Shown: positions 1-64,000 of the stretch, piece by piece
Layout: every line of letters begins with the position of its first letter
Position numbering within the stretch: position 1 is the first letter of the stretch
Assembly: GCA_016839555.1 (NCBI GenBank)
Contig: JAEOUA010000006.1
Coordinates: 288,001-352,000, forward strand
Direction of reading: 5' to 3'
Origin: Promethearchaeota archaeon
Lineage (GTDB): Archaea; Asgardarchaeota; Lokiarchaeia; Sigyniarchaeales; SOKP01
Length of the DNA: 64,000 nucleotides
Made by a program: the position numbers and the translations under genes
The notes under the pieces: model-generated
Told to the model about the DNA's origin: nothing
Seen by the model: the letters and a program-made list of their open reading frames with translations, nothing else
Databases searched by the model: none

Positions 1-509
1 TCTTTAAAGATTTTTTCCACGTTTCTCCCGTCTTTTGCGCTAGTTTCATAATAAGAGAGTGAGCCTAATTCTTCTTTAAAAGCCTCTCCTTCTTGTTTGG
101 ATACTTCTCGCTCCCCATTCTCAGCTAAGTCCAGCTTATTTCCTACTAAAACGCTTGTTTTTTCTCCGATTACTTTTTGAACTTCATTTTGCCAATTGGT
201 TAGATTTTCAAAGGAGCTTCTTCGAGTTAAATCATGGACATAAATCAAACCAGTGGCACCACGATAAAAAGGAGGACGTACAAATGAGAAGTGTTTTTGA
301 CCTGCTAAGTCCCACAATTGGAGTTTAATCTCGTAATTAGGATAATCCTTAAGCCTGACAGTTTTAGTTGAGAAGTTAGAACCAATAGTCATTATATAAT
401 TGTCTTTGAACTTATTTTCACAATAACGCAAAACGAGCGATGTCTTCCCAACTCCACCATCTCCTAGAAGACATACTTTATATATGAAGCTTTTCTTCTC
501 AGTGCTAAT
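1..509 (-). CDS. Rab-like small GTPase (3' end runs off the window; probable ATT start at 509)
   Basis: Manual translation gives G1 GDGGVGKT, G2 TIG, G3 WDLAGQ, G4 GNKLD and G5 ETSAK. Not in the ORF track. An in-frame TAG lies immediately before ATT(509), and GGTGA is at 520-516. Confidence 0.93.
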   Translation of the reverse strand, partial: MSTEKKSFIYKVCLLGDGGVGKTSLVLRYCENKFKDNYIMTIGSNFSTKTVRLKDYPNYEIKLQLWDLAGQKHFSFVRPPFYRGATGLIYVHDLTRRSSFENLTNWQNEVQKVIGEKTSVLVGNKLDLAENGEREVSKQEGEAFKEELGSLSYYETSAKDGRNVEKIFK

Positions 510-865
510 CTATATTCACCTTTTTGAATATACTTTACTCTCAGTTAAATTTTGAAACGTATAATTTGTAAAAGTGGGGAATTATGATATTTCTTAAGAA
601 AATATATTTCTTATACACTATAATAATAATTCCTAAATTAAAATTTTTTTTTTTTACCTTAAAAAGATATTTATAACAAATCAGTTGGATCTTTTCAAAT
701 CCAATATTAATTCCTTTTTAATAGAATTTTATATTAAATGCATCAGATAGAAAAATAAGTAAAGATAGAATCTTTTTACTTTAAAAAAATAATATTAATA
801 ATAGCTACTTCATAAAAATTAATTAAACACAGTTTAGTCATTCTATTGAAATAGAGTAAGGAATT

Positions 866-1633
866 GTGATTCCTATGATAAATCTTGAGAAAAAAATAGA
901 ACAATTTGCTCAGGTAATACAAGAGGCAGATAATATTGTAGCGTTAACGGGCGCAGGGATGAGTACTGAGTCTGGAATTCCCGATTTTCGCTCTCCTGGC
1001 ACTGGTTTATGGATCAAGGTGGATCCTGACGAAATCGCCAGTATTCATTCATTTGTTGCAAATCCCGGCAGAAATATAAGCTTTTTATTAGATTTGGGAA
1101 TGAAAATTTTCAGAGCGAAACCTAACAAAGGCCATAAGGCACTTACCAAACTTCAAAAAATGGGGAAACTTAAGGGTGTAATGACACAAAACATAGATGG
1201 CTTACATCAGCGAGCCCATACTGAAAATGTTATTGAATTACATGGGACTGCAAATGAGGCAAAATGTATGCGATGTAATGAAGTTTACCCAATAACGGAA
1301 TTTGTAAATCAATTCTTAGCGGGAGAAACTCAACCTTCGTGTAAAAAATGTAATGGCTTGTTAAAGCCCAATGCGATATTCTTTGGAGAACCATTAGAAA
1401 ATGAGGTCCTTCGTAAAGCAGATGAGTTGGTCGGCAATTGTGATTTATTAATTGTGTTAGGTTCTTCCTTATTGGTGTATCCAGTTGCGTTTTATCCTCA
1501 GCGAGCAATCGCCTGTGGAGCTAAATTAGGGATCATTAATATACAAGAAACTCCAATGGATCTGCAAGCAGATATAGTAATTCAAGAGAAAATTGGGGAA
1601 GTACTCCCAAAAATAGTTGATCTTGTGGAATAG
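866..1633 (+). CDS. cobB: NAD-dependent protein deacylase, Sir2 family
   Basis: GAGMSTESGIPDFR, TQNIDGLH, HG, CxxC..CxxC zinc site, GSSLLVYP. Confidence 0.93.
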   Translation: MIPMINLEKKIEQFAQVIQEADNIVALTGAGMSTESGIPDFRSPGTGLWIKVDPDEIASIHSFVANPGRNISFLLDLGMKIFRAKPNKGHKALTKLQKMGKLKGVMTQNIDGLHQRAHTENVIELHGTANEAKCMRCNEVYPITEFVNQFLAGETQPSCKKCNGLLKPNAIFFGEPLENEVLRKADELVGNCDLLIVLGSSLLVYPVAFYPQRAIACGAKLGIINIQETPMDLQADIVIQEKIGEVLPKIVDLVE

Positions 1634-1723
1634 ATAAATAAAAAAAAGTTGATCAAAAACTTATAAAATATAAATGCATAAAAACATTTATGAATATAAT
1701 AAGTGTAAAAAGTGAGATAGTAT

Positions 1724-2266
1724 ATGCTTAGTGAAAAATTACAATTAGATGATATTGATAAAAAAATTATCTCTTTAGTACAGGATAATCCCGAGTTAAC
1801 ACATACAGAAATCGCCGAGAAAGTGAACCGTTCGCAACCCACAATTGGTATGAGAATTAAGAAGCTAGAACAGAGTGGTATTCTACACTTTCAACCGGGA
1901 ATAAATTTCAAAAACGTGAATATTTATTTGGCAACAGTTGAAATTAAGACCAGAAACCCGGAAGAGATTATGGAAATGGCCCGATATTGTCCTTTTATGC
2001 TTAATGCGTTTAGGTTGAGCGGCGAGCATAATATATGTATTCTTCTTGCTAGTTCCCAGCTTGAAAAACTCGATAATATCATAAATTACCATTTCAGGAA
2101 TAAAGAAGACGTACAGAGTGTATCTATGGAAATCGTTACTGAAATTGCAAAAGATTTTGTACTTCCCATTGATTTTGACTTAGAAAATCATGATCCTACG
2201 CTTGAAGATGGCTGCGGTCCGATGTGCAAGTGGAAAAAGGCACAGAAGAATAAATCCAAAAAATAA
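1724..2266 (+). CDS. Lrp/AsnC family transcription regulator with C-terminal CGPxC
   Basis: N-terminal LDDIDKKII..EIAEKVNRSQPTIGMRIKKLE HTH, followed by a RAM-like domain with SGEHN. Confidence 0.88.
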   Translation: MLSEKLQLDDIDKKIISLVQDNPELTHTEIAEKVNRSQPTIGMRIKKLEQSGILHFQPGINFKNVNIYLATVEIKTRNPEEIMEMARYCPFMLNAFRLSGEHNICILLASSQLEKLDNIINYHFRNKEDVQSVSMEIVTEIAKDFVLPIDFDLENHDPTLEDGCGPMCKWKKAQKNKSKK

Positions 2267-2486
2267 TTATCTTTTCAAAATTTAGTTTGAAAAGCACTGC
2301 TTTTCTTTATTTAAATTATTAATAAATTTGAAAATAAGAGATAATTCAATTTTTAAATTCTAGCATAAGCTCATATATTGAATATCTTTTTTTAAGAAAA
2401 AGAAATATAAGAAGAGTATAAAATAAAAAAAAGTGAAAGACATTTTATTTCAAGAAATCTTGAATATAATCTTAATTAATTTCAAA

Positions 2487-4190
2487 TTAATTATAGATAA
2501 ATCTCTTTCTTTTATTTAGATATAAAATCGCAATAATTGTGCTCACTGCTATTGGTAAGATGATCAGTGGAGGATATACTGGAATTTGCTCTCCTTCAGG
2601 TGAAGGTAAAAATAATAATGCTAATGGCATCTGTAGAGTTAGTGCAGACTCTCCAAAAATCAAGTAAGATTGACCAGCATCTACACCTGCAATATTATCA
2701 TCTCTATATGCTCCAATTAGTAAATCATCATAACCATCCCCATTCACATCACCCGCTCCTGCTAATGTCTGTCCCGAATAGTCATATGAAGTCTCACCTA
2801 TAAAAGAAGCACCAGCATTTTCTAAGTTCACATCCATTAACCATCCCGTCTTTTGTCCAAAAATCAAATAGGTTTTCCCTATATCAACATCTGAACTGTG
2901 ATTATATCTATATGCTCCTATGAGAAAATCTCCATACCCATCACCATCCACATCGCCAGCTCCTGCGACGGCATTTCCTGAATAATCTCCTTCATCCTCT
3001 CCTATGAAAGAGGCATTTGCTTGCGAACAGTTCATCCCCGATGACCAACTATTTGTATCGTTACCAAAGAAAAGATATGTCTTTCCTTCCTTATCAATAC
3101 TTGCCTCATATTGAGGAGCGCCTATGATAAAATCATCATAGTTATCCCCATTCACATCTCCCACACCTGCCACAGCATACCCAGACCTTATACTAAAAAT
3201 TTCACCTTCAAAAGAAGCATTTGCTTCCGAACAACTCATTCCAGTTGACCATATTGTTTCATTAGTGCCAAAAAAAAGATATGTTTTACCTGCTGCGCTA
3301 CCCCCATCATCATTTTCAGGAGCTCCGATGAGAAAATCATCATATCCATCTCTGTTTATATCACCAGCTCCTGCTATTGAATGTCCCGAGACATCGCCTG
3401 CTGCTTCACCTATAAAAGAAGCGTTTGCTTCCGAACAACTTATCCCCGATGACCAACTATTTGTATCGTTACCAAAGAAAAGATATGTTTTTCCCGCATT
3501 ATTAGTACTAGCATTATAAGCGCCTATAAGGAAATCATCATATCCATCCCCATTCACATCCCCTGCTCCCGCCACGGATGATCCCGCATGATCACCATTT
3601 GCTTCTCCTAAGAACGATGCATTTGCATTTGCTAGATTAATATCTTTTCCCCAGCCATAATCTCGCCCGAATATTAAATATACTTTTCCTGGTTTGTTGA
3701 AGTCATCTCCTCCAGAAGCTCCTATAAGAAAGTCATCATATCCATCTTTATTTACATCACCCGCTCCTGCCACCGCACATCCAGCATAATCATCTTCACT
3801 CTCTCCTATAAAGGATGCATTTGCTTTGGAACAGCTCATTCCTGTTGACCAACTATTTGTATTATTTCCGAAAAATAGATAGACTTTTCCTTCATTTCCA
3901 CTACTTACATTATATTGAGAAGCTCCTATAAGAAAATCATCGATGTTGTCTCCATTCACATCTCCAATACCTGCTAAAGAAACGCCAGCTAAGTCATACT
4001 CATTTTCACCAATGAAAGAAGCATCGGCATTTGCCAGATACGTATTTATTTGCAATGCTGAGATATTTATTTCTTTTCTCGTATTTATAAATAATTCAGG
4101 ATTAGTCTGGTTTTCGATAAAGCTTCCTATACTAACAAGACCTGCTAATATGAGTATTAAAATTAATCCTGTTAAGTTTTTCATTTTCAT
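2487..4190 (-). CDS. Membrane-anchored surface protein with seven FG-GAP / integrin-alpha-type beta-propeller repeats
   Basis: Signal peptide, seven copies of GAGDVNGDGYDDFLIGA..GKxYLFFG, C-terminal hydrophobic helix and basic tail. Confidence 0.9.
   Translation of the reverse strand: MKMKNLTGLILILILAGLVSIGSFIENQTNPELFINTRKEINISALQINTYLANADASFIGENEYDLAGVSLAGIGDVNGDNIDDFLIGASQYNVSSGNEGKVYLFFGNNTNSWSTGMSCSKANASFIGESEDDYAGCAVAGAGDVNKDGYDDFLIGASGGDDFNKPGKVYLIFGRDYGWGKDINLANANASFLGEANGDHAGSSVAGAGDVNGDGYDDFLIGAYNASTNNAGKTYLFFGNDTNSWSSGISCSEANASFIGEAAGDVSGHSIAGAGDINRDGYDDFLIGAPENDDGGSAAGKTYLFFGTNETIWSTGMSCSEANASFEGEIFSIRSGYAVAGVGDVNGDNYDDFIIGAPQYEASIDKEGKTYLFFGNDTNSWSSGMNCSQANASFIGEDEGDYSGNAVAGAGDVDGDGYGDFLIGAYRYNHSSDVDIGKTYLIFGQKTGWLMDVNLENAGASFIGETSYDYSGQTLAGAGDVNGDGYDDLLIGAYRDDNIAGVDAGQSYLIFGESALTLQMPLALLFLPSPEGEQIPVYPPLIILPIAVSTIIAILYLNKRKRFIYN
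3034..3488. repeat. 47-bp identical direct repeat (3034-3080 and 3442-3488) inside the FG-GAP gene
   Basis: atccccgatgaccaactatttgtatcgttaccaaagaaaagatatgt occurs twice. Confidence 0.85.
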
Positions 4191-4453
4191 TATTTAAATA
4201 ATTGTTTTAATTTTATATTTTAAAATTATAAAGAATTATTATAAAATCAAATAAAAGTTTGACTCTTTTATGAAATTCTATTCAAAAAGCTTTTATTAAT
4301 AGTTTAGATTAATTCTCATTTTTAATGAAATTTTTGAATTTAGAAAAGTTTAAAGAAAAAATTAAACTGGGTAAATAATTACAATCTTTCTAAAAATATA
4401 TAAAAATTATTTATATCACAGAATTTTGTTAAGAAAAACAAATATAAAAATAT

Positions 4454-5059
4454 TTAACTTTCTGGTCCTGGCTCTGATTCGGATTCTGGTTCTTCTTCTG
4501 TATCTATTTCGTCGAATTTAAACTTAGGCATATCGGTTTTCAAGTGGCAATTAGGTCCACAATATCTTCCATCAAAATTCTCAATTTGGAAGTCTACTGG
4601 CATAATAAAATCGTGAATACTCTCGATAAGAATATTTGTTTTTACAGAAAGCACATTCGGATCTCGTCGAAAGCATAAATCTACTAATTTTTCAATAGTT
4701 TGAAGATCGGTTGCTGCGATAAAACAGAGAAGATTATAATCGCCAGAGATTTTAAATGCATGGTTAATAAAGGGACAATCTTTTATTTTTTCGACAATAT
4801 CTTCTACGTCCTTAGTGGATGCATATACTATTGCGGTTTTTATGTCCACTTTTTTAATATTAAATCCAACTTGCTTTTTTAAAAGATGTTTTCTCTCTAA
4901 TTTAATGATTCGAGCGCCTACCGCGGGCTGGCTCTTATCTATTTCTTCAGCAATTTTGCTGTGGGTAATATCGGGATTTTCTTCAATTAATTCGATGATT
5001 TTTTTATCATCTTCATCGATACCTAACAATTGATTGAAAGTTTTTTTTTTCATATCCAT
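4454..5059 (-). CDS. Lrp/AsnC family regulator with CGPxC motif and acidic tail
   Basis: HTH KIAEEIDKSQPAVGARIIKLE; SGDYN; paralog of 1724..2266 and 5441..5998. Confidence 0.88.
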   Translation of the reverse strand: MDMKKKTFNQLLGIDEDDKKIIELIEENPDITHSKIAEEIDKSQPAVGARIIKLERKHLLKKQVGFNIKKVDIKTAIVYASTKDVEDIVEKIKDCPFINHAFKISGDYNLLCFIAATDLQTIEKLVDLCFRRDPNVLSVKTNILIESIHDFIMPVDFQIENFDGRYCGPNCHLKTDMPKFKFDEIDTEEEPESESEPGPES

Positions 5060-5440
5060 TTTACAACAAGTTCTTATAGTTTAATAAAATTACCTATAAT
5101 TTTTAAAAAATTTTGAAATAAAGTTATATTAAAATATTAGCGGTCTTCACATGATTGATTTTAATTTATAAATACTAAATATATAACATATAAAAAAAAA
5201 ACCTAAAAAAGTTTTAGAAATTAATTTGAACCTTTAAAAATAATTGGTAAGGAAAAAAAAATCTCCCTTTTTAATTTTTAACGCTAATTTAGAAGTGTAG
5301 CTAATTGCTTATTAATTGCTGTATTCTTAATTTTTTATGGGAAATAAAGGAAAATAGTAAGAAACAAAATCATAAAATATGAAATCAACTAGTTTTTACC
5401 AGAATAAAACATTAAAAAATAATGGACGTAATATTTTTGA

Positions 5441-5998
5441 TTAACTTTCTTCTTTAACAATTGATTTCATATCAACTAATTTTTCTCCAAATTGTTTAAA
5501 AGAATCCAAATCGATATTGTCATTAAAATAAATAGGAATCACAAAATCATGAATACTTTCCATTAGAATTTCGGTTTCGACTGCGGTTACGTTTGGGTCT
5601 TCTCTAAAATACACATCAACCACGCGTTCTATAGTTTTTAAATCGCTTGCTGAGATAATACAAAGAACGTTGAATTTCCCGGATATTTTAAATGCATAAT
5701 TTATTAATTTCGTACTTTTGATTCTTTCAACAATTCCCTCTACATTTTTCGTTGAGATAAATACAAACGCGGTTTTAACATCCACTTTTTTAACATTAAA
5801 TCCAACTTGCTTTGTAAGAAGATTTTTTCTTTCCAATTTGATGATACGAGCACCCACTGCCGGCTGAGATTTGTCGATAAGTTCCGCGATTTCCCGATGT
5901 GTTATATCTGGATTTTGTTCTATCATTTCAATGATTCTTTTATCATCATCATCAATTTCTAATAATTCATTAAAATTTTTTTCCATAGACATCCCCAC
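5441..5998 (-). CDS. Lrp/AsnC family regulator (tandem paralog lacking the Cys motifs)
   Basis: HTH nearly identical to that of 4454..5059. Confidence 0.88.
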   Translation of the reverse strand: MGMSMEKNFNELLEIDDDDKRIIEMIEQNPDITHREIAELIDKSQPAVGARIIKLERKNLLTKQVGFNVKKVDVKTAFVFISTKNVEGIVERIKSTKLINYAFKISGKFNVLCIISASDLKTIERVVDVYFREDPNVTAVETEILMESIHDFVIPIYFNDNIDLDSFKQFGEKLVDMKSIVKEES

Positions 5999-6128
5999 TT
6001 AGTTAAAAATCGGTAATCTCTAATATAGTTATTTTTAATAATTAAAAATGAATTTAAACAGAATAGAATTAAAAAATAATATATTTTCCCTTAATTCTTT
6101 TATTTCATAAATTCGTCTATGTCAAATT

Positions 6129-7091
6129 TTAAAGGAGGCTCACAAAAATATTGACGATTATTATAATTATGGTAAAAGCAATGACGCTTAATAAAAAATA
6201 AAGAGGTTTTCCTTTCTCTTTTTCTGGTAGGACTTCTCTTACAATAGTATAAAGAATAACACCTGATATAAATGAGAACAAGATATATAGAATTTCTAAA
6301 TTTATTTGATAAAAAAAATCAAGAAACAAATCAAATCCCATTCCAATTAATACTGCTAAAGCTAATATCAATTTTTTGCTTTTGGTCTCTTCATAATCAA
6401 CTTCAATATCTATATCAGTAAAGATCTTATATCTATTCAATAATCGCTTTGAAATAATTAATCTAAAAAACGCAAAAACATAAAATAAGATTGCAGGGAT
6501 TAAATCAATCAGTATTAGGTTATATAGGATAATTCCAATAAGAAAATGGTAAAAAAAGTCCGTAAAGAAGCGCAAATCTTTAAATTCTTCGTTTAGATGA
6601 TCATGTATTCTTTTTTTTGAATTTGTTATTTCCTCTCTTATTGTTTTTCCTTGAGTATGTAATTCCTTTACCACTCTCGATATATCTCTTAATGCCTCTT
6701 CATCCATTTGTTCGTGAGAGAGTTCATCACTAAAAATATCTTCCATATGATCCTCAACTTCTTCTAAATTCATTTCCATTTCCATTAACTTTCTCACTTT
6801 TTGTTGTGCCTTAGATTCTACTCGCTGAAGAATTAGTTTTTCAGATACATGAATAAAGACAAATCCCACTAATACAAAAAAATATTCAAAAAGCGTAAGA
6901 TGGAGCGGATATTCTGGAAGTCTTACTGAGATCTCGGGAAGAACTATCAAAAAAAAATAGGTCACCGATATCCCAGCAATAATAGAGACAGGAATTCGTG
7001 GTAATTTTTGCCCATAATAATCTATAATAAAAAAGGTAAAACCCAGTAAAAATGCAATAATCATTAAAAAGAACTGTTGGACTGCTAACAT
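6129..7091 (-). CDS. ZIP-transporter-like membrane protein with a long coiled-coil insertion
   Basis: AGISVTYFFLIVLPE and FISGVILYTIVREVLPE resemble ZIP helices; charged helical loop of about 85 aa. Confidence 0.55.
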   Translation of the reverse strand: MLAVQQFFLMIIAFLLGFTFFIIDYYGQKLPRIPVSIIAGISVTYFFLIVLPEISVRLPEYPLHLTLFEYFFVLVGFVFIHVSEKLILQRVESKAQQKVRKLMEMEMNLEEVEDHMEDIFSDELSHEQMDEEALRDISRVVKELHTQGKTIREEITNSKKRIHDHLNEEFKDLRFFTDFFYHFLIGIILYNLILIDLIPAILFYVFAFFRLIISKRLLNRYKIFTDIDIEVDYEETKSKKLILALAVLIGMGFDLFLDFFYQINLEILYILFSFISGVILYTIVREVLPEKEKGKPLYFLLSVIAFTIIIIIVNIFVSLL

Positions 7092-7278
7092 AATCTATTT
7101 TTTGAAGTGTTTTTTGATTTTAATAGGGTTTTATTCAAAAAATTAATAGGTTTTAAGCTATTAAAAATTTATGAAGTATTTAACATAATCAACTGATAAT
7201 TTAATATTTAATTTTTATCCTTCATTATACTCATTAATAAGATATTGAAATTCTATCTTTTAATTAAGGAAAAAGTCT

Positions 7279-8187
7279 ATGACTCAATTTCTAATAATTA
7301 CATCAACTAAGGATGCTGCTTCGTTAAATATGAGAAATAAGTTTTTAGATTCTCCCCAATACAAATTTGAACATATTTCTGACAAATGGGATAATAATAT
7401 TCTCTATAAATTGACATCATTCACAGATTCAGATGAGGAAAAAGAACAATTTCTACATGATAATGAAATTTTTTTAGGATTAACAAACCAAAGATTAATT
7501 TTTTTAAATAAAGGTAGTTTTAATGAAACAGTAATTGATCCTGATATGATGATTTTTGCGTCTCGTCATGCTTCTAAGACGGGGCGTCCTTCATTTCTGG
7601 TTCATACCACAGGGAATTGGAGCGAAGATATTAGATACGGTGGAAATAAAAAAGAATTATCTGTTGGAAGCGCCTTGATGCTTAAGGCGGGATATCAATC
7701 TTTTTTAAAATATGCGGAAATGGAAGCAGTAAGTGATTTTTCAATAGATATGGAAGTTTCTCATCACGGTCCGACTAATTTAGAAAAACCCTTAATATTT
7801 ATGGAATTAGGAAGTACTCTTAGCGAATGGCAGCATAACAGAGCAGGGATTATTGCTGCTAATGCTATTATTGAGACTACCCTTAGATATAAGCATTTGC
7901 AAAAAGAAGGATCCCAAAAAGTTGGTGTTGGATTTGGAGGGACTCATTATGCCCCTCAGTTTCAGAAGCTTATAAAAAAAGCAGATATCGCAATCTCTTA
8001 TATATGTCCTAAGTATTATATTAGTGAGTTAAATAAGGATTTAATTACCCAGATGCTAAATAAGAATTTGGAAAAAGTGGATTACTTCATTTTAGACTGG
8101 TCTGGTATTAATTCAAGTGATAAAAAGCATTTATTTCCCCTTTTAAAAGAATATGACCTTCCAATTAAAAAAATTAAGGAATTTTAA
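7279..8187 (+). CDS. dtdA: D-aminoacyl-tRNA deacylase, archaeal DTD2
   Basis: FASRH, VHTTGN, EVSHHGPT, FMELGS, GFGGTHYAP. Confidence 0.92.
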   Translation: MTQFLIITSTKDAASLNMRNKFLDSPQYKFEHISDKWDNNILYKLTSFTDSDEEKEQFLHDNEIFLGLTNQRLIFLNKGSFNETVIDPDMMIFASRHASKTGRPSFLVHTTGNWSEDIRYGGNKKELSVGSALMLKAGYQSFLKYAEMEAVSDFSIDMEVSHHGPTNLEKPLIFMELGSTLSEWQHNRAGIIAANAIIETTLRYKHLQKEGSQKVGVGFGGTHYAPQFQKLIKKADIAISYICPKYYISELNKDLITQMLNKNLEKVDYFILDWSGINSSDKKHLFPLLKEYDLPIKKIKEF

Positions 8188-8206
8188 GAGCTACTAAGAG
8201 AAAGAA

Positions 8207-9094
8207 TTATTTATTACCTTGTGCCACCATTTCAAAATATTTTATTAAATTGGTAAACACGTAATTTGCAGAAGTAAATCCTTGAGTAGATGAATGAGAG
8301 AGTATTTTGCTAAGAAATTCGTGATGGGGAATAATTTGAGATGGAGTTATGTTTAATTCTCTAATATTATAAAAACTTTGCCATAAACTTATAGGCCAGG
8401 TGATTAATTCGGCAAGAGTTTCATTAAATAATTTTTCTCCTTCTGGACTTAATTCTAATGTGGATTCTAATTTATATGAGAATGTCTCATTTTCCTTAAT
8501 TATTGAAATTAGACCATCTTTTTGAATCTCTTCCATGATTGAATGGATTTTTTCTAAAGATAAGGGTGTTTTTTTAAAGATTTTATTCATATTTTTCAAA
8601 ATATCCTCATCCGTTTTTACATTAAATTTTAGTAAGGTATAATTGCGAGCAATAATATTATATTTAAGGGGGATTGTTTCATGATCCATCCTATTATATT
8701 GAATCAGATTCCCTAATATCTCTTTTGCTACAATATATTTAATTCTTAATTGATCTTCTTGGGAATAGCTCTTCTTAAAAATTTTAGAGTTAAAATATTC
8801 ATCGTAAAACGTTTCAAGTAGAGATTTAACAGCATAAAACCCATCAATAAATGCGTTAAAAACTGTTTTCAGAATTTTCAATCGATATTCATTATCTTTC
8901 ATAAACTTCTCTTTTTCAAAGGGAATTTCTCGGATTAGATGGGGTTTAGAATCAATTTGGCTAAAATTCTCCTCCCATTTTTGTCGAAAACGATATCTCT
9001 GGGTCTTTGCGATATGAGAAAGCCTTCCGATTAAATTAATTAAAAGGTCCAAGAATTGTTTTTCTGTAATTTCACTCATGCTACCAACCATCAC
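8207..9094 (-). CDS. Hypothetical protein (possible winged-helix segment)
   Basis: 295-aa ORF with normal composition; no recognised family. Confidence 0.7.
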   Translation of the reverse strand: MMVGSMSEITEKQFLDLLINLIGRLSHIAKTQRYRFRQKWEENFSQIDSKPHLIREIPFEKEKFMKDNEYRLKILKTVFNAFIDGFYAVKSLLETFYDEYFNSKIFKKSYSQEDQLRIKYIVAKEILGNLIQYNRMDHETIPLKYNIIARNYTLLKFNVKTDEDILKNMNKIFKKTPLSLEKIHSIMEEIQKDGLISIIKENETFSYKLESTLELSPEGEKLFNETLAELITWPISLWQSFYNIRELNITPSQIIPHHEFLSKILSHSSTQGFTSANYVFTNLIKYFEMVAQGNK

Positions 9095-9161
9095 TATTAA
9101 ATTAAAAAAGTATTATATTTGATAATTAATAATAAGTATGTCATATATTTTAGTAATTCTA

Positions 9162-10352
9162 TTAAAGAAAAAGATTATGCATAACTTCTAAGACTTTACT
9201 TACTTGGGAATCATTAATTATCAAGGGAGGAAGTATTCTAATTATTGTTAGTCCGGCATTTAATAGGAAAACCTTCATTTCTTGTGCCTTTCTTATAAGA
9301 TCTTTAACTTTAATACGATATTCCACACCAATCATTAATCCTTTCCCTCTGACCTCACGAATTAATCTTTCTTCTTCGGCGAGTTGGTGTAAATTAGAGA
9401 GTATTTTCTTACCTTGCCTTGCGGCATTTTCTACAAGTTTTTCTTCTTTTATTATATCTAATACTGCGTTAGCGGCAGCACAGCCAAGCGGATTACCTCC
9501 GTATGTGGTATTATGTTCGCCAACCAACATTCTCTCAAATAATTCTTCCGATGATATCATTGCACCCATTGGAAACCCTCCTGCTATAGCTTTTGCTAAA
9601 CACATCGCATCAGGAATGATGCCATAATGTTCAAATCCAAACATTTTCCCGGTTCTCCCAAACCCTGTTTGAACTTCATCCACAACCAAAAGGATATCAT
9701 TTTCAGTACATAATTCTCTTAATTCTTTAACAAAGTCATATGGAGCAGGATAAACTCCTGCTTCTCCTTGAACTAATTCTATGAAAATGGCAATAGTATT
9801 TTTGTTAAGTAATTCTTTTACAGATTGTATATCCCCAAAAGATGCAAATTTAACGTTTTGAGTGAGCCAAGGAAGGAATGGTTTCCTATATTTCATATTA
9901 TGGGTCATAGCTAATGATCCTAGCGTACGACCGTGAAATGCACGTTTAAAAGCGATTATTTCTGGTTTTTTTTTATCCCTATTCGCGGCTAATGCTAATT
10001 TTATAGCGGCTTCAACGGCCTCTGTACCGCTATTTGAAAGGAAAGTCTGATTTAATGAGGGAGGTGTGATTTCTGCTAACCTTTTTAGAAGTTTATATCT
10101 CACATCAACTGGATAACTGGGCGAGATCATAACTAATTTTTCAAGCTGCTGTTTTACTGCTTCAATATACTTCGGGTGGCTGTGACCTATGTTGACAACC
10201 GCATGACCCGCCTCACAGTCAATGTATTCATTACCATTCTCATCATAGAGAAGTGCACCCTTTCCTCTTACTATCCTAACGTCTTTTTTTTGAAATAATT
10301 TTGAATGAAAATATTGTTCTGCAGAGATTAAATCAGGAAATTTTTTAGACAT
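9162..10352 (-). CDS. Class III PLP aminotransferase (ArgD/LysJ-like)
   Basis: NSGTEAVEAAIK, FHGRT, DEVQTGFGRTG, AKAIAGG, TYGGNP. Confidence 0.9.
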   Translation of the reverse strand: MSKKFPDLISAEQYFHSKLFQKKDVRIVRGKGALLYDENGNEYIDCEAGHAVVNIGHSHPKYIEAVKQQLEKLVMISPSYPVDVRYKLLKRLAEITPPSLNQTFLSNSGTEAVEAAIKLALAANRDKKKPEIIAFKRAFHGRTLGSLAMTHNMKYRKPFLPWLTQNVKFASFGDIQSVKELLNKNTIAIFIELVQGEAGVYPAPYDFVKELRELCTENDILLVVDEVQTGFGRTGKMFGFEHYGIIPDAMCLAKAIAGGFPMGAMISSEELFERMLVGEHNTTYGGNPLGCAAANAVLDIIKEEKLVENAARQGKKILSNLHQLAEEERLIREVRGKGLMIGVEYRIKVKDLIRKAQEMKVFLLNAGLTIIRILPPLIINDSQVSKVLEVMHNLFL

Positions 10353-10598
10353 AATTTAAGTTCTTTAGTTAGTAAATTATTCATAGATATATAGTTAAAA
10401 GTTTTAAATTAATTAATTCTTATGAGTTCATATTGGAGCTCTTTATGATACTATAGATGGTAAATAATAAAATAAAGTAATTAATAAAAAACTCTAAATA
10501 TCAACCAAAGAGTCAAAAAGATATAATTTTTTATGTTTATTGTATTTATTCAACTAAAAAATATAAGTTAATTCAATTTTTAAGGGAGAGAGAAATTT

Positions 10599-10982
10599 AT
10601 GAAATTGGATCATTTTGCTATTTCTTCAAATTCTGAGCAGGAAGCAGAGAATTTTTTTTCAAATCTATTAGGATTGGAAAAAACTAGATCCTTTTCTGTG
10701 CCTGCTGATTTAATGGAACAATTTTTTGGTATTAAAAAAGAGCAGAAAATCTTAAGGTTTGAAGGGAGTGATATTGCTGCAGAGGTGTTTATTAATAAAG
10801 AAAAAAGCAAAAATACTGATATTTTCACACATATTTGCTTAGTTATAGAAAATAGAGATGAATTAATACAAAACGCTAATAAAATGGGATTCCCAGTCAT
10901 AAAAGTCCCTCGAAAGAATGCAGATTCCTATTATTTGTTTTTAAAAGATTCTTTTGGCAATATTTATGAGATAAAAGAATAA
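10599..10982 (+). CDS. VOC/glyoxalase family protein
   Basis: LDHFAI, THICL, FLKDSFGNIYEI. Confidence 0.85.
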   Translation: MKLDHFAISSNSEQEAENFFSNLLGLEKTRSFSVPADLMEQFFGIKKEQKILRFEGSDIAAEVFINKEKSKNTDIFTHICLVIENRDELIQNANKMGFPVIKVPRKNADSYYLFLKDSFGNIYEIKE

Positions 10983-11076
10983 GAATATATACGTATATTA
11001 CTATGTTTTTTTTAAAAACCTGTTTCATTACTTCTTAGAAAATATTTTCAAAAAATAGTTTAGAAGGTGAAAATAA

Positions 11077-11886
11077 ATTTCCCACTCGTTTAAATATAAA
11101 ATATTATTAGGTGGGATAAACGATCCAAAGAAATTTCCTATTTTCGCTGATTCTAAATTTGATAAAAATGATTTTTTTAATATTGGTATCTCTTTAAACT
11201 CCTTAGAATGCTACAGTAATTTTGGGGATTTATATTTATTCATTTTTTGGCATATTAACCTTAAAGAAGAGCGATTCAAATTTCTGATACCTTCATTCTT
11301 CGTCGGTTCCAAGGCTGCAATCTTATGTATAGATAAATCGAATTATGATTCTTTAGAACAAGTGAATCATTTCATAAAAATCATTAAAGAAAGAGAGGAG
11401 GATATTTCAATCTTTATTTTGAGCTTTCAATCGAAACAATCTTATAAAGAAGTCTTTGAACAAGATATATTAGATCTAATTGAAAAATACAATATTAGGA
11501 GATATTATTCAAATAAATTTGAAAATGAAAAAGAGAAATTGAACTATATACAAAAAAAGAAATTTTTTACATTTTTAATTAAAGAATTGAGTAGAAATAA
11601 AGAATGGCAAGATCGAAATCTTTCAATTATATTTCCTACAGAGGTAGAAGATTATCAAGAATTTAGAAATTCCTACAATATTTGTCCCATTTGTAAAAAT
11701 AAAAATCATCCTGAAAGTTTAAAAAATTTCTATTTCAGTAAACAACACGACCTAATGATCTTGCGAGATAAATTTTTAAAACTTCAAGAGATATTGAAAG
11801 ATAAGTTAAAAGATTTAAATATAAATCTTGGAATTCCATGCTGTAATTGTTATAAAATACTTCTTGGTAATAAGAAATCTACATAA
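11077..11886 (+). CDS. Degenerate Rab-like (pseudo)GTPase domain fused to a C-terminal zinc-binding domain; probable ATT start
   Basis: The frame is open for 95 codons upstream of the called GTG(11362): FKYKILLGG...FWHINLKEERFKFLIPSFFVGSKAAILCIDKSNYDSLEQV. C-terminal CPIC..CCNC. GGTGA at 11066-11070. Confidence 0.72.
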   Translation: MSHSFKYKILLGGINDPKKFPIFADSKFDKNDFFNIGISLNSLECYSNFGDLYLFIFWHINLKEERFKFLIPSFFVGSKAAILCIDKSNYDSLEQVNHFIKIIKEREEDISIFILSFQSKQSYKEVFEQDILDLIEKYNIRRYYSNKFENEKEKLNYIQKKKFFTFLIKELSRNKEWQDRNLSIIFPTEVEDYQEFRNSYNICPICKNKNHPESLKNFYFSKQHDLMILRDKFLKLQEILKDKLKDLNINLGIPCCNCYKILLGNKKST

Positions 11887-11921
11887 ATTTTTCTTATTAA
11901 AAATAATAAACTACTATAAGA

Positions 11922-12341
11922 TCATTTTTTAATTAGTTTAACTCCTTTTTTTAAGATCTTATAATGGTCAAACGCGTATTTTTTTGAGAATAATTCTTCA
12001 ATCGATATAATTTCTAAGGAGGCGGCATCATCTTTTGCGAGAGGTTTTTCTTTTTTAGTTGCCGGCTCGCATAAAAAAGCAATACTTACAGTATGCCCTC
12101 TTGGATCTCTTTCTGGATCGGAATATACTCCAATTAATTCTTTTATCTTTACCTTTATATTAGTTTCTTCTTTTGCTTCGCGTATACATGCTTGTTCAAC
12201 TGTTTCACCAATATCAACGAATCCTCCTGGAAGGGCTAATTGTCCCTGAAAGGGGGGGTTCTTTCTTCTTATAAGAACAATTTTAGAATTATATAAGATC
12301 ACTGCATCTACTGTTAAAAGGGGTGTCTCAGGTTTGCTCAA
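11922..12341 (-). CDS. NUDIX hydrolase (ADP-ribose pyrophosphatase-like)
   Basis: Nudix box GGFVDIGETVEQACIREAKEET; DPERDPRGH. Confidence 0.92.
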   Translation of the reverse strand: MSKPETPLLTVDAVILYNSKIVLIRRKNPPFQGQLALPGGFVDIGETVEQACIREAKEETNIKVKIKELIGVYSDPERDPRGHTVSIAFLCEPATKKEKPLAKDDAASLEIISIEELFSKKYAFDHYKILKKGVKLIKK

Positions 12342-12449
12342 AGTAAAAGAATAGCTCGTAATTATTTTTTATAATTATATAATAATAAAAGAACCTAAAA
12401 ATTTAATACTCTATGAAATAATAAAATGAATCTTATAATTTTACTCAAA

Positions 12450-15407
12450 TTATGGTTTTATAACTTTCCTCTTAATATATGCCTTTATCTCCTTAAATTC
12501 TATGTCTTTTCTTCCGATAAATCCTTGCCCATAATAATTAGGACCGCCTCCTTTACCATCAAAATGTGTGACACTGTCCTTAATTAAATTTCCAAGATGT
12601 AATTTCGATTCTTTTTCAATTTTATTTCCCATCATACCCATTATTAGATATCCTTCATCTGTTTGGTTAATTAAGATACTTATTGCGTTTTCTGCTTTTT
12701 TTACGATATTTTGATTAATATTTTTCAGATCCTCTTGGGAAAGAGCATTAAAACTCTCAATTATTAACTTAAAATCGGGAAAAGATTCTGCTTTTGAAAT
12801 AAGCTTATTAATATAATCATCGCTAAGCAATTTTTTCATTCTATCTAATTTTTCTTTACCCTCAACCCATTCATAATAGAATTGTTTAACCTTTTTTAGG
12901 ATATTCTCCTTTTTAATATTTAAAAAGTCAGAAAGCTTAGATAAAATATCTCCTTTAAATTCTTCAGTAGAGTCTAAAAATAAATCTTTTTTATCAACCT
13001 CTCCTGTTGCTAATGCTTTATTTATATTTTTCCATTTTTCGAATAATTCTTTAACTCTTCCTACTATTTGAGATTTATCTACCTTTAAAAAAGATTCAAG
13101 CTTTTCAATAATTTCCTCATTTTTTTTGGCAATTTTCTTGGATGCTTTTCCTGCGGTAAATGTTAATCGTACCACGCCATCTTGAATTTTTTGGGACTTT
13201 AGAATATTTATGTAGCCTGCTTCAGAGGTATTATTCAGATGAGTCCCTCCACAGGCTTCTACTTCTATTCCAGGAATTTCTACAATCCGTATTTCAGTTC
13301 CTGGAACAGCGCCTCCTTGATAAATATTCATACCAAATTTTTGCTCCGCAACTGCTCGTGGCATGAAACTGAGATTCAAATCAATTTGTGCATTTACTAT
13401 TTTATTAGCTTTTTCTTCAATTTCTTCTAACTGTTTATTAGTGATTTGTTCATAATGCGTAATATCTAAATGGGAATTCTTAAGCGTTTTTTTTGCTCCA
13501 GCTTGATTCACATGATGTCCTAATACTTCTCGAGCTGCAGCATTAACGATATGGGTTGCAGTATGATGTTGAGATAATTGTTTTCTCCAATACTCATCCA
13601 CTTTAACAATTACAATATCACCCTCTTTAAAGTTTGGTTTCTCGTCTAGAACATGGATAACATAATTACCTTGTTTAAATGCATCGTTGAATTTTTGCCC
13701 ATTTATAGTTCCTACATCATGTAGCTGACCACCAGAAGTCGGATAAACTACAGATTTGTTTAAAATTACCTTAGAATCAAAAATTTTAAGAACTTTGGCT
13801 TTATTTTCCAATTTCGTGTAGTCATTATAATATAATGATTTTGTTTGAGGAATACCTTCTAAATTTAATTGTATTTCTTTTTCCGTAGTATATTGCTGTT
13901 CTTGTTGCTCATGACGTTGTACTACCAGATTATAAAAATTATCGGGAATTTTTATATTAAGATTATACTTCTTTGCCGCCTCTTTCACCATATCCGGACT
14001 AATTCCATTGGAATCATACATTTCAATTAATGTCTCTGTATCTATCTTGCCTGTTTTTAATTTCTTATCTAATATTTTTGCAGCTTTTTTCTTGGTTTTA
14101 TAATACTTTTCCCGTTCCACATCTAATATTTTTCGTATTTCATCTAAGTTTTCAGAAACTTCTGGAAATAATTCTTTTAATTCTTCCGCATGCCATTCGC
14201 ATACATCCGCCATATCAATAGCCCATCCGAATTTATCAAGAAAACCAATGGCTCGCCGAAAAATTACCCTTAAATTATAGCCTCCTCCTACATTTGAAGG
14301 AAGTTTTCCGTCATGTATAGCAAACAAAAGACTTCGGGCATGTTCTGCAACAGAATAGAGTCCTGTCATGGGCATAATAATATTTCGTAATCTTTCTACT
14401 TCAATATTTAATTCATTTGCAACCCGCTGCCATGCAGCATCCAAATTTTCTACCTCATCGGTATTTAAATACGCAGCATATTTCGAAAATTTATTATATA
14501 ATTCTAAATCTAATTTAATTTTTGTTATTTCTCGGAGTTTAGATAGGACGTAAGGAAATACCGCCTCATACATATTAGGAGTGCCTTGGGAGACCCACGC
14601 AACTCTCTCCTGGCCTAATCCCATATCCAACACTTTTAATTTTAATTCTTGAGGACCTTTTGGAGTTTGCTCAAACATGGTATAGACTTGGTTGAATAAC
14701 TCAACACCTCTACTGAAAAATTCGAGACTACATCCGAATGACCCCCCACCAGCCCATGAATCCTCATGAATAGTGATTTCATCTTTAGATAACCCCACAC
14801 CAATCGTAATAAAATCATGCATATCTAAAAAGAGCTGCCCTTGATCCCACTCTTCGGGGGGAACAAAGGTATGTTGCCCGATCATAACAAAACCTGAAGC
14901 ATGAGAGCCAGTTATACCTACATTTTCCACATCATTGAACCTCAAACAAAATTGTGGAATTAAGAGTTTTTTTGCTGGTGGCTCTTCTTCCCCAGTTATT
15001 ACATAGGGTTGGAATGCCGATATTGAGGCTATTGTGAATTCAGATGTAGGATTCCATCTCGCAACGCAAGGATAACGATTGATTGGAACATAACCTCTGG
15101 GTTCCAGGATTTCTACGATTTTTTTCCATACACCAATATATGATAATTTTTCTTTCGAGGGATTATCAATAACCACTTGAAATCCTCCAGAACACACCGG
15201 ATCACCGCAAAAATTTCTGTCTTTATGTGTGGTCCAAAAAAAAGTGCCGCAATGTTTACATTGTTTTCTCATATAGCCTAAACTCCTTAGTTCTTTCGTT
15301 GGAAAATATTGATCTGGATTTTTAGAGGCAATTTTTTTAAATTTTGTTTTCAATTGCTTATCTGTGCGACTATCTTTGAGTAATTCTATTTCATCTGCAG
15401 AGAGCAT
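12450..15407 (-). CDS. alaS: Alanine--tRNA ligase, archaeal type
   Basis: FTIASI, DMGLGQER, GGGYNLR, editing-domain HTATH and CGGTH, C-terminal GKGGG. Confidence 0.96.
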   Translation of the reverse strand: MLSADEIELLKDSRTDKQLKTKFKKIASKNPDQYFPTKELRSLGYMRKQCKHCGTFFWTTHKDRNFCGDPVCSGGFQVVIDNPSKEKLSYIGVWKKIVEILEPRGYVPINRYPCVARWNPTSEFTIASISAFQPYVITGEEEPPAKKLLIPQFCLRFNDVENVGITGSHASGFVMIGQHTFVPPEEWDQGQLFLDMHDFITIGVGLSKDEITIHEDSWAGGGSFGCSLEFFSRGVELFNQVYTMFEQTPKGPQELKLKVLDMGLGQERVAWVSQGTPNMYEAVFPYVLSKLREITKIKLDLELYNKFSKYAAYLNTDEVENLDAAWQRVANELNIEVERLRNIIMPMTGLYSVAEHARSLLFAIHDGKLPSNVGGGYNLRVIFRRAIGFLDKFGWAIDMADVCEWHAEELKELFPEVSENLDEIRKILDVEREKYYKTKKKAAKILDKKLKTGKIDTETLIEMYDSNGISPDMVKEAAKKYNLNIKIPDNFYNLVVQRHEQQEQQYTTEKEIQLNLEGIPQTKSLYYNDYTKLENKAKVLKIFDSKVILNKSVVYPTSGGQLHDVGTINGQKFNDAFKQGNYVIHVLDEKPNFKEGDIVIVKVDEYWRKQLSQHHTATHIVNAAAREVLGHHVNQAGAKKTLKNSHLDITHYEQITNKQLEEIEEKANKIVNAQIDLNLSFMPRAVAEQKFGMNIYQGGAVPGTEIRIVEIPGIEVEACGGTHLNNTSEAGYINILKSQKIQDGVVRLTFTAGKASKKIAKKNEEIIEKLESFLKVDKSQIVGRVKELFEKWKNINKALATGEVDKKDLFLDSTEEFKGDILSKLSDFLNIKKENILKKVKQFYYEWVEGKEKLDRMKKLLSDDYINKLISKAESFPDFKLIIESFNALSQEDLKNINQNIVKKAENAISILINQTDEGYLIMGMMGNKIEKESKLHLGNLIKDSVTHFDGKGGGPNYYGQGFIGRKDIEFKEIKAYIKRKVIKP

Positions 15408-15547
15408 TTTTAGTGGATCAATAATACTAGTTTAAATCAATTATTTAATAAAAAAAAGGTATGATTTCCTAAAACTTTTTCTTTAAGTTTTTATTAGAAA
15501 TTTCAAATTATCCAATATTTTCCAAATTTTAGGACTCTTAATCGTTC

Positions 15548-16000
15548 TTAAAGGTCTATAGATTGAAATCGAGAATACCCTTCTTTAACAAAATCATAAT
15601 CCAGAAATTCAATTTTTTCAGGGATTATTTTTAAAATTAAGTCTCGCTTTCCTCGTACTATTCTTTGAGCTTTTTGAAATTCAGCATCTCCTTTCTCAAG
15701 AAAAATTAATCGTTGGGTACCTGTGGCTGTTATTTGCATACCTTGAATCTTTCCCGTGTCTAATGGAGTATAGATTCCGATGCTAATAATCGGATTTTCT
15801 TTAATATTATTGACTTTTCGACCAGGAGATGGTCCCACATAAATATTATAATTAGATGCATTTTTTTCTATATAAAAATCCATAGGAGTTGCTCGGGGAA
15901 TATTATTTTTATCACTTGTACAGAGCACTAGCACCTTTCTTTTGCTAAGAAATTGCCGAATCTCTTGTTCCAATTTTTCTCTTGGCATCTTTTTTTTCAT
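15548..16000 (-). CDS. Pyridoxamine 5'-phosphate oxidase-like split-barrel protein
   Basis: VLCT..NIPRATP..KVNNIKENP.ISIGI. Confidence 0.78.
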   Translation of the reverse strand: MKKKMPREKLEQEIRQFLSKRKVLVLCTSDKNNIPRATPMDFYIEKNASNYNIYVGPSPGRKVNNIKENPIISIGIYTPLDTGKIQGMQITATGTQRLIFLEKGDAEFQKAQRIVRGKRDLILKIIPEKIEFLDYDFVKEGYSRFQSIDL

Positions 16001-16108
16001 ATTGAATCAATGATATAAATGAAAAACAGAATTAAAAGTTCTATAATCTTTGCCAAAAGGAGAGTATTAGAAAAATAAGTTTTATGAGAAAAATGTAGAA
16101 TCAAAATA

Positions 16109-17275
16109 TTACTTCTTTATCATTAAATCATTAAATAATTTATCGTCATTATCCAGAGCTGCTCGGATATAAGGCGAGATAGGACCCCTCCCAAGCGCCA
16201 TTATTCTTATTTTTCGTCCAAATTCAGGATCCATCGCAGCACCTACCTTTAATTGTACTTTAGTAGGGAGTTCATTTGAAATGGATGAAATTATCTTATC
16301 CATTTTAAAGAGTGTCAATTTATGACTCCCTGTGACAGAAATTAGGCAATTATCGACTTGTTGGGTGTCTAATTCCAATAATGGATTATGGATGGCCAAT
16401 TTTGATTTTTTTGTTAAATCTTGTTCATTTCCAAGAGATTCAGTTATTCCAATCAAACCAGAAGGATATTTTTTGTTTTTTTCGAAAATTTTTCTGACAT
16501 CAGCAAAATCTATATTAATGAGCCCACAATTATTAATTAAATTCACCACTTCCCGGATGCTTCGAATTAAGATTTCATCCATTAATTTAAATCCAATCAA
16601 TATTGGAATGTTTGGAGCTATTTTCACCAAATTATTATTGGGTAAAGTAATGATACTATCAGAAAATTTTGCGAGATTTTTGAGACCTCCCATCGCCCTC
16701 CCGCTTCTTTCAATGCCCTCCGAATTAAAAGGAATAGTACAAAAAGAAACAACAATAGACCCCTTATTTTTAGCTTCTCTAGCAATGATAGGTGCTGCGC
16801 CGGTACCTGTGCCCCCGCCTAACCCACATGTTATGAAGGTAATATCAGATTCTAAAGATTGCGCAATTCTTTTTGAATCTTCTTCCGCTGCTTCCGCCCC
16901 GACACAAGGATTATTTCCAGACCCAAGACCGTTACAAGTTTCCTTTCCTATTAATATTTTCTTATCAGAATTAGAATAATATAAATCATGAGCATCTGTA
17001 TTTATATTCAAGGTTTCAGTACCATTCAGCTCCATCTCTTGGAGTCTTGAAACCGTATTATTACCCGAACCCCCTACTCCAATTACTGTGGATTTTATTC
17101 TTAACACATTGAGTAGATCTGCTAAATAATCATCATTATCATAGTTTTGATCCTGAGTATTCAACTGTTTATTAGCTTGAGAAAGCTGTTTAAAACGTGA
17201 TCTCACTGATGAATCAATTTTTAAATGATTTGGAAGTAATTTTATATTATCATCGGGATTAAACATATTAATCAC
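16109..17275 (-). CDS. ftsZ: Cell division protein FtsZ (divergent, FtsZ1-like N-terminus)
   Basis: GVGGSGNN, NTD, GLGSGNNP, GLGGGTGTG, GLINIDFADV. Confidence 0.92.
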   Translation of the reverse strand: MINMFNPDDNIKLLPNHLKIDSSVRSRFKQLSQANKQLNTQDQNYDNDDYLADLLNVLRIKSTVIGVGGSGNNTVSRLQEMELNGTETLNINTDAHDLYYSNSDKKILIGKETCNGLGSGNNPCVGAEAAEEDSKRIAQSLESDITFITCGLGGGTGTGAAPIIAREAKNKGSIVVSFCTIPFNSEGIERSGRAMGGLKNLAKFSDSIITLPNNNLVKIAPNIPILIGFKLMDEILIRSIREVVNLINNCGLINIDFADVRKIFEKNKKYPSGLIGITESLGNEQDLTKKSKLAIHNPLLELDTQQVDNCLISVTGSHKLTLFKMDKIISSISNELPTKVQLKVGAAMDPEFGRKIRIMALGRGPISPYIRAALDNDDKLFNDLMIKK

Positions 17276-17476
17276 TTTATTTGAAATTTTGAGATATATT
17301 CTATATTACCAGAAAGAATATCCTAATAATATTTTCAAATAATATGCTCATAATATGTTTTAATAATTAGTTAGTTTCTAGGATTTAGTTTTTCTTTGAT
17401 TAATGTTTCGATAGATTTTTAAATATGCGTATCTATTCATTATAATGACTTAAAATACTAAAGGAGAGAAAAATAA

Positions 17477-18112
17477 ATGAATCTTGCTCAAATAAGGGAT
17501 GACTTAGAGGGTGCTTGGTGGCATTATATCCGAGTTAATGATTTTAGTTTCTTGCAAACGATTCCCGATCTGAGCGATTTACAAATGAACGAGGGAGATA
17601 TTTTAATCCATAAGCAGATTAAGGAAGGTGAGCGATTTCCTACCATAAGGTATCATCTAATTAAAAACAAAAAATCATTAATCATAGAAAATGAGGAAGT
17701 AAAAGAAATATTAGCTAATAAATTAGTAGAGTATGTAAAAAAAAATAAATCATTACCCTTTGCGTGTAAGGTGGTAAAATTTTTTAAGAATGGCAACGCT
17801 CAAGTTAATTATTCTCCTACACAATATGATAATTTTGCCCTTAAAATTAACCCGAAAGCACATAAAGTGGAAAATTTGCAAAGCTTTTTTGAGGGATTAA
17901 AAAGCGATCCAAATCCTATAAAGCCAATTAAAACCGAAAAGGAACCACCATTATTTAAAGATCAATGGATTATCAGAAGTTCGGCAGATGAGAATAAAAC
18001 ATATATAGTCACTAAAAATAAAGATGGAAGTTTTTCATGTACCTGCCCTCATCATGTTTTTCGTAAAGCTGAATGTAAGCACATAAAGCAAGTTAAGAAG
18101 TCTCTTTCTTAA
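17477..18112 (+). CDS. Protein with C-terminal SWIM zinc finger
   Basis: YIV..FSCTCPH..CKHI. Confidence 0.8.
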   Translation: MNLAQIRDDLEGAWWHYIRVNDFSFLQTIPDLSDLQMNEGDILIHKQIKEGERFPTIRYHLIKNKKSLIIENEEVKEILANKLVEYVKKNKSLPFACKVVKFFKNGNAQVNYSPTQYDNFALKINPKAHKVENLQSFFEGLKSDPNPIKPIKTEKEPPLFKDQWIIRSSADENKTYIVTKNKDGSFSCTCPHHVFRKAECKHIKQVKKSLS

Positions 18113-18325
18113 AGTGTTTTCATAAATTTTAAGAAAATTTCTCTGATTATAAAAAGTATTTAGATGATTCTTTCGATCTACTTTCTATATTTGTAAGTAT
18201 TGTATTATTTGATTCTTGAATAATCCAATAGCAAAATTTACTTTTTTCAAGTGAAAAGAAGGAGAAAAATACATTTATTAAAGTAGATTTAGATCTAAAT
18301 AATATAACATAATAATATTGAACAT

Positions 18326-18568
18326 ATGGAAACAGAAAACCTTCAGCAAGAGAGCGGAACTATTACAAATGAGCTCATAGAGCCTGGAAAAAATATTAAA
18401 GTGCGTGCAATTATGAGTTGTCCTAACTGTAGTTATAGAAAGAGCTTTAAAAATACATTTCATCGCAGTGACATAGAAACGATGGTGGTAAGTCTTAAAG
18501 TGTTCGATTGGTTAAGTTGCCCCTCTTGTGGGGAAATGCTCAAAATGACTCTAGAATTTGAGATATAA
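18326..18568 (+). CDS. Small zinc-ribbon protein
   Basis: CPNC...CPSCG. Confidence 0.72.
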   Translation: METENLQQESGTITNELIEPGKNIKVRAIMSCPNCSYRKSFKNTFHRSDIETMVVSLKVFDWLSCPSCGEMLKMTLEFEI

Positions 18569-18724
18569 CTGCTTTTTTTGCTTCTTATTTAATAAACTTC
18601 TAAATTTTCATCTATTTTAATCAAAAATACCCAATATTCAATGAATCTCTAAGTTTTGATAAAAAGAGACAAAAAAAAATATTTTATTAGTTTTTCAAAT
18701 TTTCCCAATCTAATTTATTCAATT

Positions 18725-19108
18725 CTATTTGTAATTTATTGAAAACTCGAGAAAAAGAATTCCAAAGATAAGATCAACGATTGTTAATGAGAATGCTATG
18801 AATTTAATATCACCTAATAAGAGATATATCAAGAAAATAACAAAAACACCAAATTTCTCCACAACATAAATATTGGCGAGTTTCTGATACTTTTCTATAT
18901 TTCTACTGGTTAGATAAAAAAGTAAACCAAAGAGAAAGACAAAAAAGAAAAAAGAATAAGCCCATATAAAGCTAGGAGGCAATGCTGTAATGAATAACGT
19001 AGCAGAATTTGGTGACACAATCAAAACAAGCACAAATACAATACCTATAATGAGATTCCATAAAGCCGCAATTAAAAACAAGTATTTATAATAAGTGTTT
19101 TTTTCCAT
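18725..19108 (-). CDS. Small four-helix membrane protein
   Basis: Four hydrophobic segments; AALWN, EK and DLIFG motifs. Confidence 0.7.
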   Translation of the reverse strand: MEKNTYYKYLFLIAALWNLIIGIVFVLVLIVSPNSATLFITALPPSFIWAYSFFFFVFLFGLLFYLTSRNIEKYQKLANIYVVEKFGVFVIFLIYLLLGDIKFIAFSLTIVDLIFGILFLEFSINYK

Positions 19109-19173
19109 ACATTTTACCTTTTTCTAAATTTTTGTAATAAAGATAAAAATATTACCATGTTATAAAAATTTTT

Positions 19174-20487
19174 TTATTCAAGATCTAATTCTATATTCCC
19201 GTAAGTGCCTCCTCCTCCTGGAGTATATTTTATTTCATTATTTCTAAGTGCCTGAATAACGCTACCGATGCTTTCATTATACTTTTTTATATTCTCTATA
19301 GAATGGTTTAATAGAATTTCATATTCTGTTCCTAACTTCTCTATAATCTTATTATAAGCATTCACAACCGTTTTACTATTTTTAGATTTAATACCTTCTA
19401 TAGAGCGAATGATATCGATTAAAGGAACGGCATTTATATAGGGAGGTCTATGAGGAGGATGTTTCGGTTCTTTATAAGTGGATATATCATCGATACGTTC
19501 GCTTACTCCGAGCTTTATCTTATAATTGTTTCCTGTTTTATCTTTACAGGCAGGGCATATCATTTTTTTTTTGGCAACATCTTTTATATAGGCATTTTTA
19601 GCACTTATAGGATCTTTTTCAAAAAAGATAATAAAATTTTCGGTGATAGAATATTGACTAAAGTTTATTCCAAAACTTTTTGAAGTCTTTTTAAATAAAA
19701 CTCTTCTGCGACATTTGCTACAAAACATGTTATAATATTTACCCAATTTTGGATGGAGCCCCACGTTGAGGCTAATTTTTCTTCCGTCTTTTCTTTTTAA
19801 CGCTAATAAAATTTCTTCAAAGGAGGGGTTTTCAATATAAAATTTATTAAATTCTCTCCCGAGAGAATAAGGTTTTTGCGAATGTGCATCACTATTACTT
19901 AAAAAACTAAAATTTTCCAGAGTCTTTAATCTGTCTGCTAAATCTGTATTAGCAGATAATCCTAATTCGACAAAATCAATTTTATCTACTGCACCTTGAT
20001 AACATTCTTCCATAGTTCTATATCTATTTTGCCGAAAAATTGCCTTAAATGGAGTGAAAGCGTGCGCCGGACCCATTACGCCCCCAATATCAGTTATTAT
20101 ATCTGCTAATTCTGGGGGAGAGAGATTCACCCGTGGTCTTCCTCCCCACTCCCCTAAAATATTTTTTGAATGAGGTTTTAATTTTTCTTGAATTTCTCGT
20201 ACAACTTCGAAATTTGGAAAAAACACTATATGATGGATGTTTTTTTCATCCTCTATTTCGCTCTGAAGTATAAAAAAAATGTCATTATAAGAATACACAC
20301 TATTGTTATTCTTTTCTAAATGATCTTCCATATATTTCAACCATTCCGGTTGGAGGATATCACCTGTACCTAAGATATTTAATCCTTTCTTTTTGCAAGT
20401 TTTTTCCATAGAATCCAAATTTAATGACTGTGAAACCGCTATCGAATGAGGCGAATGGATATGCAAATCAGCATAATAATACTTCAA
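19174..20487 (-). CDS. Endonuclease Q family PHP-domain nuclease
   Basis: ADLHIHS, GTGD, PAHAFTP, ELGLSA, SNSDAHS, LGRE, GKY..CxxC, CPxC, GVSERI, PGGGGTYG. Confidence 0.9.
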   Translation of the reverse strand: MKYYYADLHIHSPHSIAVSQSLNLDSMEKTCKKKGLNILGTGDILQPEWLKYMEDHLEKNNNSVYSYNDIFFILQSEIEDEKNIHHIVFFPNFEVVREIQEKLKPHSKNILGEWGGRPRVNLSPPELADIITDIGGVMGPAHAFTPFKAIFRQNRYRTMEECYQGAVDKIDFVELGLSANTDLADRLKTLENFSFLSNSDAHSQKPYSLGREFNKFYIENPSFEEILLALKRKDGRKISLNVGLHPKLGKYYNMFCSKCRRRVLFKKTSKSFGINFSQYSITENFIIFFEKDPISAKNAYIKDVAKKKMICPACKDKTGNNYKIKLGVSERIDDISTYKEPKHPPHRPPYINAVPLIDIIRSIEGIKSKNSKTVVNAYNKIIEKLGTEYEILLNHSIENIKKYNESIGSVIQALRNNEIKYTPGGGGTYGNIELDLE

Positions 20488-21653
20488 GAGTTTTTTCCAA
20501 TTTCTTAATAATTTATCTTAATAAAGTACATGATTTTATGATTTAATAAATTAATAATTACTAACTTAATAATCACAACTATTAAGATTAAAAGGATTAT
20601 AATAAGTTTTTTTAAAAGAAGCTAAAAAGGGAATAAAAGAATAAGAAATATAATTTTAAGCTTTAAGAACATAAGAATTAGAAAAATATAAAAACAAAAT
20701 TAATCATAACTTATCAAATATGTATATTTTGATAAATCAAATTTATCTATTTTAATTGTCTTTCCATTATTTGAATTTAAAGGTATTTTAATTACTATTT
20801 CTCCATCAATATAGAGATTATTGTAAAAAATTTCACTTTTTTTATCAAAATCAATAAATTTATTAACACGCTTCATATATAATTTTTCTATATATATTAA
20901 TAACTTTGCTTATTTCAGCAAAATTACAAATTATTGAAAAAGGTTATTTAAATATAATATATTATATATATAGTCTATATATTCCCGACAAAAAGTATAA
21001 ATATTCTCCAAATAATTCTTTCTACACACCTTTTATCTGATTTACCGTTTTGGTCTTAAAAATTTCTCTCTGTAATAGTCTTTTGAATCATAATCCTCGT
21101 TGAAATCCCTTTGAGTTGTTGTTTTATTATCTAAAAACTCTAGTTTTTTCATCATATAAAAGAAATCATTTTTTATTTTTATTATTTAAAGATCTCATTC
21201 AAGTTCGTGATAACAGATCAAACTCACATTCTTTAATAATAGACTTCAATTAAACCATCCCTATTAGAAGATGCGACATTTTTCAAAGAGAGAAATATTA
21301 AATATTATGTAGAAAATGTAAAGAAAAATGTAGAATATGAGAATTAGTATTTCACTAATGAAACCAAATTATTTCATTAGATCCTCCTAATATACTAGGA
21401 GAGCAATAAAGAATCTTACCAGGTCAATATCCTGATCCGATTACCTCTATTGCTTTTTTTTTCTATAGAGGGTTTTAATATAGCTTTCTAATAATTGCTA
21501 TACTTCTTAATTAGATAATGATATGGTTTGAATTTAAACTTAATGTATATAAAATGTTGTAAATCTATATCCTATATAGGTCTATATAGAATAGAATAAA
21601 TTACCCATGCTTTTAGATTTAGATAAATATATAGGTTTATTATTCAAAAAGTG

Positions 21654-22691
21654 CTATATAATTATCATTTTATCTTGTTGTTGATTTCCGAGCAAAATAC
21701 GATAATAAATTTCCTCATTCTTGAAATTGACTTTTTCGAGCTTGCCTTCAACCATTACAATTTCTTCCTCTTTCGCATGTTCGCAAAATTTTCCCCGAAA
21801 GGAGTTAATCTCTTTAATTTTTTTAATCTCGATATCTTTAGAGAGATCTTTTTCATTTATAATCCTTATTGGATTGATGAGATATGAGCAAGGAGTAAAC
21901 AGCGAATCGGAGGAATTAATGATCTCTGCTTTTAGTTTAATTCTTCCCAAGTTTGTAAACTTGTAATCATAGTAATTCCCTTTCCACTCTTCTGGACTTT
22001 TAAGATATCTAATAAAAAAATCAATTCCTTCATATTTACCTTGATGATTTTTTCTTATTTCACTTTTCATGAAATCATTAAAAGAAATGTCTGCTCCAGC
22101 GGCTCGAAAGCGATAATGTTTTTTATAGTCTTCAAAATTATATTTCCTACACTCGTTTTTATCCTGAAAAATATCTAATAGTTTCTTTTGAAAATTTTTA
22201 GCAACTTCTGTACCATAGATGATGAGATCAATATCAGAATTTACTTTATTTAGACCTACCATATGGGATCCTGTTATTCCAAGAGATCCTTCTGGCAAAT
22301 CTCCTTTTTCAATAAATAAATTACAAAGATTTACTGCTATTATTTCACTTTCATTTAGACTCTTTTTCTCCTTTAAATCTTTAAAATATGCTTGTGGGGT
22401 AAAAATGTGCTCGATATCTTTCCTTTTAACCCCTTGCAATTCCATATCTAATTGTTTAGAATAAAAAAGATATTGTGGGAAATGTTGTTTAAGAAAGGAA
22501 TATCTTTCGGAAATATCATAAATTTTCCGGTAATGAATACCCTTTCTAATTCGATCTCCTTCAGAATCTGGATAGAATCTAATAAAACTAATAATACGAT
22601 CCTTCGGATGAAAAATACCTTTTACATCAAAAAATAAATTGTCTTCTTTTGTTTGAAGATACGCTCCTTCAATGGCTTGGTCAAAACTCAT
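21654..22691 (-). CDS. Predicted nucleotidyltransferase, Pol-beta superfamily (COG1665-like)
   Basis: GITGS..SDIDLIIYG; C-terminal OB-like SFRG..EGKLE. Confidence 0.78.
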   Translation of the reverse strand: MSFDQAIEGAYLQTKEDNLFFDVKGIFHPKDRIISFIRFYPDSEGDRIRKGIHYRKIYDISERYSFLKQHFPQYLFYSKQLDMELQGVKRKDIEHIFTPQAYFKDLKEKKSLNESEIIAVNLCNLFIEKGDLPEGSLGITGSHMVGLNKVNSDIDLIIYGTEVAKNFQKKLLDIFQDKNECRKYNFEDYKKHYRFRAAGADISFNDFMKSEIRKNHQGKYEGIDFFIRYLKSPEEWKGNYYDYKFTNLGRIKLKAEIINSSDSLFTPCSYLINPIRIINEKDLSKDIEIKKIKEINSFRGKFCEHAKEEEIVMVEGKLEKVNFKNEEIYYRILLGNQQQDKMIII

Positions 22692-22775
22692 TTTTACTCA
22701 AAAAGATATCTATAATAAAAATAAGAGAGAAAAAAAGAAAAGTTCTTTTTTTTTAAAGTTTTTAATAGTTCAATT

Positions 22776-22967
22776 TTATTGTCTGACCATAGTAGCTCCA
22801 CAACTGGGACATTTTGTTTGATAGCATGGAACTCCAACTTGATGTGGAACGGTCTTACCACAGTTAGGACAGACACAATTGCCTCCAGGCCCAGCTGCAT
22901 ATGGGCCTCCACCTCTTCCTCTCCCCCCTCCTCCAGGGGGGCCTCTACCTCCACCTCTTCTACTCAC
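22776..22967 (-). CDS. Small RGG-rich zinc-ribbon protein
   Basis: GPGGNCVCPNCG..H..GVPC..KCPSCG; GGAGGTG RBS upstream. Confidence 0.8.
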   Translation of the reverse strand: MSRRGGGRGPPGGGGRGRGGGPYAAGPGGNCVCPNCGKTVPHQVGVPCYQTKCPSCGATMVRQ

Positions 22968-23079
22968 AATTTACACCTCCATAAATATTTTAATAATTAA
23001 ATTGGTTTTCATAATATGAATAATTATTCATAATTAAAAATGTTTACTTTTTAATTTAAATATTGAGTAAAAATAAAGA

Positions 23080-24036
23080 TTATTTCGCAAAAATTCTTCT
23101 CAGTTCGCCGATCGTGGTACTATGTTCAGCATACACGTCGTGGGGATGGATACTTTCGTAGCTTTCAACCTTGAAATTTATTTGAAAATCGTCATCGAGA
23201 TTTGGGAAATCACGTTCAATGAAAATTTTTGCCATTTGTCTTATGATATCCTCAGCGAATAAGGGTTTAAGATGAGCAGTCCTTATTAATTCCGCTTCTT
23301 CGGGTCGTTTTAATACAGATTGAATCTTGCCAGACATACTATCTTCAATTACATCAATTAATTGGAGAACATCAATTTTGTGATTTTTTAAATCTTTTAT
23401 TTGAAGTTGGATAGTTCCTTTCGCACGTTGGTTATGAGATGCGAAGGGAAGAATATTTAATAATTTTTTAAGATCTTCATCAGAAATGTTGATATCCTTT
23501 CTTGTTTTCAGTACTTCTTCTGTGAATTCTTGGGACATTTCTTTAGCACATGGACAGCAGCTCATTCCCAGTGCTGTGGCGCCAATAAAATAAGTAAAAT
23601 CGATCTCTCCCTCTTTATTTTTATTTGCTCTGGTACAGGAACTAATATCGTACGATTTTTGGATATTTCCGTGAGATTCTTCCCTCACTTGCACAATTAT
23701 TTTACCTTCTAGTTTTACCTCTACTTTTGAGGTATAGGGATGTCTTTTTAATAATTTTCTTGCAATACGGTCTCCTACTAGTTCGATAGTGGGTGTAGGT
23801 TTAAAAATAACTTCATTAATTATTTCTTCTATAGTTTCCGCTGTTCGAGACATATGAATTCCTCGCTGTTGAGCTGGGAGAGAAATTAAAGCTGAAATTT
23901 GGGGATAGAATGAATATTTTTTATTCTCTTGAACGATTTCTACCTTTTTTTCAACATTTATAATACCAACTTTGTCGATTGGCAATTTAAACTCAACAAC
24001 TTCCGAATCTTGAAGATCTTTTTTAAATTGATGTAT
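23080..24036 (-). CDS. mptA: GTP cyclohydrolase MptA (FolE2 family); probable ATA start at 24036
   Basis: RGIHMSR, CPC, SHNQR, LKRPEE, FAED, ESIHPHD. The family's N-terminal DxQ motif (DLQ) lies upstream of the called TTG(23985). Confidence 0.88.
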   Translation of the reverse strand: MHQFKKDLQDSEVVEFKLPIDKVGIINVEKKVEIVQENKKYSFYPQISALISLPAQQRGIHMSRTAETIEEIINEVIFKPTPTIELVGDRIARKLLKRHPYTSKVEVKLEGKIIVQVREESHGNIQKSYDISSCTRANKNKEGEIDFTYFIGATALGMSCCPCAKEMSQEFTEEVLKTRKDINISDEDLKKLLNILPFASHNQRAKGTIQLQIKDLKNHKIDVLQLIDVIEDSMSGKIQSVLKRPEEAELIRTAHLKPLFAEDIIRQMAKIFIERDFPNLDDDFQINFKVESYESIHPHDVYAEHSTTIGELRRIFAK

Positions 24037-24205
24037 TTTTCATCACCAATTTCTGATATTAAATCACTATTCTAGACTAGAAAAAGATGTATTAATTTTA
24101 ATATTTCAGATTAATATAAAATGAAATTAATATGATCAATAATTATTGCAAACCAGAATTTTATGAATGGTTTAAAAGAGCCTTTGATTAAAGTAGATAA
24201 GATTT

Positions 24206-25363
24206 ATGCATAAATATACATTTGGACTTATTGGGGATAATTTAGAAATCAAAAAAGATATTAGATTTGATATAAATAATAAAGGAAAAATAGCTAATCT
24301 TACTTATAAAGAATGTAAAAATGAATTAAATCTTAGAGAGGACATAAATAATTTTTTTCTTTTACCAGGATTAATAAATTCTCATGTTCATATAGGAGAT
24401 AGTTTTGCTAAGGAAAGAGGCTATAATATGGAATTAATTGATATGGTATCCCCTCCAAATGGCTTAAAACATATCTTACTTGAAAATATATCACCAGAAA
24501 TTAAAATAAATGGCATTAAACAAGCAGCTTTAGAGATGTTATCTAATGGAATTACATTTTTTATGGATTTTAGAGAAGAAGGGGTAAAGGGCATTACAAT
24601 TTTAAAGGATGCATTAAATGAAAGTCCAATAAAATATCAGGTCTATGGAAGGTTCAATAGCATAGAGGAAATTAAGCAGATATTTCAACAAGCAGATGGT
24701 ATAGGATTATCAAGTTATAAAATTATAAATTTAGGGATAAAAAAGGAATTACAAAATAATAAGGAGATATATAAAAAATTAATAGCATGTCATCATGCGG
24801 AAGAAAGGAGAAAACCAAAATTATTCAAAGAAATATTAAAGGATAAATTAATCCAAATACTTATTCATGGCACCCAATTGTTAGAAAGCGATTTGGAAGA
24901 TTTACAAAATAAAAACATCTCTTTAATTTTGTGTCCAAGATGTAATGGATATTTTGGAGTAGGTTTTCCTCCAATTAGAGAGGTTTTAAAATTAAATATT
25001 CCTGTTTCTATAGGGACAGATAATATAATGATTAATAGCCCTAATTTATTTGAGGAAATAAGATATTTATCTTTAATTTTTAAAGTTCTAAATAGAGGGA
25101 ATAAAAAGCCTACTTTATCAGCTAGAGAATTATTAAAAATGATTACCATAAATGCTGCCAGAAATTTTAGAGTTCAAAATCAAGTAGGGTCAATTCAAGA
25201 AGGGAAAGATGCCGATTTTTTCTTAATTAATTTAAATGATCCCAATTATTATTCATTTACTTTAACTAAGGATATTATCTATCCCTTAATTGTTCAAAGA
25301 ACTCAAACATCAAATATTAAAAAAGTATATATAAAGGGTGAGAAAGTATTTGAGAGAAAATGA
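24206..25363 (+). CDS. Metal-dependent amidohydrolase (deaminase-like)
   Basis: PGLINSHVHIGDS, HHAE, IHG, CPRCN, GTDN, GSI..GKDAD. Confidence 0.85.
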   Translation: MHKYTFGLIGDNLEIKKDIRFDINNKGKIANLTYKECKNELNLREDINNFFLLPGLINSHVHIGDSFAKERGYNMELIDMVSPPNGLKHILLENISPEIKINGIKQAALEMLSNGITFFMDFREEGVKGITILKDALNESPIKYQVYGRFNSIEEIKQIFQQADGIGLSSYKIINLGIKKELQNNKEIYKKLIACHHAEERRKPKLFKEILKDKLIQILIHGTQLLESDLEDLQNKNISLILCPRCNGYFGVGFPPIREVLKLNIPVSIGTDNIMINSPNLFEEIRYLSLIFKVLNRGNKKPTLSARELLKMITINAARNFRVQNQVGSIQEGKDADFFLINLNDPNYYSFTLTKDIIYPLIVQRTQTSNIKKVYIKGEKVFERK

Positions 25364-26024
25364 GAAACCTTACATAATATTAAGCGCCGCAATGACAATA
25401 GACGGAAAAATAGCCTCTAAGAGTGGAGATCCAGAGCTTTCGGATGAAGAAGATTGGAAAGAAGTGCACAAATTGAGAACTCAAGTTGATGCAATAATGA
25501 TTGGCAAAAATACAGTTCTTACAGATGACCCTAAGCTTCATATAAAGTATCATCAACATGATGGATATTATAGAATTATTTTAGATAGTAAATTATTAAT
25601 TCCACTTTCGTCAAAAGTAATTACTTTTCAACCAGAATTATATCCCACAATTATTTGTACCACTGAAAATGTTTCCCCACAAAGAATAAAAGAATTCCAA
25701 GAAAAAAATGTAAAAATAATCCAATCAGGAAAGGGAAAGCGTGTCGATATAGTAAAGTTGATGCCAAAACTCTCCAAGTTAGGAATTAAATCGATTCTTT
25801 TAGAAGGGGGAGGTACCATTAATTGGAGCTTTGTTAAGAATAAATTAATTGATGAAGTACGCCTTACGATTGCGCCGTGGATAGTGGGCGGAAAAGAAGC
25901 TGTCAGTTTAGTGGAGGGAAAAGGATTCGAATTCATGAAGCATTCATTAAAATTTGAATTAGTTTCGGTTAAACATCGAGCAAATTATGTTATTCTAAAA
26001 TATAAGAGAAAAAATGACAAATAA
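25338..26024 (+). CDS. arfC: 2,5-diamino-6-ribosylamino-4(3H)-pyrimidinone 5'-phosphate reductase (start may be TTG at 25350)
   Basis: AMTIDGKIA, DAIMIGKNT..DDP, LLEGGG, APWIVGG. Confidence 0.88.
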   Translation: MRKYLRENEKPYIILSAAMTIDGKIASKSGDPELSDEEDWKEVHKLRTQVDAIMIGKNTVLTDDPKLHIKYHQHDGYYRIILDSKLLIPLSSKVITFQPELYPTIICTTENVSPQRIKEFQEKNVKIIQSGKGKRVDIVKLMPKLSKLGIKSILLEGGGTINWSFVKNKLIDEVRLTIAPWIVGGKEAVSLVEGKGFEFMKHSLKFELVSVKHRANYVILKYKRKNDK

Positions 26025-27123
26025 GAGAAAAAAAATAGATTATTTCAAAGATATAACTTTAAAACGACTCAGGGAAGAGGTAAAGGAGATTAAAGAAGCT
26101 CTTCCAGAAGAGAAGAAGAATATTATTACTTATTCCCGAAATTTTACACTTTCGCTATCAAATTATTGTATAAATAATTGTGGGTACTGCTATTATAATT
26201 TTAGGGTTCCTAAATATGGCGCGAATAAAAATGTTATTTTACTTGGCAAAGATGATGTTAAAAAACAAGTCGATGAAGCTATTAAACATAATTGTAAAGA
26301 GGGCTTAGTTATGTCCGGGGAAAAACCTGATGAATTTCCAGAAGTTAGAAAAGAGTTAGAAACTCGAGGCTTTAACAATTATATCGATTATGTCCAAAAT
26401 ATATGTCGCTATTTATTAAAGTTTAAAATCCTTCCTCATACAAATATAGGCTTCTTAACATATAAACAAATGAAACTATTAAAAAACTATAATGCTAGTA
26501 TGGGGTTAATGTTAGAAAGCACCAGCAAGAAACTATTCAATAAGGGAGAAGTACATGAATTTTCACCAGGGAAAACGCCCAAAAGAAGGATAAAACCTTT
26601 AATAAATGCAGGAAAATTAAAAATTTCCTTTACGACAGGATTATTATTAGGTATTGGTGAAAATTTCGAGGATCGAGTTAAGGATTTATATTTGATAAAA
26701 GATATTTATGACAAATATAAACATATTCAAGAAGTTATTCTCCAGAATTTTGAATATAAAAATGGGATATCGTATAATCCGGCTCAACCCATTTCGATGG
26801 AGAAAATGTTGAAAATAACGGGAGTAGCAAAGTTAATATTTAAAAACGATATAGCTATTCAAGTTCCACCAAATCTAATAAAGGGATTTGAAAAAAGCTT
26901 CATCGAAATGGGGATAAATGACTTTGGGGGAATCTCACCATTTTCTCAAGATTTTATAAATCCCGAAAAAGAATGGCCCAAAATCGAGTATTTAAGCGAA
27001 ATATTAAAAAAAAAAAGATATTTCCTCAAAGAAAGGCTTCCAATATATGAGAAATATGTGAATAAGAAAAACTTCTGTCCAAAAAATATTAGAAATATAA
27101 TTAATTCTGATTTTAAATCCTAA
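26014..27123 (+). CDS. cofG: FO synthase subunit CofG (radical SAM)
   Basis: ITYSRN, CxxxCxYC, PHTNIG, ASMGLMLE, FTTGLLLGIGE, IQVPPNL, DFGGISP, ERLPIY. Confidence 0.93.
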   Translation: MTNKRKKIDYFKDITLKRLREEVKEIKEALPEEKKNIITYSRNFTLSLSNYCINNCGYCYYNFRVPKYGANKNVILLGKDDVKKQVDEAIKHNCKEGLVMSGEKPDEFPEVRKELETRGFNNYIDYVQNICRYLLKFKILPHTNIGFLTYKQMKLLKNYNASMGLMLESTSKKLFNKGEVHEFSPGKTPKRRIKPLINAGKLKISFTTGLLLGIGENFEDRVKDLYLIKDIYDKYKHIQEVILQNFEYKNGISYNPAQPISMEKMLKITGVAKLIFKNDIAIQVPPNLIKGFEKSFIEMGINDFGGISPFSQDFINPEKEWPKIEYLSEILKKKRYFLKERLPIYEKYVNKKNFCPKNIRNIINSDFKS

Positions 27124-27125
27124 GT

Positions 27126-27569
27126 TCATTCGATTATTTCTAGGGTACCCTCCGTTCCATTAACCCTAACAATGCTACCATTTTTAATTTTTTCTAATTC
27201 CTTGAAATCAATTTGGTCAACTATCGGAAACTGAATTCCAAAGAAAATATCTGCGGCGACTGCGCCCGAGCTCATGAGAGGTTCTCCTCTCTCGCAAACT
27301 ATCGCTTTTGGTCCAATGCCTCTGTGGATCGTTTCAAGCAATACAAATCCTAAAGTAGTTGTCCCGATTGGATAAGGAAATATCAATATTTTGTCTCCCA
27401 CGTCCTTTCTATAAAGTTCATGAGTTCTATCTGCGACTTTAAGCTTTCTACTAAATTGAATCAATGGAAAAGTGAACGCTGCGGAAATACTGAATGGCTG
27501 TGATGTAATTATCGCTTCGCCTTCCGCAATACCTCCACTTAATCCCCTCCCTTTTAGAATCTTATTCAT
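27126..27569 (-). CDS. Aconitase X small (swivel) subunit, DUF126
   Basis: LKGRGLSGG.AEGEA, KILIFP, GPKAIV, V.VNG..G. Confidence 0.85.
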   Translation of the reverse strand: MNKILKGRGLSGGIAEGEAIITSQPFSISAAFTFPLIQFSRKLKVADRTHELYRKDVGDKILIFPYPIGTTTLGFVLLETIHRGIGPKAIVCERGEPLMSSGAVAADIFFGIQFPIVDQIDFKELEKIKNGSIVRVNGTEGTLEIIE

Positions 27570-28758
27570 TATACCATCCCTCCGTAGCTATTCTGATACA
27601 ATCATCAATATTTCTATAAGTTGCATTACTATAAAAACATGTTTTTGCTGAATTGGTTGTTAATGGTCTTGGCAATGCAGTCAACAGGGGACAAAAGGAT
27701 GTTAAATGGGCTCCTGAGTCTTCCAAGATTCTATTGTAATCAGAATTAATTATTGAGTTCTTTGCCTCTGGATTAGTGCAAATCCAAAAATTTATCCCTT
27801 CACTAATTTTTTTACCTTCTAATTTATTAATTACTTCAATTGCTTCCTTTCTACTCAACTGAGGACACCCAATAGATATATTATTCGGGGACTTATTCCA
27901 CTCCGTGCTATATTTTTCTCGAACCTGCTTAATATCATTCATGGTAATGTCTATAATTTCTTTTGGTTTGTCGTTTTGAAATGCTTGTTCTAAAGTTTTT
28001 CCTTCTGGCGTTTTTCCAATTACATGTATTAAAGCAACAGCACCGGTAGCTGCTGATGCTGCACCTAAGTTTTTTAGATAATCAGATGAGATATTTTCAA
28101 GTCCTTCAATTACAGGTACTTGATTTCCCGCTATTTCACCTATTATCAAGCCAATAGATGTTAAATTAAATAAATCATTTTTATCAATATCAGGAGAAAG
28201 CCGAAAAAGCAATTCTCCTTTCCTATTTTCTGTTATAAGCAATCCATGATAGGAAGTCTTTCCGAGAATCCCACACGCAATATCCACAAGACCACCCTCC
28301 CTATTAGAACGGGCCCCTATTACCGAATTCAAATAAATCACTGCTGAGGACTCAGACCATGCACAATATTCTCTGAATTTAGGTTTATTATCAATAAAAT
28401 ATGGTGTACAAGTAAATCCCCGGATCCCAATTTTATCCAAATCTTCCATCATCTGGTCATGAAGCGTAAACATAGGATATACCACGCTCAATTCTTCGCT
28501 ATAATCCATATCAATTATAGGATCAGCCGTCGTTCTTACTTTTACTTTCAACCCTGATTCTGCAATTTCGTGTAAAACATTTGCCGCCGCATTAACAAAA
28601 TTCAATCCAAAGTTTAATACAGTATGGGCAGATACAATATCAATTAATTTTTCCGCTCCAAAAGAGTCTCCCAATTTCACGATAAGTTTCATTAATTTGG
28701 AAAGCATTTCTCCTTTATTTCCTGAGAGGATATCCTCTTCTTCCTTAGTTAAATACAT
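27562..28758 (-). CDS. Aconitase X catalytic subunit, DUF521
   Basis: MYLTKEEE, TCTPY, WSESSA..NSVIGARSNRE, GCPQ, TNSAK. Confidence 0.9.
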   Translation of the reverse strand: MYLTKEEEDILSGNKGEMLSKLMKLIVKLGDSFGAEKLIDIVSAHTVLNFGLNFVNAAANVLHEIAESGLKVKVRTTADPIIDMDYSEELSVVYPMFTLHDQMMEDLDKIGIRGFTCTPYFIDNKPKFREYCAWSESSAVIYLNSVIGARSNREGGLVDIACGILGKTSYHGLLITENRKGELLFRLSPDIDKNDLFNLTSIGLIIGEIAGNQVPVIEGLENISSDYLKNLGAASAATGAVALIHVIGKTPEGKTLEQAFQNDKPKEIIDITMNDIKQVREKYSTEWNKSPNNISIGCPQLSRKEAIEVINKLEGKKISEGINFWICTNPEAKNSIINSDYNRILEDSGAHLTSFCPLLTALPRPLTTNSAKTCFYSNATYRNIDDCIRIATEGWYNE

Positions 28759-28966
28759 TTTTTTCCTCTTCGAATTTTTATTAAATCTAAGTATTTAATA
28801 TTTAAATAAAAATGTTGTGGTGGGATGATAGAAAAATAATTTTCACCCAGTTAAAATGAAAAATTTTCTAGAATTAAATTTTAAAAAATTGATTTATTAT
28901 AGTTTTTTAAGCAATTTATAAAGTAGAAAAATAAAAGAGCTTTTCTTGAGATTTTCAAACAAATAA

Positions 28967-29073
28967 TTAAAAAAAGAAGGATATAAACTAGAAGAAAGAC
29001 TTCTAATATATGAAAATTACAAAATATAAAGTCTTTTTAGAAAGTATTAAAAAATAATTGATAATATAGATTA
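28967..29073 (+). pseudogene. Decayed copy of a cofG 3' end directly upstream of cofH
   Basis: Translates as LKKEGYKLEERLLIYENY, against LKKKRYFLKERLPIYEKY at the CofG C-terminus. Confidence 0.68.
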
Positions 29074-29076
29074 GTA

Positions 29077-30204
29077 ATGATTATTTCTCAATTGAAAGGA
29101 ATTGACCCTGTAATAAAAAAAATTTTAAGAAAAAGTCAGACAAATGAGGAAATCACTCCAGATGAAGCTTTAAAACTACTAAAAGTATCTGGAAGAGAAT
29201 TTTCTGCCTTACAATATGTCGCAAATCAAATTTGTCAAGAAAAAAAAGGGAATGTCGTTACGTTTGTAGTAAATCGAAATATCAATTTTACAAATATTTG
29301 TTCCAAACAGTGTCTCTTTTGTTCTTTTAGTCATCTTGAGAATCATGAAGATGCATTCTTACTAACAATGGAAGATATTAGGAATAAGGCAATTGAGGCA
29401 AAAGAATTGGACTGTACAGAACTATGCATTCAAGGAGGGATAAATCCTAATCTATCTTTTGATTATTATTTAGATATTCTAAAAACTGTAAAAAAGGTTG
29501 ATCCAAATATCCATACTCATGCATTTTCTCCTGAAGAAATCTTTTTTATGTCAAGGCTTTATGATGATTATATTGAAGCTACATTAAAACAACTGAAAAA
29601 AGCAGGATTAGATTCTATCCCTGGTACCGCTGCTGAAATGTTAGTTGATAAAATCCGAAAAATAATATGCCCAAATAAGATTTCTACCGCTCAATGGATT
29701 GAAATTATCACCACATCTCATGAATTGGGTATTCCAACCACCTCCACAATGATGTATGGACATATTGAAGACTTAGAGGATAGAATAACCCATCTTACAA
29801 TTTTGAGAAACATTCAAAAAAATACCTTTGGAATCACTGAATTTGTCCCCTTACCGTTTGTTAAGGGAAATCCTGCTTTATCAAAATTAAAGAAATACCC
29901 TTTAAAACCCAACTATGGTATGAGTGATTTAAAGTTGTTCTGTGTTGCGAGGTTATTTTTAAATAACTATATTGATAATATTCAGACTTCATGGGTTAAA
30001 TTAGGGCCTAAATTGGCCCAAGTTTCCTTAAATTATGGAGTTAATGATTTTTCAGGCACTTTAATGGAAGAAAATATATCCAGAAGTGCTGGAGCAGAAT
30101 TTGGACAATATCTATCTCCGAGTGAAATGAAAACAATTATTAGAAACGCAGGTCGGATTCCTGCGCAACGAGATACTTTATATAATATACTTAGAAAATT
30201 TTAA
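29077..30204 (+). CDS. cofH: FO synthase subunit CofH (radical SAM)
   Basis: NRNINFTNICxxxCxFC, QGG, HAFSPEE, PGTAAE, MYGHIE, EFVPLPF, IQTSWVKLG, GTLMEENIS. Confidence 0.93.
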   Translation: MIISQLKGIDPVIKKILRKSQTNEEITPDEALKLLKVSGREFSALQYVANQICQEKKGNVVTFVVNRNINFTNICSKQCLFCSFSHLENHEDAFLLTMEDIRNKAIEAKELDCTELCIQGGINPNLSFDYYLDILKTVKKVDPNIHTHAFSPEEIFFMSRLYDDYIEATLKQLKKAGLDSIPGTAAEMLVDKIRKIICPNKISTAQWIEIITTSHELGIPTTSTMMYGHIEDLEDRITHLTILRNIQKNTFGITEFVPLPFVKGNPALSKLKKYPLKPNYGMSDLKLFCVARLFLNNYIDNIQTSWVKLGPKLAQVSLNYGVNDFSGTLMEENISRSAGAEFGQYLSPSEMKTIIRNAGRIPAQRDTLYNILRKF

Positions 30205-30298
30205 AATTCTATAATATGTTATTTTTTATTTAATAAATAAAGATTTAATATAAGAAAATCAAATATAATATATATAAAGGAAGAGGTTCAATGCTTTT

Positions 30299-30862
30299 AT
30301 GTTAAAAATTAAAACTCCGCAAGAAATTTTTGGAACGATCATTTATGTGTTAGTTGTAATTGCATGTATTATTACAATCACTGGTATTGTTTGGACGATT
30401 TTAGATATTATAATACCTGTAGGAAAAACATCGCTCTTTTTAAGTTTGAATTTAGGATTTCAAATAGCCATTATTGCTTCAGTTCTTGCAGCACTTTTAT
30501 TTATTATTATCTTATTTTATAGTTTATTTCAAAAAGGGCGTAAGGTAATCATTGAAATGATTTTTAAGAAAAAATTTATCCCAGCGGAATATAAAAACAG
30601 GACTGGGATAAAAATTGCTACAGGAGCAGTTATAATATGTATTTTCGCAGTAATTGTGGGGATTATTTATTCATTAATTTTGGAATTAACAGCAGATACA
30701 TCCTCATCTAAAATTCTTATAAACTTATCGGGAGGAGAAATTGTATTATTTATGGGAATATCTCTCTTTTTCTTGGATGCGTTATTTATATTTTTGATTT
30801 TATTATGGACTAATGGCTATTATTATATCCTCAGATTAGTTACAAATTTAGAAAAACAATAA
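30299..30862 (+). CDS. Hypothetical four-helix membrane protein
   Basis: Four hydrophobic segments arranged as two similar halves. Confidence 0.7.
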   Translation: MLKIKTPQEIFGTIIYVLVVIACIITITGIVWTILDIIIPVGKTSLFLSLNLGFQIAIIASVLAALLFIIILFYSLFQKGRKVIIEMIFKKKFIPAEYKNRTGIKIATGAVIICIFAVIVGIIYSLILELTADTSSSKILINLSGGEIVLFMGISLFFLDALFIFLILLWTNGYYYILRLVTNLEKQ

Positions 30863-30943
30863 AATTAATTTTTTTCTCTTTTGCACTATTTATAGACCAA
30901 ATTATTATAATAAAAAATAAAAGATGAATTTAAGATATTTTGA

Positions 30944-32095
30944 TTATCCAACAACCTTTCTAAATACCCTCAGAAAGTTATCACCAGCGATTTTTTGTAT
31001 ATCTTCATCAGAATAACCCCGATTTATTAATCCTTCAATTAAATTAGGAAATTTCGCATAATTTTCGAAACCTTTCATTTTGGTTAAGAAACTTGCTTTA
31101 TGTTCGGGACGAAAACCTAATATTTCTATGAATTCACCAATCTTTATTGCCAAATTATCGGGAACAGAAAAACCATAATAATCAGTGCCAATTCCGACGT
31201 AATCAATCCCAACAAGATTTGCAATGTAATCAATATGGTTTAACCAATGGTCTATTGTTATTTCGGCATCATCTCCAATAAAACCCGGTACCGTCAACAC
31301 ACCAATATAACCGCCCTTATCTGCTATATTTTTTATAATTTCATCCGTTTTCCCTCGATCATGTTCATATAGCTCTTTAGCAAAGGTATGAGAGGCTATT
31401 ACTGGATATTCGGACATTTCTATGGCGTCAAGAGTAGTTTGAATGCCGCAATGAGATACATCCACAATTGCTCCTAACTCATTCATTTTCTTTACTACAT
31501 CATTTCCAAATTCAGTTAAACCTCTATCTCTTCTTGCTGTACACCCTGTACCTACGGGATTTTTTGTATTATAAGTTAATTGCATCACTCTGACTCCCTG
31601 CATATAATATAATTTCACTAAATCAATATCTTCTCCAATATGTTGCATACTCTGAAAGTTTAAGATAATAGCTTTTTTTCCTTCTTTCTTTGCAGATATA
31701 ATATCATCAGATTTTAACACTTTCACGAGAAAATCACTTCTATGATCAAAAAGATAGGTCATAAATGAAAAGTTGTGAAAAACTCCTTCAAATGAATAAG
31801 GACTGGAATATAAAGGTCCAACAGTCCAACTCACACAATCAACATTTGATTTTTCCCAAGAATCTTTATAAATTTTATAGTAATCATTATCTAAAACCAC
31901 ATTTTCAGCAAATTTTATAACTATTTTAGGAATGATATCCCATGGATTCACACCCTCGGCAATCATATTATCAGAATACTTCACTAAATCCTCAGTCCAT
32001 GGAATGGGACCATGACTTAAAGTGTCAATTATAGTTAAAGATTCCAGAAGGTTTTTCAATCTTTCATGTTGTTCATTCATATTTAAATAAATCAC
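30944..32095 (-). CDS. Membrane dipeptidase (peptidase M19) family protein
   Basis: QLTYN, GLTEFG, VDVSH, ASH, GIDYVGIGTD, GDNFLRV. Confidence 0.88.
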   Translation of the reverse strand: MIYLNMNEQHERLKNLLESLTIIDTLSHGPIPWTEDLVKYSDNMIAEGVNPWDIIPKIVIKFAENVVLDNDYYKIYKDSWEKSNVDCVSWTVGPLYSSPYSFEGVFHNFSFMTYLFDHRSDFLVKVLKSDDIISAKKEGKKAIILNFQSMQHIGEDIDLVKLYYMQGVRVMQLTYNTKNPVGTGCTARRDRGLTEFGNDVVKKMNELGAIVDVSHCGIQTTLDAIEMSEYPVIASHTFAKELYEHDRGKTDEIIKNIADKGGYIGVLTVPGFIGDDAEITIDHWLNHIDYIANLVGIDYVGIGTDYYGFSVPDNLAIKIGEFIEILGFRPEHKASFLTKMKGFENYAKFPNLIEGLINRGYSDEDIQKIAGDNFLRVFRKVVG

Positions 32096-32236
32096 TATTT
32101 AGAATTAATAATTGTTATTTTCTATTATAATACCATAAATATATTATAAAATTTTGTTATATTCAATTTTTAGAAATTTTTTAAATCTTTTTAGATTCAT
32201 GCATTTAAATTATTAACTATTTTAAGAATTCATAAA

Positions 32237-34157
32237 ATGACTATTAGACCAAAAAAGGTTCTTTTGATTGGCGTAGATCAAGCAATCCCTTGTTTGATAG
32301 ATAAATTTGTTAATGAGGGAGCAATTCCTAATATTAAAAGCCTTATTGATGGAGGAATTAAAGGCGAGGCTTATTCTTGCCCACCATGTGATACTCCTAC
32401 GAATTGGAGCACTTTAGCAACGGGAGCCACAACTGCGGTGCATGGAGCGACTAGTTTTTATTTGCATATTCCCGGTGAACCATTAGACTATGGACTAAAA
32501 ATTCGTTCAAGATCCTCGCTCTCTAAATATTGTGGGGGAGAATATTTTTGGAATGCAGCAGATAAGCATGGATTAAAATCATTTGTATTAAATTATCCAG
32601 GTGGGTGGCCGGGTAATCTAAAAAATGGAGCAATCAGCTTGCTTACATGGCCTTTACCTGAATCAATTCCTTTAGAGCTAACTTTAAAGACAAAAAAAAA
32701 AATATAAAAAAACTAGCTCAAATTCTTCGCTCAAGATTATTCCAACAGAAAAATTTGAAGAATTTGAGGGAAAGTTCAAGAGTTCATCTCCCTTATTACA
32801 AATCTCTATAAAACTTGAACATGAAAAAATTAAAAACTTCCCGGAATTGAAAGCCTATATAATAGATACTGAAGGTTCAGGATATGATGCCTTAGCAATA
32901 AAATTGGGAAAGGAAAACAAATGGGAAATTTTAAAAAAAGACCAATGGAGCGATTGGATCTCAAATGACATTATAACAACCGAATATGAGAAATTGCCTT
33001 GTTTATTTAAAGTAAATATTAAAGAATTAAAATCTGATGGAAGTGCCCTTCATCTTCAATTTACAAGCATTTATAATACAAAAGGCTGGACTAATCCTGA
33101 ACATTTAGGAGAAAAAATAATCCGGAACGCCTTAATTTATGATCTTACTAGAGAGCAACAAAAAGTCGATTATATGATTTCGGGAGCCGTGAAATCATAT
33201 TTGGGAATAGCAAGAAATGAAGCTCTTAATATAGCTAATATCATCAAATATATGAAAAGTTATATGAATTGGGATGTGTGCTTTTTTCATATCCATTTAT
33301 TAGACAGTGTTAATCATCGCACATTAGGTAATGTCTATGAAGAGTCTCCTCTTTACACTGAACGAAAGGCAGAAAAATCTTGGGAACATATAAGAATTGC
33401 TTACCAAATTGTAGATGAATTAGTGAAAAGTTTAATGGATTCTGTCGTTGATGAAGAAACCGTAATAGTTTTTGTTGCGGATCATGGTGCAATACCTACT
33501 TGGAGAGTTGTAAATCCTCTTCCAGCTCTCATTAATGCGGATCTTCTAAGCTATAAAAAACCAGATGATAATGGTAACTGCGCTGTGGATTGGAGTAAAA
33601 CAAAGGCTTTTCCGTATTTAGAACCCCCCTATATCTGGGTTAATCTTAAAGGAAGAGATCCTACTGGTATTGTTGATCAAAGTGAGTACGAAACTGTGAG
33701 AGATCAAATCATTGAGGCTCTATATCAGTTGAGAGATCCTGATACAAATGAAAAAATTATAAAACTGGCAATAAAGAAAGAAGAAGCTGAGTATTTGGGA
33801 CAAAATGGAGAAAGAATTGGAGATGTGATTTATTTTTTAAATCCTTCCTACCAATTATTTGACTATAGATTGGAAAAATTGGATCCTTCTCTTCAGCCAA
33901 TTGATTTGTTAAAAAAGCCAGCAGCCTATGATGCGCAAGTCAATTGCGCTGCTCATGCTTACTTTCTTCCTGATGCTAAATTGGGGGACTTTTCAATAAG
34001 TGTTCCTTTAATAATTAAAGGTCCTGGTATAAAAAAAGGGGTGCAGATGAAAGATATAGTAGATTTAATTGATGTGGTACCAACTCTTGCTCATTTACTG
34101 GATATCCCTCAACCATCTACGTTTCAAGGAAAGATTCTACATCAAATAATGGAATAA
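32237..34157 (+). CDS. Alkaline-phosphatase-superfamily phosphodiesterase split by a frameshift at an A11 tract (32692-32702)
   Basis: The first part has GVDQ and DTPTNW; the second has DSVNH, ADHG, NLKGRDP and DVVPT. The second frame is open from the A tract through to 32847. Confidence 0.82.
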
Positions 34158-34364
34158 TTAATAAAGAACGTGAAGATTTTCCTTTTTTCGAAATCTGATG
34201 ATTTTTTATTCCATTTTCTTTTTTACTTTAAAAATTATTATATTCTAAATCCTAATTGACATTATTTTATAAAATTTAGAAAAAAAATATACCTTTAATT
34301 TAGATAAACTCTATTTTTAAATATTATAAGGATAAGAAAAAATTGTATAATCAAGCAAAAATAA

Positions 34365-35282
34365 GTGGTGAGGCAAACTATTAGTTATTATCTCTATTGG
34401 GGTGGGGTTTTTTCGGCTATTTTATCCGGAATGTTATCAAATTCGGGAACTATCATACAAAAAAAAGTAGTAAATAGGGTTATCAATAATCTCCCATCAA
34501 AAGAAAATATTATGAAATATCTCATCAAAGATAAAATATGGATTCTTGGATTAATAATAAATTTAGGAATTGGGACTATCTTTTATTTACTTGCTCAATC
34601 TTTGATCGGACCAGCGCTTATTCCAGGACTTATGGCATCAGGTCTAATAATTCTGGCAATAGGTTCCGTATTCGTTTTAAAAGAGAGTTTGAAGAAGAAG
34701 GAAATATTGGGAATTTTTTTAATGATTATTGGAATTACATTCCTAGGTTTTAGCAGACTTTCCATTGAAATTTCCAATAAAACTATTTGGGAATTCACTT
34801 TTTTATTTAGAGTCGCAATATTTACCCTAGTTTTATTTATAATATCAGTTTTACTTGACTTATTAAGTAGAAAATCTGAATCGTATCAAGGTATTCCCTT
34901 GGCAGTATTTTCAGGAAATATGTTCGCACTATCAAATTTATGGGTTTCTCTGCTTATAGGTACCATCAGTAAAGTTTTTGGAGGCACTTTTATACTGGGA
35001 GAATTATTTATATTTATTATCGCTTGCATTATTTTAATAGTCTCAAATATGTATGGCATTATGAAAATTCAGCAGGCATTCACAGTAGGGCAAGCAAGTA
35101 ATTTAATAGTTATTCAACAAATCCCTATTCAAATAGGTCCTATATTTATTTACTTTTTAGTGTTTTTAATGCCACTGACAGATGTTATTTCTATCATTTT
35201 TCTATTTCTCGCTATTTTCTTAATCATTATAAGTGCGTATCTATTAGGCAAGAGACAAGCAAAAATTGAGCAGATTGGATAA
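34365..35282 (+). CDS. DMT superfamily membrane transporter (NIPA/EamA-like)
   Basis: About 9 hydrophobic helices; GTIIQKK, WILG, LKESL..KEILG. Confidence 0.7.
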   Translation: MVRQTISYYLYWGGVFSAILSGMLSNSGTIIQKKVVNRVINNLPSKENIMKYLIKDKIWILGLIINLGIGTIFYLLAQSLIGPALIPGLMASGLIILAIGSVFVLKESLKKKEILGIFLMIIGITFLGFSRLSIEISNKTIWEFTFLFRVAIFTLVLFIISVLLDLLSRKSESYQGIPLAVFSGNMFALSNLWVSLLIGTISKVFGGTFILGELFIFIIACIILIVSNMYGIMKIQQAFTVGQASNLIVIQQIPIQIGPIFIYFLVFLMPLTDVISIIFLFLAIFLIIISAYLLGKRQAKIEQIG

Positions 35283-35369
35283 AGAATTGGTTTTATTAAC
35301 GTGAATATAAATTTTCTATAAATTATAAAATATTTTTAAAGACTAAAAAATAAAATTAGTAAAGGTAAT

Positions 35370-35690
35370 TGCCATTTAGGGAGACATGCTGGAGTTTATG
35401 ATCCACCTCGAAACGTAATTGAAGCTATAAGAAAGAATGACTTCGTAGAAATGCGAAGAAATAGGAATTATGCTTATTGCTGTGGTGCGGGAGGAGGGGT
35501 TAAATCTGCTTTTCCGGAATTGGCTTTAGAAATTGCAGAAGATAGGATTAGAGAAGCAGAAGATACGGGAGCAGAATATTTGACCACTACTTGTCCTTTT
35601 TATTTAAATAATTTACAACAGGCTGCAAATGAAATAAATTCAAAACTTAAAGTTGTTGACCTTCTTGAATTATTTAATAGAGCAATTTAA
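35370..35690 (+). pseudogene. 3' remnant of a CCG-domain (HdrD/GlpC-like) Fe-S oxidoreductase
   Basis: CHLGRHAGVYDPPR..EMRRNR..CCGAGGG..TCPFY; no YHDP upstream; in-frame TAA at 35337; CPFC changed to CPFY. Confidence 0.75.
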
Positions 35691-35699
35691 TTTATTTTT

Positions 35700-36716
35700 T
35701 TACTCTTTTTTTATATATCCGTGATTGCGAAACCATTCAATTTGATCCTTAATAGCAAGTCTAATATTGGTCCTAGGCATATTCAGTTCGTTCCAGGCTT
35801 TTGAACAATCAAAGATGCGATACTTTGCAGCAGCGACACTTTCTAACGGAGTTTTTGGCAATTTATGCTTTATATTACATGAATAAAATTCATCGAAAAA
35901 AGCAAATGCTTCAGCCAAAATTTTTGGAAAGGAAAAAAATGGAGCTTTTTTACCTCCTACATCCGCAATTAATCTTAAAAAATCCCTGAATGACATATTT
36001 CTATTTCCTGCAATATATCGCTCTCCGGATTTTCCATTTTTAATAGCCAGAACATGAGCGGCGGCCACATCCTTTACATGCACAATATTCATTTTTGTAT
36101 CAACAAACCCGGGCATTTTTCCATTCATAAAATCTTGAATAATTCTACCAGTTGGAGTAGGTTTTACATCATATGGTCCGATAGGAACGGTAGGCAAGAT
36201 AGAACAAGTGGAAAGGTCTTTTCGATGCCATTTCAACGCTATTAATTCTCCAAGGTACTTCGATCGCTTATAATGTCCCGGTAATTCTTCGTCAGTTGCA
36301 AAAAGTTTTTCATCTCCAAGAGAACCATCAGAGGGCATACCAATCGCACTTTCTGAACTAGTAAATATCACTTTTTTTATACCTTTTACTCTGGCAGTTC
36401 TCATTAGTCTATCTGTAGCCCATACATTTACTTCATACATTTGTTCTATTTGTTTAGGATCTGCCCAAAACCAAATTGGTAGAAAGATATATAAAGCTCC
36501 AGCATGGATGATATACTCGCAACCATCCATTGCCTTAGCCAGTGAATTTATGTCCCTTAAATCGCCATAAGCATATTCTATTGGTAGTCCATTAATAGTT
36601 TGAAGATTAGAGGTTTCCCTCACAAAAGCTCTTACTTCATAATCTTCTTCTAAAGCCGCTCGGACAATGTTTGCCCCAATGAACCCATTAGCACCTGTGA
36701 TTAATACTTTTGACAT
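35700..36716 (-). CDS. Extended SDR NAD-dependent epimerase/dehydrogenase (HpnA / dihydroflavonol reductase-like)
   Basis: TGANGFIG, YKRSK, GPYDVKPTPTG, VHVKDVA, GERYI. Confidence 0.88.
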   Translation of the reverse strand: MSKVLITGANGFIGANIVRAALEEDYEVRAFVRETSNLQTINGLPIEYAYGDLRDINSLAKAMDGCEYIIHAGALYIFLPIWFWADPKQIEQMYEVNVWATDRLMRTARVKGIKKVIFTSSESAIGMPSDGSLGDEKLFATDEELPGHYKRSKYLGELIALKWHRKDLSTCSILPTVPIGPYDVKPTPTGRIIQDFMNGKMPGFVDTKMNIVHVKDVAAAHVLAIKNGKSGERYIAGNRNMSFRDFLRLIADVGGKKAPFFSFPKILAEAFAFFDEFYSCNIKHKLPKTPLESVAAAKYRIFDCSKAWNELNMPRTNIRLAIKDQIEWFRNHGYIKKE

Positions 36717-36794
36717 AATATCTCATGATTTCTCAAGAGTTTTAAATATGATGATAAAAATTTTTGTTTAATTTAAATATTTCAATTATCATTA

Positions 36795-38381
36795 CTATTC
36801 AAAATCTTGGATATATGGTTTACCCATTTCTAAACAAAATTCAGCTTTACTAAGTTCTCTCCCCAAATAATTAAGATGTTGAGAATGATCCGTTAATTGT
36901 AAATCAATTATACACTTACTTATATCTTCTGCATTTGTTCCAATTATAGTTTTAATTAAATCGTGGGAATTAGAATAAAACAGTATATAAATTTTTTTTT
37001 TATAGTGATTGACATAAATTTTAAAATATCCCTTTTTATCAGGCTCATAGGATGGATCTCTTTTATTAATAATGATTGGATTTTCATTTAAATCTATTCT
37101 CGGCATTTTCTGACTGGTTTTTCCTTTCGCTTTAAATATTTGAATGCCCTGGTTGATAGGGGGTGATTTTTTATATTTTGAGACATAATTTAATTTTACA
37201 GCTTCTTTTAATTCTTTCACGCCACCCATTAATTTTGTACTATGCTCTACTGTAAAAAGAATTCCCATATCTAATTCAACAGCTATACTTGCTAATAATC
37301 CATTAATACCTACTGAATCTATATCCATCAATTCAACCACATTTGAAATCCCAAAAAACATCGGTAATTCGAATTTTTTGAATTCGTCTTGCTGAACCTT
37401 TTTGCGATATAAGAAATATGTGGTAAGTGAAGGTACGATTCCGGGTGAAATAGGTGTTTCCAATAAGGGATCGGCGATTAATTTAGTAAAGCCTAAGTTA
37501 AACATTTTTTCAGTGAGAGTAAATAAATTTTGGACACGAGTCTGAGGATCTTCGGGAAAATAACCCTTATTAATATTGGTTGGTAAAATTACAATCGGAA
37601 TATCTTTTGGAATACTAATGAATTCTTTATAATTACCAATATCAAGACTTAGTATCATATCTATTTTTTCCTCTACAGCTGAATGGATTTCTTCAGTATT
37701 CATAGAATCTATGCTTAGAAGTATATTAAAATTGGATTGTAATAATTTAATAATTTCTTTTACTCGACTGGGTTTGGGTTTATTTGCGATGCATCCAATA
37801 TCTATTATATCAGCCCCAGAATCTATATAATGTTGTGCTTTCTTAATAATTGATTTATCAGACTTTTTTGTGCAATTTACTATTTCTGCGATTATTGGAG
37901 GAGGCAAATCCCTTCCAATCATTATATCGCTAACTTTTTTATTGATATAATAATTTGCTTGATCTATATTTTTTTTGGCATTATTAATTTGATCTTGAAC
38001 TATTTTTTGATATTCAGTTTCTCCAGTTAATTTGAGTTGTTTATCTGCTGGAAGTTCGGTGGAGAGTTCAATACTCTCTATATTTTCCAAAATTAATGGA
38101 AGGTCAGAAGCAAATTCCGGGCCTTTTCTTATGGAAATAGAAAATTGTTCTTCAAGATTTTTAGAACTCCATTGTATAAATCCAGGAAGTAATACTAAAT
38201 CATAGGATGAAAGATCTATAGACTTTAAAGCTTGTTTCGCTAATTTTTGAGTTATAAATGCCGAAATAGAAATAGGTACTTTATATACATTAATCTGATG
38301 TCCTTTAATTGAATTTGAAATTTTTTTTAATATAGAATAACTTTGTTGTCCAGTTAAGATCAATATATTAATAGAAATCAC
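36795..38381 (-). CDS. Dihydropteroate-synthase-like protein (methanopterin-linked, TIGR00284 type) with C-terminal DUF4346-like domain
   Basis: ILTG, VLLPG, KGP..ASDLP, GADIIDIG, SIDS, IADP, N..EL.D.DS.G.N, DKKGYF..HLNYLGREL. Confidence 0.82.
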   Translation of the reverse strand: MISINILILTGQQSYSILKKISNSIKGHQINVYKVPISISAFITQKLAKQALKSIDLSSYDLVLLPGFIQWSSKNLEEQFSISIRKGPEFASDLPLILENIESIELSTELPADKQLKLTGETEYQKIVQDQINNAKKNIDQANYYINKKVSDIMIGRDLPPPIIAEIVNCTKKSDKSIIKKAQHYIDSGADIIDIGCIANKPKPSRVKEIIKLLQSNFNILLSIDSMNTEEIHSAVEEKIDMILSLDIGNYKEFISIPKDIPIVILPTNINKGYFPEDPQTRVQNLFTLTEKMFNLGFTKLIADPLLETPISPGIVPSLTTYFLYRKKVQQDEFKKFELPMFFGISNVVELMDIDSVGINGLLASIAVELDMGILFTVEHSTKLMGGVKELKEAVKLNYVSKYKKSPPINQGIQIFKAKGKTSQKMPRIDLNENPIIINKRDPSYEPDKKGYFKIYVNHYKKKIYILFYSNSHDLIKTIIGTNAEDISKCIIDLQLTDHSQHLNYLGRELSKAEFCLEMGKPYIQDFE

Positions 38382-38631
38382 TAACCTTTTTTACTTTTTT
38401 TAGATAAGAGATTTAATAATTCATTTTATGTAAGATTACCGTTAAATAAAATCTGATGTTTTTAATATATTCTTCTATTATTATTCAATCTACGATATTG
38501 GTAATTATAATCGATTGATTGCAAATATAATCTCGTATGATAAAAATATGAAAAAATAAATGATAAATTTCTCAAACTTGAACTTGATTATCTAATAACT
38601 AATAAATAAATAAATAAAAAAATTTTAATAT

Positions 38632-40107
38632 TTACATTTGGACTGCTGCTTTTAGCCCTAATCCTTTAGCGACTCTATCTCCCCAAGTTTCATCAGCTTT
38701 ATAGAAATAAGTTAGCATCCTTTCTTGGATAAACGTAGGTACGGTTTTAAGACTATTAACCAGATTTTGTATAAGACGATCTTGTTCATCTGCTGGCATT
38801 AATCTATAGAGATTTCCAGGCTGTATAAAATCAGCATCTACTCTGGGTTGTCCATATCTATCAGCATCTCCAGAAATTTTTAGTGGAGGTTCTTTAAATT
38901 TAGGATCCTCTTTAGGACCTCCGAAGCTATTGGGTTCATACACAGGAGAAGCTCCTGCATTATCGTCAAATCTCATAAAGCCATCACGATGATAGGTATT
39001 TACTTTTGCATTCTTTGGTCTATTTACCGGTAATGACTGATAATTTACTCCTAATCGGTAGCGATGAGCATCTGCATACGAGAAGAGTCTTCCTTGTAGC
39101 ATTTTATCTGGTGAGAACGAAATTCCGGGAACCTTATTAGAAGGATCGAATGCTGCTTGTTCTATTTCTGCAAAATAGTTTTTTGGATTCTTATTTAATT
39201 CCATTATTCCTACTTTTATTAATGGATAATCTCCATGGGGCCAAACCTTAGTTAAATCAAAAGGGTTCCATTCATAAGTTTCTGCTTCTAATTCTGGCAT
39301 TATTTGGACACTAAGTTCCCATTTTGGATAATCTCCACGCTCAATTCTCTCATATAAATCGCGTGTCGCCCAGTCCGGATCAATACCTGCAATTTTATCT
39401 GCTTCTTCTTGCATAAAATTTTTAATGCCTTGTAATGTTTTAAAATGAAATTTGACCCAGAAACGCTCATTATCTGCATTTATAAAACTATAGGTATGGC
39501 TTCCATATCCATTCATGTGGGTAAATCCATAGGGAATGCCTCGGTCCGAGAAAAGAATAGTGACTTGATGTAGGGACTCGGGAACTAATGACCAGAAATC
39601 CCACCACATCGTTTGGGAGCGTAGATTATTTTTAGGCATCCGTTTTTGAGTGTGAATAAAATCACTGAATTTTAAAGGATCTCTGACAAAAAACACAGGT
39701 GTGTTATTTCCTACTAAGTCCCAGTTGCCTTCCTCTGTGTAAAATTTAAGCGCAAAACCTCTCACATCTCTTACTGTATCCGCTGAACCTCTTTCTCCTG
39801 CTACAGTCGAAAATCTAGCTAATACCTCTGTTTCTTTCCCGACTTCTGAGAATATTTTTGCCTTAGTATATTTTGTTATATCATGTGTCACGGTAAACGT
39901 ACCATACGCTCCTGCTCCTTTTGCATGAACAACTCGTTCTGGTATTCTTTCTCTAGCAAATGTCGCTAATTTCTCCATTAAATGTACATCTTGCATGAGA
40001 ATTGGGCCTCTTTCACCAGCAGTTATTGAATTTTGATTATCTTCTATGGGAGCGCCTCCAGCAGTAGTTAGGGTATCTTTACTTTTTTTAGGTTCTTTAT
40101 ATTCCAT
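38632..40107 (-). CDS. katA: Monofunctional heme catalase (small-subunit clade)
   Basis: [43 protein letters not shown]. Confidence 0.96.
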
Positions 40108-40383
40108 ATATTTCCTCTCTAATTTTAATTATTGGTTCAATGGTGTAAAGGATAACTATGTATTTAAGCAATCTTCTTTTAATTTATTAATTTTAAAAAT
40201 AAAAACAAGATACAAATAAAAATAAATAATTAATCAAATTATGAAAATAAATTATAATTATAACCTTTATAAGCTTTCAGATAATGCTGTTGATTTTTTT
40301 ATATTGTAATAAGGTAGTTTTGAACTATCTTTAATCTTTGTTTGTTTTATACTTAATCTGTTTAAATATCAAAATTTAATCTT

Positions 40384-41490
40384 TTATTTATTGTTCTTAC
40401 GATTTAAATAGTCTTTTTTGAATGGAATGAAGATATCGTCTAAAATTGATCCTGATGCGTGATTTAATTCTAAATTATTAACAATGGGTTTATATTTCCC
40501 TCCTAATAAACCATCAGCTATATAGGCGGCTCCTTGGGCGGCTCTCTTTGCTATTTGACTATAAGTTTTCATTAATCTTACAGGTATAAAATCATTTAAA
40601 GCATCATAGATGTTATGTTGAATATAATTAATGTTTGCACCCCTCCCTGCTAATAATATTTCTTTTTTTTTTTCTTTTTCTGAAAATGAGGAGGAAATAG
40701 AATATACTGCTTTTTGAACGCTTGAAATGTAAGCTTGGAAGGCAATTCGGGTTTGTTCATCCTTTTCTGCCAAGAGTGAGATTTCTTTCAAGCTTAAATC
40801 TGAATACCCTGCAATATAAGCTACACCACCTTTATATATATTTTCCTTCTTGATTTCTTTTATTAAATACGCTAATTCTCCATCTAAACTTCCACAGGCT
40901 CTAAATCCCATTATATTTGATCCCCCAATTCCATCAATGATTTTTCCGTTTTCAATCGCTAATACAGCAGTAAATCCATATCCAATTTCAACCATGATGA
41001 AATTTGTTCTTTCAGGAGGGAGATTATAGGTTTCCATTTGATCTTTTATTCCCACCACAGCGGTACATAATTTATCTGCAGTCCCCATATCGATTTTATT
41101 GATTTTTCGATATCTCGGTACGGTTGAGAGATGTTTTACGCCGGGAACCATGACACCGGGAATATTTTCTTTTTTAATTAATCTTAATATTTCTCCTAAT
41201 CCTAGTAATTCTTCTTTTTCTTTTTTCTGGAATTTTAATAAGGTTAAGAAAATATCTTTTTCGGTAAGTTCAGAACTTTTTCTTAAAGGTAATCCAAATC
41301 CACTAGGAGCAACCATTAAATCAATCTTATGTTTTTTATGTAATGATTTGATAACAGTAATACATTTACGGGGCTCTCGTATTATATCTTTAGTTGGAAT
41401 AGATGTATCTAATATGATCTGATCATCATTTAAACCGAAAAAATCCCAACTTAGGGAGCCAGGATCGATACCTAAGACGGTTTTAGTCAT
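40384..41490 (-). CDS. DUF1464 family protein (ASKHA fold, butyrate-kinase related)
   Basis: GIDPGS, APSGFG, PGVKHL, DMGTADK, DGIGG, AAQGAA. Confidence 0.82.
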   Translation of the reverse strand: MTKTVLGIDPGSLSWDFFGLNDDQIILDTSIPTKDIIREPRKCITVIKSLHKKHKIDLMVAPSGFGLPLRKSSELTEKDIFLTLLKFQKKEKEELLGLGEILRLIKKENIPGVMVPGVKHLSTVPRYRKINKIDMGTADKLCTAVVGIKDQMETYNLPPERTNFIMVEIGYGFTAVLAIENGKIIDGIGGSNIMGFRACGSLDGELAYLIKEIKKENIYKGGVAYIAGYSDLSLKEISLLAEKDEQTRIAFQAYISSVQKAVYSISSSFSEKEKKKEILLAGRGANINYIQHNIYDALNDFIPVRLMKTYSQIAKRAAQGAAYIADGLLGGKYKPIVNNLELNHASGSILDDIFIPFKKDYLNRKNNK

Positions 41491-41528
41491 TTGGAAAAAA
41501 ATATAATATTATATATATAAAATTCAAT

Positions 41529-41933
41529 TTAAAGTGTAAAAACTTTTTTTGCTTCGGCTATTGCATCTACTAAGTCATTTAATTCTAACTTTTCTAAACC
41601 TTCCGGTATATCAAATTTTGGTGGTTTTCCGCCTAATAATTTCATCCATGCTTGACAAGCATATAATGGAATTCCCATACCTTTAGCATGTTTAATTAGG
41701 TCGAAAGGGTCTATAGAAACTCCCATTTCAGCTGCATTTTTTTTGATGTCTTCGGAATATGGCTCCAAACCCTCTGGAAACCTGAATTTCTTGTCGATGA
41801 GTCCTGCTAATCCTTCTTGCATAAAAACAATTGATATATCGTCGCCTTTCTTCTTTGTATTGATTGCAATTACGAGAGCACTTAAGTAAGAATTAATTTT
41901 AGCCTCCTTACATATTATAATTGTATCTACCAT
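41529..41933 (-). CDS. DsrE/DsrF-like protein
   Basis: IVFMQEGL, GIPLYACQ. Confidence 0.65.
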   Translation of the reverse strand: MVDTIIICKEAKINSYLSALVIAINTKKKGDDISIVFMQEGLAGLIDKKFRFPEGLEPYSEDIKKNAAEMGVSIDPFDLIKHAKGMGIPLYACQAWMKLLGGKPPKFDIPEGLEKLELNDLVDAIAEAKKVFTL

Positions 41934-42133
41934 TTTATTTCATCTAATAGAGTATATTATTATAATTATTTGTTTTTATTTTCAAATTATCATTATAATT
42001 ACATGTATTTTAAAAGTTAAATCTTTAGAAATTATTTCGAAAGCTTTTCTCAAAAATTTTTAATATTAAGATTTTTTTCATTCAATGATCTATTCATATT
42101 AGATAATAATATATTTAAATTGGAGAAGTTCAT

Positions 42134-42763
42134 TTGCCCCGTATTGCGCCTTTTGAAACATATCCCGACAGATACGAGAGATGGTTTCTGAAACATAAAT
42201 ATGCTTATAAATCAGAATTAATAGCAGTAAAAAATCAACTTCCCGAAGGAAAATTTGGCATTGAAATTGGTGTAGGGAGCGGTAGATTTGCAGCACCTCT
42301 AGGGATCAACCTCGGAGTAGAACCCTCCCATGAGATGAGAATGATTGCCAAAAAGAAAAAGATAAATCTTATTGATTCTATCGCTGAATATTTACCTTTT
42401 AAGAATAACTTATTTGATTTCGTTTTAATGGTGACTACAATATGCTTTCTTGACGATATAGAAGCATCCTTTAAAGAAGTGTTTAGGATTTTGAAAGAAA
42501 ATGGCTCTTTTATAATAGGTTTTATTGACCGAAATAGTGCAATTGGAAGAAAATATGAGAATTATAAAGAATCTAATGTTTTCTATAAAGTAGCAGATTT
42601 TTACTCCGTGGAAGAGGTTATAGACTTTCTAAAAAAAACTAATTTTAGAAATTTCTCCTTTAATCAAACCATTTTACACCCTTTATCAGCAATTAAAGAA
42701 AAAGAAGAAATAAAAAAAGGGTATGGTGAGGGATCTTTTGTGACTATTAAAGCAATAAAATGA
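42134..42763 (+). CDS. Class I SAM-dependent methyltransferase
   Basis: EIGVGSGRF, AEYLPF..FD..VTTICF. Confidence 0.9.
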   Translation: MPRIAPFETYPDRYERWFLKHKYAYKSELIAVKNQLPEGKFGIEIGVGSGRFAAPLGINLGVEPSHEMRMIAKKKKINLIDSIAEYLPFKNNLFDFVLMVTTICFLDDIEASFKEVFRILKENGSFIIGFIDRNSAIGRKYENYKESNVFYKVADFYSVEEVIDFLKKTNFRNFSFNQTILHPLSAIKEKEEIKKGYGEGSFVTIKAIK

Positions 42764-42828
42764 TGATTGGTAAAGTTGGGAAAATTATCGTATTTTTAAA
42801 ATTTTGATCTAATTATCTGATGATTTTT

Positions 42829-43596
42829 TTAATAGTCATGTGGAATTCCTTTAATATGCAGGAGTAAATGTTCATATCCATCTATATCTTTTATCCATCC
42901 ATAATTTGCATCTTTCTTTGAATCTAAATCTTTAATATAAGGTTTAATATCGAGTAAAGGAGTATCATCAAAAACATCTAATCCTGAAGTAAAGATTTTA
43001 TTATCTACAATTTTTTTAATTTTTACAATGCTAATTCCTATGGGATTTGGGCGTACAGGAGATCTACTCGCAAAAACTCCAACTTCTAATCCACCAGTCC
43101 AAGGGGGAGATACTATATTCTCTGTTTCTCGAGATATACGATGAATATAATAAATTATATAGATATACTTAAATTTCTCAAGTGCGTGAAGTCCCTCAAC
43201 ATATTCAGGATTTAGAATAATTTGAAAATTTCCTTTATCTTTATCGACCGGTTGATAAGGGGCATTATCTGTATAAGGCGTATGAATGATCCCAATCTCT
43301 TTGAATTTAAATTTATTTATAGATTTACTCCTTTTAGGTATTGAACTTTCTTTTTCTTTTATTTTTTTATCTAAATTTTTATTTTCATCGCTTTCTAATT
43401 TTTCTTTCGCTGATTCAAAACTTTTATTTATTTCCTCAAATAAATGCATTGCTTCTGTTAAATCTTGAGTAATACCTTCAGAAATAGATTTTTTAATTTT
43501 TTCTACCCATTTTTCAATTTCTTTTTCATGCTGTTTATTATGGTTAATCCAATAAGAGAAAAGCTTGTTGAGCTCTTCTGGTTTTAAATCATTCAT
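42829..43596 (-). CDS. tsaA: TrmO/TsaA family tRNA methyltransferase with N-terminal helical His-motif domain
   Basis: IG.IHTPY, GVFASRSP.RPNPIG, LD..D.TPLLDIKPY; N-terminal WINHNKQH. Confidence 0.82.
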   Translation of the reverse strand: MNDLKPEELNKLFSYWINHNKQHEKEIEKWVEKIKKSISEGITQDLTEAMHLFEEINKSFESAKEKLESDENKNLDKKIKEKESSIPKRSKSINKFKFKEIGIIHTPYTDNAPYQPVDKDKGNFQIILNPEYVEGLHALEKFKYIYIIYYIHRISRETENIVSPPWTGGLEVGVFASRSPVRPNPIGISIVKIKKIVDNKIFTSGLDVFDDTPLLDIKPYIKDLDSKKDANYGWIKDIDGYEHLLLHIKGIPHDY

Positions 43597-43701
43597 ATTT
43601 AGTGTTTGCTCTTATCCTCTCTAGTTGAGTCCTTTTGTATTAAAAATTCTAAAAAGATATTTAATAATCCCCATCTAAGCTAATATAAATCTTAAAAATA
43701 T

Positions 43702-44043
43702 TTATATGAGAGCTTCGATTTTTTCTAAGGTTTTTTCATTAACTTTTATTTCCCTTAAAAAGTGTCTTTTAATTCTTTTAAGGAATCCTCTCCTTTCTTT
43801 TTCTGTTTCATAATTTGTTAATAGTTCTTTAACCCATTTGATGTTATTTTCTACTTCTTCAGGAATTTTTTCACTATCATGTCTGGCGGCATTTTGCGGA
43901 CATATTTTATGGCATGTGCCACATCTAATACATATATCCATATCTATTTGAGCATTTTCATCAACCATAGTAATCGCTCCAGAAGGACATTCTTCAATGC
44001 AAATGCCGCAACCATCACATAAATTTGCATCTATCCAAGGCAT
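43702..44043 (-). CDS. 2x[4Fe-4S] ferredoxin with helical C-terminal extension
   Basis: Two CxxCxxCxxxCP motifs. Confidence 0.9.
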   Translation of the reverse strand: MPWIDANLCDGCGICIEECPSGAITMVDENAQIDMDICIRCGTCHKICPQNAARHDSEKIPEEVENNIKWVKELLTNYETEKERRGFLKRIKRHFLREIKVNEKTLEKIEALI

Positions 44044-44287
44044 TTTATATTCACTTTTAAATTAAATATATAAAATCTATCATTAGTTTTATTAAAATTT
44101 TATTAATTAAGAAAAGATACACTATTTTAAAAAAAAGTTCGAATTTTATATATAATTATTTATTTAACAGTTTATATTTCAAATCTTTTAGCTTTTTTTC
44201 TCTATTATTACAAAAATATTTGTTTATTTTTCGATAAACCTAATAATATAAACTATTGGCCACTTCATATTGAATATCATCAATGAA

Positions 44288-45253
44288 TTATTCTACCCAA
44301 CCTATTCCAACTACACAGCCTTGATAATCAATCATTTTATTTTTAGTAAACCCCGCTTTTACCAAATCACTTTTCAATTCTTCCTCCGTAAAAATAGTAT
44401 CAGAAATAGATTCTTTATAGATTTTTAAAAGTAAATCCGCAGTAACATCGTCAGTAAGAGGAAAGTCTGCTTTTGTTACTACAATAATCATCCCTCCTGG
44501 CTGAAGAATCCTATGGAGTTCCTTTAACACTTCAACCTCATTCATTCTAAAAAAATTGGTATTTTTTTTATAGTCCGGTATCGCAACCATTTCAATGAAA
44601 TCATTAGGCTCTCTAATTGTTTTTTTATATACTTCTGAAATATGAATATCCATCAGTTCTGTTTCAGTATAATTCTCATAGTTTTCTTTCTTAGAGAGAA
44701 TAAAAACTTCATCAGCTAATGTTTTAAATAAACTTATAAGTCTCAAAAAAATATGCTTGGAGAACCATACTGCCATAATATTTTCTAAATGGTCTTTATT
44801 GCTAATTTTTTTTATCCGGTCCGTTAACCCCTCGTCAAACTGTATAACATCTGGAATCACACTGCTATCCATAAAAAATTGTAGCAGATATTTTAATAAA
44901 TAATTGGTTAGTGGTGTGGCCTCGACTGTTTGAACTCTTCTCTTATGATTAAGGTTAAATTTTACTAAACCTCGTTTTTCGAGGTTAGATAAATTATTAT
45001 AAAAACTGGAAGTAGAGAGATCTGAATTACTTTTTTCTTTTTTCTCAGTATATTCAAGATATTTGGCTTCATATTCACTTAAATTTATATCTTTGAATTT
45101 ATTTACGTTTATTTTGTTATTTTGAATTAATTCATTTACAATTACATAAAGAGTGTATCTTACAATTGGCTTTCCATACTCTAACAATAAATTTAGAGTA
45201 ATGATTTCTATAAGTGATAGATCAATAAGATTTCCAATTCGTAACTTTTTCAT
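44288..45253 (-). CDS. Putative regulator: N-terminal winged HTH plus C-terminal methyltransferase-like fold
   Basis: STSSFYNNLSNLEKRGLV (wHTH); LKELHRILQPGG and L.KAGF (class I MTase C-terminal motifs); no GxGxG. Confidence 0.6.
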   Translation of the reverse strand: MKKLRIGNLIDLSLIEIITLNLLLEYGKPIVRYTLYVIVNELIQNNKINVNKFKDINLSEYEAKYLEYTEKKEKSNSDLSTSSFYNNLSNLEKRGLVKFNLNHKRRVQTVEATPLTNYLLKYLLQFFMDSSVIPDVIQFDEGLTDRIKKISNKDHLENIMAVWFSKHIFLRLISLFKTLADEVFILSKKENYENYTETELMDIHISEVYKKTIREPNDFIEMVAIPDYKKNTNFFRMNEVEVLKELHRILQPGGMIIVVTKADFPLTDDVTADLLLKIYKESISDTIFTEEELKSDLVKAGFTKNKMIDYQGCVVGIGWVE

Positions 45254-45435
45254 AATTCGTTCTTATTTTTAAATAATTAAAATTTATTAATAAGATTTTC
45301 AAAATTGAAAATTATTTATACCAAAAAATGAAAATACTTTAATATAAAGTTATAAATTATAATAATTAGAATTAAAAATTTTAAAAATAATCTTTCTATA
45401 AAAAATTGAGAAAAATTAGAGAGGTATATCAATAA

Positions 45436-47937
45436 ATGAGTAAAACTTCAGATTCCTCTGAATTTAAGAAACAGCATCCTTTTGAGGTGGCAAAACCTCA
45501 CGATATGCTTCCACGATCTAAATGGCTTCGTGAATATTATTTTAAAGGAGCTGAAAGAGAATGGAACAATGAATTCTCTCCTTTCACTACTGGAACAGAA
45601 TGGGACATATTGTTTAATGAATTAAATTTTTACATCGTCCCAGAGGTGTATATGTACATTGGAAACAAAGGAAAGGGGGTATTTGAAACTTCCTTCAGAT
45701 CAAGCGCAATCCCCATTGATTTACCGGAAAATTTTTGGGATTTATCCATTCCTGAACGAAGAGTTCTTTTTTTTGAAAAAGCAATGGTGGATTATATCCC
45801 TTACGAAATTATCTCTGAAAACGATTTAATCGCGGGTGGACGTTATAACACTCAATTAAGTCATTGCTTAGATAATAAAGAAACTAAGAAATTTTGGAAA
45901 AAATTAATTAAAACGCGTGAAAAATTCTTCAAATTCCATAAAAGTGGATTCGGTAACACAGGCGCTACCTCAGGGCATATTATTCCCGACTATGAAACGG
46001 TTATAAATAAAGGTTTTAAATTTTTGCATGATAAAGCGAAGAGGAGCTATGAAAATCTCAGTGGAAAAGAGAAAAACGGAGCAGAAGGGGCAGAATTGCG
46101 AGCAATGATAAGAGCCACTGAAATCCCCAGAAAATTAGCAAAGAGATATGCAGAAGAATGTCGAAGATTAAAGGAAGATGCCACTCCAGAAAGAGCAGAA
46201 GAATTAGAACAGATGGCAAAAAGTTTAGAAAGAGTACCATGGGAACCAGCAGAAACCTTCTGGCAGGGTGTTCAAGCAATATGGTTAACGCATATGTTAA
46301 TTATGGCAGAAGAATCATACCCGGGAGCGGGCACATCTTTTGGCAGAACAGACCAACACCTCTGGCATTTATATAAGAAAGATGTAATTGAAGAGAAAAC
46401 CATCACCAAAGACTTCGCAAAAGAAATATTGGGAAGCTTTTGGTTTCATTGCAATACTGCATATGATGCGATGATACGAGTAGGGAAACAAGGGATCACA
46501 TCAGGCTTCGGACAATTAATGACACTTTCAGGCTGTGGTCCAAATGGGGAAGATCTGACGAATGAACTAACGTATACCATTTTAGAAGTCATAGATGAAT
46601 GGTCTCCGATCCTCGAACCGAAACCAAATATCCGCCTACATCGAAATTCTCCGGATAAATTACTTAATATCATTGTAGACATGGTGTCACGCGCTCAAGG
46701 AGCACCATTTCTGTTAAATTTCGATGAAAGAAGTATTGCAGGAATGGTCTTGGAAGGAATTCCCAAAGAGCAGGCATGGGATTATGCATGTGTGGGCTGT
46801 TTAGAAAATACAATGCAAGGAAATGATCGCTCTGGAACCGTGAATTGTAATCCAAACTTAGCAAAAAGTATAGAATTAACCTTATGGAACGGCAAAAATA
46901 TGCCGGGAAATGTAGTTAAAGACTGGACAAAGGAAGGAGAGCAATTTGGACCAAAAACAGGAGATTCAGAAAATTTTGAAACATGGGAAGAGTTTTTTGC
47001 CGCATGGAAAAAGCAAATCGAATTTATCATTAGATATCTTGTGGAAGTTAATAATGAAACAGAAGAACTACGTGGAAATTATCTTCCAACTCCTTATTTA
47101 TCCACTTTTGTAAGAGGATGCATTGAACAAGGCTTAGATGTGAGAAATGGGGGAGCAGAATTAAGTTTTATCACCGTGGAAGGGGTTGGCTATGCCACTA
47201 CCGTTGATTCTTTATTAGCAATCAAAAAACTGGTGTATGAGGATAAAAAATATACAATTTCGGAAATAAAGGATGCATTAGTTAAAGATTTTCAAGGAAA
47301 AGAAAATTCGATCATTCAAACCACTTTAATTCATAAAGCTCCAAAATACGGAAATGATAATGATGAAGCGGATGAATTGGCTCGAATAGTAATGAAAACA
47401 TGGGCTGATGAAACATGGAAATATAAAACTCCCACCAACTTTCAATATCGACCTGGAATGCTTTCGTGGAATTATTGGGCGGGTGCTGATGCAATGCTTA
47501 CACCAGCAACTCCCAATGGTCGGAATGCCGCGACCTATTTGTCGAATGCAATTTGTCCTACAGATGGCGTCGATATAAAAGGCCCCACAGCGGTGACTAA
47601 TTCCGTAGGAATGGCCCTCGGAGGCAAGACTGAGCATGGTGAATATATCAATTACTTACCAAATGGCGCAAGTCACACCATCACCTTTAATCCAAGCATA
47701 CTACGAGTCCCAGAAAATAAGGAGAAATTTAAATCATATCTTCGTGGATATATTGAAAATGGAGGAACTTCTTTGCAAATTAACATGATTGATGCTGATG
47801 TGTTGCGCGATGCTCAAAAGCACCCGGAGAACTATGAAAACCTGCTGGTCAGAATTACTGGCTATAATGCGTATTTTACGGCGATTGGGAAAGAGCTTCA
47901 AAACGAGATAATAAAGCGAGAATCTCATCAAATATAA
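45436..47937 (+). CDS. Glycyl radical enzyme (non-PFL, single-Cys eliminase-like class), substrate unknown
   Basis: Cys loop CVGCLE, glycyl motif VRITGY, SFGR.DQ, APKYGND, ATPNGR. Confidence 0.92.
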   Translation: MSKTSDSSEFKKQHPFEVAKPHDMLPRSKWLREYYFKGAEREWNNEFSPFTTGTEWDILFNELNFYIVPEVYMYIGNKGKGVFETSFRSSAIPIDLPENFWDLSIPERRVLFFEKAMVDYIPYEIISENDLIAGGRYNTQLSHCLDNKETKKFWKKLIKTREKFFKFHKSGFGNTGATSGHIIPDYETVINKGFKFLHDKAKRSYENLSGKEKNGAEGAELRAMIRATEIPRKLAKRYAEECRRLKEDATPERAEELEQMAKSLERVPWEPAETFWQGVQAIWLTHMLIMAEESYPGAGTSFGRTDQHLWHLYKKDVIEEKTITKDFAKEILGSFWFHCNTAYDAMIRVGKQGITSGFGQLMTLSGCGPNGEDLTNELTYTILEVIDEWSPILEPKPNIRLHRNSPDKLLNIIVDMVSRAQGAPFLLNFDERSIAGMVLEGIPKEQAWDYACVGCLENTMQGNDRSGTVNCNPNLAKSIELTLWNGKNMPGNVVKDWTKEGEQFGPKTGDSENFETWEEFFAAWKKQIEFIIRYLVEVNNETEELRGNYLPTPYLSTFVRGCIEQGLDVRNGGAELSFITVEGVGYATTVDSLLAIKKLVYEDKKYTISEIKDALVKDFQGKENSIIQTTLIHKAPKYGNDNDEADELARIVMKTWADETWKYKTPTNFQYRPGMLSWNYWAGADAMLTPATPNGRNAATYLSNAICPTDGVDIKGPTAVTNSVGMALGGKTEHGEYINYLPNGASHTITFNPSILRVPENKEKFKSYLRGYIENGGTSLQINMIDADVLRDAQKHPENYENLLVRITGYNAYFTAIGKELQNEIIKRESHQI

Positions 47938-47965
47938 ATAATAGTAAGGAGGTAATTATAGTATC

Positions 47966-48970
47966 ATGGCAAGTGCATCTAAAGTATTGATTTTCGAAAT
48001 ACAGAAAATGTCTACAGAAGACGGACCTGGAATTCGAACAACAGTCTTTATGAAGCATTGTCCATTAAAATGTGTATGGTGTCATAATCCAGAATCGATC
48101 CCGAAAAAGCCACTATTAGAATGGTTAAAACACAAGTGCATAGGATGTAAAACATGTGTAGAAACATGCAAACAGCATGCGCTCTCTCTTGATAAGGAAG
48201 GACTTCACATAGATAGAGAGAAATGTATTAGCTGTGGAGAGTGTGTAGAAGCATGTCCAAGCACAGCACTTCATATGTTTGGCACTTGGTGGGACTTAGA
48301 AGACTTATTTCACGAAGTACATAAAGATAGGGTATATTATATAAAATCTGGCGGAGGAATTACGGTCTCTGGTGGAGAGCCCACCCTTCAGCCCGAATTT
48401 ATAGAACATTTCTTTAAAAAATGTAAGGAAAATGGGCTTTCTACAGCCTTAGATACCTGTGGATATGCATCAAAAGAGACTTTTAAGAAAATATTACCCT
48501 ATGTCGATTTAATATTGTTAGATATTAAGGAAATAGATCCAGAAAAGCATAAGGAATATACAGGAGTTTCCAATGAAAAAATTCTTGAAAATGCCAAATG
48601 GCTTGCCAGCTATGTAAAAGATCATAACAAAAAAATCTGGATAAGAACACCTCTAATTCCAAACTATACTGCGACGAAAGAAAATATTAAGGGAATTGGA
48701 ACTTTTATCGTCAACGAGTTAGAAAATATTCCCGAGAGGTGGGATCTTCTGGCGTTTAATAACTTATGCGCCGCCAAATATGATCGCCTTGATATCGACT
48801 GGCCGCTAAACGGTTTACCATTGATGAGAGAGGAAACAATTGAAAAATTATATAAGCTGGCGAAAGATACTGGCGTTGCCAATGTGCAATGGTCTGGATT
48901 AACTAAAAAAAAGGAAAGTGAAGAAGAGATATCTTCTTATGATGATACAGTAAAATTACCTTCTTGTTAA
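47966..48970 (+). CDS. Glycyl-radical-enzyme activase with 2x[4Fe-4S] insertion
   Basis: EDGPGIRTTVF, CPLKCVWCHNPES, two ferredoxin motifs, SGGEP, DTCG. Confidence 0.94.
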   Translation: MASASKVLIFEIQKMSTEDGPGIRTTVFMKHCPLKCVWCHNPESIPKKPLLEWLKHKCIGCKTCVETCKQHALSLDKEGLHIDREKCISCGECVEACPSTALHMFGTWWDLEDLFHEVHKDRVYYIKSGGGITVSGGEPTLQPEFIEHFFKKCKENGLSTALDTCGYASKETFKKILPYVDLILLDIKEIDPEKHKEYTGVSNEKILENAKWLASYVKDHNKKIWIRTPLIPNYTATKENIKGIGTFIVNELENIPERWDLLAFNNLCAAKYDRLDIDWPLNGLPLMREETIEKLYKLAKDTGVANVQWSGLTKKKESEEEISSYDDTVKLPSC

Positions 48971-48999
48971 TAAAAATTAAATAAAAAAGATGACTGTGT

Positions 49000-49905
49000 A
49001 TGGCAAAAAATAAAACGAAAAATAAGACAAAAGGACCTCAATGGTCTAAGACATTATCTCCGGAAGCAATTGAGTTTACCCAACCCGCAATAATGTTAAA
49101 AATGGTATCGACAATTGATGATCGTGGGTGGCCTCATATCACCATCATCACAAGTAATCGTGCGTCTGCTAAAGATAAGATTGTATGGGGTGCCTTCACA
49201 GATGGGACGAGTAAAGAAAACGTAAAAAAAAATCCCAAGCAAGGGATTCTTTATATGACTGCTGAAATGCCCTTTAAATTCCTTCAAGCGAAAGCGGATT
49301 TTGATTATACAACGAAAGAAGGAGATGATTTAGAATTCTTCAACAACACCGAATTAATGCGCTATTTCACTTATGTCAGGGTTCATACTGCATATTATAA
49401 TAATCTGGTAGCTGCAACCGGAATAAGAGACCTTCCACTGTTGGGAATCGTGTCTGGGATTGTAAAAGATTTAATCGGGAAAGGAGGGTTAAAAACAGGT
49501 TTAGATGAAGAGCGGCTGAATCCAATAGGATATAAGCTCTATACTGCTCCTATTGCAGTACGAGCAATCGCATATTTGGATCCGTCCGATGGCTATCCTA
49601 TAATAATTCCTTGTATTCCACTACAGGCCGCTGATCATAATAGACTCGTTTTTCCCTTGGCATCAAACAGCGATGATTTGCTCAAAATTCCAGAAGGAGC
49701 AAAAGTAGCGGTTCATTGTATGAATTTTGATTTTGCTAATCTAGTTGTGAAGGGAACTTATACAGGATTTAAAAAATCACGATTATTCAAATTTGGTGTA
49801 ATCGAAATCGAGGAAGTCTATAATTCTTGCCCTCCTGTGTTTGGTGTAATATATCCTGAAGAGAGGAGATATGAAAGACCAAAGGTAGTTGATTTTCATC
49901 TTTAA
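49000..49905 (+). CDS. Tandem PNPOx-like split-barrel (FMN/F420-binding) protein
   Basis: Two units: STIDDRGWPHI..SKENVKKNPK and AYLDPSDGYP.I..; co-oriented with the GRE genes after a 29-bp gap. Confidence 0.68.
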   Translation: MAKNKTKNKTKGPQWSKTLSPEAIEFTQPAIMLKMVSTIDDRGWPHITIITSNRASAKDKIVWGAFTDGTSKENVKKNPKQGILYMTAEMPFKFLQAKADFDYTTKEGDDLEFFNNTELMRYFTYVRVHTAYYNNLVAATGIRDLPLLGIVSGIVKDLIGKGGLKTGLDEERLNPIGYKLYTAPIAVRAIAYLDPSDGYPIIIPCIPLQAADHNRLVFPLASNSDDLLKIPEGAKVAVHCMNFDFANLVVKGTYTGFKKSRLFKFGVIEIEEVYNSCPPVFGVIYPEERRYERPKVVDFHL

Positions 49906-49974
49906 AAATAAATTTTATTCTTTTTTTTATATTTATTTTTTTAAACTTTAATTTTACATAAAAATTTTGTACAA

Positions 49975-50256
49975 TGGTATCTTCTTATAGCAGTAGTCAA
50001 AAATTTGATTATTGGGATTTTACTCTAATACTATTCACTTAAATCAGAAATTCCAGAAATTAAATTAAAAGGCAAATTATTGCTTGTAGCATTTATATCT
50101 ACTACTGTCGGAGCGGTTTTAGATACAACTTTACCATTTACAATCATAACTTTACCAATATTCAGGTCCTTAGAGATTTTTGGGTCTATTGCTTTTTATG
50201 GCGGATAAATTTTGCCAGATTGGATGAAGAGATTATTTTTAAAAGAAATTAAGTAA
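49975..50256 (+). pseudogene. 3' remnant of a multi-pass membrane protein gene with two in-frame stops
   Basis: LIIGILL*YYSLKSEIPEIKLKGKLLLVAFIS..GAVLD..FYGG*ILPDWMKRLF; TAA at 50026 and 50206. Confidence 0.65.
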
Positions 50257-50311
50257 TTATTTAAATCTCTAAACTTTAGTATTTCTAATAAACCCAACAA
50301 GAAATTGAATC

Positions 50312-51052
50312 GTGAACTTGTTTCGAAAACAATTTGGAATGGAATATAATCATTTATACGAAATTTTAGCCACTTCAATTAGAGATAATCCTTTAAAAAA
50401 AAAAATTATTCCAAATACAGCAGCTATGGGTATAAGGTTAGTAGAAAATAATATTATCAAAATCGCTCCCTATCCTACTACCCAAACTTATAAAAATTTA
50501 AAAGAGAATGGAGTCATCATATTAAATCTGGTAGATAATGTATATTTATTTGCATTGGCTGCTTTAAAAGAACCCGATTCACCGATAGGATTAAAAAAAT
50601 TTCCTAAAGAAAAATATCATTACATAAAGGTTCCGAATAAAGAAAATTTAGCTAAAAATATTCCAAGAAATACTGTTGACAATTTAAATGGTATTCCATA
50701 TATTAAAAGCGCTAATGGGATATTAATTTGTAAAGTTATTGATGAAAATGACAAAATAAAGAAAAATAAATTAGGGGAGATCAAAATCACAGAATTCCAA
50801 TTAAATTGTATCTTTCATAAAAAATTTAAGGAGAGTGTTAAGCTTTTTAATAGAGCTGATAATCTAGCCCTTGAGAGTATTATTTTAGCAACACGATTAA
50901 AGATAGCATATGAAAAACAAGATCAAGAACTATGCTCGGTAATTTATAATCAAATTTTAAATTATAGAAAAGATATAGCTCGATTTTCGAAAAATAAAAA
51001 CGCTAATGAAACTATGAAATTAATAGATAATTATATTAGAAGATATTCATAA
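50312..51052 (+). CDS. DUF447 family protein (methanopterin-cluster associated)
   Basis: YE..AT..PNTAAMG, TQTYKNL, FNRA..LE..I.ATR; adjacent to mptD and mptG. Confidence 0.75.
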   Translation: MNLFRKQFGMEYNHLYEILATSIRDNPLKKKIIPNTAAMGIRLVENNIIKIAPYPTTQTYKNLKENGVIILNLVDNVYLFALAALKEPDSPIGLKKFPKEKYHYIKVPNKENLAKNIPRNTVDNLNGIPYIKSANGILICKVIDENDKIKKNKLGEIKITEFQLNCIFHKKFKESVKLFNRADNLALESIILATRLKIAYEKQDQELCSVIYNQILNYRKDIARFSKNKNANETMKLIDNYIRRYS

Positions 51053-51058
51053 AATTTG

Positions 51059-51454
51059 TTATTTTTCAATAATTTTCTCGATAAACATTAAAGGGTATTC
51101 AAGATCTTTTACCCAATCTATTCTTGCTGTTATTTCTACCTGTTCAAACTGTACAATCACTTTTGCTCGGATAATTTTTCCCGTTATTTCATCGTAATCA
51201 AATTCATTGGACTTTTCTCCTTTAATATTATCTCGATCTAAATTTACTTCTACTTTTTTTATAAATGGTTGGCATTTCAGGGATGCTTCTATTCCCTTTT
51301 CAATAGAGGAAATTACTTTTTGATCCCGAGAAATAGGGATTCCACATAAAATGTGATAAAGAGCTCCGAGTTTAATACCTGCCTCAAAACATGCCCTTTC
51401 TCTTTCAGTTATATCAGAGGCAAAATAAATTTTATCTACAGTTTTTTCTTTCAT
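51059..51454 (-). CDS. mptD: Archaeal dihydroneopterin aldolase
   Basis: ERACFEAGIKLGALYH..G.P, QPF, YPLM. Confidence 0.88.
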   Translation of the reverse strand: MKEKTVDKIYFASDITERERACFEAGIKLGALYHILCGIPISRDQKVISSIEKGIEASLKCQPFIKKVEVNLDRDNIKGEKSNEFDYDEITGKIIRAKVIVQFEQVEITARIDWVKDLEYPLMFIEKIIEK

Positions 51455-51459
51455 TTTTC

Positions 51460-52464
51460 TCAGTCAAGAATTTCAAATTCTGCTCCTGTGTTGTTAGGCT
51501 TACATAAATAGAAATGCCCGCCAACATGCTTAATTTGAGTTTTAACGGCTCTTAATAATTTTTTAGCTTCTGAGTGGGACTCTGTGATTCCAATCACGCT
51601 GGGACCGAAAGAACTCATCCCATATGCCTTTACACCATATTTTTCCATAAAATTTAAAAGATTCTTAACCACATTATGTTGTAATTGAATTTCCCTTTTT
51701 TTAAACCCGATTGATTGGATTTTTTTTAATCCTTCTCCAAAACAAGTTAAATTCTTTTTAAGAATCCCAGGAATTATTTTCATCAAAATTTGATGGGAAA
51801 CTTCATTAACCTCTTCTCTCGGAATGGGTGTATGAGATTGAAAAATAGATATTTCTTCATCTCCATATGCTCCTTTTTTAACATTTGGGATGGCAAGTAC
51901 AAAACGCCAATGTTCCGGAATATCATATCTGAGAATTGTTAATGCCGGATCGGCAGAATTAGCGGCAGATGAGGGAAGGAATGTTTCTTTTTCCTCCCCC
52001 TTGCCAAAATCATGGCCTCCATCTAAAATGAACCCTCCCATTTCAAATCCTCGCCAACCAATACCAGACGTACCTCCTCTTTCTACTATCTTTGTTAAAG
52101 TTTTATGAGAGACATTTAAATTTTTCAATTTCGCGATTGATGTTGCTATAGCCAGGCTTAATTGTGTTTTAGAACCAAGACCAACATGGGAAGGATAATA
52201 TTGTTTTAAATTGAAATGAAAATTTTTATTATCTATTTTATATGCTTTAAAAACCTTTGAAGCTTTTTCATTGATTACTTCAATTGATTCGCGGTAATAG
52301 TGGTTTGCCTCAATTTTAAATTCTTTCGCTGCATTAGTAGCTTCAAATACCACATTCGGGCGGTCAAGCATGAGACCTATTCCCCCATCGACTCTTCCGG
52401 TGTATCCATTCTCATCGATTAAAGATAAATGAATTCTGCATGGAGTTGTGACTCTGATTTTCAT
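51460..52464 (-). CDS. mptG: Beta-ribofuranosylaminobenzene 5'-phosphate synthase
   Basis: P.RIH..LID, HVGLGSKTQ, RGGTSGIG, GGFILDGGH, GMSSFGP. Confidence 0.92.
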   Translation of the reverse strand: MKIRVTTPCRIHLSLIDENGYTGRVDGGIGLMLDRPNVVFEATNAAKEFKIEANHYYRESIEVINEKASKVFKAYKIDNKNFHFNLKQYYPSHVGLGSKTQLSLAIATSIAKLKNLNVSHKTLTKIVERGGTSGIGWRGFEMGGFILDGGHDFGKGEEKETFLPSSAANSADPALTILRYDIPEHWRFVLAIPNVKKGAYGDEEISIFQSHTPIPREEVNEVSHQILMKIIPGILKKNLTCFGEGLKKIQSIGFKKREIQLQHNVVKNLLNFMEKYGVKAYGMSSFGPSVIGITESHSEAKKLLRAVKTQIKHVGGHFYLCKPNNTGAEFEILD

Positions 52465-52780
52465 TGTTAGAATCGCTCACCCGGCGCATAAATAAAAATC
52501 TTTTTAATTTCCTTCCATTTTTGGATTATCAAATCTTATTCTTCTCCTTGTACTAAATTTATTTATGCTAAAAATTTCTCATTAATTCAATAAGGTTTAA
52601 AATGAATTAATTAAAAAAAATATTCATAAAATTATAAATTCTTTACTAAAGAGCATAAAAAACCATCAAAAGAGTCATTTAAAATCTCAATAAATCTTAT
52701 TAAATTAATGAATTAGAACAAAATTTTCATAATAAAAAAAATAGAATTATAAATTAGTATACCCAAAAATTTAGAATAAT

Positions 52781-53452
52781 CTATATTTCCTTTTTTAGTT
52801 GAGATTTGACTTTTTCAATATCAATAGGGGAATTAATATTAATTAAGGAAAGTAAATTAGAATCCAGTGGTTTTAATTCCTTTTCAACAGAAATGTAATT
52901 AATATTCCATGATTTATCAATAAGTTTGTTTAGTCCGTAATTTCTTTTTTCTTCAATAATTTTTTTTGCTTTTTGAAAGGTAGACTCAACCGGATAAATC
53001 GCGAATAAAGTTTCCAAAAATCCATTATTCCAACGTGGGATAACGCAATCATATCCTTTAGATTGATTAATTATATGCCTTATTACTTCCGATTTAATTA
53101 GGGGGGCATCACCTGATAAAGTGAATGCTTTTCGAAATCCTCTCTTGTTCAGCTCTTTAAAAGCGGAATAGATTCCTAACATTGGAGTAAAAACTTCTTC
53201 CAGGTGCGCATAGGACCTATCATCTACTGTAAAAATCACTTTTTTTGGAAAATCAACTCTTTTTTGAATAGCTATGACTTGTTCTTCAGAATTTGCAGCT
53301 AAAAAAATATCCTCATCAAATTCTGCTAGTGTTTCAATTTGATAGAGAATTAATGGTTTTTCATTGATTTCAATAGTACCTTTATCATACCCAAATCTAA
53401 TACTTTTCCCCCCGATTAAAATAACAATAGCAAGATCTTTTTGATTTTCCAT
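52781..53452 (-). CDS. mobA: Molybdenum cofactor guanylyltransferase-like NTP transferase
   Basis: ILIGGKS.RFG.DK, P.LGI, GDAP, E.LFAIY, NINSP.D. Confidence 0.8.
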   Translation of the reverse strand: MENQKDLAIVILIGGKSIRFGYDKGTIEINEKPLILYQIETLAEFDEDIFLAANSEEQVIAIQKRVDFPKKVIFTVDDRSYAHLEEVFTPMLGIYSAFKELNKRGFRKAFTLSGDAPLIKSEVIRHIINQSKGYDCVIPRWNNGFLETLFAIYPVESTFQKAKKIIEEKRNYGLNKLIDKSWNINYISVEKELKPLDSNLLSLININSPIDIEKVKSQLKKEI

Positions 53453-53643
53453 ATTATTAATATAGTACTTTTTAAATTGTAATTTAAATGATTTAGATAT
53501 TACATATTTTTATATTTTAAAAATATTATAATTAGTTTATAATAATTAAATATTACACTTTAAAAGTATTTAAAAGTGTATCTATTGTTTTATTAATGGT
53601 TTCCATGTTATTTAAATATTAAAAGGTTGTATGAAGAACTATA

Positions 53644-53958
53644 GTGATCAGAATGAATAATGAAAGTTATGTCGATTTTTATGACCAGATATTGCATTAT
53701 TTTCATAATAAACCACTTAAAAAGGGAGATGTGGAAATCTGGAAAAATCAGACATATATTAAGCTAATGGAAGTATTAAAAAAAACAAATGATAAACAGA
53801 AAATTAGAAATTCCATTATCTTGCTTATATCATTATTCGAAGATCTCCCGCCTGATATTTTAAATAATCGGGGTGATAAAATGGAGAATTTAAAAATAGA
53901 AGAAAAAAAAAAGTTAGTTTCACTATTAAAAGAGGAATTCTCCTCAAATTCCAAATGA
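53644..53958 (+). CDS. Hypothetical protein
   Basis: 104-aa ORF; AGTGA precedes an in-frame ATG at 53653. Confidence 0.6.
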   Translation: MIRMNNESYVDFYDQILHYFHNKPLKKGDVEIWKNQTYIKLMEVLKKTNDKQKIRNSIILLISLFEDLPPDILNNRGDKMENLKIEEKKKLVSLLKEEFSSNSK

Positions 53959-54056
53959 TTTAATTAAATTTTATTCTACTGAAAATACTAGTTTATCTTA
54001 TTCTTGAAGAAAGAACTCTTGTCGAATATATTAAGAAAAAAGCATTAAATCAGAGA

Positions 54057-56243
54057 TTAGAAAAAAGATAAAATTAAGGTGCTACCCCAATATACCAATG
54101 CCCCGATTAATAAAGCAACTAAAATCTCTAATAATGCGATTTTTAATGCGTACTTCCAACTGGTCTCTCGAGCAATTATTATAATGGTAGCGAAACAAGG
54201 GATATAAAGCATTGTCACTAAGCTAAACACAAACATTTGAAGGGGCGTTAATAGCATTGGTATAGTCAAGCCAAGTGAATTCGCAAGTTCCTGCAAAAGG
54301 ACTAATGTTAATTCCTTTCGGATAATTCCATAGAGCAGAAAGATCCCCGTAATAAGTGGAAGTCCCAGTAAAAACGTAATCGGCGATATGAACACATTTA
54401 TTGGTTCAAGAAGATTAAACATTAAGAGAAGTTCTAATACAATACCTAAGATGATGATGATTGGCATCGCTTTAAAAATAAATTCTTTGCTTCTGAGCCA
54501 CGTCTGTTTTAGTATTACTTTAATATTTGGTGCTCTATATTCGTGCATCTCCATTATTAATTCCGTAGATTTTCCTGGCATTGTTTTATTTAAAATCTTA
54601 CCAACAATGATAATTACCACAAAATTAATTAAAAATAACAATGCCACATATAAAGGTCCTAAATATCGTCCTACTAAGCCCATTACCACAGTTAACACAG
54701 CTGCGCAAGGAACCAATGAGGTTAAAACTATTGAGATCTTTTTTTCTCTCTGAGTTTCCATAATTCTGCATCCAGCACAAGCAGGTACATTGCAAGCAAA
54801 TCCAAGAATCATGGGAATAATTGTTTTGCCGTGAACACCAAGAAAGTGCATAAATTTATCTAATAGAAAGGCCGCACGAGGCAGATAACCCGAGTCTTGT
54901 AAGATTTCTATAATTAAAAAGAAGGGAACAACAAATACTAAAACACCCCCAACAGCACCGAAAATCCCACCAACAACTCCATCCCATAATATTTTCACCC
55001 CTAGTGTATCCTCTCCATATATATCATAAATTTGGCTACTCCAGATGTTATACAGATCCTCTAAATATCCTCCTAATAAATTACCAATTTCAAAGGTGAA
55101 AAAATAAGTACCTAGTAGGATTAAAGCTAAGATCACATATCCCCAGAAGGGATGGGTGGTAATTTGATCTAATTTTTCTCTAAATGTTTTTTTCTTTTCT
55201 TTTTCTACTTCACTAATCAGAACTAATTCAGTTATTTTATGTATTTTATTATATATTTCTGATGAGATTATGGTATTAATATCTTCTCCATGAAAGTCTT
55301 CTAATTCTTTCCGATAATTTTTAGCAATATCAATGATATATCTGGTTTTATCATTGTTCTGAAAGAATTTTTTGATTTCTTTATCATTTTCTAATAATTT
55401 TATAGCTATGAATCTCTGAGGATAATTATATTTAGAAAAATAATTATCAAATTTTCGTATTTCACCAATTAAACCTTCAAGTTTATTCTCTACTTCTTTC
55501 CCAAGTTTTAAAATAGGCTTAAGATCAGGAAATTGAAATGAATTTTTTGGTTTCAGATCCATATTGAGTTCCTTATTATAGATTTCTCTGGTTCTTCTCG
55601 CATGAGATAAATGCTCATGCATTCTTCTACCTCTTCTTGAATAATGAGCATGAGGATGATGATACACAGCTAATTCTATTGCTTCTTCCAATAATTGATG
55701 TACACCCCGTCCATGAATTGCAACGCAAGGAATTACTGGAAGTTTGAAAATCTCTTCTAACTTCTTAAAATCGATTGTCATATTCCTTTTATTTAATATA
55801 TCGCATAGATTAATAGCAAGAATAACGGGTACTTCTAATTCAAGCAATTGAAACGCAAAAAAGAGGTTGCGCTCGAAATTTGTCGCATCTATAACATCAA
55901 TAATTACATCAACTTCTTCAGAAATAATATATTCCCTACTCACTATTTCTTCTAAGGAATATGTAGATAAGCTATAAATTCCCGGTAAATCAACTATATT
56001 AAAATGAAAACCTAAAAATTCTAAATGACCTTCCTTTCTTTCTACGGTTTTTCCTGGCCAGTTTCCTATGGTTTGAGATAATCCAGTTAGTTGATTAAAT
56101 ATAACTGATTTCCCAACATTAGGATTTCCAGCAAGGGCTATGTTTATAGTATTTTTTTCACTTAATCCCTTTTTTACCTTAGCTCTTAATGCATGTTTTT
56201 GTATTTGTCTTTTCTTATGAAATTTTCTCATACAAATTACCAC
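54057..56243 (-). CDS. feoB: Ferrous iron transporter FeoB with His-rich insertion
   Basis: GNPNVGKS, GNWPGKTV, DLPGIYSL, DSGYLPR, GFACNVPA, LYIPC. Confidence 0.95.
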   Translation of the reverse strand: MVICMRKFHKKRQIQKHALRAKVKKGLSEKNTINIALAGNPNVGKSVIFNQLTGLSQTIGNWPGKTVERKEGHLEFLGFHFNIVDLPGIYSLSTYSLEEIVSREYIISEEVDVIIDVIDATNFERNLFFAFQLLELEVPVILAINLCDILNKRNMTIDFKKLEEIFKLPVIPCVAIHGRGVHQLLEEAIELAVYHHPHAHYSRRGRRMHEHLSHARRTREIYNKELNMDLKPKNSFQFPDLKPILKLGKEVENKLEGLIGEIRKFDNYFSKYNYPQRFIAIKLLENDKEIKKFFQNNDKTRYIIDIAKNYRKELEDFHGEDINTIISSEIYNKIHKITELVLISEVEKEKKKTFREKLDQITTHPFWGYVILALILLGTYFFTFEIGNLLGGYLEDLYNIWSSQIYDIYGEDTLGVKILWDGVVGGIFGAVGGVLVFVVPFFLIIEILQDSGYLPRAAFLLDKFMHFLGVHGKTIIPMILGFACNVPACAGCRIMETQREKKISIVLTSLVPCAAVLTVVMGLVGRYLGPLYVALLFLINFVVIIIVGKILNKTMPGKSTELIMEMHEYRAPNIKVILKQTWLRSKEFIFKAMPIIIILGIVLELLLMFNLLEPINVFISPITFLLGLPLITGIFLLYGIIRKELTLVLLQELANSLGLTIPMLLTPLQMFVFSLVTMLYIPCFATIIIIARETSWKYALKIALLEILVALLIGALVYWGSTLILSFF

Positions 56244-56330
56244 GTTTTTAAAATTTTAGATAATAATATTAAAAGATACATCAAACAAAATGTATTATTT
56301 TTCTAAAATAAAATTAAATCATTGTATTTA

Positions 56331-56630
56331 TTATTCTATACACTCCTCGCCACATTTCACGAAAATTTTGGACGCGATTCCACGACCAATTATTAAGCTG
56401 GAACTTTTTATTTTAATTTCTAAAGGTCCTTTTAATGGCGCAGATCTAGATTTAATGATTTCAACACCAGGAATAATTCCTAAATTCGCTAATCTTTGTC
56501 GTGCCTTTTTTCCCACCATTACTTTTGTAACTTTAAGAACTTCATTTTTCTCACATTCTGTTAAACATCTTTTTAATGGTATTCCTTGAAGTCTATTGCG
56601 TTGTATATTCTTAATCACAGTTTCACTCAT
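56331..56630 (-). CDS. feoA: FeoA family protein
   Basis: RLANLGIIPG, APLKGP, IGRGIA.KI.V. Confidence 0.9.
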   Translation of the reverse strand: MSETVIKNIQRNRLQGIPLKRCLTECEKNEVLKVTKVMVGKKARQRLANLGIIPGVEIIKSRSAPLKGPLEIKIKSSSLIIGRGIASKIFVKCGEECIE

Positions 56631-56689
56631 AGATTTAAAACGAAAAAGTTATTTTTCTAAGTAATTATATGAATCATTATATTTAAATA

Positions 56690-56703
56690 TTAGGTAAGTC
56701 TAG
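56690..56703. promoter_or_regulatory. Putative DtxR/IdeR-type operator upstream of feoA
   Basis: TTAGGTAAGTCTAG (TAG-N6-CTA) abutting a TTTAAATA TATA-like box. Confidence 0.5.
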
Positions 56704-56935
56704 AATGATCTTTTTTTATAGTTATTTTAGAGCTATTGAATAGCTTTATTTAAGAGAAACTAATGATTTTTAAAGAATTAAATATTTTATCTGCCAATAT
56801 TACTTAAAGTATTATTGATAATTATATTCTTAAATAAAAGAAGCAAATCTCAAATAAACTCTCAATTTTATAAAAATTTTTGATTTCAGATAATTAAAAG
56901 AAATATTTATTAAAACAGTTACATTTACAATATTT

Positions 56936-57226
56936 TCATTTAACCATAACTTTAGCTGCAAGACCTCGTCCGAGAACAATGTTGCTGCCTCTAACAATTA
57001 CTTCAACTGGTCCTCTCAAGATAGCTGATCTAGTTTTTTTAATTTTGACACCGGGAACGATTCCCAGGTCCGCCAATCTCTGTTTAGCCCCTCGACCGGC
57101 ATTAACAGATACAACCTTAACCTCAGCACCATTGGGACATTCCGTTAAACATTTTAAGATGGACCTCGTGCCTTGAGTTTTTTTCTCAGTATTATCTTCA
57201 GCACCCAGAGTCATATTTGCTTCCAA
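56936..57226 (-). CDS. feoA: FeoA family protein (second copy)
   Basis: RLADLGIVPG, GP, LGRGLA.KV.V. Confidence 0.9.
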   Translation of the reverse strand: MEANMTLGAEDNTEKKTQGTRSILKCLTECPNGAEVKVVSVNAGRGAKQRLADLGIVPGVKIKKTRSAILRGPVEVIVRGSNIVLGRGLAAKVMVK

Positions 57227-57322
57227 TTTAGTATGTTTTATTTTAAGAAAATGAATAAATATTCATATAGTGAAAACTATGCTTAATTCTAATTAATATT
57301 ATTTTGTAAATTATTTAAATTT

Positions 57323-57336
57323 CTAGATTTAACTAG
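57323..57336. promoter_or_regulatory. Second putative DtxR-type operator, upstream of the distal feoA
   Basis: CTAGATTTAACTAG (TAG-N6-CTA) abutting ATTTAAAT, nearly the same geometry as the 56690 site. Confidence 0.42.
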
Positions 57337-57587
57337 GGATTATTTTTTTTTTGAATATATTTTGAGCTCAAAACTATATTTTCTCCATTTAAATCATATT
57401 CTTCATTATAATTAAATACTTAAATTACTCAAGTTTTATTTAAACTAACTTATTTTATTTGATTCCTAATTTAAAGTGTTCTTTTATTATTTTTTAATTT
57501 TCAATAAAGGTTATAAAATAAAAAATTCAAATTTTTTCCTTTCTTATCTAAATTAATTTAAAGAAAAGTAATTTGAAGTGAGAGATA

Positions 57588-58979
57588 TTGAGCGATTTAG
57601 AAGGATTAGCGAGAAATTTAATGAAAAAAGGATATAAAGATGAGCAAATTATTGATCGCCTCGTTCAAGAATATCTTGATTATAAAGAGATTAACAAAGA
57701 ATTAGCTTATAAACTTTCTGCGGGTGTTCTTGAAGAGTGTAAAAAAAGTGATATTTCTAAGCTTAGTGATCCATTTATAAAAAGTCTTCTTAATTTTGAT
57801 AGGGCAAATATTACTGTTGGGAGGCAGGGAGTGGGATGTCGTGGAGCGGGTGATTTTTTTGTACATAAATTAATAACTGAATTTTGTGAGACCAGCACAG
57901 AGGCATATTTATCCCCTAAATCCTTGGATGATGCTGGAGCCGTTCGATTACAAGATATTGAATCATTATATAATAATATAGATAAAAAAGATATAATTAT
58001 CGTATCAAAAATGGAAGGAATTCATTCTCGATTGAGTGATTTCCCTTTCATATGTGGATTTCATGTAACCCGAGCTGCACTCCGGGATTTATATGTAAAA
58101 GGGGCGCAACCCATCTCTATTTTGGTTGATGTGCACTTAGGAGATGATAGTGATGTCGGAAAATTATTTGATTTCATGGCGGGGATTTCTACTGTCTGTG
58201 AAATAGCAAAAGTTCCTCTTACTGCTGGTTCCACATTGAGAATTGGGGGTGATATGGTTATCGGAAATCGCTTAGTTGGCGGAATAGGAGGTGTGGGTAT
58301 CGCAAGCACTAATTTATTTGCTAGGAGAAATATTAAACCAGGAGATAGAATATTAATGACTGAGGGTGCGGGAGGAGGCACTATTTCAACAACAGCAATT
58401 TATTCCGGAAACCATCATGTTGTAAAAGAAACAATGAATATAAAATTCTTAAAGGCCTGCGAAATAATATTGAATTCAGATTATAAAGATAATATCCATG
58501 CTATGTGTGATGTAACTAATGGAGGATTGCGTGGGGATCTTTATGAGATAAATTATGAAGCAAATTGCGGAGTGACTGTCTTTGAAGAAAAAATTAGAAA
58601 ATTAGTCAATCCTATAGTTTTAAAATTATTAGAACAAACAGGAGTAGACTATTTAGGTGTTTCATTAGATGCACTATTAATTTATTGCACTGAAGATACT
58701 TCAAAAAAAATAATCTCTGATTTAAGAAAACAAAATATTAATTGCGCTGAAATCGGATATGTGGATGAATCTAAAAAGATTTCTATAGTGTTTCAGGATA
58801 AACAAGTCAAGAAGATATTTCCTAAATTTCGAGAATCTGCATATACCAAAATTAAAAAGGTAATAGGAGAAAAAACTCCTGAAGAAAAAGAAGTTATGGA
58901 AAAATCAATAGAAGAAACGGCTAAGAAAGCGTTAATCAAAAGGAAAAAGATGATTGAGTATATAAAAAATTTAACATAA
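57588..58979 (+). CDS. AIR-synthase-related (PurM/HypE/ThiL superfamily) protein
   Basis: GVGCRG.GDF, DDAG, GIHSRLS, RDLYVKGA, DVTNGG.RGD. Confidence 0.85.
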   Translation: MSDLEGLARNLMKKGYKDEQIIDRLVQEYLDYKEINKELAYKLSAGVLEECKKSDISKLSDPFIKSLLNFDRANITVGRQGVGCRGAGDFFVHKLITEFCETSTEAYLSPKSLDDAGAVRLQDIESLYNNIDKKDIIIVSKMEGIHSRLSDFPFICGFHVTRAALRDLYVKGAQPISILVDVHLGDDSDVGKLFDFMAGISTVCEIAKVPLTAGSTLRIGGDMVIGNRLVGGIGGVGIASTNLFARRNIKPGDRILMTEGAGGGTISTTAIYSGNHHVVKETMNIKFLKACEIILNSDYKDNIHAMCDVTNGGLRGDLYEINYEANCGVTVFEEKIRKLVNPIVLKLLEQTGVDYLGVSLDALLIYCTEDTSKKIISDLRKQNINCAEIGYVDESKKISIVFQDKQVKKIFPKFRESAYTKIKKVIGEKTPEEKEVMEKSIEETAKKALIKRKKMIEYIKNLT

Positions 58980-59062
58980 AGAATTTTATATGAGAAATAC
59001 TTCTATATTCACGCAATATAACTTGACTTTACTTATAAATTCTTTAATATAATTCAAATACA

Positions 59063-59722
59063 ATGAAATGCAATTTTTGTGGTGCAGATATACCACCCGG
59101 AATTTTGTATTGTCCCAATTGTGGGAAAAGAATAACAAAATCAAGTAGAACGATTGATATAAACTCTGGAAGTCAATTATTTTTCCCTTCTTCTTATGAA
59201 GAAATGAGTAAATATATGTTATATTTATTTAATTTAGTAAATCTTCATATTTTTGATGAAAACTATAACGAAATTGGGATAATAAAGGTCCGTAACAAAT
59301 TTTTAAAAATAATTGGCGAAATATATGATATTCATGAAGGATTGATACTTTCTGTGACTCCTATTTTCTTTTCTTTTAAAACTGCATTTAAAATAAAAGA
59401 TTCTCAAGAGATAGAAATCGCGAGAATAAAAAAAATAGTTTTTTCTGCAATAATTAAAAATTTCTATATTCAATCACCTTCCAATGAGAAATGGTTTAGC
59501 ATCATTAAATCGCGCCGTTCAAACTACAAGATAAAGAGCTTTTCAACAAATAAAGTAGTGGCTGAATTTGGTCATATTAATCAGTTGGAAGAGATGATAA
59601 TAGATTTTTCTTTAGAAAATCTAAATAATTTTTATTTCTTAAAAGTTTATGATGAAAGGGTAAATAGATTGTTACTTCTTGGGAGCTTTCTAACGATTTA
59701 TTTGAATAATTATCTTTTATGA
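59063..59722 (+). CDS. Zinc-ribbon protein with scramblase/LURP-one/Tubby-C-like beta domain
   Basis: CNFCG..YCPNCG; repeated (F/Y)xIxD..xxIAxI strands and a terminal hydrophobic helix. Confidence 0.55.
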   Translation: MKCNFCGADIPPGILYCPNCGKRITKSSRTIDINSGSQLFFPSSYEEMSKYMLYLFNLVNLHIFDENYNEIGIIKVRNKFLKIIGEIYDIHEGLILSVTPIFFSFKTAFKIKDSQEIEIARIKKIVFSAIIKNFYIQSPSNEKWFSIIKSRRSNYKIKSFSTNKVVAEFGHINQLEEMIIDFSLENLNNFYFLKVYDERVNRLLLLGSFLTIYLNNYLL

Positions 59723-59877
59723 AGTGTGATAAATTAATAAGCAGATCTATTAATATACTTTATTTATTTCTATTTTATTAAAATAAAGAAATTATATTTG
59801 AAATATTAAAAACAAAAAATAATATGCTCAATAATAACTAAGTTAATTAAAATTAAATTAATAAAGGAAAATGATTA

Positions 59878-60288
59878 ATGGCCGTAAAAAAATATATAAA
59901 AAGGTTTGTACAATTTAGTGGAATAATACTTATAATCATGGGGATTATATTAATTATTATTGGGTTTTCAAGGTTTTTTTCAACAATATTTAATATATCA
60001 CCGTTTAGTTTTAATTTGAGTTTTATGGGTTCTAATAGGATATACTTTTTGATAGGAGGTCTAATGATTCCAGTGGGTTTTTTTATAACAATTTTTAGTT
60101 CTATTTTTATTAAGATTTCTAGCATAGATCAAGTATCTACGATTAATTATGAACAAAATATTTATAAAAAACCTCCTGAAACACCAATAGAAGACAAAAA
60201 AGAAAAGACTTTAATATGTATTTATTGCGGGCAAGAAGTTAAAAATGACCAAGAAATATGTTCTTATTGTGGAGCAAAATTAAAATAG
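59878..60288 (+). CDS. Two-helix membrane protein with C-terminal zinc ribbon
   Basis: Two hydrophobic helices; CIYCG..CSYCG. Confidence 0.75.
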   Translation: MAVKKYIKRFVQFSGIILIIMGIILIIIGFSRFFSTIFNISPFSFNLSFMGSNRIYFLIGGLMIPVGFFITIFSSIFIKISSIDQVSTINYEQNIYKKPPETPIEDKKEKTLICIYCGQEVKNDQEICSYCGAKLK

Positions 60289-61091
60289 ATCAACCCGCTC
60301 CTCCTATATCCTTCAATATCAATAGTTATATAGGAAAATCCCAATTTTTTTAGTTTATTCTTAATACGTTCTATATTATTTCTGTTAAAAATTTTGAAAA
60401 GATCTTCTGCTAAAAATTCAATCCTTATGAGATTTTCTTTATGATATCTAACCCTTAATTGCTTAAGGTCAAATTCTGTTTTGAGAAATTCCTCAGCTAG
60501 TTTTATTTTATTTACTAATTCTTCATCAATACAAATTCCATAAGAGATCCTGGTGGCAAAACATGCATTGGGGGGTTTATTTTTCACTTCTAAATCAAAG
60601 AATTCACTCAATTGAATAATATCTTCTTTATCAATATTGATATCTATATAGGGAGTAGCTATTCCTAATTCTTTTATAGCTTTATAACCAGGGCGATAAT
60701 CATTCAAATCAGAGAGATTGCTACCTTCAACGATTAGATCATATTGCAGCTCATTTTTAATTTGCAAAAATTTTGAATAAATAAGGTGCTTGCAAATATA
60801 ACAACGATTTTTGGGATTATCTCGAAATTCCTTTATTTTTACTGGGTCAAACTCTATAACTCTCTGTGGGATATTATGATTTTGCGCGAATTGAGCAGCA
60901 TCGTGGAGTTCTTTCTCTGAAAAAATTATTGATGATGCAGTGAATAATAAGGTTTCTTTTGAATATAAATTTGAAAGATAGGCCAACAAGGAGCTGTCTA
61001 TTCCTCCTGAAAAAGCAACTATAATTTTTTTATTTTGCATAGATGCTTTTAACTTGTTGAGTTTGCTTTGAAGCTTCTTAGATAATTCCAT
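60264..61091 (-). CDS. larE: LarE-like ATP-dependent sulfur transferase (PP-loop)
   Basis: AFSGGIDS, NRCYICK, DYRPG, ACFATR, RVR, GF.YITID.EGYR. Confidence 0.85.
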   Translation of the reverse strand: MELSKKLQSKLNKLKASMQNKKIIVAFSGGIDSSLLAYLSNLYSKETLLFTASSIIFSEKELHDAAQFAQNHNIPQRVIEFDPVKIKEFRDNPKNRCYICKHLIYSKFLQIKNELQYDLIVEGSNLSDLNDYRPGYKAIKELGIATPYIDINIDKEDIIQLSEFFDLEVKNKPPNACFATRISYGICIDEELVNKIKLAEEFLKTEFDLKQLRVRYHKENLIRIEFLAEDLFKIFNRNNIERIKNKLKKLGFSYITIDIEGYRRSGLIYFNFAPQ

Positions 61092-61181
61092 TGCTATCTA
61101 CTTTGAATAATAATGATTAATAAATAAATAATTCAGCTTCAAAGTAAAAAAAGAAATAAGAAAATAATAAAGATTTAATGG

Positions 61182-61919
61182 TTATAGATCTAAATTTTTC
61201 TTAATCGTTATTGATGTAGGCATAATCCATGCAAATACGCTGAACAACATCATCCATTCCATAAATTGCCTTGGTAGCAGGGGAGGTATTATAAGAAATA
61301 ATATACTAACGGGTACATTTATAAAAAGCATACAAACTCCAATTGTTCGAGGATAGATGAGTTGAAAGTTTTGATTCTGAGCAAGGAGTACTATTCCATT
61401 GAAAATGGAAGAGAAGGCAAAGGAACCGAATACTATATAAGAGAAAAAATTGTGGAGTCCAAGAGCAGTTGTCCTATCTTCCGAAAAGAGCCCAATTCCA
61501 AAAAAGCCCACACCAGCAGAGGCCAATAAGATAAATCCGATGATAGTAAAAATTTTCATTACGATAAAAAATGCTTTCCATTTCCCTTCCGCATTCTTTT
61601 TAGTTTCTTTATAGAGACTCCATGAAAAGTACACATTAACCGGGAAAAGTAAAACCGAAGTAATCATCGCAATTATATCTAAGATGAATGGAGCAGGAGT
61701 ATATCTAATGGATCCGAGATCGGAAATATAATTTTCCCATAAGTTATATCCTGTGGCGAAGGCCGCAATTATATAACCTATTATCAACCCACTAAGAAAA
61801 ATTATAAAGCTCAATTCTATACAGATATTAATTAAACGTGGCTGGGTTAATTTTTCTATTACTTTGTGGATTTTACTTAGAAATGAATTATTTTGATCTT
61901 TTTGGGTACTATTTTGCAT
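61182..61919 (-). CDS. DUF998/Frag1-like membrane protein
   Basis: NYISDLG, G.G.FSED..LH, EW; six hydrophobic helices. Confidence 0.7.
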   Translation of the reverse strand: MQNSTQKDQNNSFLSKIHKVIEKLTQPRLINICIELSFIIFLSGLIIGYIIAAFATGYNLWENYISDLGSIRYTPAPFILDIIAMITSVLLFPVNVYFSWSLYKETKKNAEGKWKAFFIVMKIFTIIGFILLASAGVGFFGIGLFSEDRTTALGLHNFFSYIVFGSFAFSSIFNGIVLLAQNQNFQLIYPRTIGVCMLFINVPVSILFLIIPPLLPRQFMEWMMLFSVFAWIMPTSITIKKNLDL

Positions 61920-62032
61920 TTTTTAACCCCTATTATGTTTTTTTAAATAATTCTTTTTTCAGAAAAAAAAGAATAGGTTTAATATAAAGATTATGTAATA
62001 TAAAAAAAATATTTTAGAATAGAATTAGATAA

Positions 62033-62905
62033 TTAAATACTGGCAAACACGAACGCGATTAATCCTAAGAATGCCCCTATTTTTAACAATAAGCTAATCC
62101 TTTTGAACTCTTTTCGTTCTAATTTACTAATTATAGACAAAATAATTGCCACGGAGACGCCAACAAGACCAAAAATCATAGAAATAAGAAATGCCAGAGG
62201 ATTAATAATATCTGTAAAAATTGGAAGAATAAAAAATATAATGGCAAAAATATCGAATATTATTGAAATGATCAATGCCTTCTTTATTCCAAGTTTTATT
62301 GCTAAAGTTTTTACTCCTTCTAGTTTATCGCCTTCAATATCTTCACATCCTTTTACCACTTCTCTCGCTAATAAGAGAAAAAAAGCTGTGAGAAAGAAGA
62401 AATAAATATAGAGTGGAATAGAAATTCCATTTAAAATAGCTCCGTAGATTAATCCAATAGAAAAAGATACACTGACTATTATATTTCCTAATAATCCGCT
62501 TTTTTTACCCCATTTAGCGTATACAAACCCTATAAAGCCAAAAAACGCGGCAATAATTACATTAATAAAATATAGCTCTATTATAAGACTATGAATGATG
62601 GATATAGCAATACCGATACCTAAAGTAATTCCAAATAAATATTTCGCTTCTTTTAATGAGATGGCTCCTCGGGGGATTGGTCGTTCAGGTCGGTTAATTC
62701 GGTCAATTTCAACATCGTATATGTCATTAATAATCATCCCAGAAGAAGCAACAAAGAAATAGGTTAATATCCCCAATATAATGTTTATAATTAAATCATT
62801 TAAAGGGATGCCCGTTCTGGTATTTAAAATTCCTATAATAACTGTCAAGCAGCCCATTAAATCATTGATGGGCCTCATTATCTCGATAGATGCTTTTAAC
62901 TTCAT
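62033..62905 (-). CDS. Digeranylgeranylglyceryl phosphate synthase (UbiA family)
   Basis: RP.N, NDIYDVEIDRINRPERPIPRG, REVVKGCEDIEGD..TL. Confidence 0.9.
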   Translation of the reverse strand: MKLKASIEIMRPINDLMGCLTVIIGILNTRTGIPLNDLIINIILGILTYFFVASSGMIINDIYDVEIDRINRPERPIPRGAISLKEAKYLFGITLGIGIAISIIHSLIIELYFINVIIAAFFGFIGFVYAKWGKKSGLLGNIIVSVSFSIGLIYGAILNGISIPLYIYFFFLTAFFLLLAREVVKGCEDIEGDKLEGVKTLAIKLGIKKALIISIIFDIFAIIFFILPIFTDIINPLAFLISMIFGLVGVSVAIILSIISKLERKEFKRISLLLKIGAFLGLIAFVFASI

Positions 62906-63160
62906 TTGAAATTTTAAAATTTTTTCTGATATATTTTATAAAATAATGAATGTTTAAAAATTATAAAAATTTTTACAATTCTCCTCTTTTTCAAAATGAT
63001 GCTCGATGAGATTATAATATGAAAGCCTTTTAAAACTTTAAATTTGATTAATTAATTTATTTTCTTTGTCTTTTATTTAAATAATATTTCAATCAGTTCA
63101 TATTTTTAGAGTTTTAAATACTATGAAAAAGAATATATATCTTAGAAAAAATAAAATAGA

Positions 63161-63298
63161 ATGATTAATTTGGGAAGAAAAACTCGAGTAAAAAGTCATA
63201 AGAGGAAGGCACATGAAAGAAGAGTATCTCCAACAAAAACCACGCACGTAAAAGCATCAAAAGTAAAATCTCATAAGCGAAAAAAAACGAAAAAATAA
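63161..63298 (+). CDS. Small very basic protein (45 aa) with two VKSHKRK repeats
   Basis: Manual translation MINLGRKTRVKSHKRKAHERRVSPTKTTHVKASKVKSHKRKKTKK*; below the ORF-track size cutoff. Confidence 0.55.
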   Translation: MINLGRKTRVKSHKRKAHERRVSPTKTTHVKASKVKSHKRKKTKK

Positions 63299-63447
63299 AT
63301 ATTTTCAAAAAAAATAATTATTAGATTTCGATAATAGCGGACCTATGCAAGGAAAAAATCGAAAATTTTTCATAATCAAGAAACTTATACATAATTATAG
63401 TTGGATTTATTTGTTTGAATTAGCTTCTTTAATTTAACAGGGGTGGT

Positions 63448-64000
63448 TTGAGAATTTTCTTTGCTTATGAATTGGAAGATAACGGTGATGTAAAAGAATT
63501 ATTTTTCCCAGAGAAGCATCTGGCACAATTCCTTAATCCAGAGAAGGTATTATTTTTAATTCGGGAAGATATAAGGAGATTATTTATTTGGAAAGGTGCG
63601 AAATCACCAGTTAAAAAGAGATTTATCAGTACAGGTGTAGCACGAGATATACAAAAAGAACTTATAAAAGATGAGCGATATCATCGATGTAAAATTATAT
63701 CTGTTGATCAAGGAGATGAAATACAAGAATTTCTTGATGTATTCAATCTTGAATCTATGAAAGTTGAAGAAAGATTAGCGGATATTAATTATATCTTTAA
63801 TAGTGAAAAGAAGAAGGATAAAAAAGAAAAAAGATATCCAGAGGATAGAGAGTATAGAATTAATGATCATTTGACTTTAAAATTAATTCGGGGAAAAACG
63901 GTTATTTTTGTTGATAATAAACCCTTTCATCAATGTAAATATCTTCTTCTCAATCTTTCTGAGAAAGATTTCCGTAAGTTTGATCATATTGATTCAATAG
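63448..64000 (+). CDS. Gelsolin-like domain protein fused to a second domain (3' end runs off the window)
   Basis: Manual translation: FLNPEKVLFLIREDIRRLFIWKGAKSPVKKRF..ARDI..KIISVDQGDEIQEFL, then YRINDHLTLKLIRGKTVIFVDNKPFHQCKYLLLN. Confidence 0.78.
   Translation, partial: MRIFFAYELEDNGDVKELFFPEKHLAQFLNPEKVLFLIREDIRRLFIWKGAKSPVKKRFISTGVARDIQKELIKDERYHRCKIISVDQGDEIQEFLDVFNLESMKVEERLADINYIFNSEKKKDKKEKRYPEDREYRINDHLTLKLIRGKTVIFVDNKPFHQCKYLLLNLSEKDFRKFDHIDSI

Follow-up and report, generated by a model that had tools for sequence, protein, structure and literature searches.

We conclude that Shine-Dalgarno (SD)-anchored initiation at near-cognate codons is very probably a lineage habit of the Lokiarchaeia family to which this genome belongs, with AUU as the main codon, AUA used less often and AUC or CUG occasionally, all serving as real starts. 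At least 40 genes of the genome are estimated to use such starts, including those for aIF1, aIF5A, the proteasome alpha subunit, MptA, Rab and GPN GTPases and an ESCRT-III protein. We propose that a strong SD (core GGUGA, complementary to the 16S 3' end GAUCACCUCC) would pair with the small subunit and set the codon 6–7 nt downstream into the P site, where initiator Met-tRNA would tolerate a third-position mismatch. Proteins would thus begin with Met where ATT or ATA is written; both initiation there and Met insertion are what we infer from the pattern described below.

Probable Near-Cognate Starts in the Window

The window (the whole 64,000-nt stretch of DNA that was analyzed) contains three such genes and one ambiguous case, with the following features.

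1..509, minus strand: Rab/Ras-family small GTPase gene of 182 codons, its 3' end extending beyond the window start
507..509, minus strand: ATT start codon of the Rab gene, with TAG directly 5' and the first canonical start past the P-loop
516..520, minus strand: AGGTGA-type SD (core GGTGA) of the Rab gene, complementary to the 16S 3' end GGATCACCTCCT of relatives G013 and G026
11066..11070, plus strand: SD GGTGA (AGGTGA) of the Rab-like/Cys-rich gene
11077..11886, plus strand: gene for a Rab-like protein with degenerate P-loop and C-terminal Cys motifs, ATT start at 11077, TAA directly 5'
23080..24036, minus strand: mptA, FolE2-type GTP cyclohydrolase gene (Pfam GCHY-1), ATA start at 24036
24041..24043, minus strand: out-of-frame ATG overlapping the mptA SD; it begins a mini-ORF of 6 codons, not mptA itself
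24043..24047, minus strand: SD GGTGA(T) of mptA; family orthologues have GGTGA, GGTGG or GGTGT 5–7 nt before the start
38363..38381, minus strand: ambiguous start region of a 531-codon gene (GTG 38381, ATT 38372, TTG 38363), with AGTGA-N5-ATT present

The original prediction described GGTGA-N6-ATT at 509 and 11077 and GGTGA-N6-ATA at 24036, and all three are exact in the sequence: GGTGA 520–516, spacer atatag 515–510 and ATT 509–507 (minus) for the Rab gene; GGTGA 11066–11070, spacer aaataa and ATT 11077–11079 (plus) for the Rab-like gene; and GGTGA 24047–24043, spacer tgaaaa and ATA 24036–24034 (minus) for mptA. As it also held, no ATG, GTG or TTG precedes the conserved N-termini, the first canonical starts lying 26 (TTG 431), 95 and 17 codons downstream, respectively, and an in-frame stop stands one to two codons upstream at each site (TAG, TAA and TGA), although such a nearby stop is partly automatic because the TGA within GGTGA falls in frame at spacer 6. 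Read from its ATT, the Rab ORF matches Pfam Ras with an E-value of 1e-50 over residues 11–176 (profile positions 1–161), so that a start at TTG 431 would remove the Ras P-loop. MptA matches GCHY-1 with an E-value of 7e-58 over residues 7–303, from profile position 3, and starting mptA at its first canonical codon would lose the beginning of the MptA domain. Pfam Roc/Ras matches to the Rab-like protein are weak.

Canonical starts in the window show similar spacing after GTGA, as had been noticed: GTGA-N7-ATG at 44043 (minus) and GTGA-N6-TTG at 57588. The ATT at 38372, put forward as an ambiguous fourth case in a DHPS-like gene, is just that, and is not diagnostic because canonical codons are available there, with GTG 38381 (inside an SD-like AGTGA) three codons upstream and TTG 38363 three codons downstream, both in frame.

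Genome-Wide Enrichment behind SD Motifs

Across the genome, ATT and ATA occur behind SD motifs far more often than chance would allow. In 2957 ORFs, we considered in-frame codons at least four codons upstream of the first ATG, GTG or TTG and defined an SD as a match of at least 5 nt to GGAGGTGATC at an aligned spacer of 5–8. By this definition 35 of 1173 ATT codons (OR 6.1, p 4e-14), 15 of 1001 ATA codons (OR 3.0, p 5e-4) and 3 of 68 CTG codons stood behind an SD, compared with 70 of 13870 for all other codons. ATT enrichment was consistent across the genome-wide tests (OR 6–7.6, p about 1e-13), goes beyond composition, and had no counterpart after control motifs of the form xyTGA, where the genome-wide count gave no ATT excess. 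Among canonical first starts, the same SD preceded 153 ATG, 45 TTG and 8 GTG codons; among strongly SD-led starts ATT is therefore commoner than GTG (35 vs 8). No fewer than about 1.3% of genes use near-cognate starts, and for those led by a strong SD the share is about 18%. The original prediction that the organism routinely uses SD-anchored non-NTG starts thus stands as to the enrichment, provided that "routinely" is taken to mean this share, roughly one in six of the strongly SD-led genes, and not the majority.

The counting that had been proposed as a check, of codons behind the SD at the 5' ends of homology-supported frames, likewise found ATT and ATA enriched. When at least 100 open codons were required to follow, the codon after GGTGA-N6 was ATG in 16 cases, TTG in 9, GTG in 2, ATT in 10, ATA in 3–4, AAA in 1 and AAT in none. 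The spacer histogram for ATT peaks at 6–7 nt (18 and 10), as do those for ATG (65 and 47) and TTG (20 and 18), and that for AT-only control codons is flat. G is enriched upstream of ATG starts, between −14 and −8, which confirms that SDs are used. Relatives G013 and G026 have a 16S 3' end that reads ...GGATCACCTCCT, the genome's own 16S copy being cut by a contig end.

Over the stretch from the ATT to the first canonical start, codon-usage log-likelihood was 0.07 for SD-led ATT codons, 0.11 for controls and 0.25 for true N-termini, and in this 30% GC genome the measure does not separate SD-led ATT from controls. Raw counts of GGTGA-N6-NNN made outside ORF conditions are swamped by intragenic GGTGA and are unusable across genomes. 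A tRNA-Met was not found in this assembly by ARAGORN (with and without introns), regular expressions or the Rfam tRNA model, which recovered 25–28 tRNAs only.

Domain Homology and Orthologous Starts

Pfam identified 12 genes with a domain that begins ahead of the first canonical start. Counted from the near-cognate codon, these domains begin within the first 3–31 residues, at profile position 1–7, and the first canonical start follows 17–88 codons further on. Supported cases comprise Ras, GCHY-1, guanylate kinase, three receiver domains, Snf7, ABC_tran, GPN GTPase, GFO_IDH_MocA and CbiA/MinD-like proteins. In 13 genes, the three of the window among them, no ATG, GTG or TTG is present between the last in-frame stop and the homology-supported N-terminus.

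Alignment with orthologues from about 18 related genomes, a further check suggested at the outset, placed either ATT or one of ATG, TTG and GTG at the very same codon. The Rab orthologues have ATT in three genomes (G004, G017 and G010) and elsewhere ATG at this codon or the adjoining one, and at the corresponding codon those of the Rab-like gene carry ATG, or else ATT (G004), ATC (G011) or CTG (G007). For mptA, eight family genomes have ATT with no canonical alternative and G005 has ATG, and in G001 and in other families an ATG lies no more than two codons from the ATA position. Family genomes with a near-cognate start and no canonical alternative numbered 12 of 16 for aIF1 (ATT, or ATC in one genome), 9 of 14 for mptA, 4 of 17 for aIF5A, 3 of 13 for Rab, 2 of 10 for the Rab-like gene and 2 of 18 for PsmA (proteasome alpha), fractions that are biased upward because the panels were picked for near-cognate starts in this genome and because the kin are non-independent. 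The remaining panel genomes have ATG, TTG or GTG at the same codon. Some orthologue cases are ambiguous, with the GTG inside GGTGA in frame at spacer 5 or 8.

A second family genome (G013, 400 kb) shows the same enrichment, with 4 of 133 ATT and 4 of 100 ATA codons behind an SD vs 4 of 1489 others. In sister family f2, for which the sampled 1.2 Mb of G026 and 400 kb of G024 are underpowered, the closed genome G026 gave 4 of 306 for ATT (not significant) and 5 of 224 for ATA (p 0.04), and G024 gave 4 of 91 for ATT (p 0.005 using the full SD reference and 0.07 using the core), with two ACG cases as well. The habit is strong in this Lokiarchaeia family and weak or uncertain in f2.

Alternative Explanations

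The N-termini might be reached by another route, namely stop read-through or recoding, coupled reinitiation, or a different nearby noncanonical codon. A sequence by itself cannot prove which codon initiates, two ATT/ATA codons stand side by side in some genes, and the gene at 11077 follows a co-directional ORF at a distance of 95 nt. We nevertheless consider this route improbable. The upstream frames hold two different stops within three codons and no upstream start, the upstream neighbors of the Rab gene and mptA are divergent, leaving nothing to couple reinitiation to, the SD-to-ATT spacer is as sharply confined to 6–7 nt as that of ATG, and orthologues place ATG exactly at the ATT/ATA position. 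A single reassigned stop, as in a variant code or stop read-through, would not open the frame to an upstream canonical start, given TGA plus TAG or TAA within three codons upstream (Rab and Rab-like sites) and no ATG further up.

It is less probable still that the genes start at the first downstream ATG, GTG or TTG, being truncated or decaying, with the upstream frame untranslated. Gene-caller output agrees with such starts: the public call for the Rab protein of a close relative, on the independent JGI metagenome contig L176, is 143 aa long and lacks the P-loop, which bears out the expectation that gene callers would truncate genes of this kind. However, the Rab leader of L176 reads GGTGA-acaaag-ATT, keeping both SD and ATT, and its first 40 codons differ from those of the window gene by 14 synonymous and 0 nonsynonymous changes, a pattern indicating that the codons upstream of the first canonical Rab start are under purifying selection. 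That canonical start is itself not conserved, the TTG of the window being TTA in L176. Downstream starts would also cost at least 12 genes a P-loop or 20–50 conserved-domain residues, and would affect the essential aIF1, aIF5A and proteasome alpha genes across the whole family.

Least probable of all are assembly or sequencing errors that conceal a true ATG, or an indel in the A5 run of mptA that would bring ATG 24043 into frame as the true start, for although the genome is a 12-contig metagenome-assembled genome and mptA does have an out-of-frame ATG followed by five A, 7 nt upstream, many genomes assembled independently, and the JGI contig too, repeat the ATT at the identical codon, the enrichment is confined to ATT/ATA and tracks the SD spacing profile, and mptA orthologues all begin ATA, ATT or ATG followed by CAT CAA TTT and lack the upstream ATG.

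aIF1 and Start-Codon Stringency

Sequence conservation across the family indicates that the gene for the start-fidelity factor aIF1 itself has a conserved weak start, resembling bacterial infC. Protein alignment of aIF1 revealed no change tied to fidelity, only family-specific columns (A/D vs Q/E) in the linker that follows the Cys knuckle. Start stringency in the family may be relaxed, possibly through the AUU-started aIF1 gene. We tentatively suggest, while regarding it as somewhat doubtful, that this relaxation is heritable and operates via an autoregulatory loop in which AUU-initiated aIF1 would be the archaeal counterpart of infC and of eIF1 context autoregulation, AUU and AUA then being regular, possibly regulated weak starts for dozens of genes, including eukaryotic-signature proteins. 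Apparently independent fixation of AUU at infC in bacteria and at aIF1 here would be clear convergent control logic.

Implications and Comparison with Known Systems

NCBI table 11 permits ATT, ATA, ATC and CTG starts. Where ATT and ATA starts meet standard callers restricted to ATG, GTG and TTG, dozens of proteins per genome would be deposited truncated, among them Rab GTPases minus the P-loop, an ESCRT-III protein short by 70 residues, and aIF1. Such truncation distorts surveys of eukaryotic signature proteins, and the expression constructs derived from them, in a much-studied group. A hallmark of translational control in eukaryotes is near-cognate initiation policed by eIF1, and this family, which is among the closest archaeal relatives and combines wide AUU/AUA use with an AUU-started aIF1, would offer a concrete system for how archaeal/eukaryotic-type machinery sets stringency.

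AUU-initiated genes behind an SD are known from Escherichia coli, namely infC, encoding the factor that polices start-codon choice (PMC5499595), and pcnB. Like these, the genes described here have AUU or AUA at normal SD spacing and no canonical alternative, and interchange with AUG in relatives. Unlike the E. coli cases, they form a class of about 1.3% of genes or more, and of about 18% where a strong SD leads the gene, and they belong to an archaeon with eukaryote-type aIF1, aIF1A and aIF2, not IF3.

Eukaryotes are known for near-cognate (non-AUG) initiation and for autoregulation of eIF1 by way of the unfavorable context of its own start (Ivanov et al. 2010, as cited in PMC6237735; PMC3326321). 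The homologue of eIF1, aIF1, destabilizes complexes on non-AUG mRNAs (PMC6237735). Similar to eIF1, the aIF1 gene has a weak start of its own (ATT), a layout that by analogy could feed back on stringency. Unlike in eukaryotes, where scanning and Kozak context position the start, SD pairing would do so here.

A review of archaeal translation lists only AUG, GUG and UUG as starts, with SDs that match the conserved 16S 3' end by complementarity, and reports that such sequences are not prevalent in the Lokiarchaeon MK-D1 (PMC7531240). Like the reviewed archaea this genome has SD-led mRNAs, but unlike them ATT exceeds GTG among strongly SD-led starts.

Our literature search for ATT/ATA starts of this kind found just one single-gene remark, a "rare ATT start codon" for the tubulin AtubA of a Kariarchaeaceae (Heimdallarchaeia) MAG (PMC13394414). 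As in that Asgard case, where the ATT lies upstream of the called start at a plausible RBS distance and restores a conserved first beta-strand (MSEVVVV), ATT here lies upstream of the called start. Unlike AtubA, one rare case in another class, the pattern reported here is genome- and family-wide, with statistics and orthologues.

Probable near-cognate starts in the window

As originally predicted, three genes have GGTGA-N6 before ATT, ATT and ATA, and the sequence matches exactly. By the names of homologues, the source genome G000 falls in Promethearchaeota/Lokiarchaeia. In the window (G000:C5:288001-352000; source genome G000, 3.74 Mb, 30% GC, 12 contigs) the sites are

GGTGA 520-516, spacer atatag, ATT 509-507, minus strand: Rab GTPase
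GGTGA 11066-11070, spacer aaataa, ATT 11077, plus strand: Rab-like gene
GGTGA 24047-24043, spacer tgaaaa, ATA 24036-24034, minus strand: mptA

An in-frame stop lies 1-2 codons 5′ of all three codons, as had been claimed, a proximity partly built in because spacer 6 puts the TGA within GGTGA in frame. Read-through of these stops is improbable because they are of mixed types and upstream starts are absent, and coupling to an upstream gene is no explanation for Rab or mptA because their upstream neighbours are divergent. The first canonical codon (ATG, GTG or TTG) follows 26 (Rab), 95 (Rab-like) and 17 (mptA) codons downstream. The ATT-initiated Rab carries Pfam Ras at residues 11-176 (profile positions 1-161) and the ATA-initiated MptA carries GCHY-1/MptA at residues 7-303 (from profile position 3); both domains thus begin before the first canonical codons, in line with the prediction, and downstream starts would delete the Rab P-loop or the beginning of the MptA domain. 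The Rab-like product has only weak Roc/Ras matches in Pfam, and its N-terminal SFKYKILLGG strand is kept in orthologues.

Two further features of the window were observed. A 6-codon mini-ORF (24023-24043, minus strand; ATG AAA AAT ACA TCA ATT TAA) begins inside the mptA Shine-Dalgarno (SD) motif and overlaps the ATA start, and is not conserved among orthologues. An ORF at 32688-34157 (plus strand) has 53 open codons, lysine-rich at the beginning, ahead of its first TTG; no SD with a near-cognate start was found in this extension.

Genome-wide enrichment behind Shine-Dalgarno motifs

Upstream of first ATG starts in G000, positions -14 to -8 show an excess of G, and the most over-represented 4-mers are GTGA, AGGT, GAGG and GGTG; together with the 16S 3′ end of two relatives (...GGATCACCTCCT), this gives the SD consensus GGAGGTGATC, with an optimum of GGTGA-N6. 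The G000 16S gene itself is interrupted by the end of contig C5. Within a set of 2957 non-overlapping ORFs, each 120 codons or longer, every in-frame codon lying 4 or more codons ahead of the first canonical start was scored for an SD match of at least 5 nt at aligned spacer 5-8.

Codons with SD/total upstream of the first canonical start in G000
ATT: 35/1173 (OR 6.1, p 4e-14)
ATA: 15/1001 (OR 3.0, p 5e-4)
CTG: 3/68
ATC: 3/278
All other codons: 70/13870
AT-only controls (AAA, AAT, TTA, TTT, TAT): 31/6189, of which 5 matches are the codon adjoining an ATT/ATA candidate

ATT and ATA are thus enriched genome-wide, as the original prediction anticipated. Background subtraction leaves approximately 43 near-cognate starts (ATT ∼29, ATA ∼10, CTG ∼3, ATC ∼2), at least ∼1.3% of ORFs and ∼18% of strongly SD-led starts, among which ATT is commoner than GTG (first canonical starts behind such an SD: ATG 153, TTG 45, GTG 8). 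The spacer histogram is the cleanest of the genome-wide results: ATT peaks at 6-7 nt (18, 10), as do ATG (65, 47) and TTG (20, 18), and control codons are flat. Non-SD xyTGA motifs gave no ATT excess, and the near-cognate excess was not larger when 4-nt SDs were admitted.

Among 20 further near-cognate candidates examined with Pfam, 10 have a domain beginning at profile position 1-7, 3-31 residues after the near-cognate codon and well ahead of the first canonical codon; the others had no match or a domain beginning after the canonical start and are uninformative. Supported candidates include (with the distance to the first canonical codon)

guanylate kinase: ATA, 56 codons
three receiver domains: ATA, ATC and CTG; 35, 52 and 27 codons, respectively
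ESCRT-III/Snf7 (L262, G000:C11:124296, plus strand): ATA behind GGGTGA, 72 codons
ABC ATPase: ATA, 88 codons
GPN-loop GTPase: ATT, 45 codons
GFO/IDH/MocA oxidoreductase: ATT, 40 codons
MinD/CooC-like ATPase, reading IKIAVSGKGGVGKT: ATT, 39 codons

A standard gene call of the ESCRT-III gene would lose ∼50 Snf7-domain residues. Two 195-codon paralogues (IQ..HKVRQEINRIRKRLDL; G000:C11:279627, plus strand, and C1:140635, minus strand) both begin with ATT after GAGGT, which could reflect a repeated or mobile gene retaining its ATT start.

Conservation among relatives

Orthologues of six genes were sought in 30 relatives (four families of one order) and their 5′ ends lined up; relatives show ATG, another canonical start or a near-cognate at the same codon.

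Genomes of the source genome's own family (f1) with a near-cognate codon and without a canonical alternative; fractions are illustrative, not rates, because panels were picked by the state of G000 and kin are not independent
mptA: 9/14 (ATT in 8, ATA in G000; all behind GGTGA-like motifs)
aIF5A: 4/17 (the remainder carry ATG or TTG at this codon)
Rab: 3/13
Proteasome alpha: 2/18
Rab-like: 2/10 (also ATC in G011, CTG in G007)

In the three other families the codon is almost always ATG, the exceptions being ATA in aIF1 (two genomes, one genus) and ACG in PsmA (one). The latter (L081, genome G020) follows GGTGA-N7 without a canonical alternative, and G024 has two further ACG candidates with SDs. 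Another proteasome alpha gene (L071, genome G012), otherwise a 74%-identical orthologue, has three in-frame TAA stops after approximately codon 16, which may mark an insertion, an intervening element or a pseudogene.

On an independent JGI metagenome contig, GGTGA-acaaag-ATT precedes a 92%-identical Rab whose first 40 codons differ from the window gene by 14 synonymous and 0 non-synonymous changes; the "first canonical" TTG of the window gene is TTA there, and the public gene call is a 143-aa fragment lacking the P-loop, the truncation foreseen for such GTPases. That these genes are simply shorter and translated from downstream canonical starts is very improbable because of the domain losses and the purifying selection on upstream codons. 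Sequencing error, including a homopolymer error at mptA, is more improbable still: the near-cognate codons are conserved across assemblies, and mptA orthologues start at the same codon without an upstream ATG.

In a genome of another f1 genus (G013, 400 kb) the enrichment recurs (ATT 4/133, ATA 4/100 vs. 4/1489). In the closed genome of G026 (sister family, 1.2 Mb), SD-led ATG genes are common, the ATA excess is marginal (5/224, p 0.04) and ATT shows no enrichment (4/306); its GC content of 31%, like that of G000, speaks against base composition as the sole cause. In G024, also of the sister family, 400 kb gave ATT 4/91, with p 0.005 against the full SD reference and 0.07 against the core. From the tests of G013 versus G026 and G024, the near-cognate habit is strong in f1 and weaker or uncertain in the sister family.

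Proposed mechanism and comparison with known systems

SD-anchored near-cognate initiation is the best-supported reading of these sequences; the sequence and its comparison among relatives support these starts well, and at the protein level they are predicted. In bacteria and eukaryotes, initiator Met-tRNA tolerates the third-base mismatch with AUU/AUA, and IF3 or eIF1/aIF1 discriminates against such pairing (PMC5499595; PMC6237735). Both the shared spacing optimum and the lack of growth of the excess with 4-nt SDs suggest that a strong, well-placed SD would make the weak codon usable. Only 25-28 tRNA genes, most intron-bearing, were detectable in the whole G000 genome, and tRNA searches found no tRNA-Met of either kind.

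ATT and ATA are permitted yet very rare prokaryotic starts (PMC5499595), and a 2020 review of archaeal initiation names no starts other than AUG, GUG and UUG (PMC7531240). Our literature search for Asgard ATT/ATA starts found a single case, a Heimdallarchaeial tubulin with "a rare ATT start codon" (PMC13394414).

The gene for aIF1 lies outside the window:

G000:C6:232950-233270, plus strand: aIF1/SUI1 (loci L089-L113)

It has no ATG, GTG or TTG ahead of the Cys knuckle, and a near-cognate start is obligatory in 12/16 f1 genomes (ATT at the same codon in 11/16, ATC in one); in other families the codon is mostly ATG or TTG. The apparent ATA starts of the sister-family genus (L106, G024; L111, G028) both have an out-of-frame ATG or TTG, then an A6 run, just upstream, and could be ATA starts or frameshift-prone leaders. 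The f1 aIF1 protein shows no change linkable to fidelity. The conserved ATT start of its gene mirrors that of bacterial infC, which suggests that it may act as an autoregulatory set-point.

Follow-up and report, generated by a model that had tools for sequence, protein, structure and literature searches.

What reaction could be served by a glycyl radical enzyme (GRE), an oxygen-sensitive catalyst, that is encoded next to its activase and a tandem split-barrel protein? The question is raised by a locus in the window (the whole stretch of 64,000 nucleotides of Promethearchaeota archaeon DNA analysed here), for which an earlier note had proposed a new GRE class. The three genes form a real unit, with counterparts in hundreds of Asgard archaea and anaerobic bacteria. 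With a probability of about one half, we regard them as a functional module around a GRE of an uncharacterised family, in which eliminase-type chemistry on a polar substrate would be combined with a flavoprotein redox step.

Organization of the locus

The features discussed below are located as follows:

29077-30204: CofH (FO synthase subunit), in the same window
44288-45253, minus strand: divergent gene of a 321-aa protein, possibly of wHTH and methyltransferase fold, with a sub-threshold TrmB match only
45436-47937, plus strand: GRE of 833 aa, VGCLEN family (Pfam PFL-like and Gly_radical)
47966-48970, plus strand: GRE-activating radical SAM enzyme of 334 aa (TIGR02494; Radical_SAM and Fer4 domains)
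49000-49905, plus strand: tandem split-barrel (PNPOx-like) protein of 301 aa, a fused pseudo-dimer by predicted model and Foldseek
49948-50247 (approximate), plus strand: pseudogene remnant, C-terminal fragment of a multi-pass membrane protein (blastx, tblastn)

The unit of GRE, activase and split-barrel protein spans 45436-49905. Gaps of 28 bp (GRE to activase) and 29 bp (activase to split-barrel gene) separate the window ORFs, exactly as the earlier note had given them for a compact three-gene operon. Its impression that the operon is less AT-rich than its surroundings was also borne out by measurement: GC content is 0.377 in the operon and averages 0.296 (sd 0.026) in the genome, which places the operon at the 99.8th percentile of equal-sized windows, and its GC3 of 0.30-0.31 (mean 0.232) is at about the 95th percentile. 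The pseudogene suspected downstream is real; it retains the C-terminal ~70 residues of a 240-266-aa multi-pass membrane protein, with an in-frame stop (blastx/tblastn E-values of 2e-5 to 2e-8), and intact copies of this membrane protein adjoin the GRE in loci L031 and L033/L004. Shell proteins, small Fe-S subunits, P5C reductase and dehydrogenases for aldehydes or alcohols are all missing among the annotated neighbours, in agreement with what had been read from the window. The divergent gene, which had been counted as the regulator of the system, fared differently. Its orthologue was found among the loci compared only in L023, a locus of the same genus, and it cannot be retained as a part of the system. 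The TrmB match of its product has an E-value of 0.009, and its atlas neighbours include PadR/ArsR and methyltransferase clusters.

Family membership of the GRE

Members of the GRE superfamily are recognized by a PFL-like ten-stranded barrel and a C-terminal glycyl radical domain with an RVxGY-type motif. The 833-aa protein has the PFL-like barrel fold and a C-terminal RITGY domain, with an activase nearby; it scores 426 bits with PFL-like (PF02901) and 75 bits with Gly_radical (PF01228), and its predicted model (pLDDT 89.5) reaches a TM of ~0.8 to solved GREs. All motifs quoted in the earlier note were mapped in it, namely WLREYYFKGAEREWNNEF at residues 30-47, ESYPGAG at 293-299, CVGCLE at 452-457, MLSWNYW at 675-681 and RITGY at 806-810. 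Judged by sequence, the putative radical relay is complete (Gly809 and Cys455), and the enzyme carries the predicted acid-base pair of 1,2-eliminase/dehydratase GREs, Cys-x-Glu and His181. Cys455, Glu457 and His181 align with Cys433, Glu435 and His164 of glycerol dehydratase, and their equivalents are invariant or at least 90% conserved across the VGCLEN family and the other sampled GREs. The neighbouring 334-aa protein is by sequence a standard GRE activase: it scores 331.6 bits with TIGR02494 (cut-off 174.35) and has the CxxxCxxC motif as well as a ferredoxin insert of the two-cluster type.

The best sequence and fold matches are the B12-independent glycerol/1,2-propanediol dehydratases (PDB 1r8w, 5i2g, 9rco; 314 bits, TM 0.79). 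They share the radical Gly, the thiyl Cys, the Glu at Cys+2 and the His (His164 = His181) with the window GRE, and their activase is of the same ferredoxin-insert type; identity, however, is only ~25-30%. Concerning the residues H281, S282, Y339, D447 and Y640, which we take to be those that bind the diol in glycerol dehydratase, H281 is replaced by A, S282 by G, D447 by V and Y640 by L, while Y339 falls in a deletion. Aldehyde/alcohol dehydrogenase and microcompartment genes are missing among the annotated neighbours as well, and a split-barrel partner is found instead. A second group consists of HypD (trans-4-hydroxy-L-proline dehydratase), CutC (choline TMA-lyase), IslA/IseG (isethionate sulfite-lyase), HpsG/HpfG and the anhydro-sugar-phosphate dehydratases YbiW/PflD. 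These have the eliminase architecture and Cys-x-Glu in common with the window GRE (TM 0.74-0.80), each with a dedicated activase, as here. Nevertheless, Asp278 of HypD is aligned with a Gly, and the window GRE is not accompanied by the pathway genes of the HypD-, CutC- and IslA-type systems (P5C reductase, shell proteins, sulfite reductase).

The window GRE remains below every NCBIfam equivalog cut-off, its best scores being 345-385 bits for the HypD-CutC-IslA-type models against cut-offs of 1000-1100, and it reaches 426 bits with the subfamily model TIGR01774 (cut-off 678). Bacterial members of the family likewise fall below the equivalog cut-offs. In the tree, VGCLEN GREs form a monophyletic clade of their own, a distinct family that does not cluster with any characterised GRE, and the window enzyme is approximately equidistant from all solved eliminase-type GREs. 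Additionally, the family has 43 invariant positions that are rare among other GREs, including E293, Y295, D344, E394, K396, D464, R546, R672 and W678-N679-Y680; in the sequence alignment, the positions named fall in loops that correspond to those with which glycerol dehydratase and HypD bind their substrates. The substrate-binding residues of the known eliminases are thus not kept, and their loops appear to be replaced by family-specific invariants, many of them charged. These data support the proposal to the extent that the GRE belongs to none of the characterised classes.

The published labels for Asgard GREs do not fit the VGCLEN family. 2-oxoacid formate-lyases have been proposed for the cultured Asgard archaeon MK-D1 (PMC7015854), and homologues of the window GRE are named pyruvate formate-lyase in databases. 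Pyruvate formate-lyase (PflB/TdcE) belongs to the same superfamily and both enzymes have the C-terminal glycyl radical domain, but the adjacent Cys-Cys pair of formate-lyases is missing from the A-C-V-G-C-L-E loop, where Gly precedes the single thiyl Cys of V-G-C-L-E. TIGR01255 gives 89.6 bits only (cut-off 994.2), the PDB match to PFL covers just the C-terminal part (55 bits), and other PFL-like genes in the same genomes match the PFL-like profile with far higher scores, so that a pyruvate or 2-oxoacid formate-lyase is highly improbable. Asgard GREs have also been proposed as alkyl-/benzylsuccinate synthases, with the single conserved Cys and the ferredoxin insert of the activase as arguments (PMC8163825). 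Both features are present here, and the alkane degrader Desulfosudis oleivorans has a VGCLEN homologue; however, they are common to all non-PFL GREs, and the family is frequent in gut/rumen Clostridia and termite Treponema. Solved succinate synthases score 170-245 bits (TM 0.72-0.76) against 314 bits for eliminases, to which all the nearest folds belong (TM 0.79-0.80). Benzyl/alkylsuccinate synthases and 4-hydroxyphenylacetate decarboxylase, both of lower sequence and fold similarity, do resemble the present system in that their operons code for a further small protein, but theirs are small Fe-S subunits, whereas here it is a split-barrel protein of 140 aa (dimer-type) or 300 aa (fused). Genes of small beta/gamma subunits were not found among the window ORFs and do not recur in the conserved neighbourhood at the other loci, and a succinate synthase deserves very little credence.

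Conservation of the triad and its split-barrel partner

The earlier note had made its reading depend on whether homologues of the GRE, too, have the split-barrel gene next to them, and this is indeed the case. Of 40 Asgard loci, 34 have the gene together with the GRE, and stop and start codons often overlap; in 28 of 29 bacterial loci it lies within 2.5 kb of the GRE. The activase adjoins the GRE in 36 of the 40 Asgard loci and is present in 27 of the 29 bacterial ones. The partner is retained beside GREs with as little as 43% identity, in both archaea and bacteria. In contrast, the earlier note had tacitly taken the system to be peculiar to this organism or to the Asgard archaea. This does not hold, as at least 588 relatives were found, with Chloroflexota, Desulfobacterales, Clostridia and Spirochaetes among them. 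In 17 of 30 bacterial loci the operon begins with a regulator of the GntR/FadR(FCD) class, which usually senses carboxylates. An aldehyde:ferredoxin oxidoreductase lies near the triad in 3 bacterial loci, and a SGSH-like sulfatase lies near it in 9 of 80 loci, in six of them just beyond the split-barrel gene. Levels of identity to orthologues of the same family run in parallel for the GRE and the genes that flank it.

The description of the partner as a two-domain PNPOx-like protein agrees with its predicted model (pLDDT 88.3), with two split barrels at residues 32-145 and 187-285. Foldseek matches it to FMN-, heme- and F420-binding structures, with a probability of 1.0 to FMN-binding split barrels. 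Its PNPOx_N score is sub-threshold (21.7 against the Pfam cut-off of 28.1). In Dehalococcoidia, where homologues carry a precomputed PF01243 match, and in some Asgard lineages the partner consists of one PNPOx domain. An example is family f21, where the orthologue beside the GRE reaches 42.7 bits; two closed f15 genomes have a single-domain copy at a distance of 19-24 kb from the GRE. Each half of the window protein aligns to the single-domain partners, indicating a fused asymmetric pseudo-dimer. PNPOx-like proteins typically have a KTKKNL-type motif at their flavin-phosphate site. This motif is invariant among the single-domain forms, while in fused proteins it is kept by the N-half only, as (S/T)(K/R)(K/E)N, and the C-half is without it. 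The fold and this one motif suggest that the partner may bind a flavin.

Each half shares the split-barrel fold of Swol_0183 (3in6), the FMN-binding protein of Desulfovibrio vulgaris, mycobacterial F420 reductases and HupZ (TM to target 0.6-0.75), and the S/T-K/R-K/E-N motif of PNPOx-like proteins is kept in the N-half. Identity to these proteins, however, is 12-20%, and the window protein differs in being a fused pseudo-dimer that is always linked to a GRE; we know of no GRE link for any of them. Some of the partner's structural neighbours bind heme, not flavin, which counts against the flavoprotein reading.

FO synthase had been noted in the window, and its subunit CofH was located. The F420 link drawn from it is contradicted, since lineages without CofH carry the triad: CofH was found in 0/76, 0/7 and 0/11 sampled genomes of three triad-bearing Asgard families (f9, f2 and f29). 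For the same reason F420 is an unlikely cofactor of the partner. A role of the triad in methanopterin or F420 biosynthesis might be read from the window and 8-9 related loci, in which the triad lies between DUF1464/rubrerythrin and DUF447, MptD and RFAP synthase, with CofH and an MptH-like gene near. This context is nevertheless restricted to three genera of one family and occurs in 0/20 subfamily B loci. RFAP synthase is present in 1/76 f9 genomes, 48/76 of which have the GRE, and in 18/19 f14 genomes, 1/19 of which has it; to our knowledge, the bacterial hosts do not make methanopterin. The phyletic distribution contradicts such a role, which is hardly credible, and the methanopterin-biosynthesis neighbourhood is lineage-specific synteny.

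Proposed function

According to the favoured reading, the activase would activate the GRE in a SAM-dependent manner, and Cys455 would then take a hydrogen from an OH- (or N-) substituted carbon in a small, polar and probably anionic substrate. Glu457 and His181 would help the neighbouring leaving group depart, so that a carbonyl or an imine is formed. The tandem split-barrel protein would hold one flavin, FMN rather than F420, in its N-terminal half and would perform a redox step on the GRE product (or substrate), GRE and flavoprotein being the catalytic unit. Neither a pyridine-nucleotide domain nor a conserved downstream enzyme points to the source or sink of electrons in the loci compared.

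Gene order bears on two other roles for the partner. In five split loci (L025, L027, L087, L089, L111) the partner stays with the activase, away from the GRE, so that a dedicated low-potential electron donor fits too; as a flavodoxin substitute, it would reduce the activase clusters or maintain or quench the glycyl radical, leaving the substrate untouched. The overlap of activase and partner genes in many subfamily B loci and the fold match to the small FMN electron-transfer protein of D. vulgaris are in line with this role. On the other hand, at least nine loci (L029-L031, L082, L084, L095, L096, L108, L123) have the partner immediately behind the GRE, and the activase either comes next or is missing from the locus. 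Ferredoxins are abundant in triad-bearing genomes, and we know of no other characterised GRE operon that needs a private donor. We consider the donor role rather unlikely. One GRE homologue without the thiyl Cys keeps an overlapping partner gene, with no activase within 8 kb, which speaks against a donor and hints at a non-catalytic association. The partner could then be a non-redox subunit or a ligand/heme binder, i.e. a structural or regulatory GRE subunit, a carrier of substrate or product, or a protector against oxygen stress, and both the loss of the phosphate motif from its C-half and the presence of heme-binding HupZ and proteins of unknown function among its top structural matches would suit this. 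The invariance of the KTKKNL-type motif across single-domain forms and N-halves argues against it, and we judge it improbable.

Under the favoured reading of an eliminase-type GRE with a flavoprotein redox step, the module would be inherited vertically inside the archaeal family of the window and transferred between Asgard archaea and bacteria. More tentatively, and with low confidence, GRE and split-barrel flavoprotein may be one two-component catalyst, in which thiyl-radical elimination is obligatorily coupled to flavin redox and the substrate is a common polar metabolite. If so, the reaction type would be new for GREs, and the metabolite would be one used alike by sediment anaerobes, gut anaerobes and the Asgard lineage. 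As no member of the family has a known reaction, the triad is a well-defined target for new anaerobic chemistry.

The operon and its glycyl radical enzyme

The operon occupies 45436-49905 on contig C5 of a 3.74 Mb genome (29.6% GC) of the Asgard phylum (Promethearchaeota). It comprises three ORFs in one orientation, separated by spacers of 28 and 29 bp and followed by a gene remnant:

45436-47937 (+), glycyl radical enzyme (GRE), 833 aa, with PFL-like and glycine-radical domains
47966-48970 (+), radical SAM activase, 334 aa, above the cut-off of the GRE-activase model TIGR02494
49000-49905 (+), split-barrel partner, 301 aa, with a sub-threshold PNPOx_N match only
49948-50247 (+), membrane-protein remnant, no Pfam family, 240-266 aa in its full-length form

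Every checkable detail of the operon, spacing and motifs quoted in an earlier note was confirmed, all the motifs being present in the GRE. The operon had also been described there as less AT-rich than its flanks, and its GC content of 37.7% lies at the 99.8th percentile of equal-sized windows of the genome, with GC3 at about the 95th percentile among ORFs. Recent horizontal transfer was rejected as the cause, since the operon has diverged from its same-genus and same-family orthologues to the same degree as the flanking genes; constraint or expression is the likelier explanation. The pseudogene noticed downstream was located in the 406-bp spacer 3' of the operon as the last ~70 codons of a multi-pass membrane protein, with an in-frame stop within. 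Intact copies adjoin the GRE in two other Asgard loci (L033:11667-12467 and L031:6823-7551), and the remnant could be a lost transporter of the GRE system. The DUF447 gene after the spacer is intact and matches Pfam DUF447_N, as do its orthologues.

Together with their conserved split-barrel partner, this GRE and its relatives, named here the VGCLEN family after the Cys loop, are a real, widespread, strongly conserved and uncharacterised family within a known superfamily. Against the NCBIfam equivalogs, the GRE scored 385 bits for HpsG, 375 for HypD, 357 for HpfG and 345 for CutC (cut-offs 1000-1100), and 90 for PFL (cut-off 994); its score of 426 with the PFL2/glycerol-dehydratase subfamily model was also under the cut-off (678). 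No archaeal or bacterial member of the family reaches an NCBIfam equivalog, in agreement with the earlier placement of the enzyme outside the characterised classes. The best solved-structure match was the B12-independent glycerol dehydratase (GDH; 314 bits), followed by propanediol dehydratase, CutC, HypD, A. fulgidus PflD and IslA (266-297 bits), while succinate synthases (170-245 bits) and PFL (55 bits) were more distant. Likewise, the AlphaFold model (pLDDT 89.5) superimposed over nearly its full length on all eliminase-type GREs (Foldseek, ~870 columns, TM 0.79-0.80) and reached TM 0.72-0.76 with succinate synthases. An extra N-terminal domain was rejected because these alignments span nearly the whole chain; the 175 N-terminal residues left unmatched by Pfam are thus an ordinary GRE N-terminal region of divergent sequence.

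Residue-level alignments showed that the catalytic core is retained, namely Cys455, Glu457, His181 (equivalent to GDH His164) and Gly809. In contrast, the GDH residues that we take to be glycerol-binding are replaced (H281 by A, S282 by G, D447 by V and Y640 by L) or, for Y339, fall inside a deletion, whereas HypD Asp278 aligns to a Gly. When 31 members of the VGCLEN family were compared with 13 GREs from outside it, 43 positions proved invariant in the family and rare elsewhere. The family-specific residues include E293, Y295-P296 (a two-residue insertion), Y343-D344, E394, K396, L456, N458, D464, S466, R546, R672 and L676-W678-N679-Y680, and they concentrate in the loops that presumably hold the substrate-binding sites of GDH and HypD. 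We infer the steps of an eliminase-type radical mechanism, in which the GRE would act on a substrate unlike all characterised ones and probably polar or charged.

Spread of the triad and nature of the partner

In the protein search, the best 120 clusters were GRE homologues (71-88% identity), all named ones being Asgard, and the partner gave 385 homologues, often on contigs equal in length to those of the GRE hits. Of 301 genomes sampled from the phylum, 130 have the GRE and 97 the partner. The Asgard GREs fall into two subfamilies, A (64-100% identity to the query) and B (45-50%); the GRE of Lokiarchaeum ossiferum shows 63% identity. Clustering of all ORFs from 40 fetched Asgard loci (20 per subfamily) left just three families as conserved in both, with the GRE in 40, the activase in 36 and the partner in 34, and the stop and start codons of the triad often overlap. 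In two closed genomes of one Asgard family (f15) the GRE stands alone, with a single-domain partner gene 19-24 kb off. A pattern scan with one genome per GTDB species revealed at least 588 relatives. Among the matches listed, a bacterial clade at 53-56% identity covers Chloroflexota, Desulfobacterales (including Desulfosudis oleivorans), Clostridia, Ruminococcaceae, Treponema and other Spirochaetes, Bacteroidota and Myxococcota. The earlier note had made its reading depend on conservation of the split-barrel gene beside homologues, and the partner is indeed conserved in 34 of the 40 Asgard loci; of 29 bacterial loci with enough flank, 28 have it in tandem form no more than 2.5 kb downstream and 27 carry the activase. 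The literature searched on GREs (with PNPOx, sulfatase and Asgard) held no description of the VGCLEN family or of a GRE/split-barrel pairing.

In a quick maximum-likelihood tree of 48 sequences, the VGCLEN family forms one clade with a long stem and support of 100. Dehalococcoidia branch off at its base and Asgard subfamily B makes up a grade, within which is nested a crown where Asgard subfamily A is sister to the broad bacterial clade. This topology indicates that the whole module has passed between the domains one or more times, in either direction.

The modelled partner (301 aa, pLDDT 88.3) consists of two split barrels in tandem, each of which matches HupZ, mycobacterial F420 enzymes and FMN-binding proteins (3in6 and the one from D. 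vulgaris). Asgard family f21 and Dehalococcoidia have, at the position following the activase, a gene for a single-domain protein of ~139 aa, which scores above the PNPOx_N cut-off in f21 and has homologues with a precomputed PNPOx_N hit in Dehalococcoidia. It would be expected to represent the unfused, dimer-forming ancestor of the tandem protein. A KTKKNL motif is invariant in the single-domain forms and, in the alignment, is kept in the tandem N-half as S/T-K/R-K/E-N; by analogy with PNPOx-family proteins, we assume that it may form a flavin-phosphate site. The C-half has lost the motif and carries a ~23-residue deletion relative to the single-domain forms, which makes the fused partner an asymmetric pseudo-dimer that has one canonical phosphate-binding site at most. 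Rival roles for the partner are those of a private donor of electrons to the activase and of a non-redox subunit. The partner remains beside the activase in five split loci, and directly follows the GRE, with no activase, in at least nine others. Complex prediction for a Dehalococcoidia GRE (790 aa) and its single-domain partner (score 0.18, mark 0.32) weighs neither for nor against an association.

The pairing extends to a GRE homologue (L007:260-3669, 42% identical) with the thiyl Cys replaced by Phe and an overlapping split-barrel gene kept. Three bacterial homologues (P0249, P0250 and P0254) have neither the Cys nor the glycyl radical domain; P0249 nevertheless adjoins an activase (locus L009). 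These four Cys-less homologues are possible pseudo-enzymes.

Cofactor genes, regulators and other neighbours

The operon is surrounded by a methanopterin/F420 cofactor cluster encoding CofH, an MptH-like protein (TIGR00284), DUF1464, DUF447, MptD, RFAP synthase (NF040726), an AIRS-like protein and a LarE-like protein:

29077-30204, 36795-38381, 40384-41490, 50312-52464, 57588-58979 and 60264-61091, cofactor-cluster genes
38632-40107 (-), full-length haem catalase (Pfam Catalase, 662 bits; GC 0.378)
27562-28758 (-), 398-aa protein like the C-terminal part of cis-3-hydroxy-L-proline dehydratase (184 bits, cut-off 700)

The same synteny is confined to three genera (g1, g2 and g6) of one family and is missing from all the subfamily B loci. 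Of 76 genomes of family f9, 48 have the GRE and 1 has RFAP synthase, whereas of 19 genomes of f14, 18 have RFAP synthase and 1 has the GRE. Synthesis of a methanopterin/F420 precursor by the GRE was rejected on account of this lineage-limited synteny and these uncorrelated distributions. The F420 link proposed in the earlier note fared no better as a general rule: CofH was not found in f9 (0/76), f2 (0/7) or f29 (0/11), all triad-bearing families, which makes F420 unlikely as the general partner cofactor. DUF1464, DUF447 and the AIRS-like protein could catalyse methanopterin steps that are still unassigned. The haem catalase is inserted within the cluster, although the organism is a presumed anaerobe; it is absent from all 40 related loci compared and is possibly a lineage-specific acquisition. 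The 398-aa protein occupies the CofG position of related loci.

The divergent 321-aa gene (44288-45253, -) had been taken for the regulator of the system, a reading that the comparison of loci does not support. It gives only weak wHTH signals, with PadR/ArsR and methyltransferase clusters as atlas neighbours, and its sole orthologue among the loci compared is in the same genus; the regulators at other loci are unrelated to it, L031 having an ArsR-like one and bacteria the GntR/FadR type, with a GntR/FadR(FCD) gene directly upstream in 17 of 30 bacterial loci. No further conserved enzyme was found beside the triad among 112 bacterial flanking genes and the clustered archaeal and bacterial flanks, which gave minority associations only. 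An SGSH-like sulfatase occurs in 9 of 80 loci, from both domains, and in six of the nine it starts 1.8-3.0 kb after the GRE, just beyond the split-barrel gene. Desulfobacterales and several Asgard loci show this order (L136:15019-18350, L140:15396-18765, L091, L095, L108 and L109). Aldehyde:ferredoxin oxidoreductase was present in three bacterial loci, and in two Desulfobacterales loci it comes after the sulfatase; as a lead, these neighbours would suggest that the substrate is sulfated and the product an aldehyde. Additionally, FAD-dependent oxidoreductases lie near the GRE in six loci, as does an NMO/FabK-like flavoprotein in one Asgard genus, and an SCP2 lipid-carrier gene separates the partner from the activase in one Asgard genus (L029:12685-13047 and L030:13195-13554). 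These minority neighbours are compatible with conversion of an anionic, hydroxylated small molecule to a carbonyl product.

Published labels and significance

2-oxoacid formate-lyases have been attributed to the cultured Asgard archaeon MK-D1 (PMC7015854), and Asgard single-Cys GREs have been labelled alkyl/benzylsuccinate synthases from the single Cys and the ferredoxin-insert activase (PMC8163825). Neither label suits the VGCLEN family, since the Cys-Cys pair and the beta/gamma subunits are absent and eliminases are nearest; a formate-producing 2-oxoacid lyase, as in MK-D1 syntrophy models, and a hydrocarbon-activating succinate synthase are thus readings that do not fit it. Other PFL-like genes exist in these Asgard genomes and may suit the published labels. 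The genome studied here has four or more additional PFL-like GRE genes, which belong to other families and make the GRE set unusually large for an archaeon:

C10:456466-458412, C6:267993-269891, C1:225053-227038 and C7:234171-236300, further GRE genes

To our knowledge, each GRE family so far studied has led to a distinct anaerobic reaction (choline, hydroxyproline, isethionate, anhydro-sugars), and we know of no characterised GRE system that uses a flavoprotein-like third component. The FadR-type regulators upstream, along with the cultivable or well-studied bacterial hosts, offer a practical route to the substrate of the VGCLEN family.
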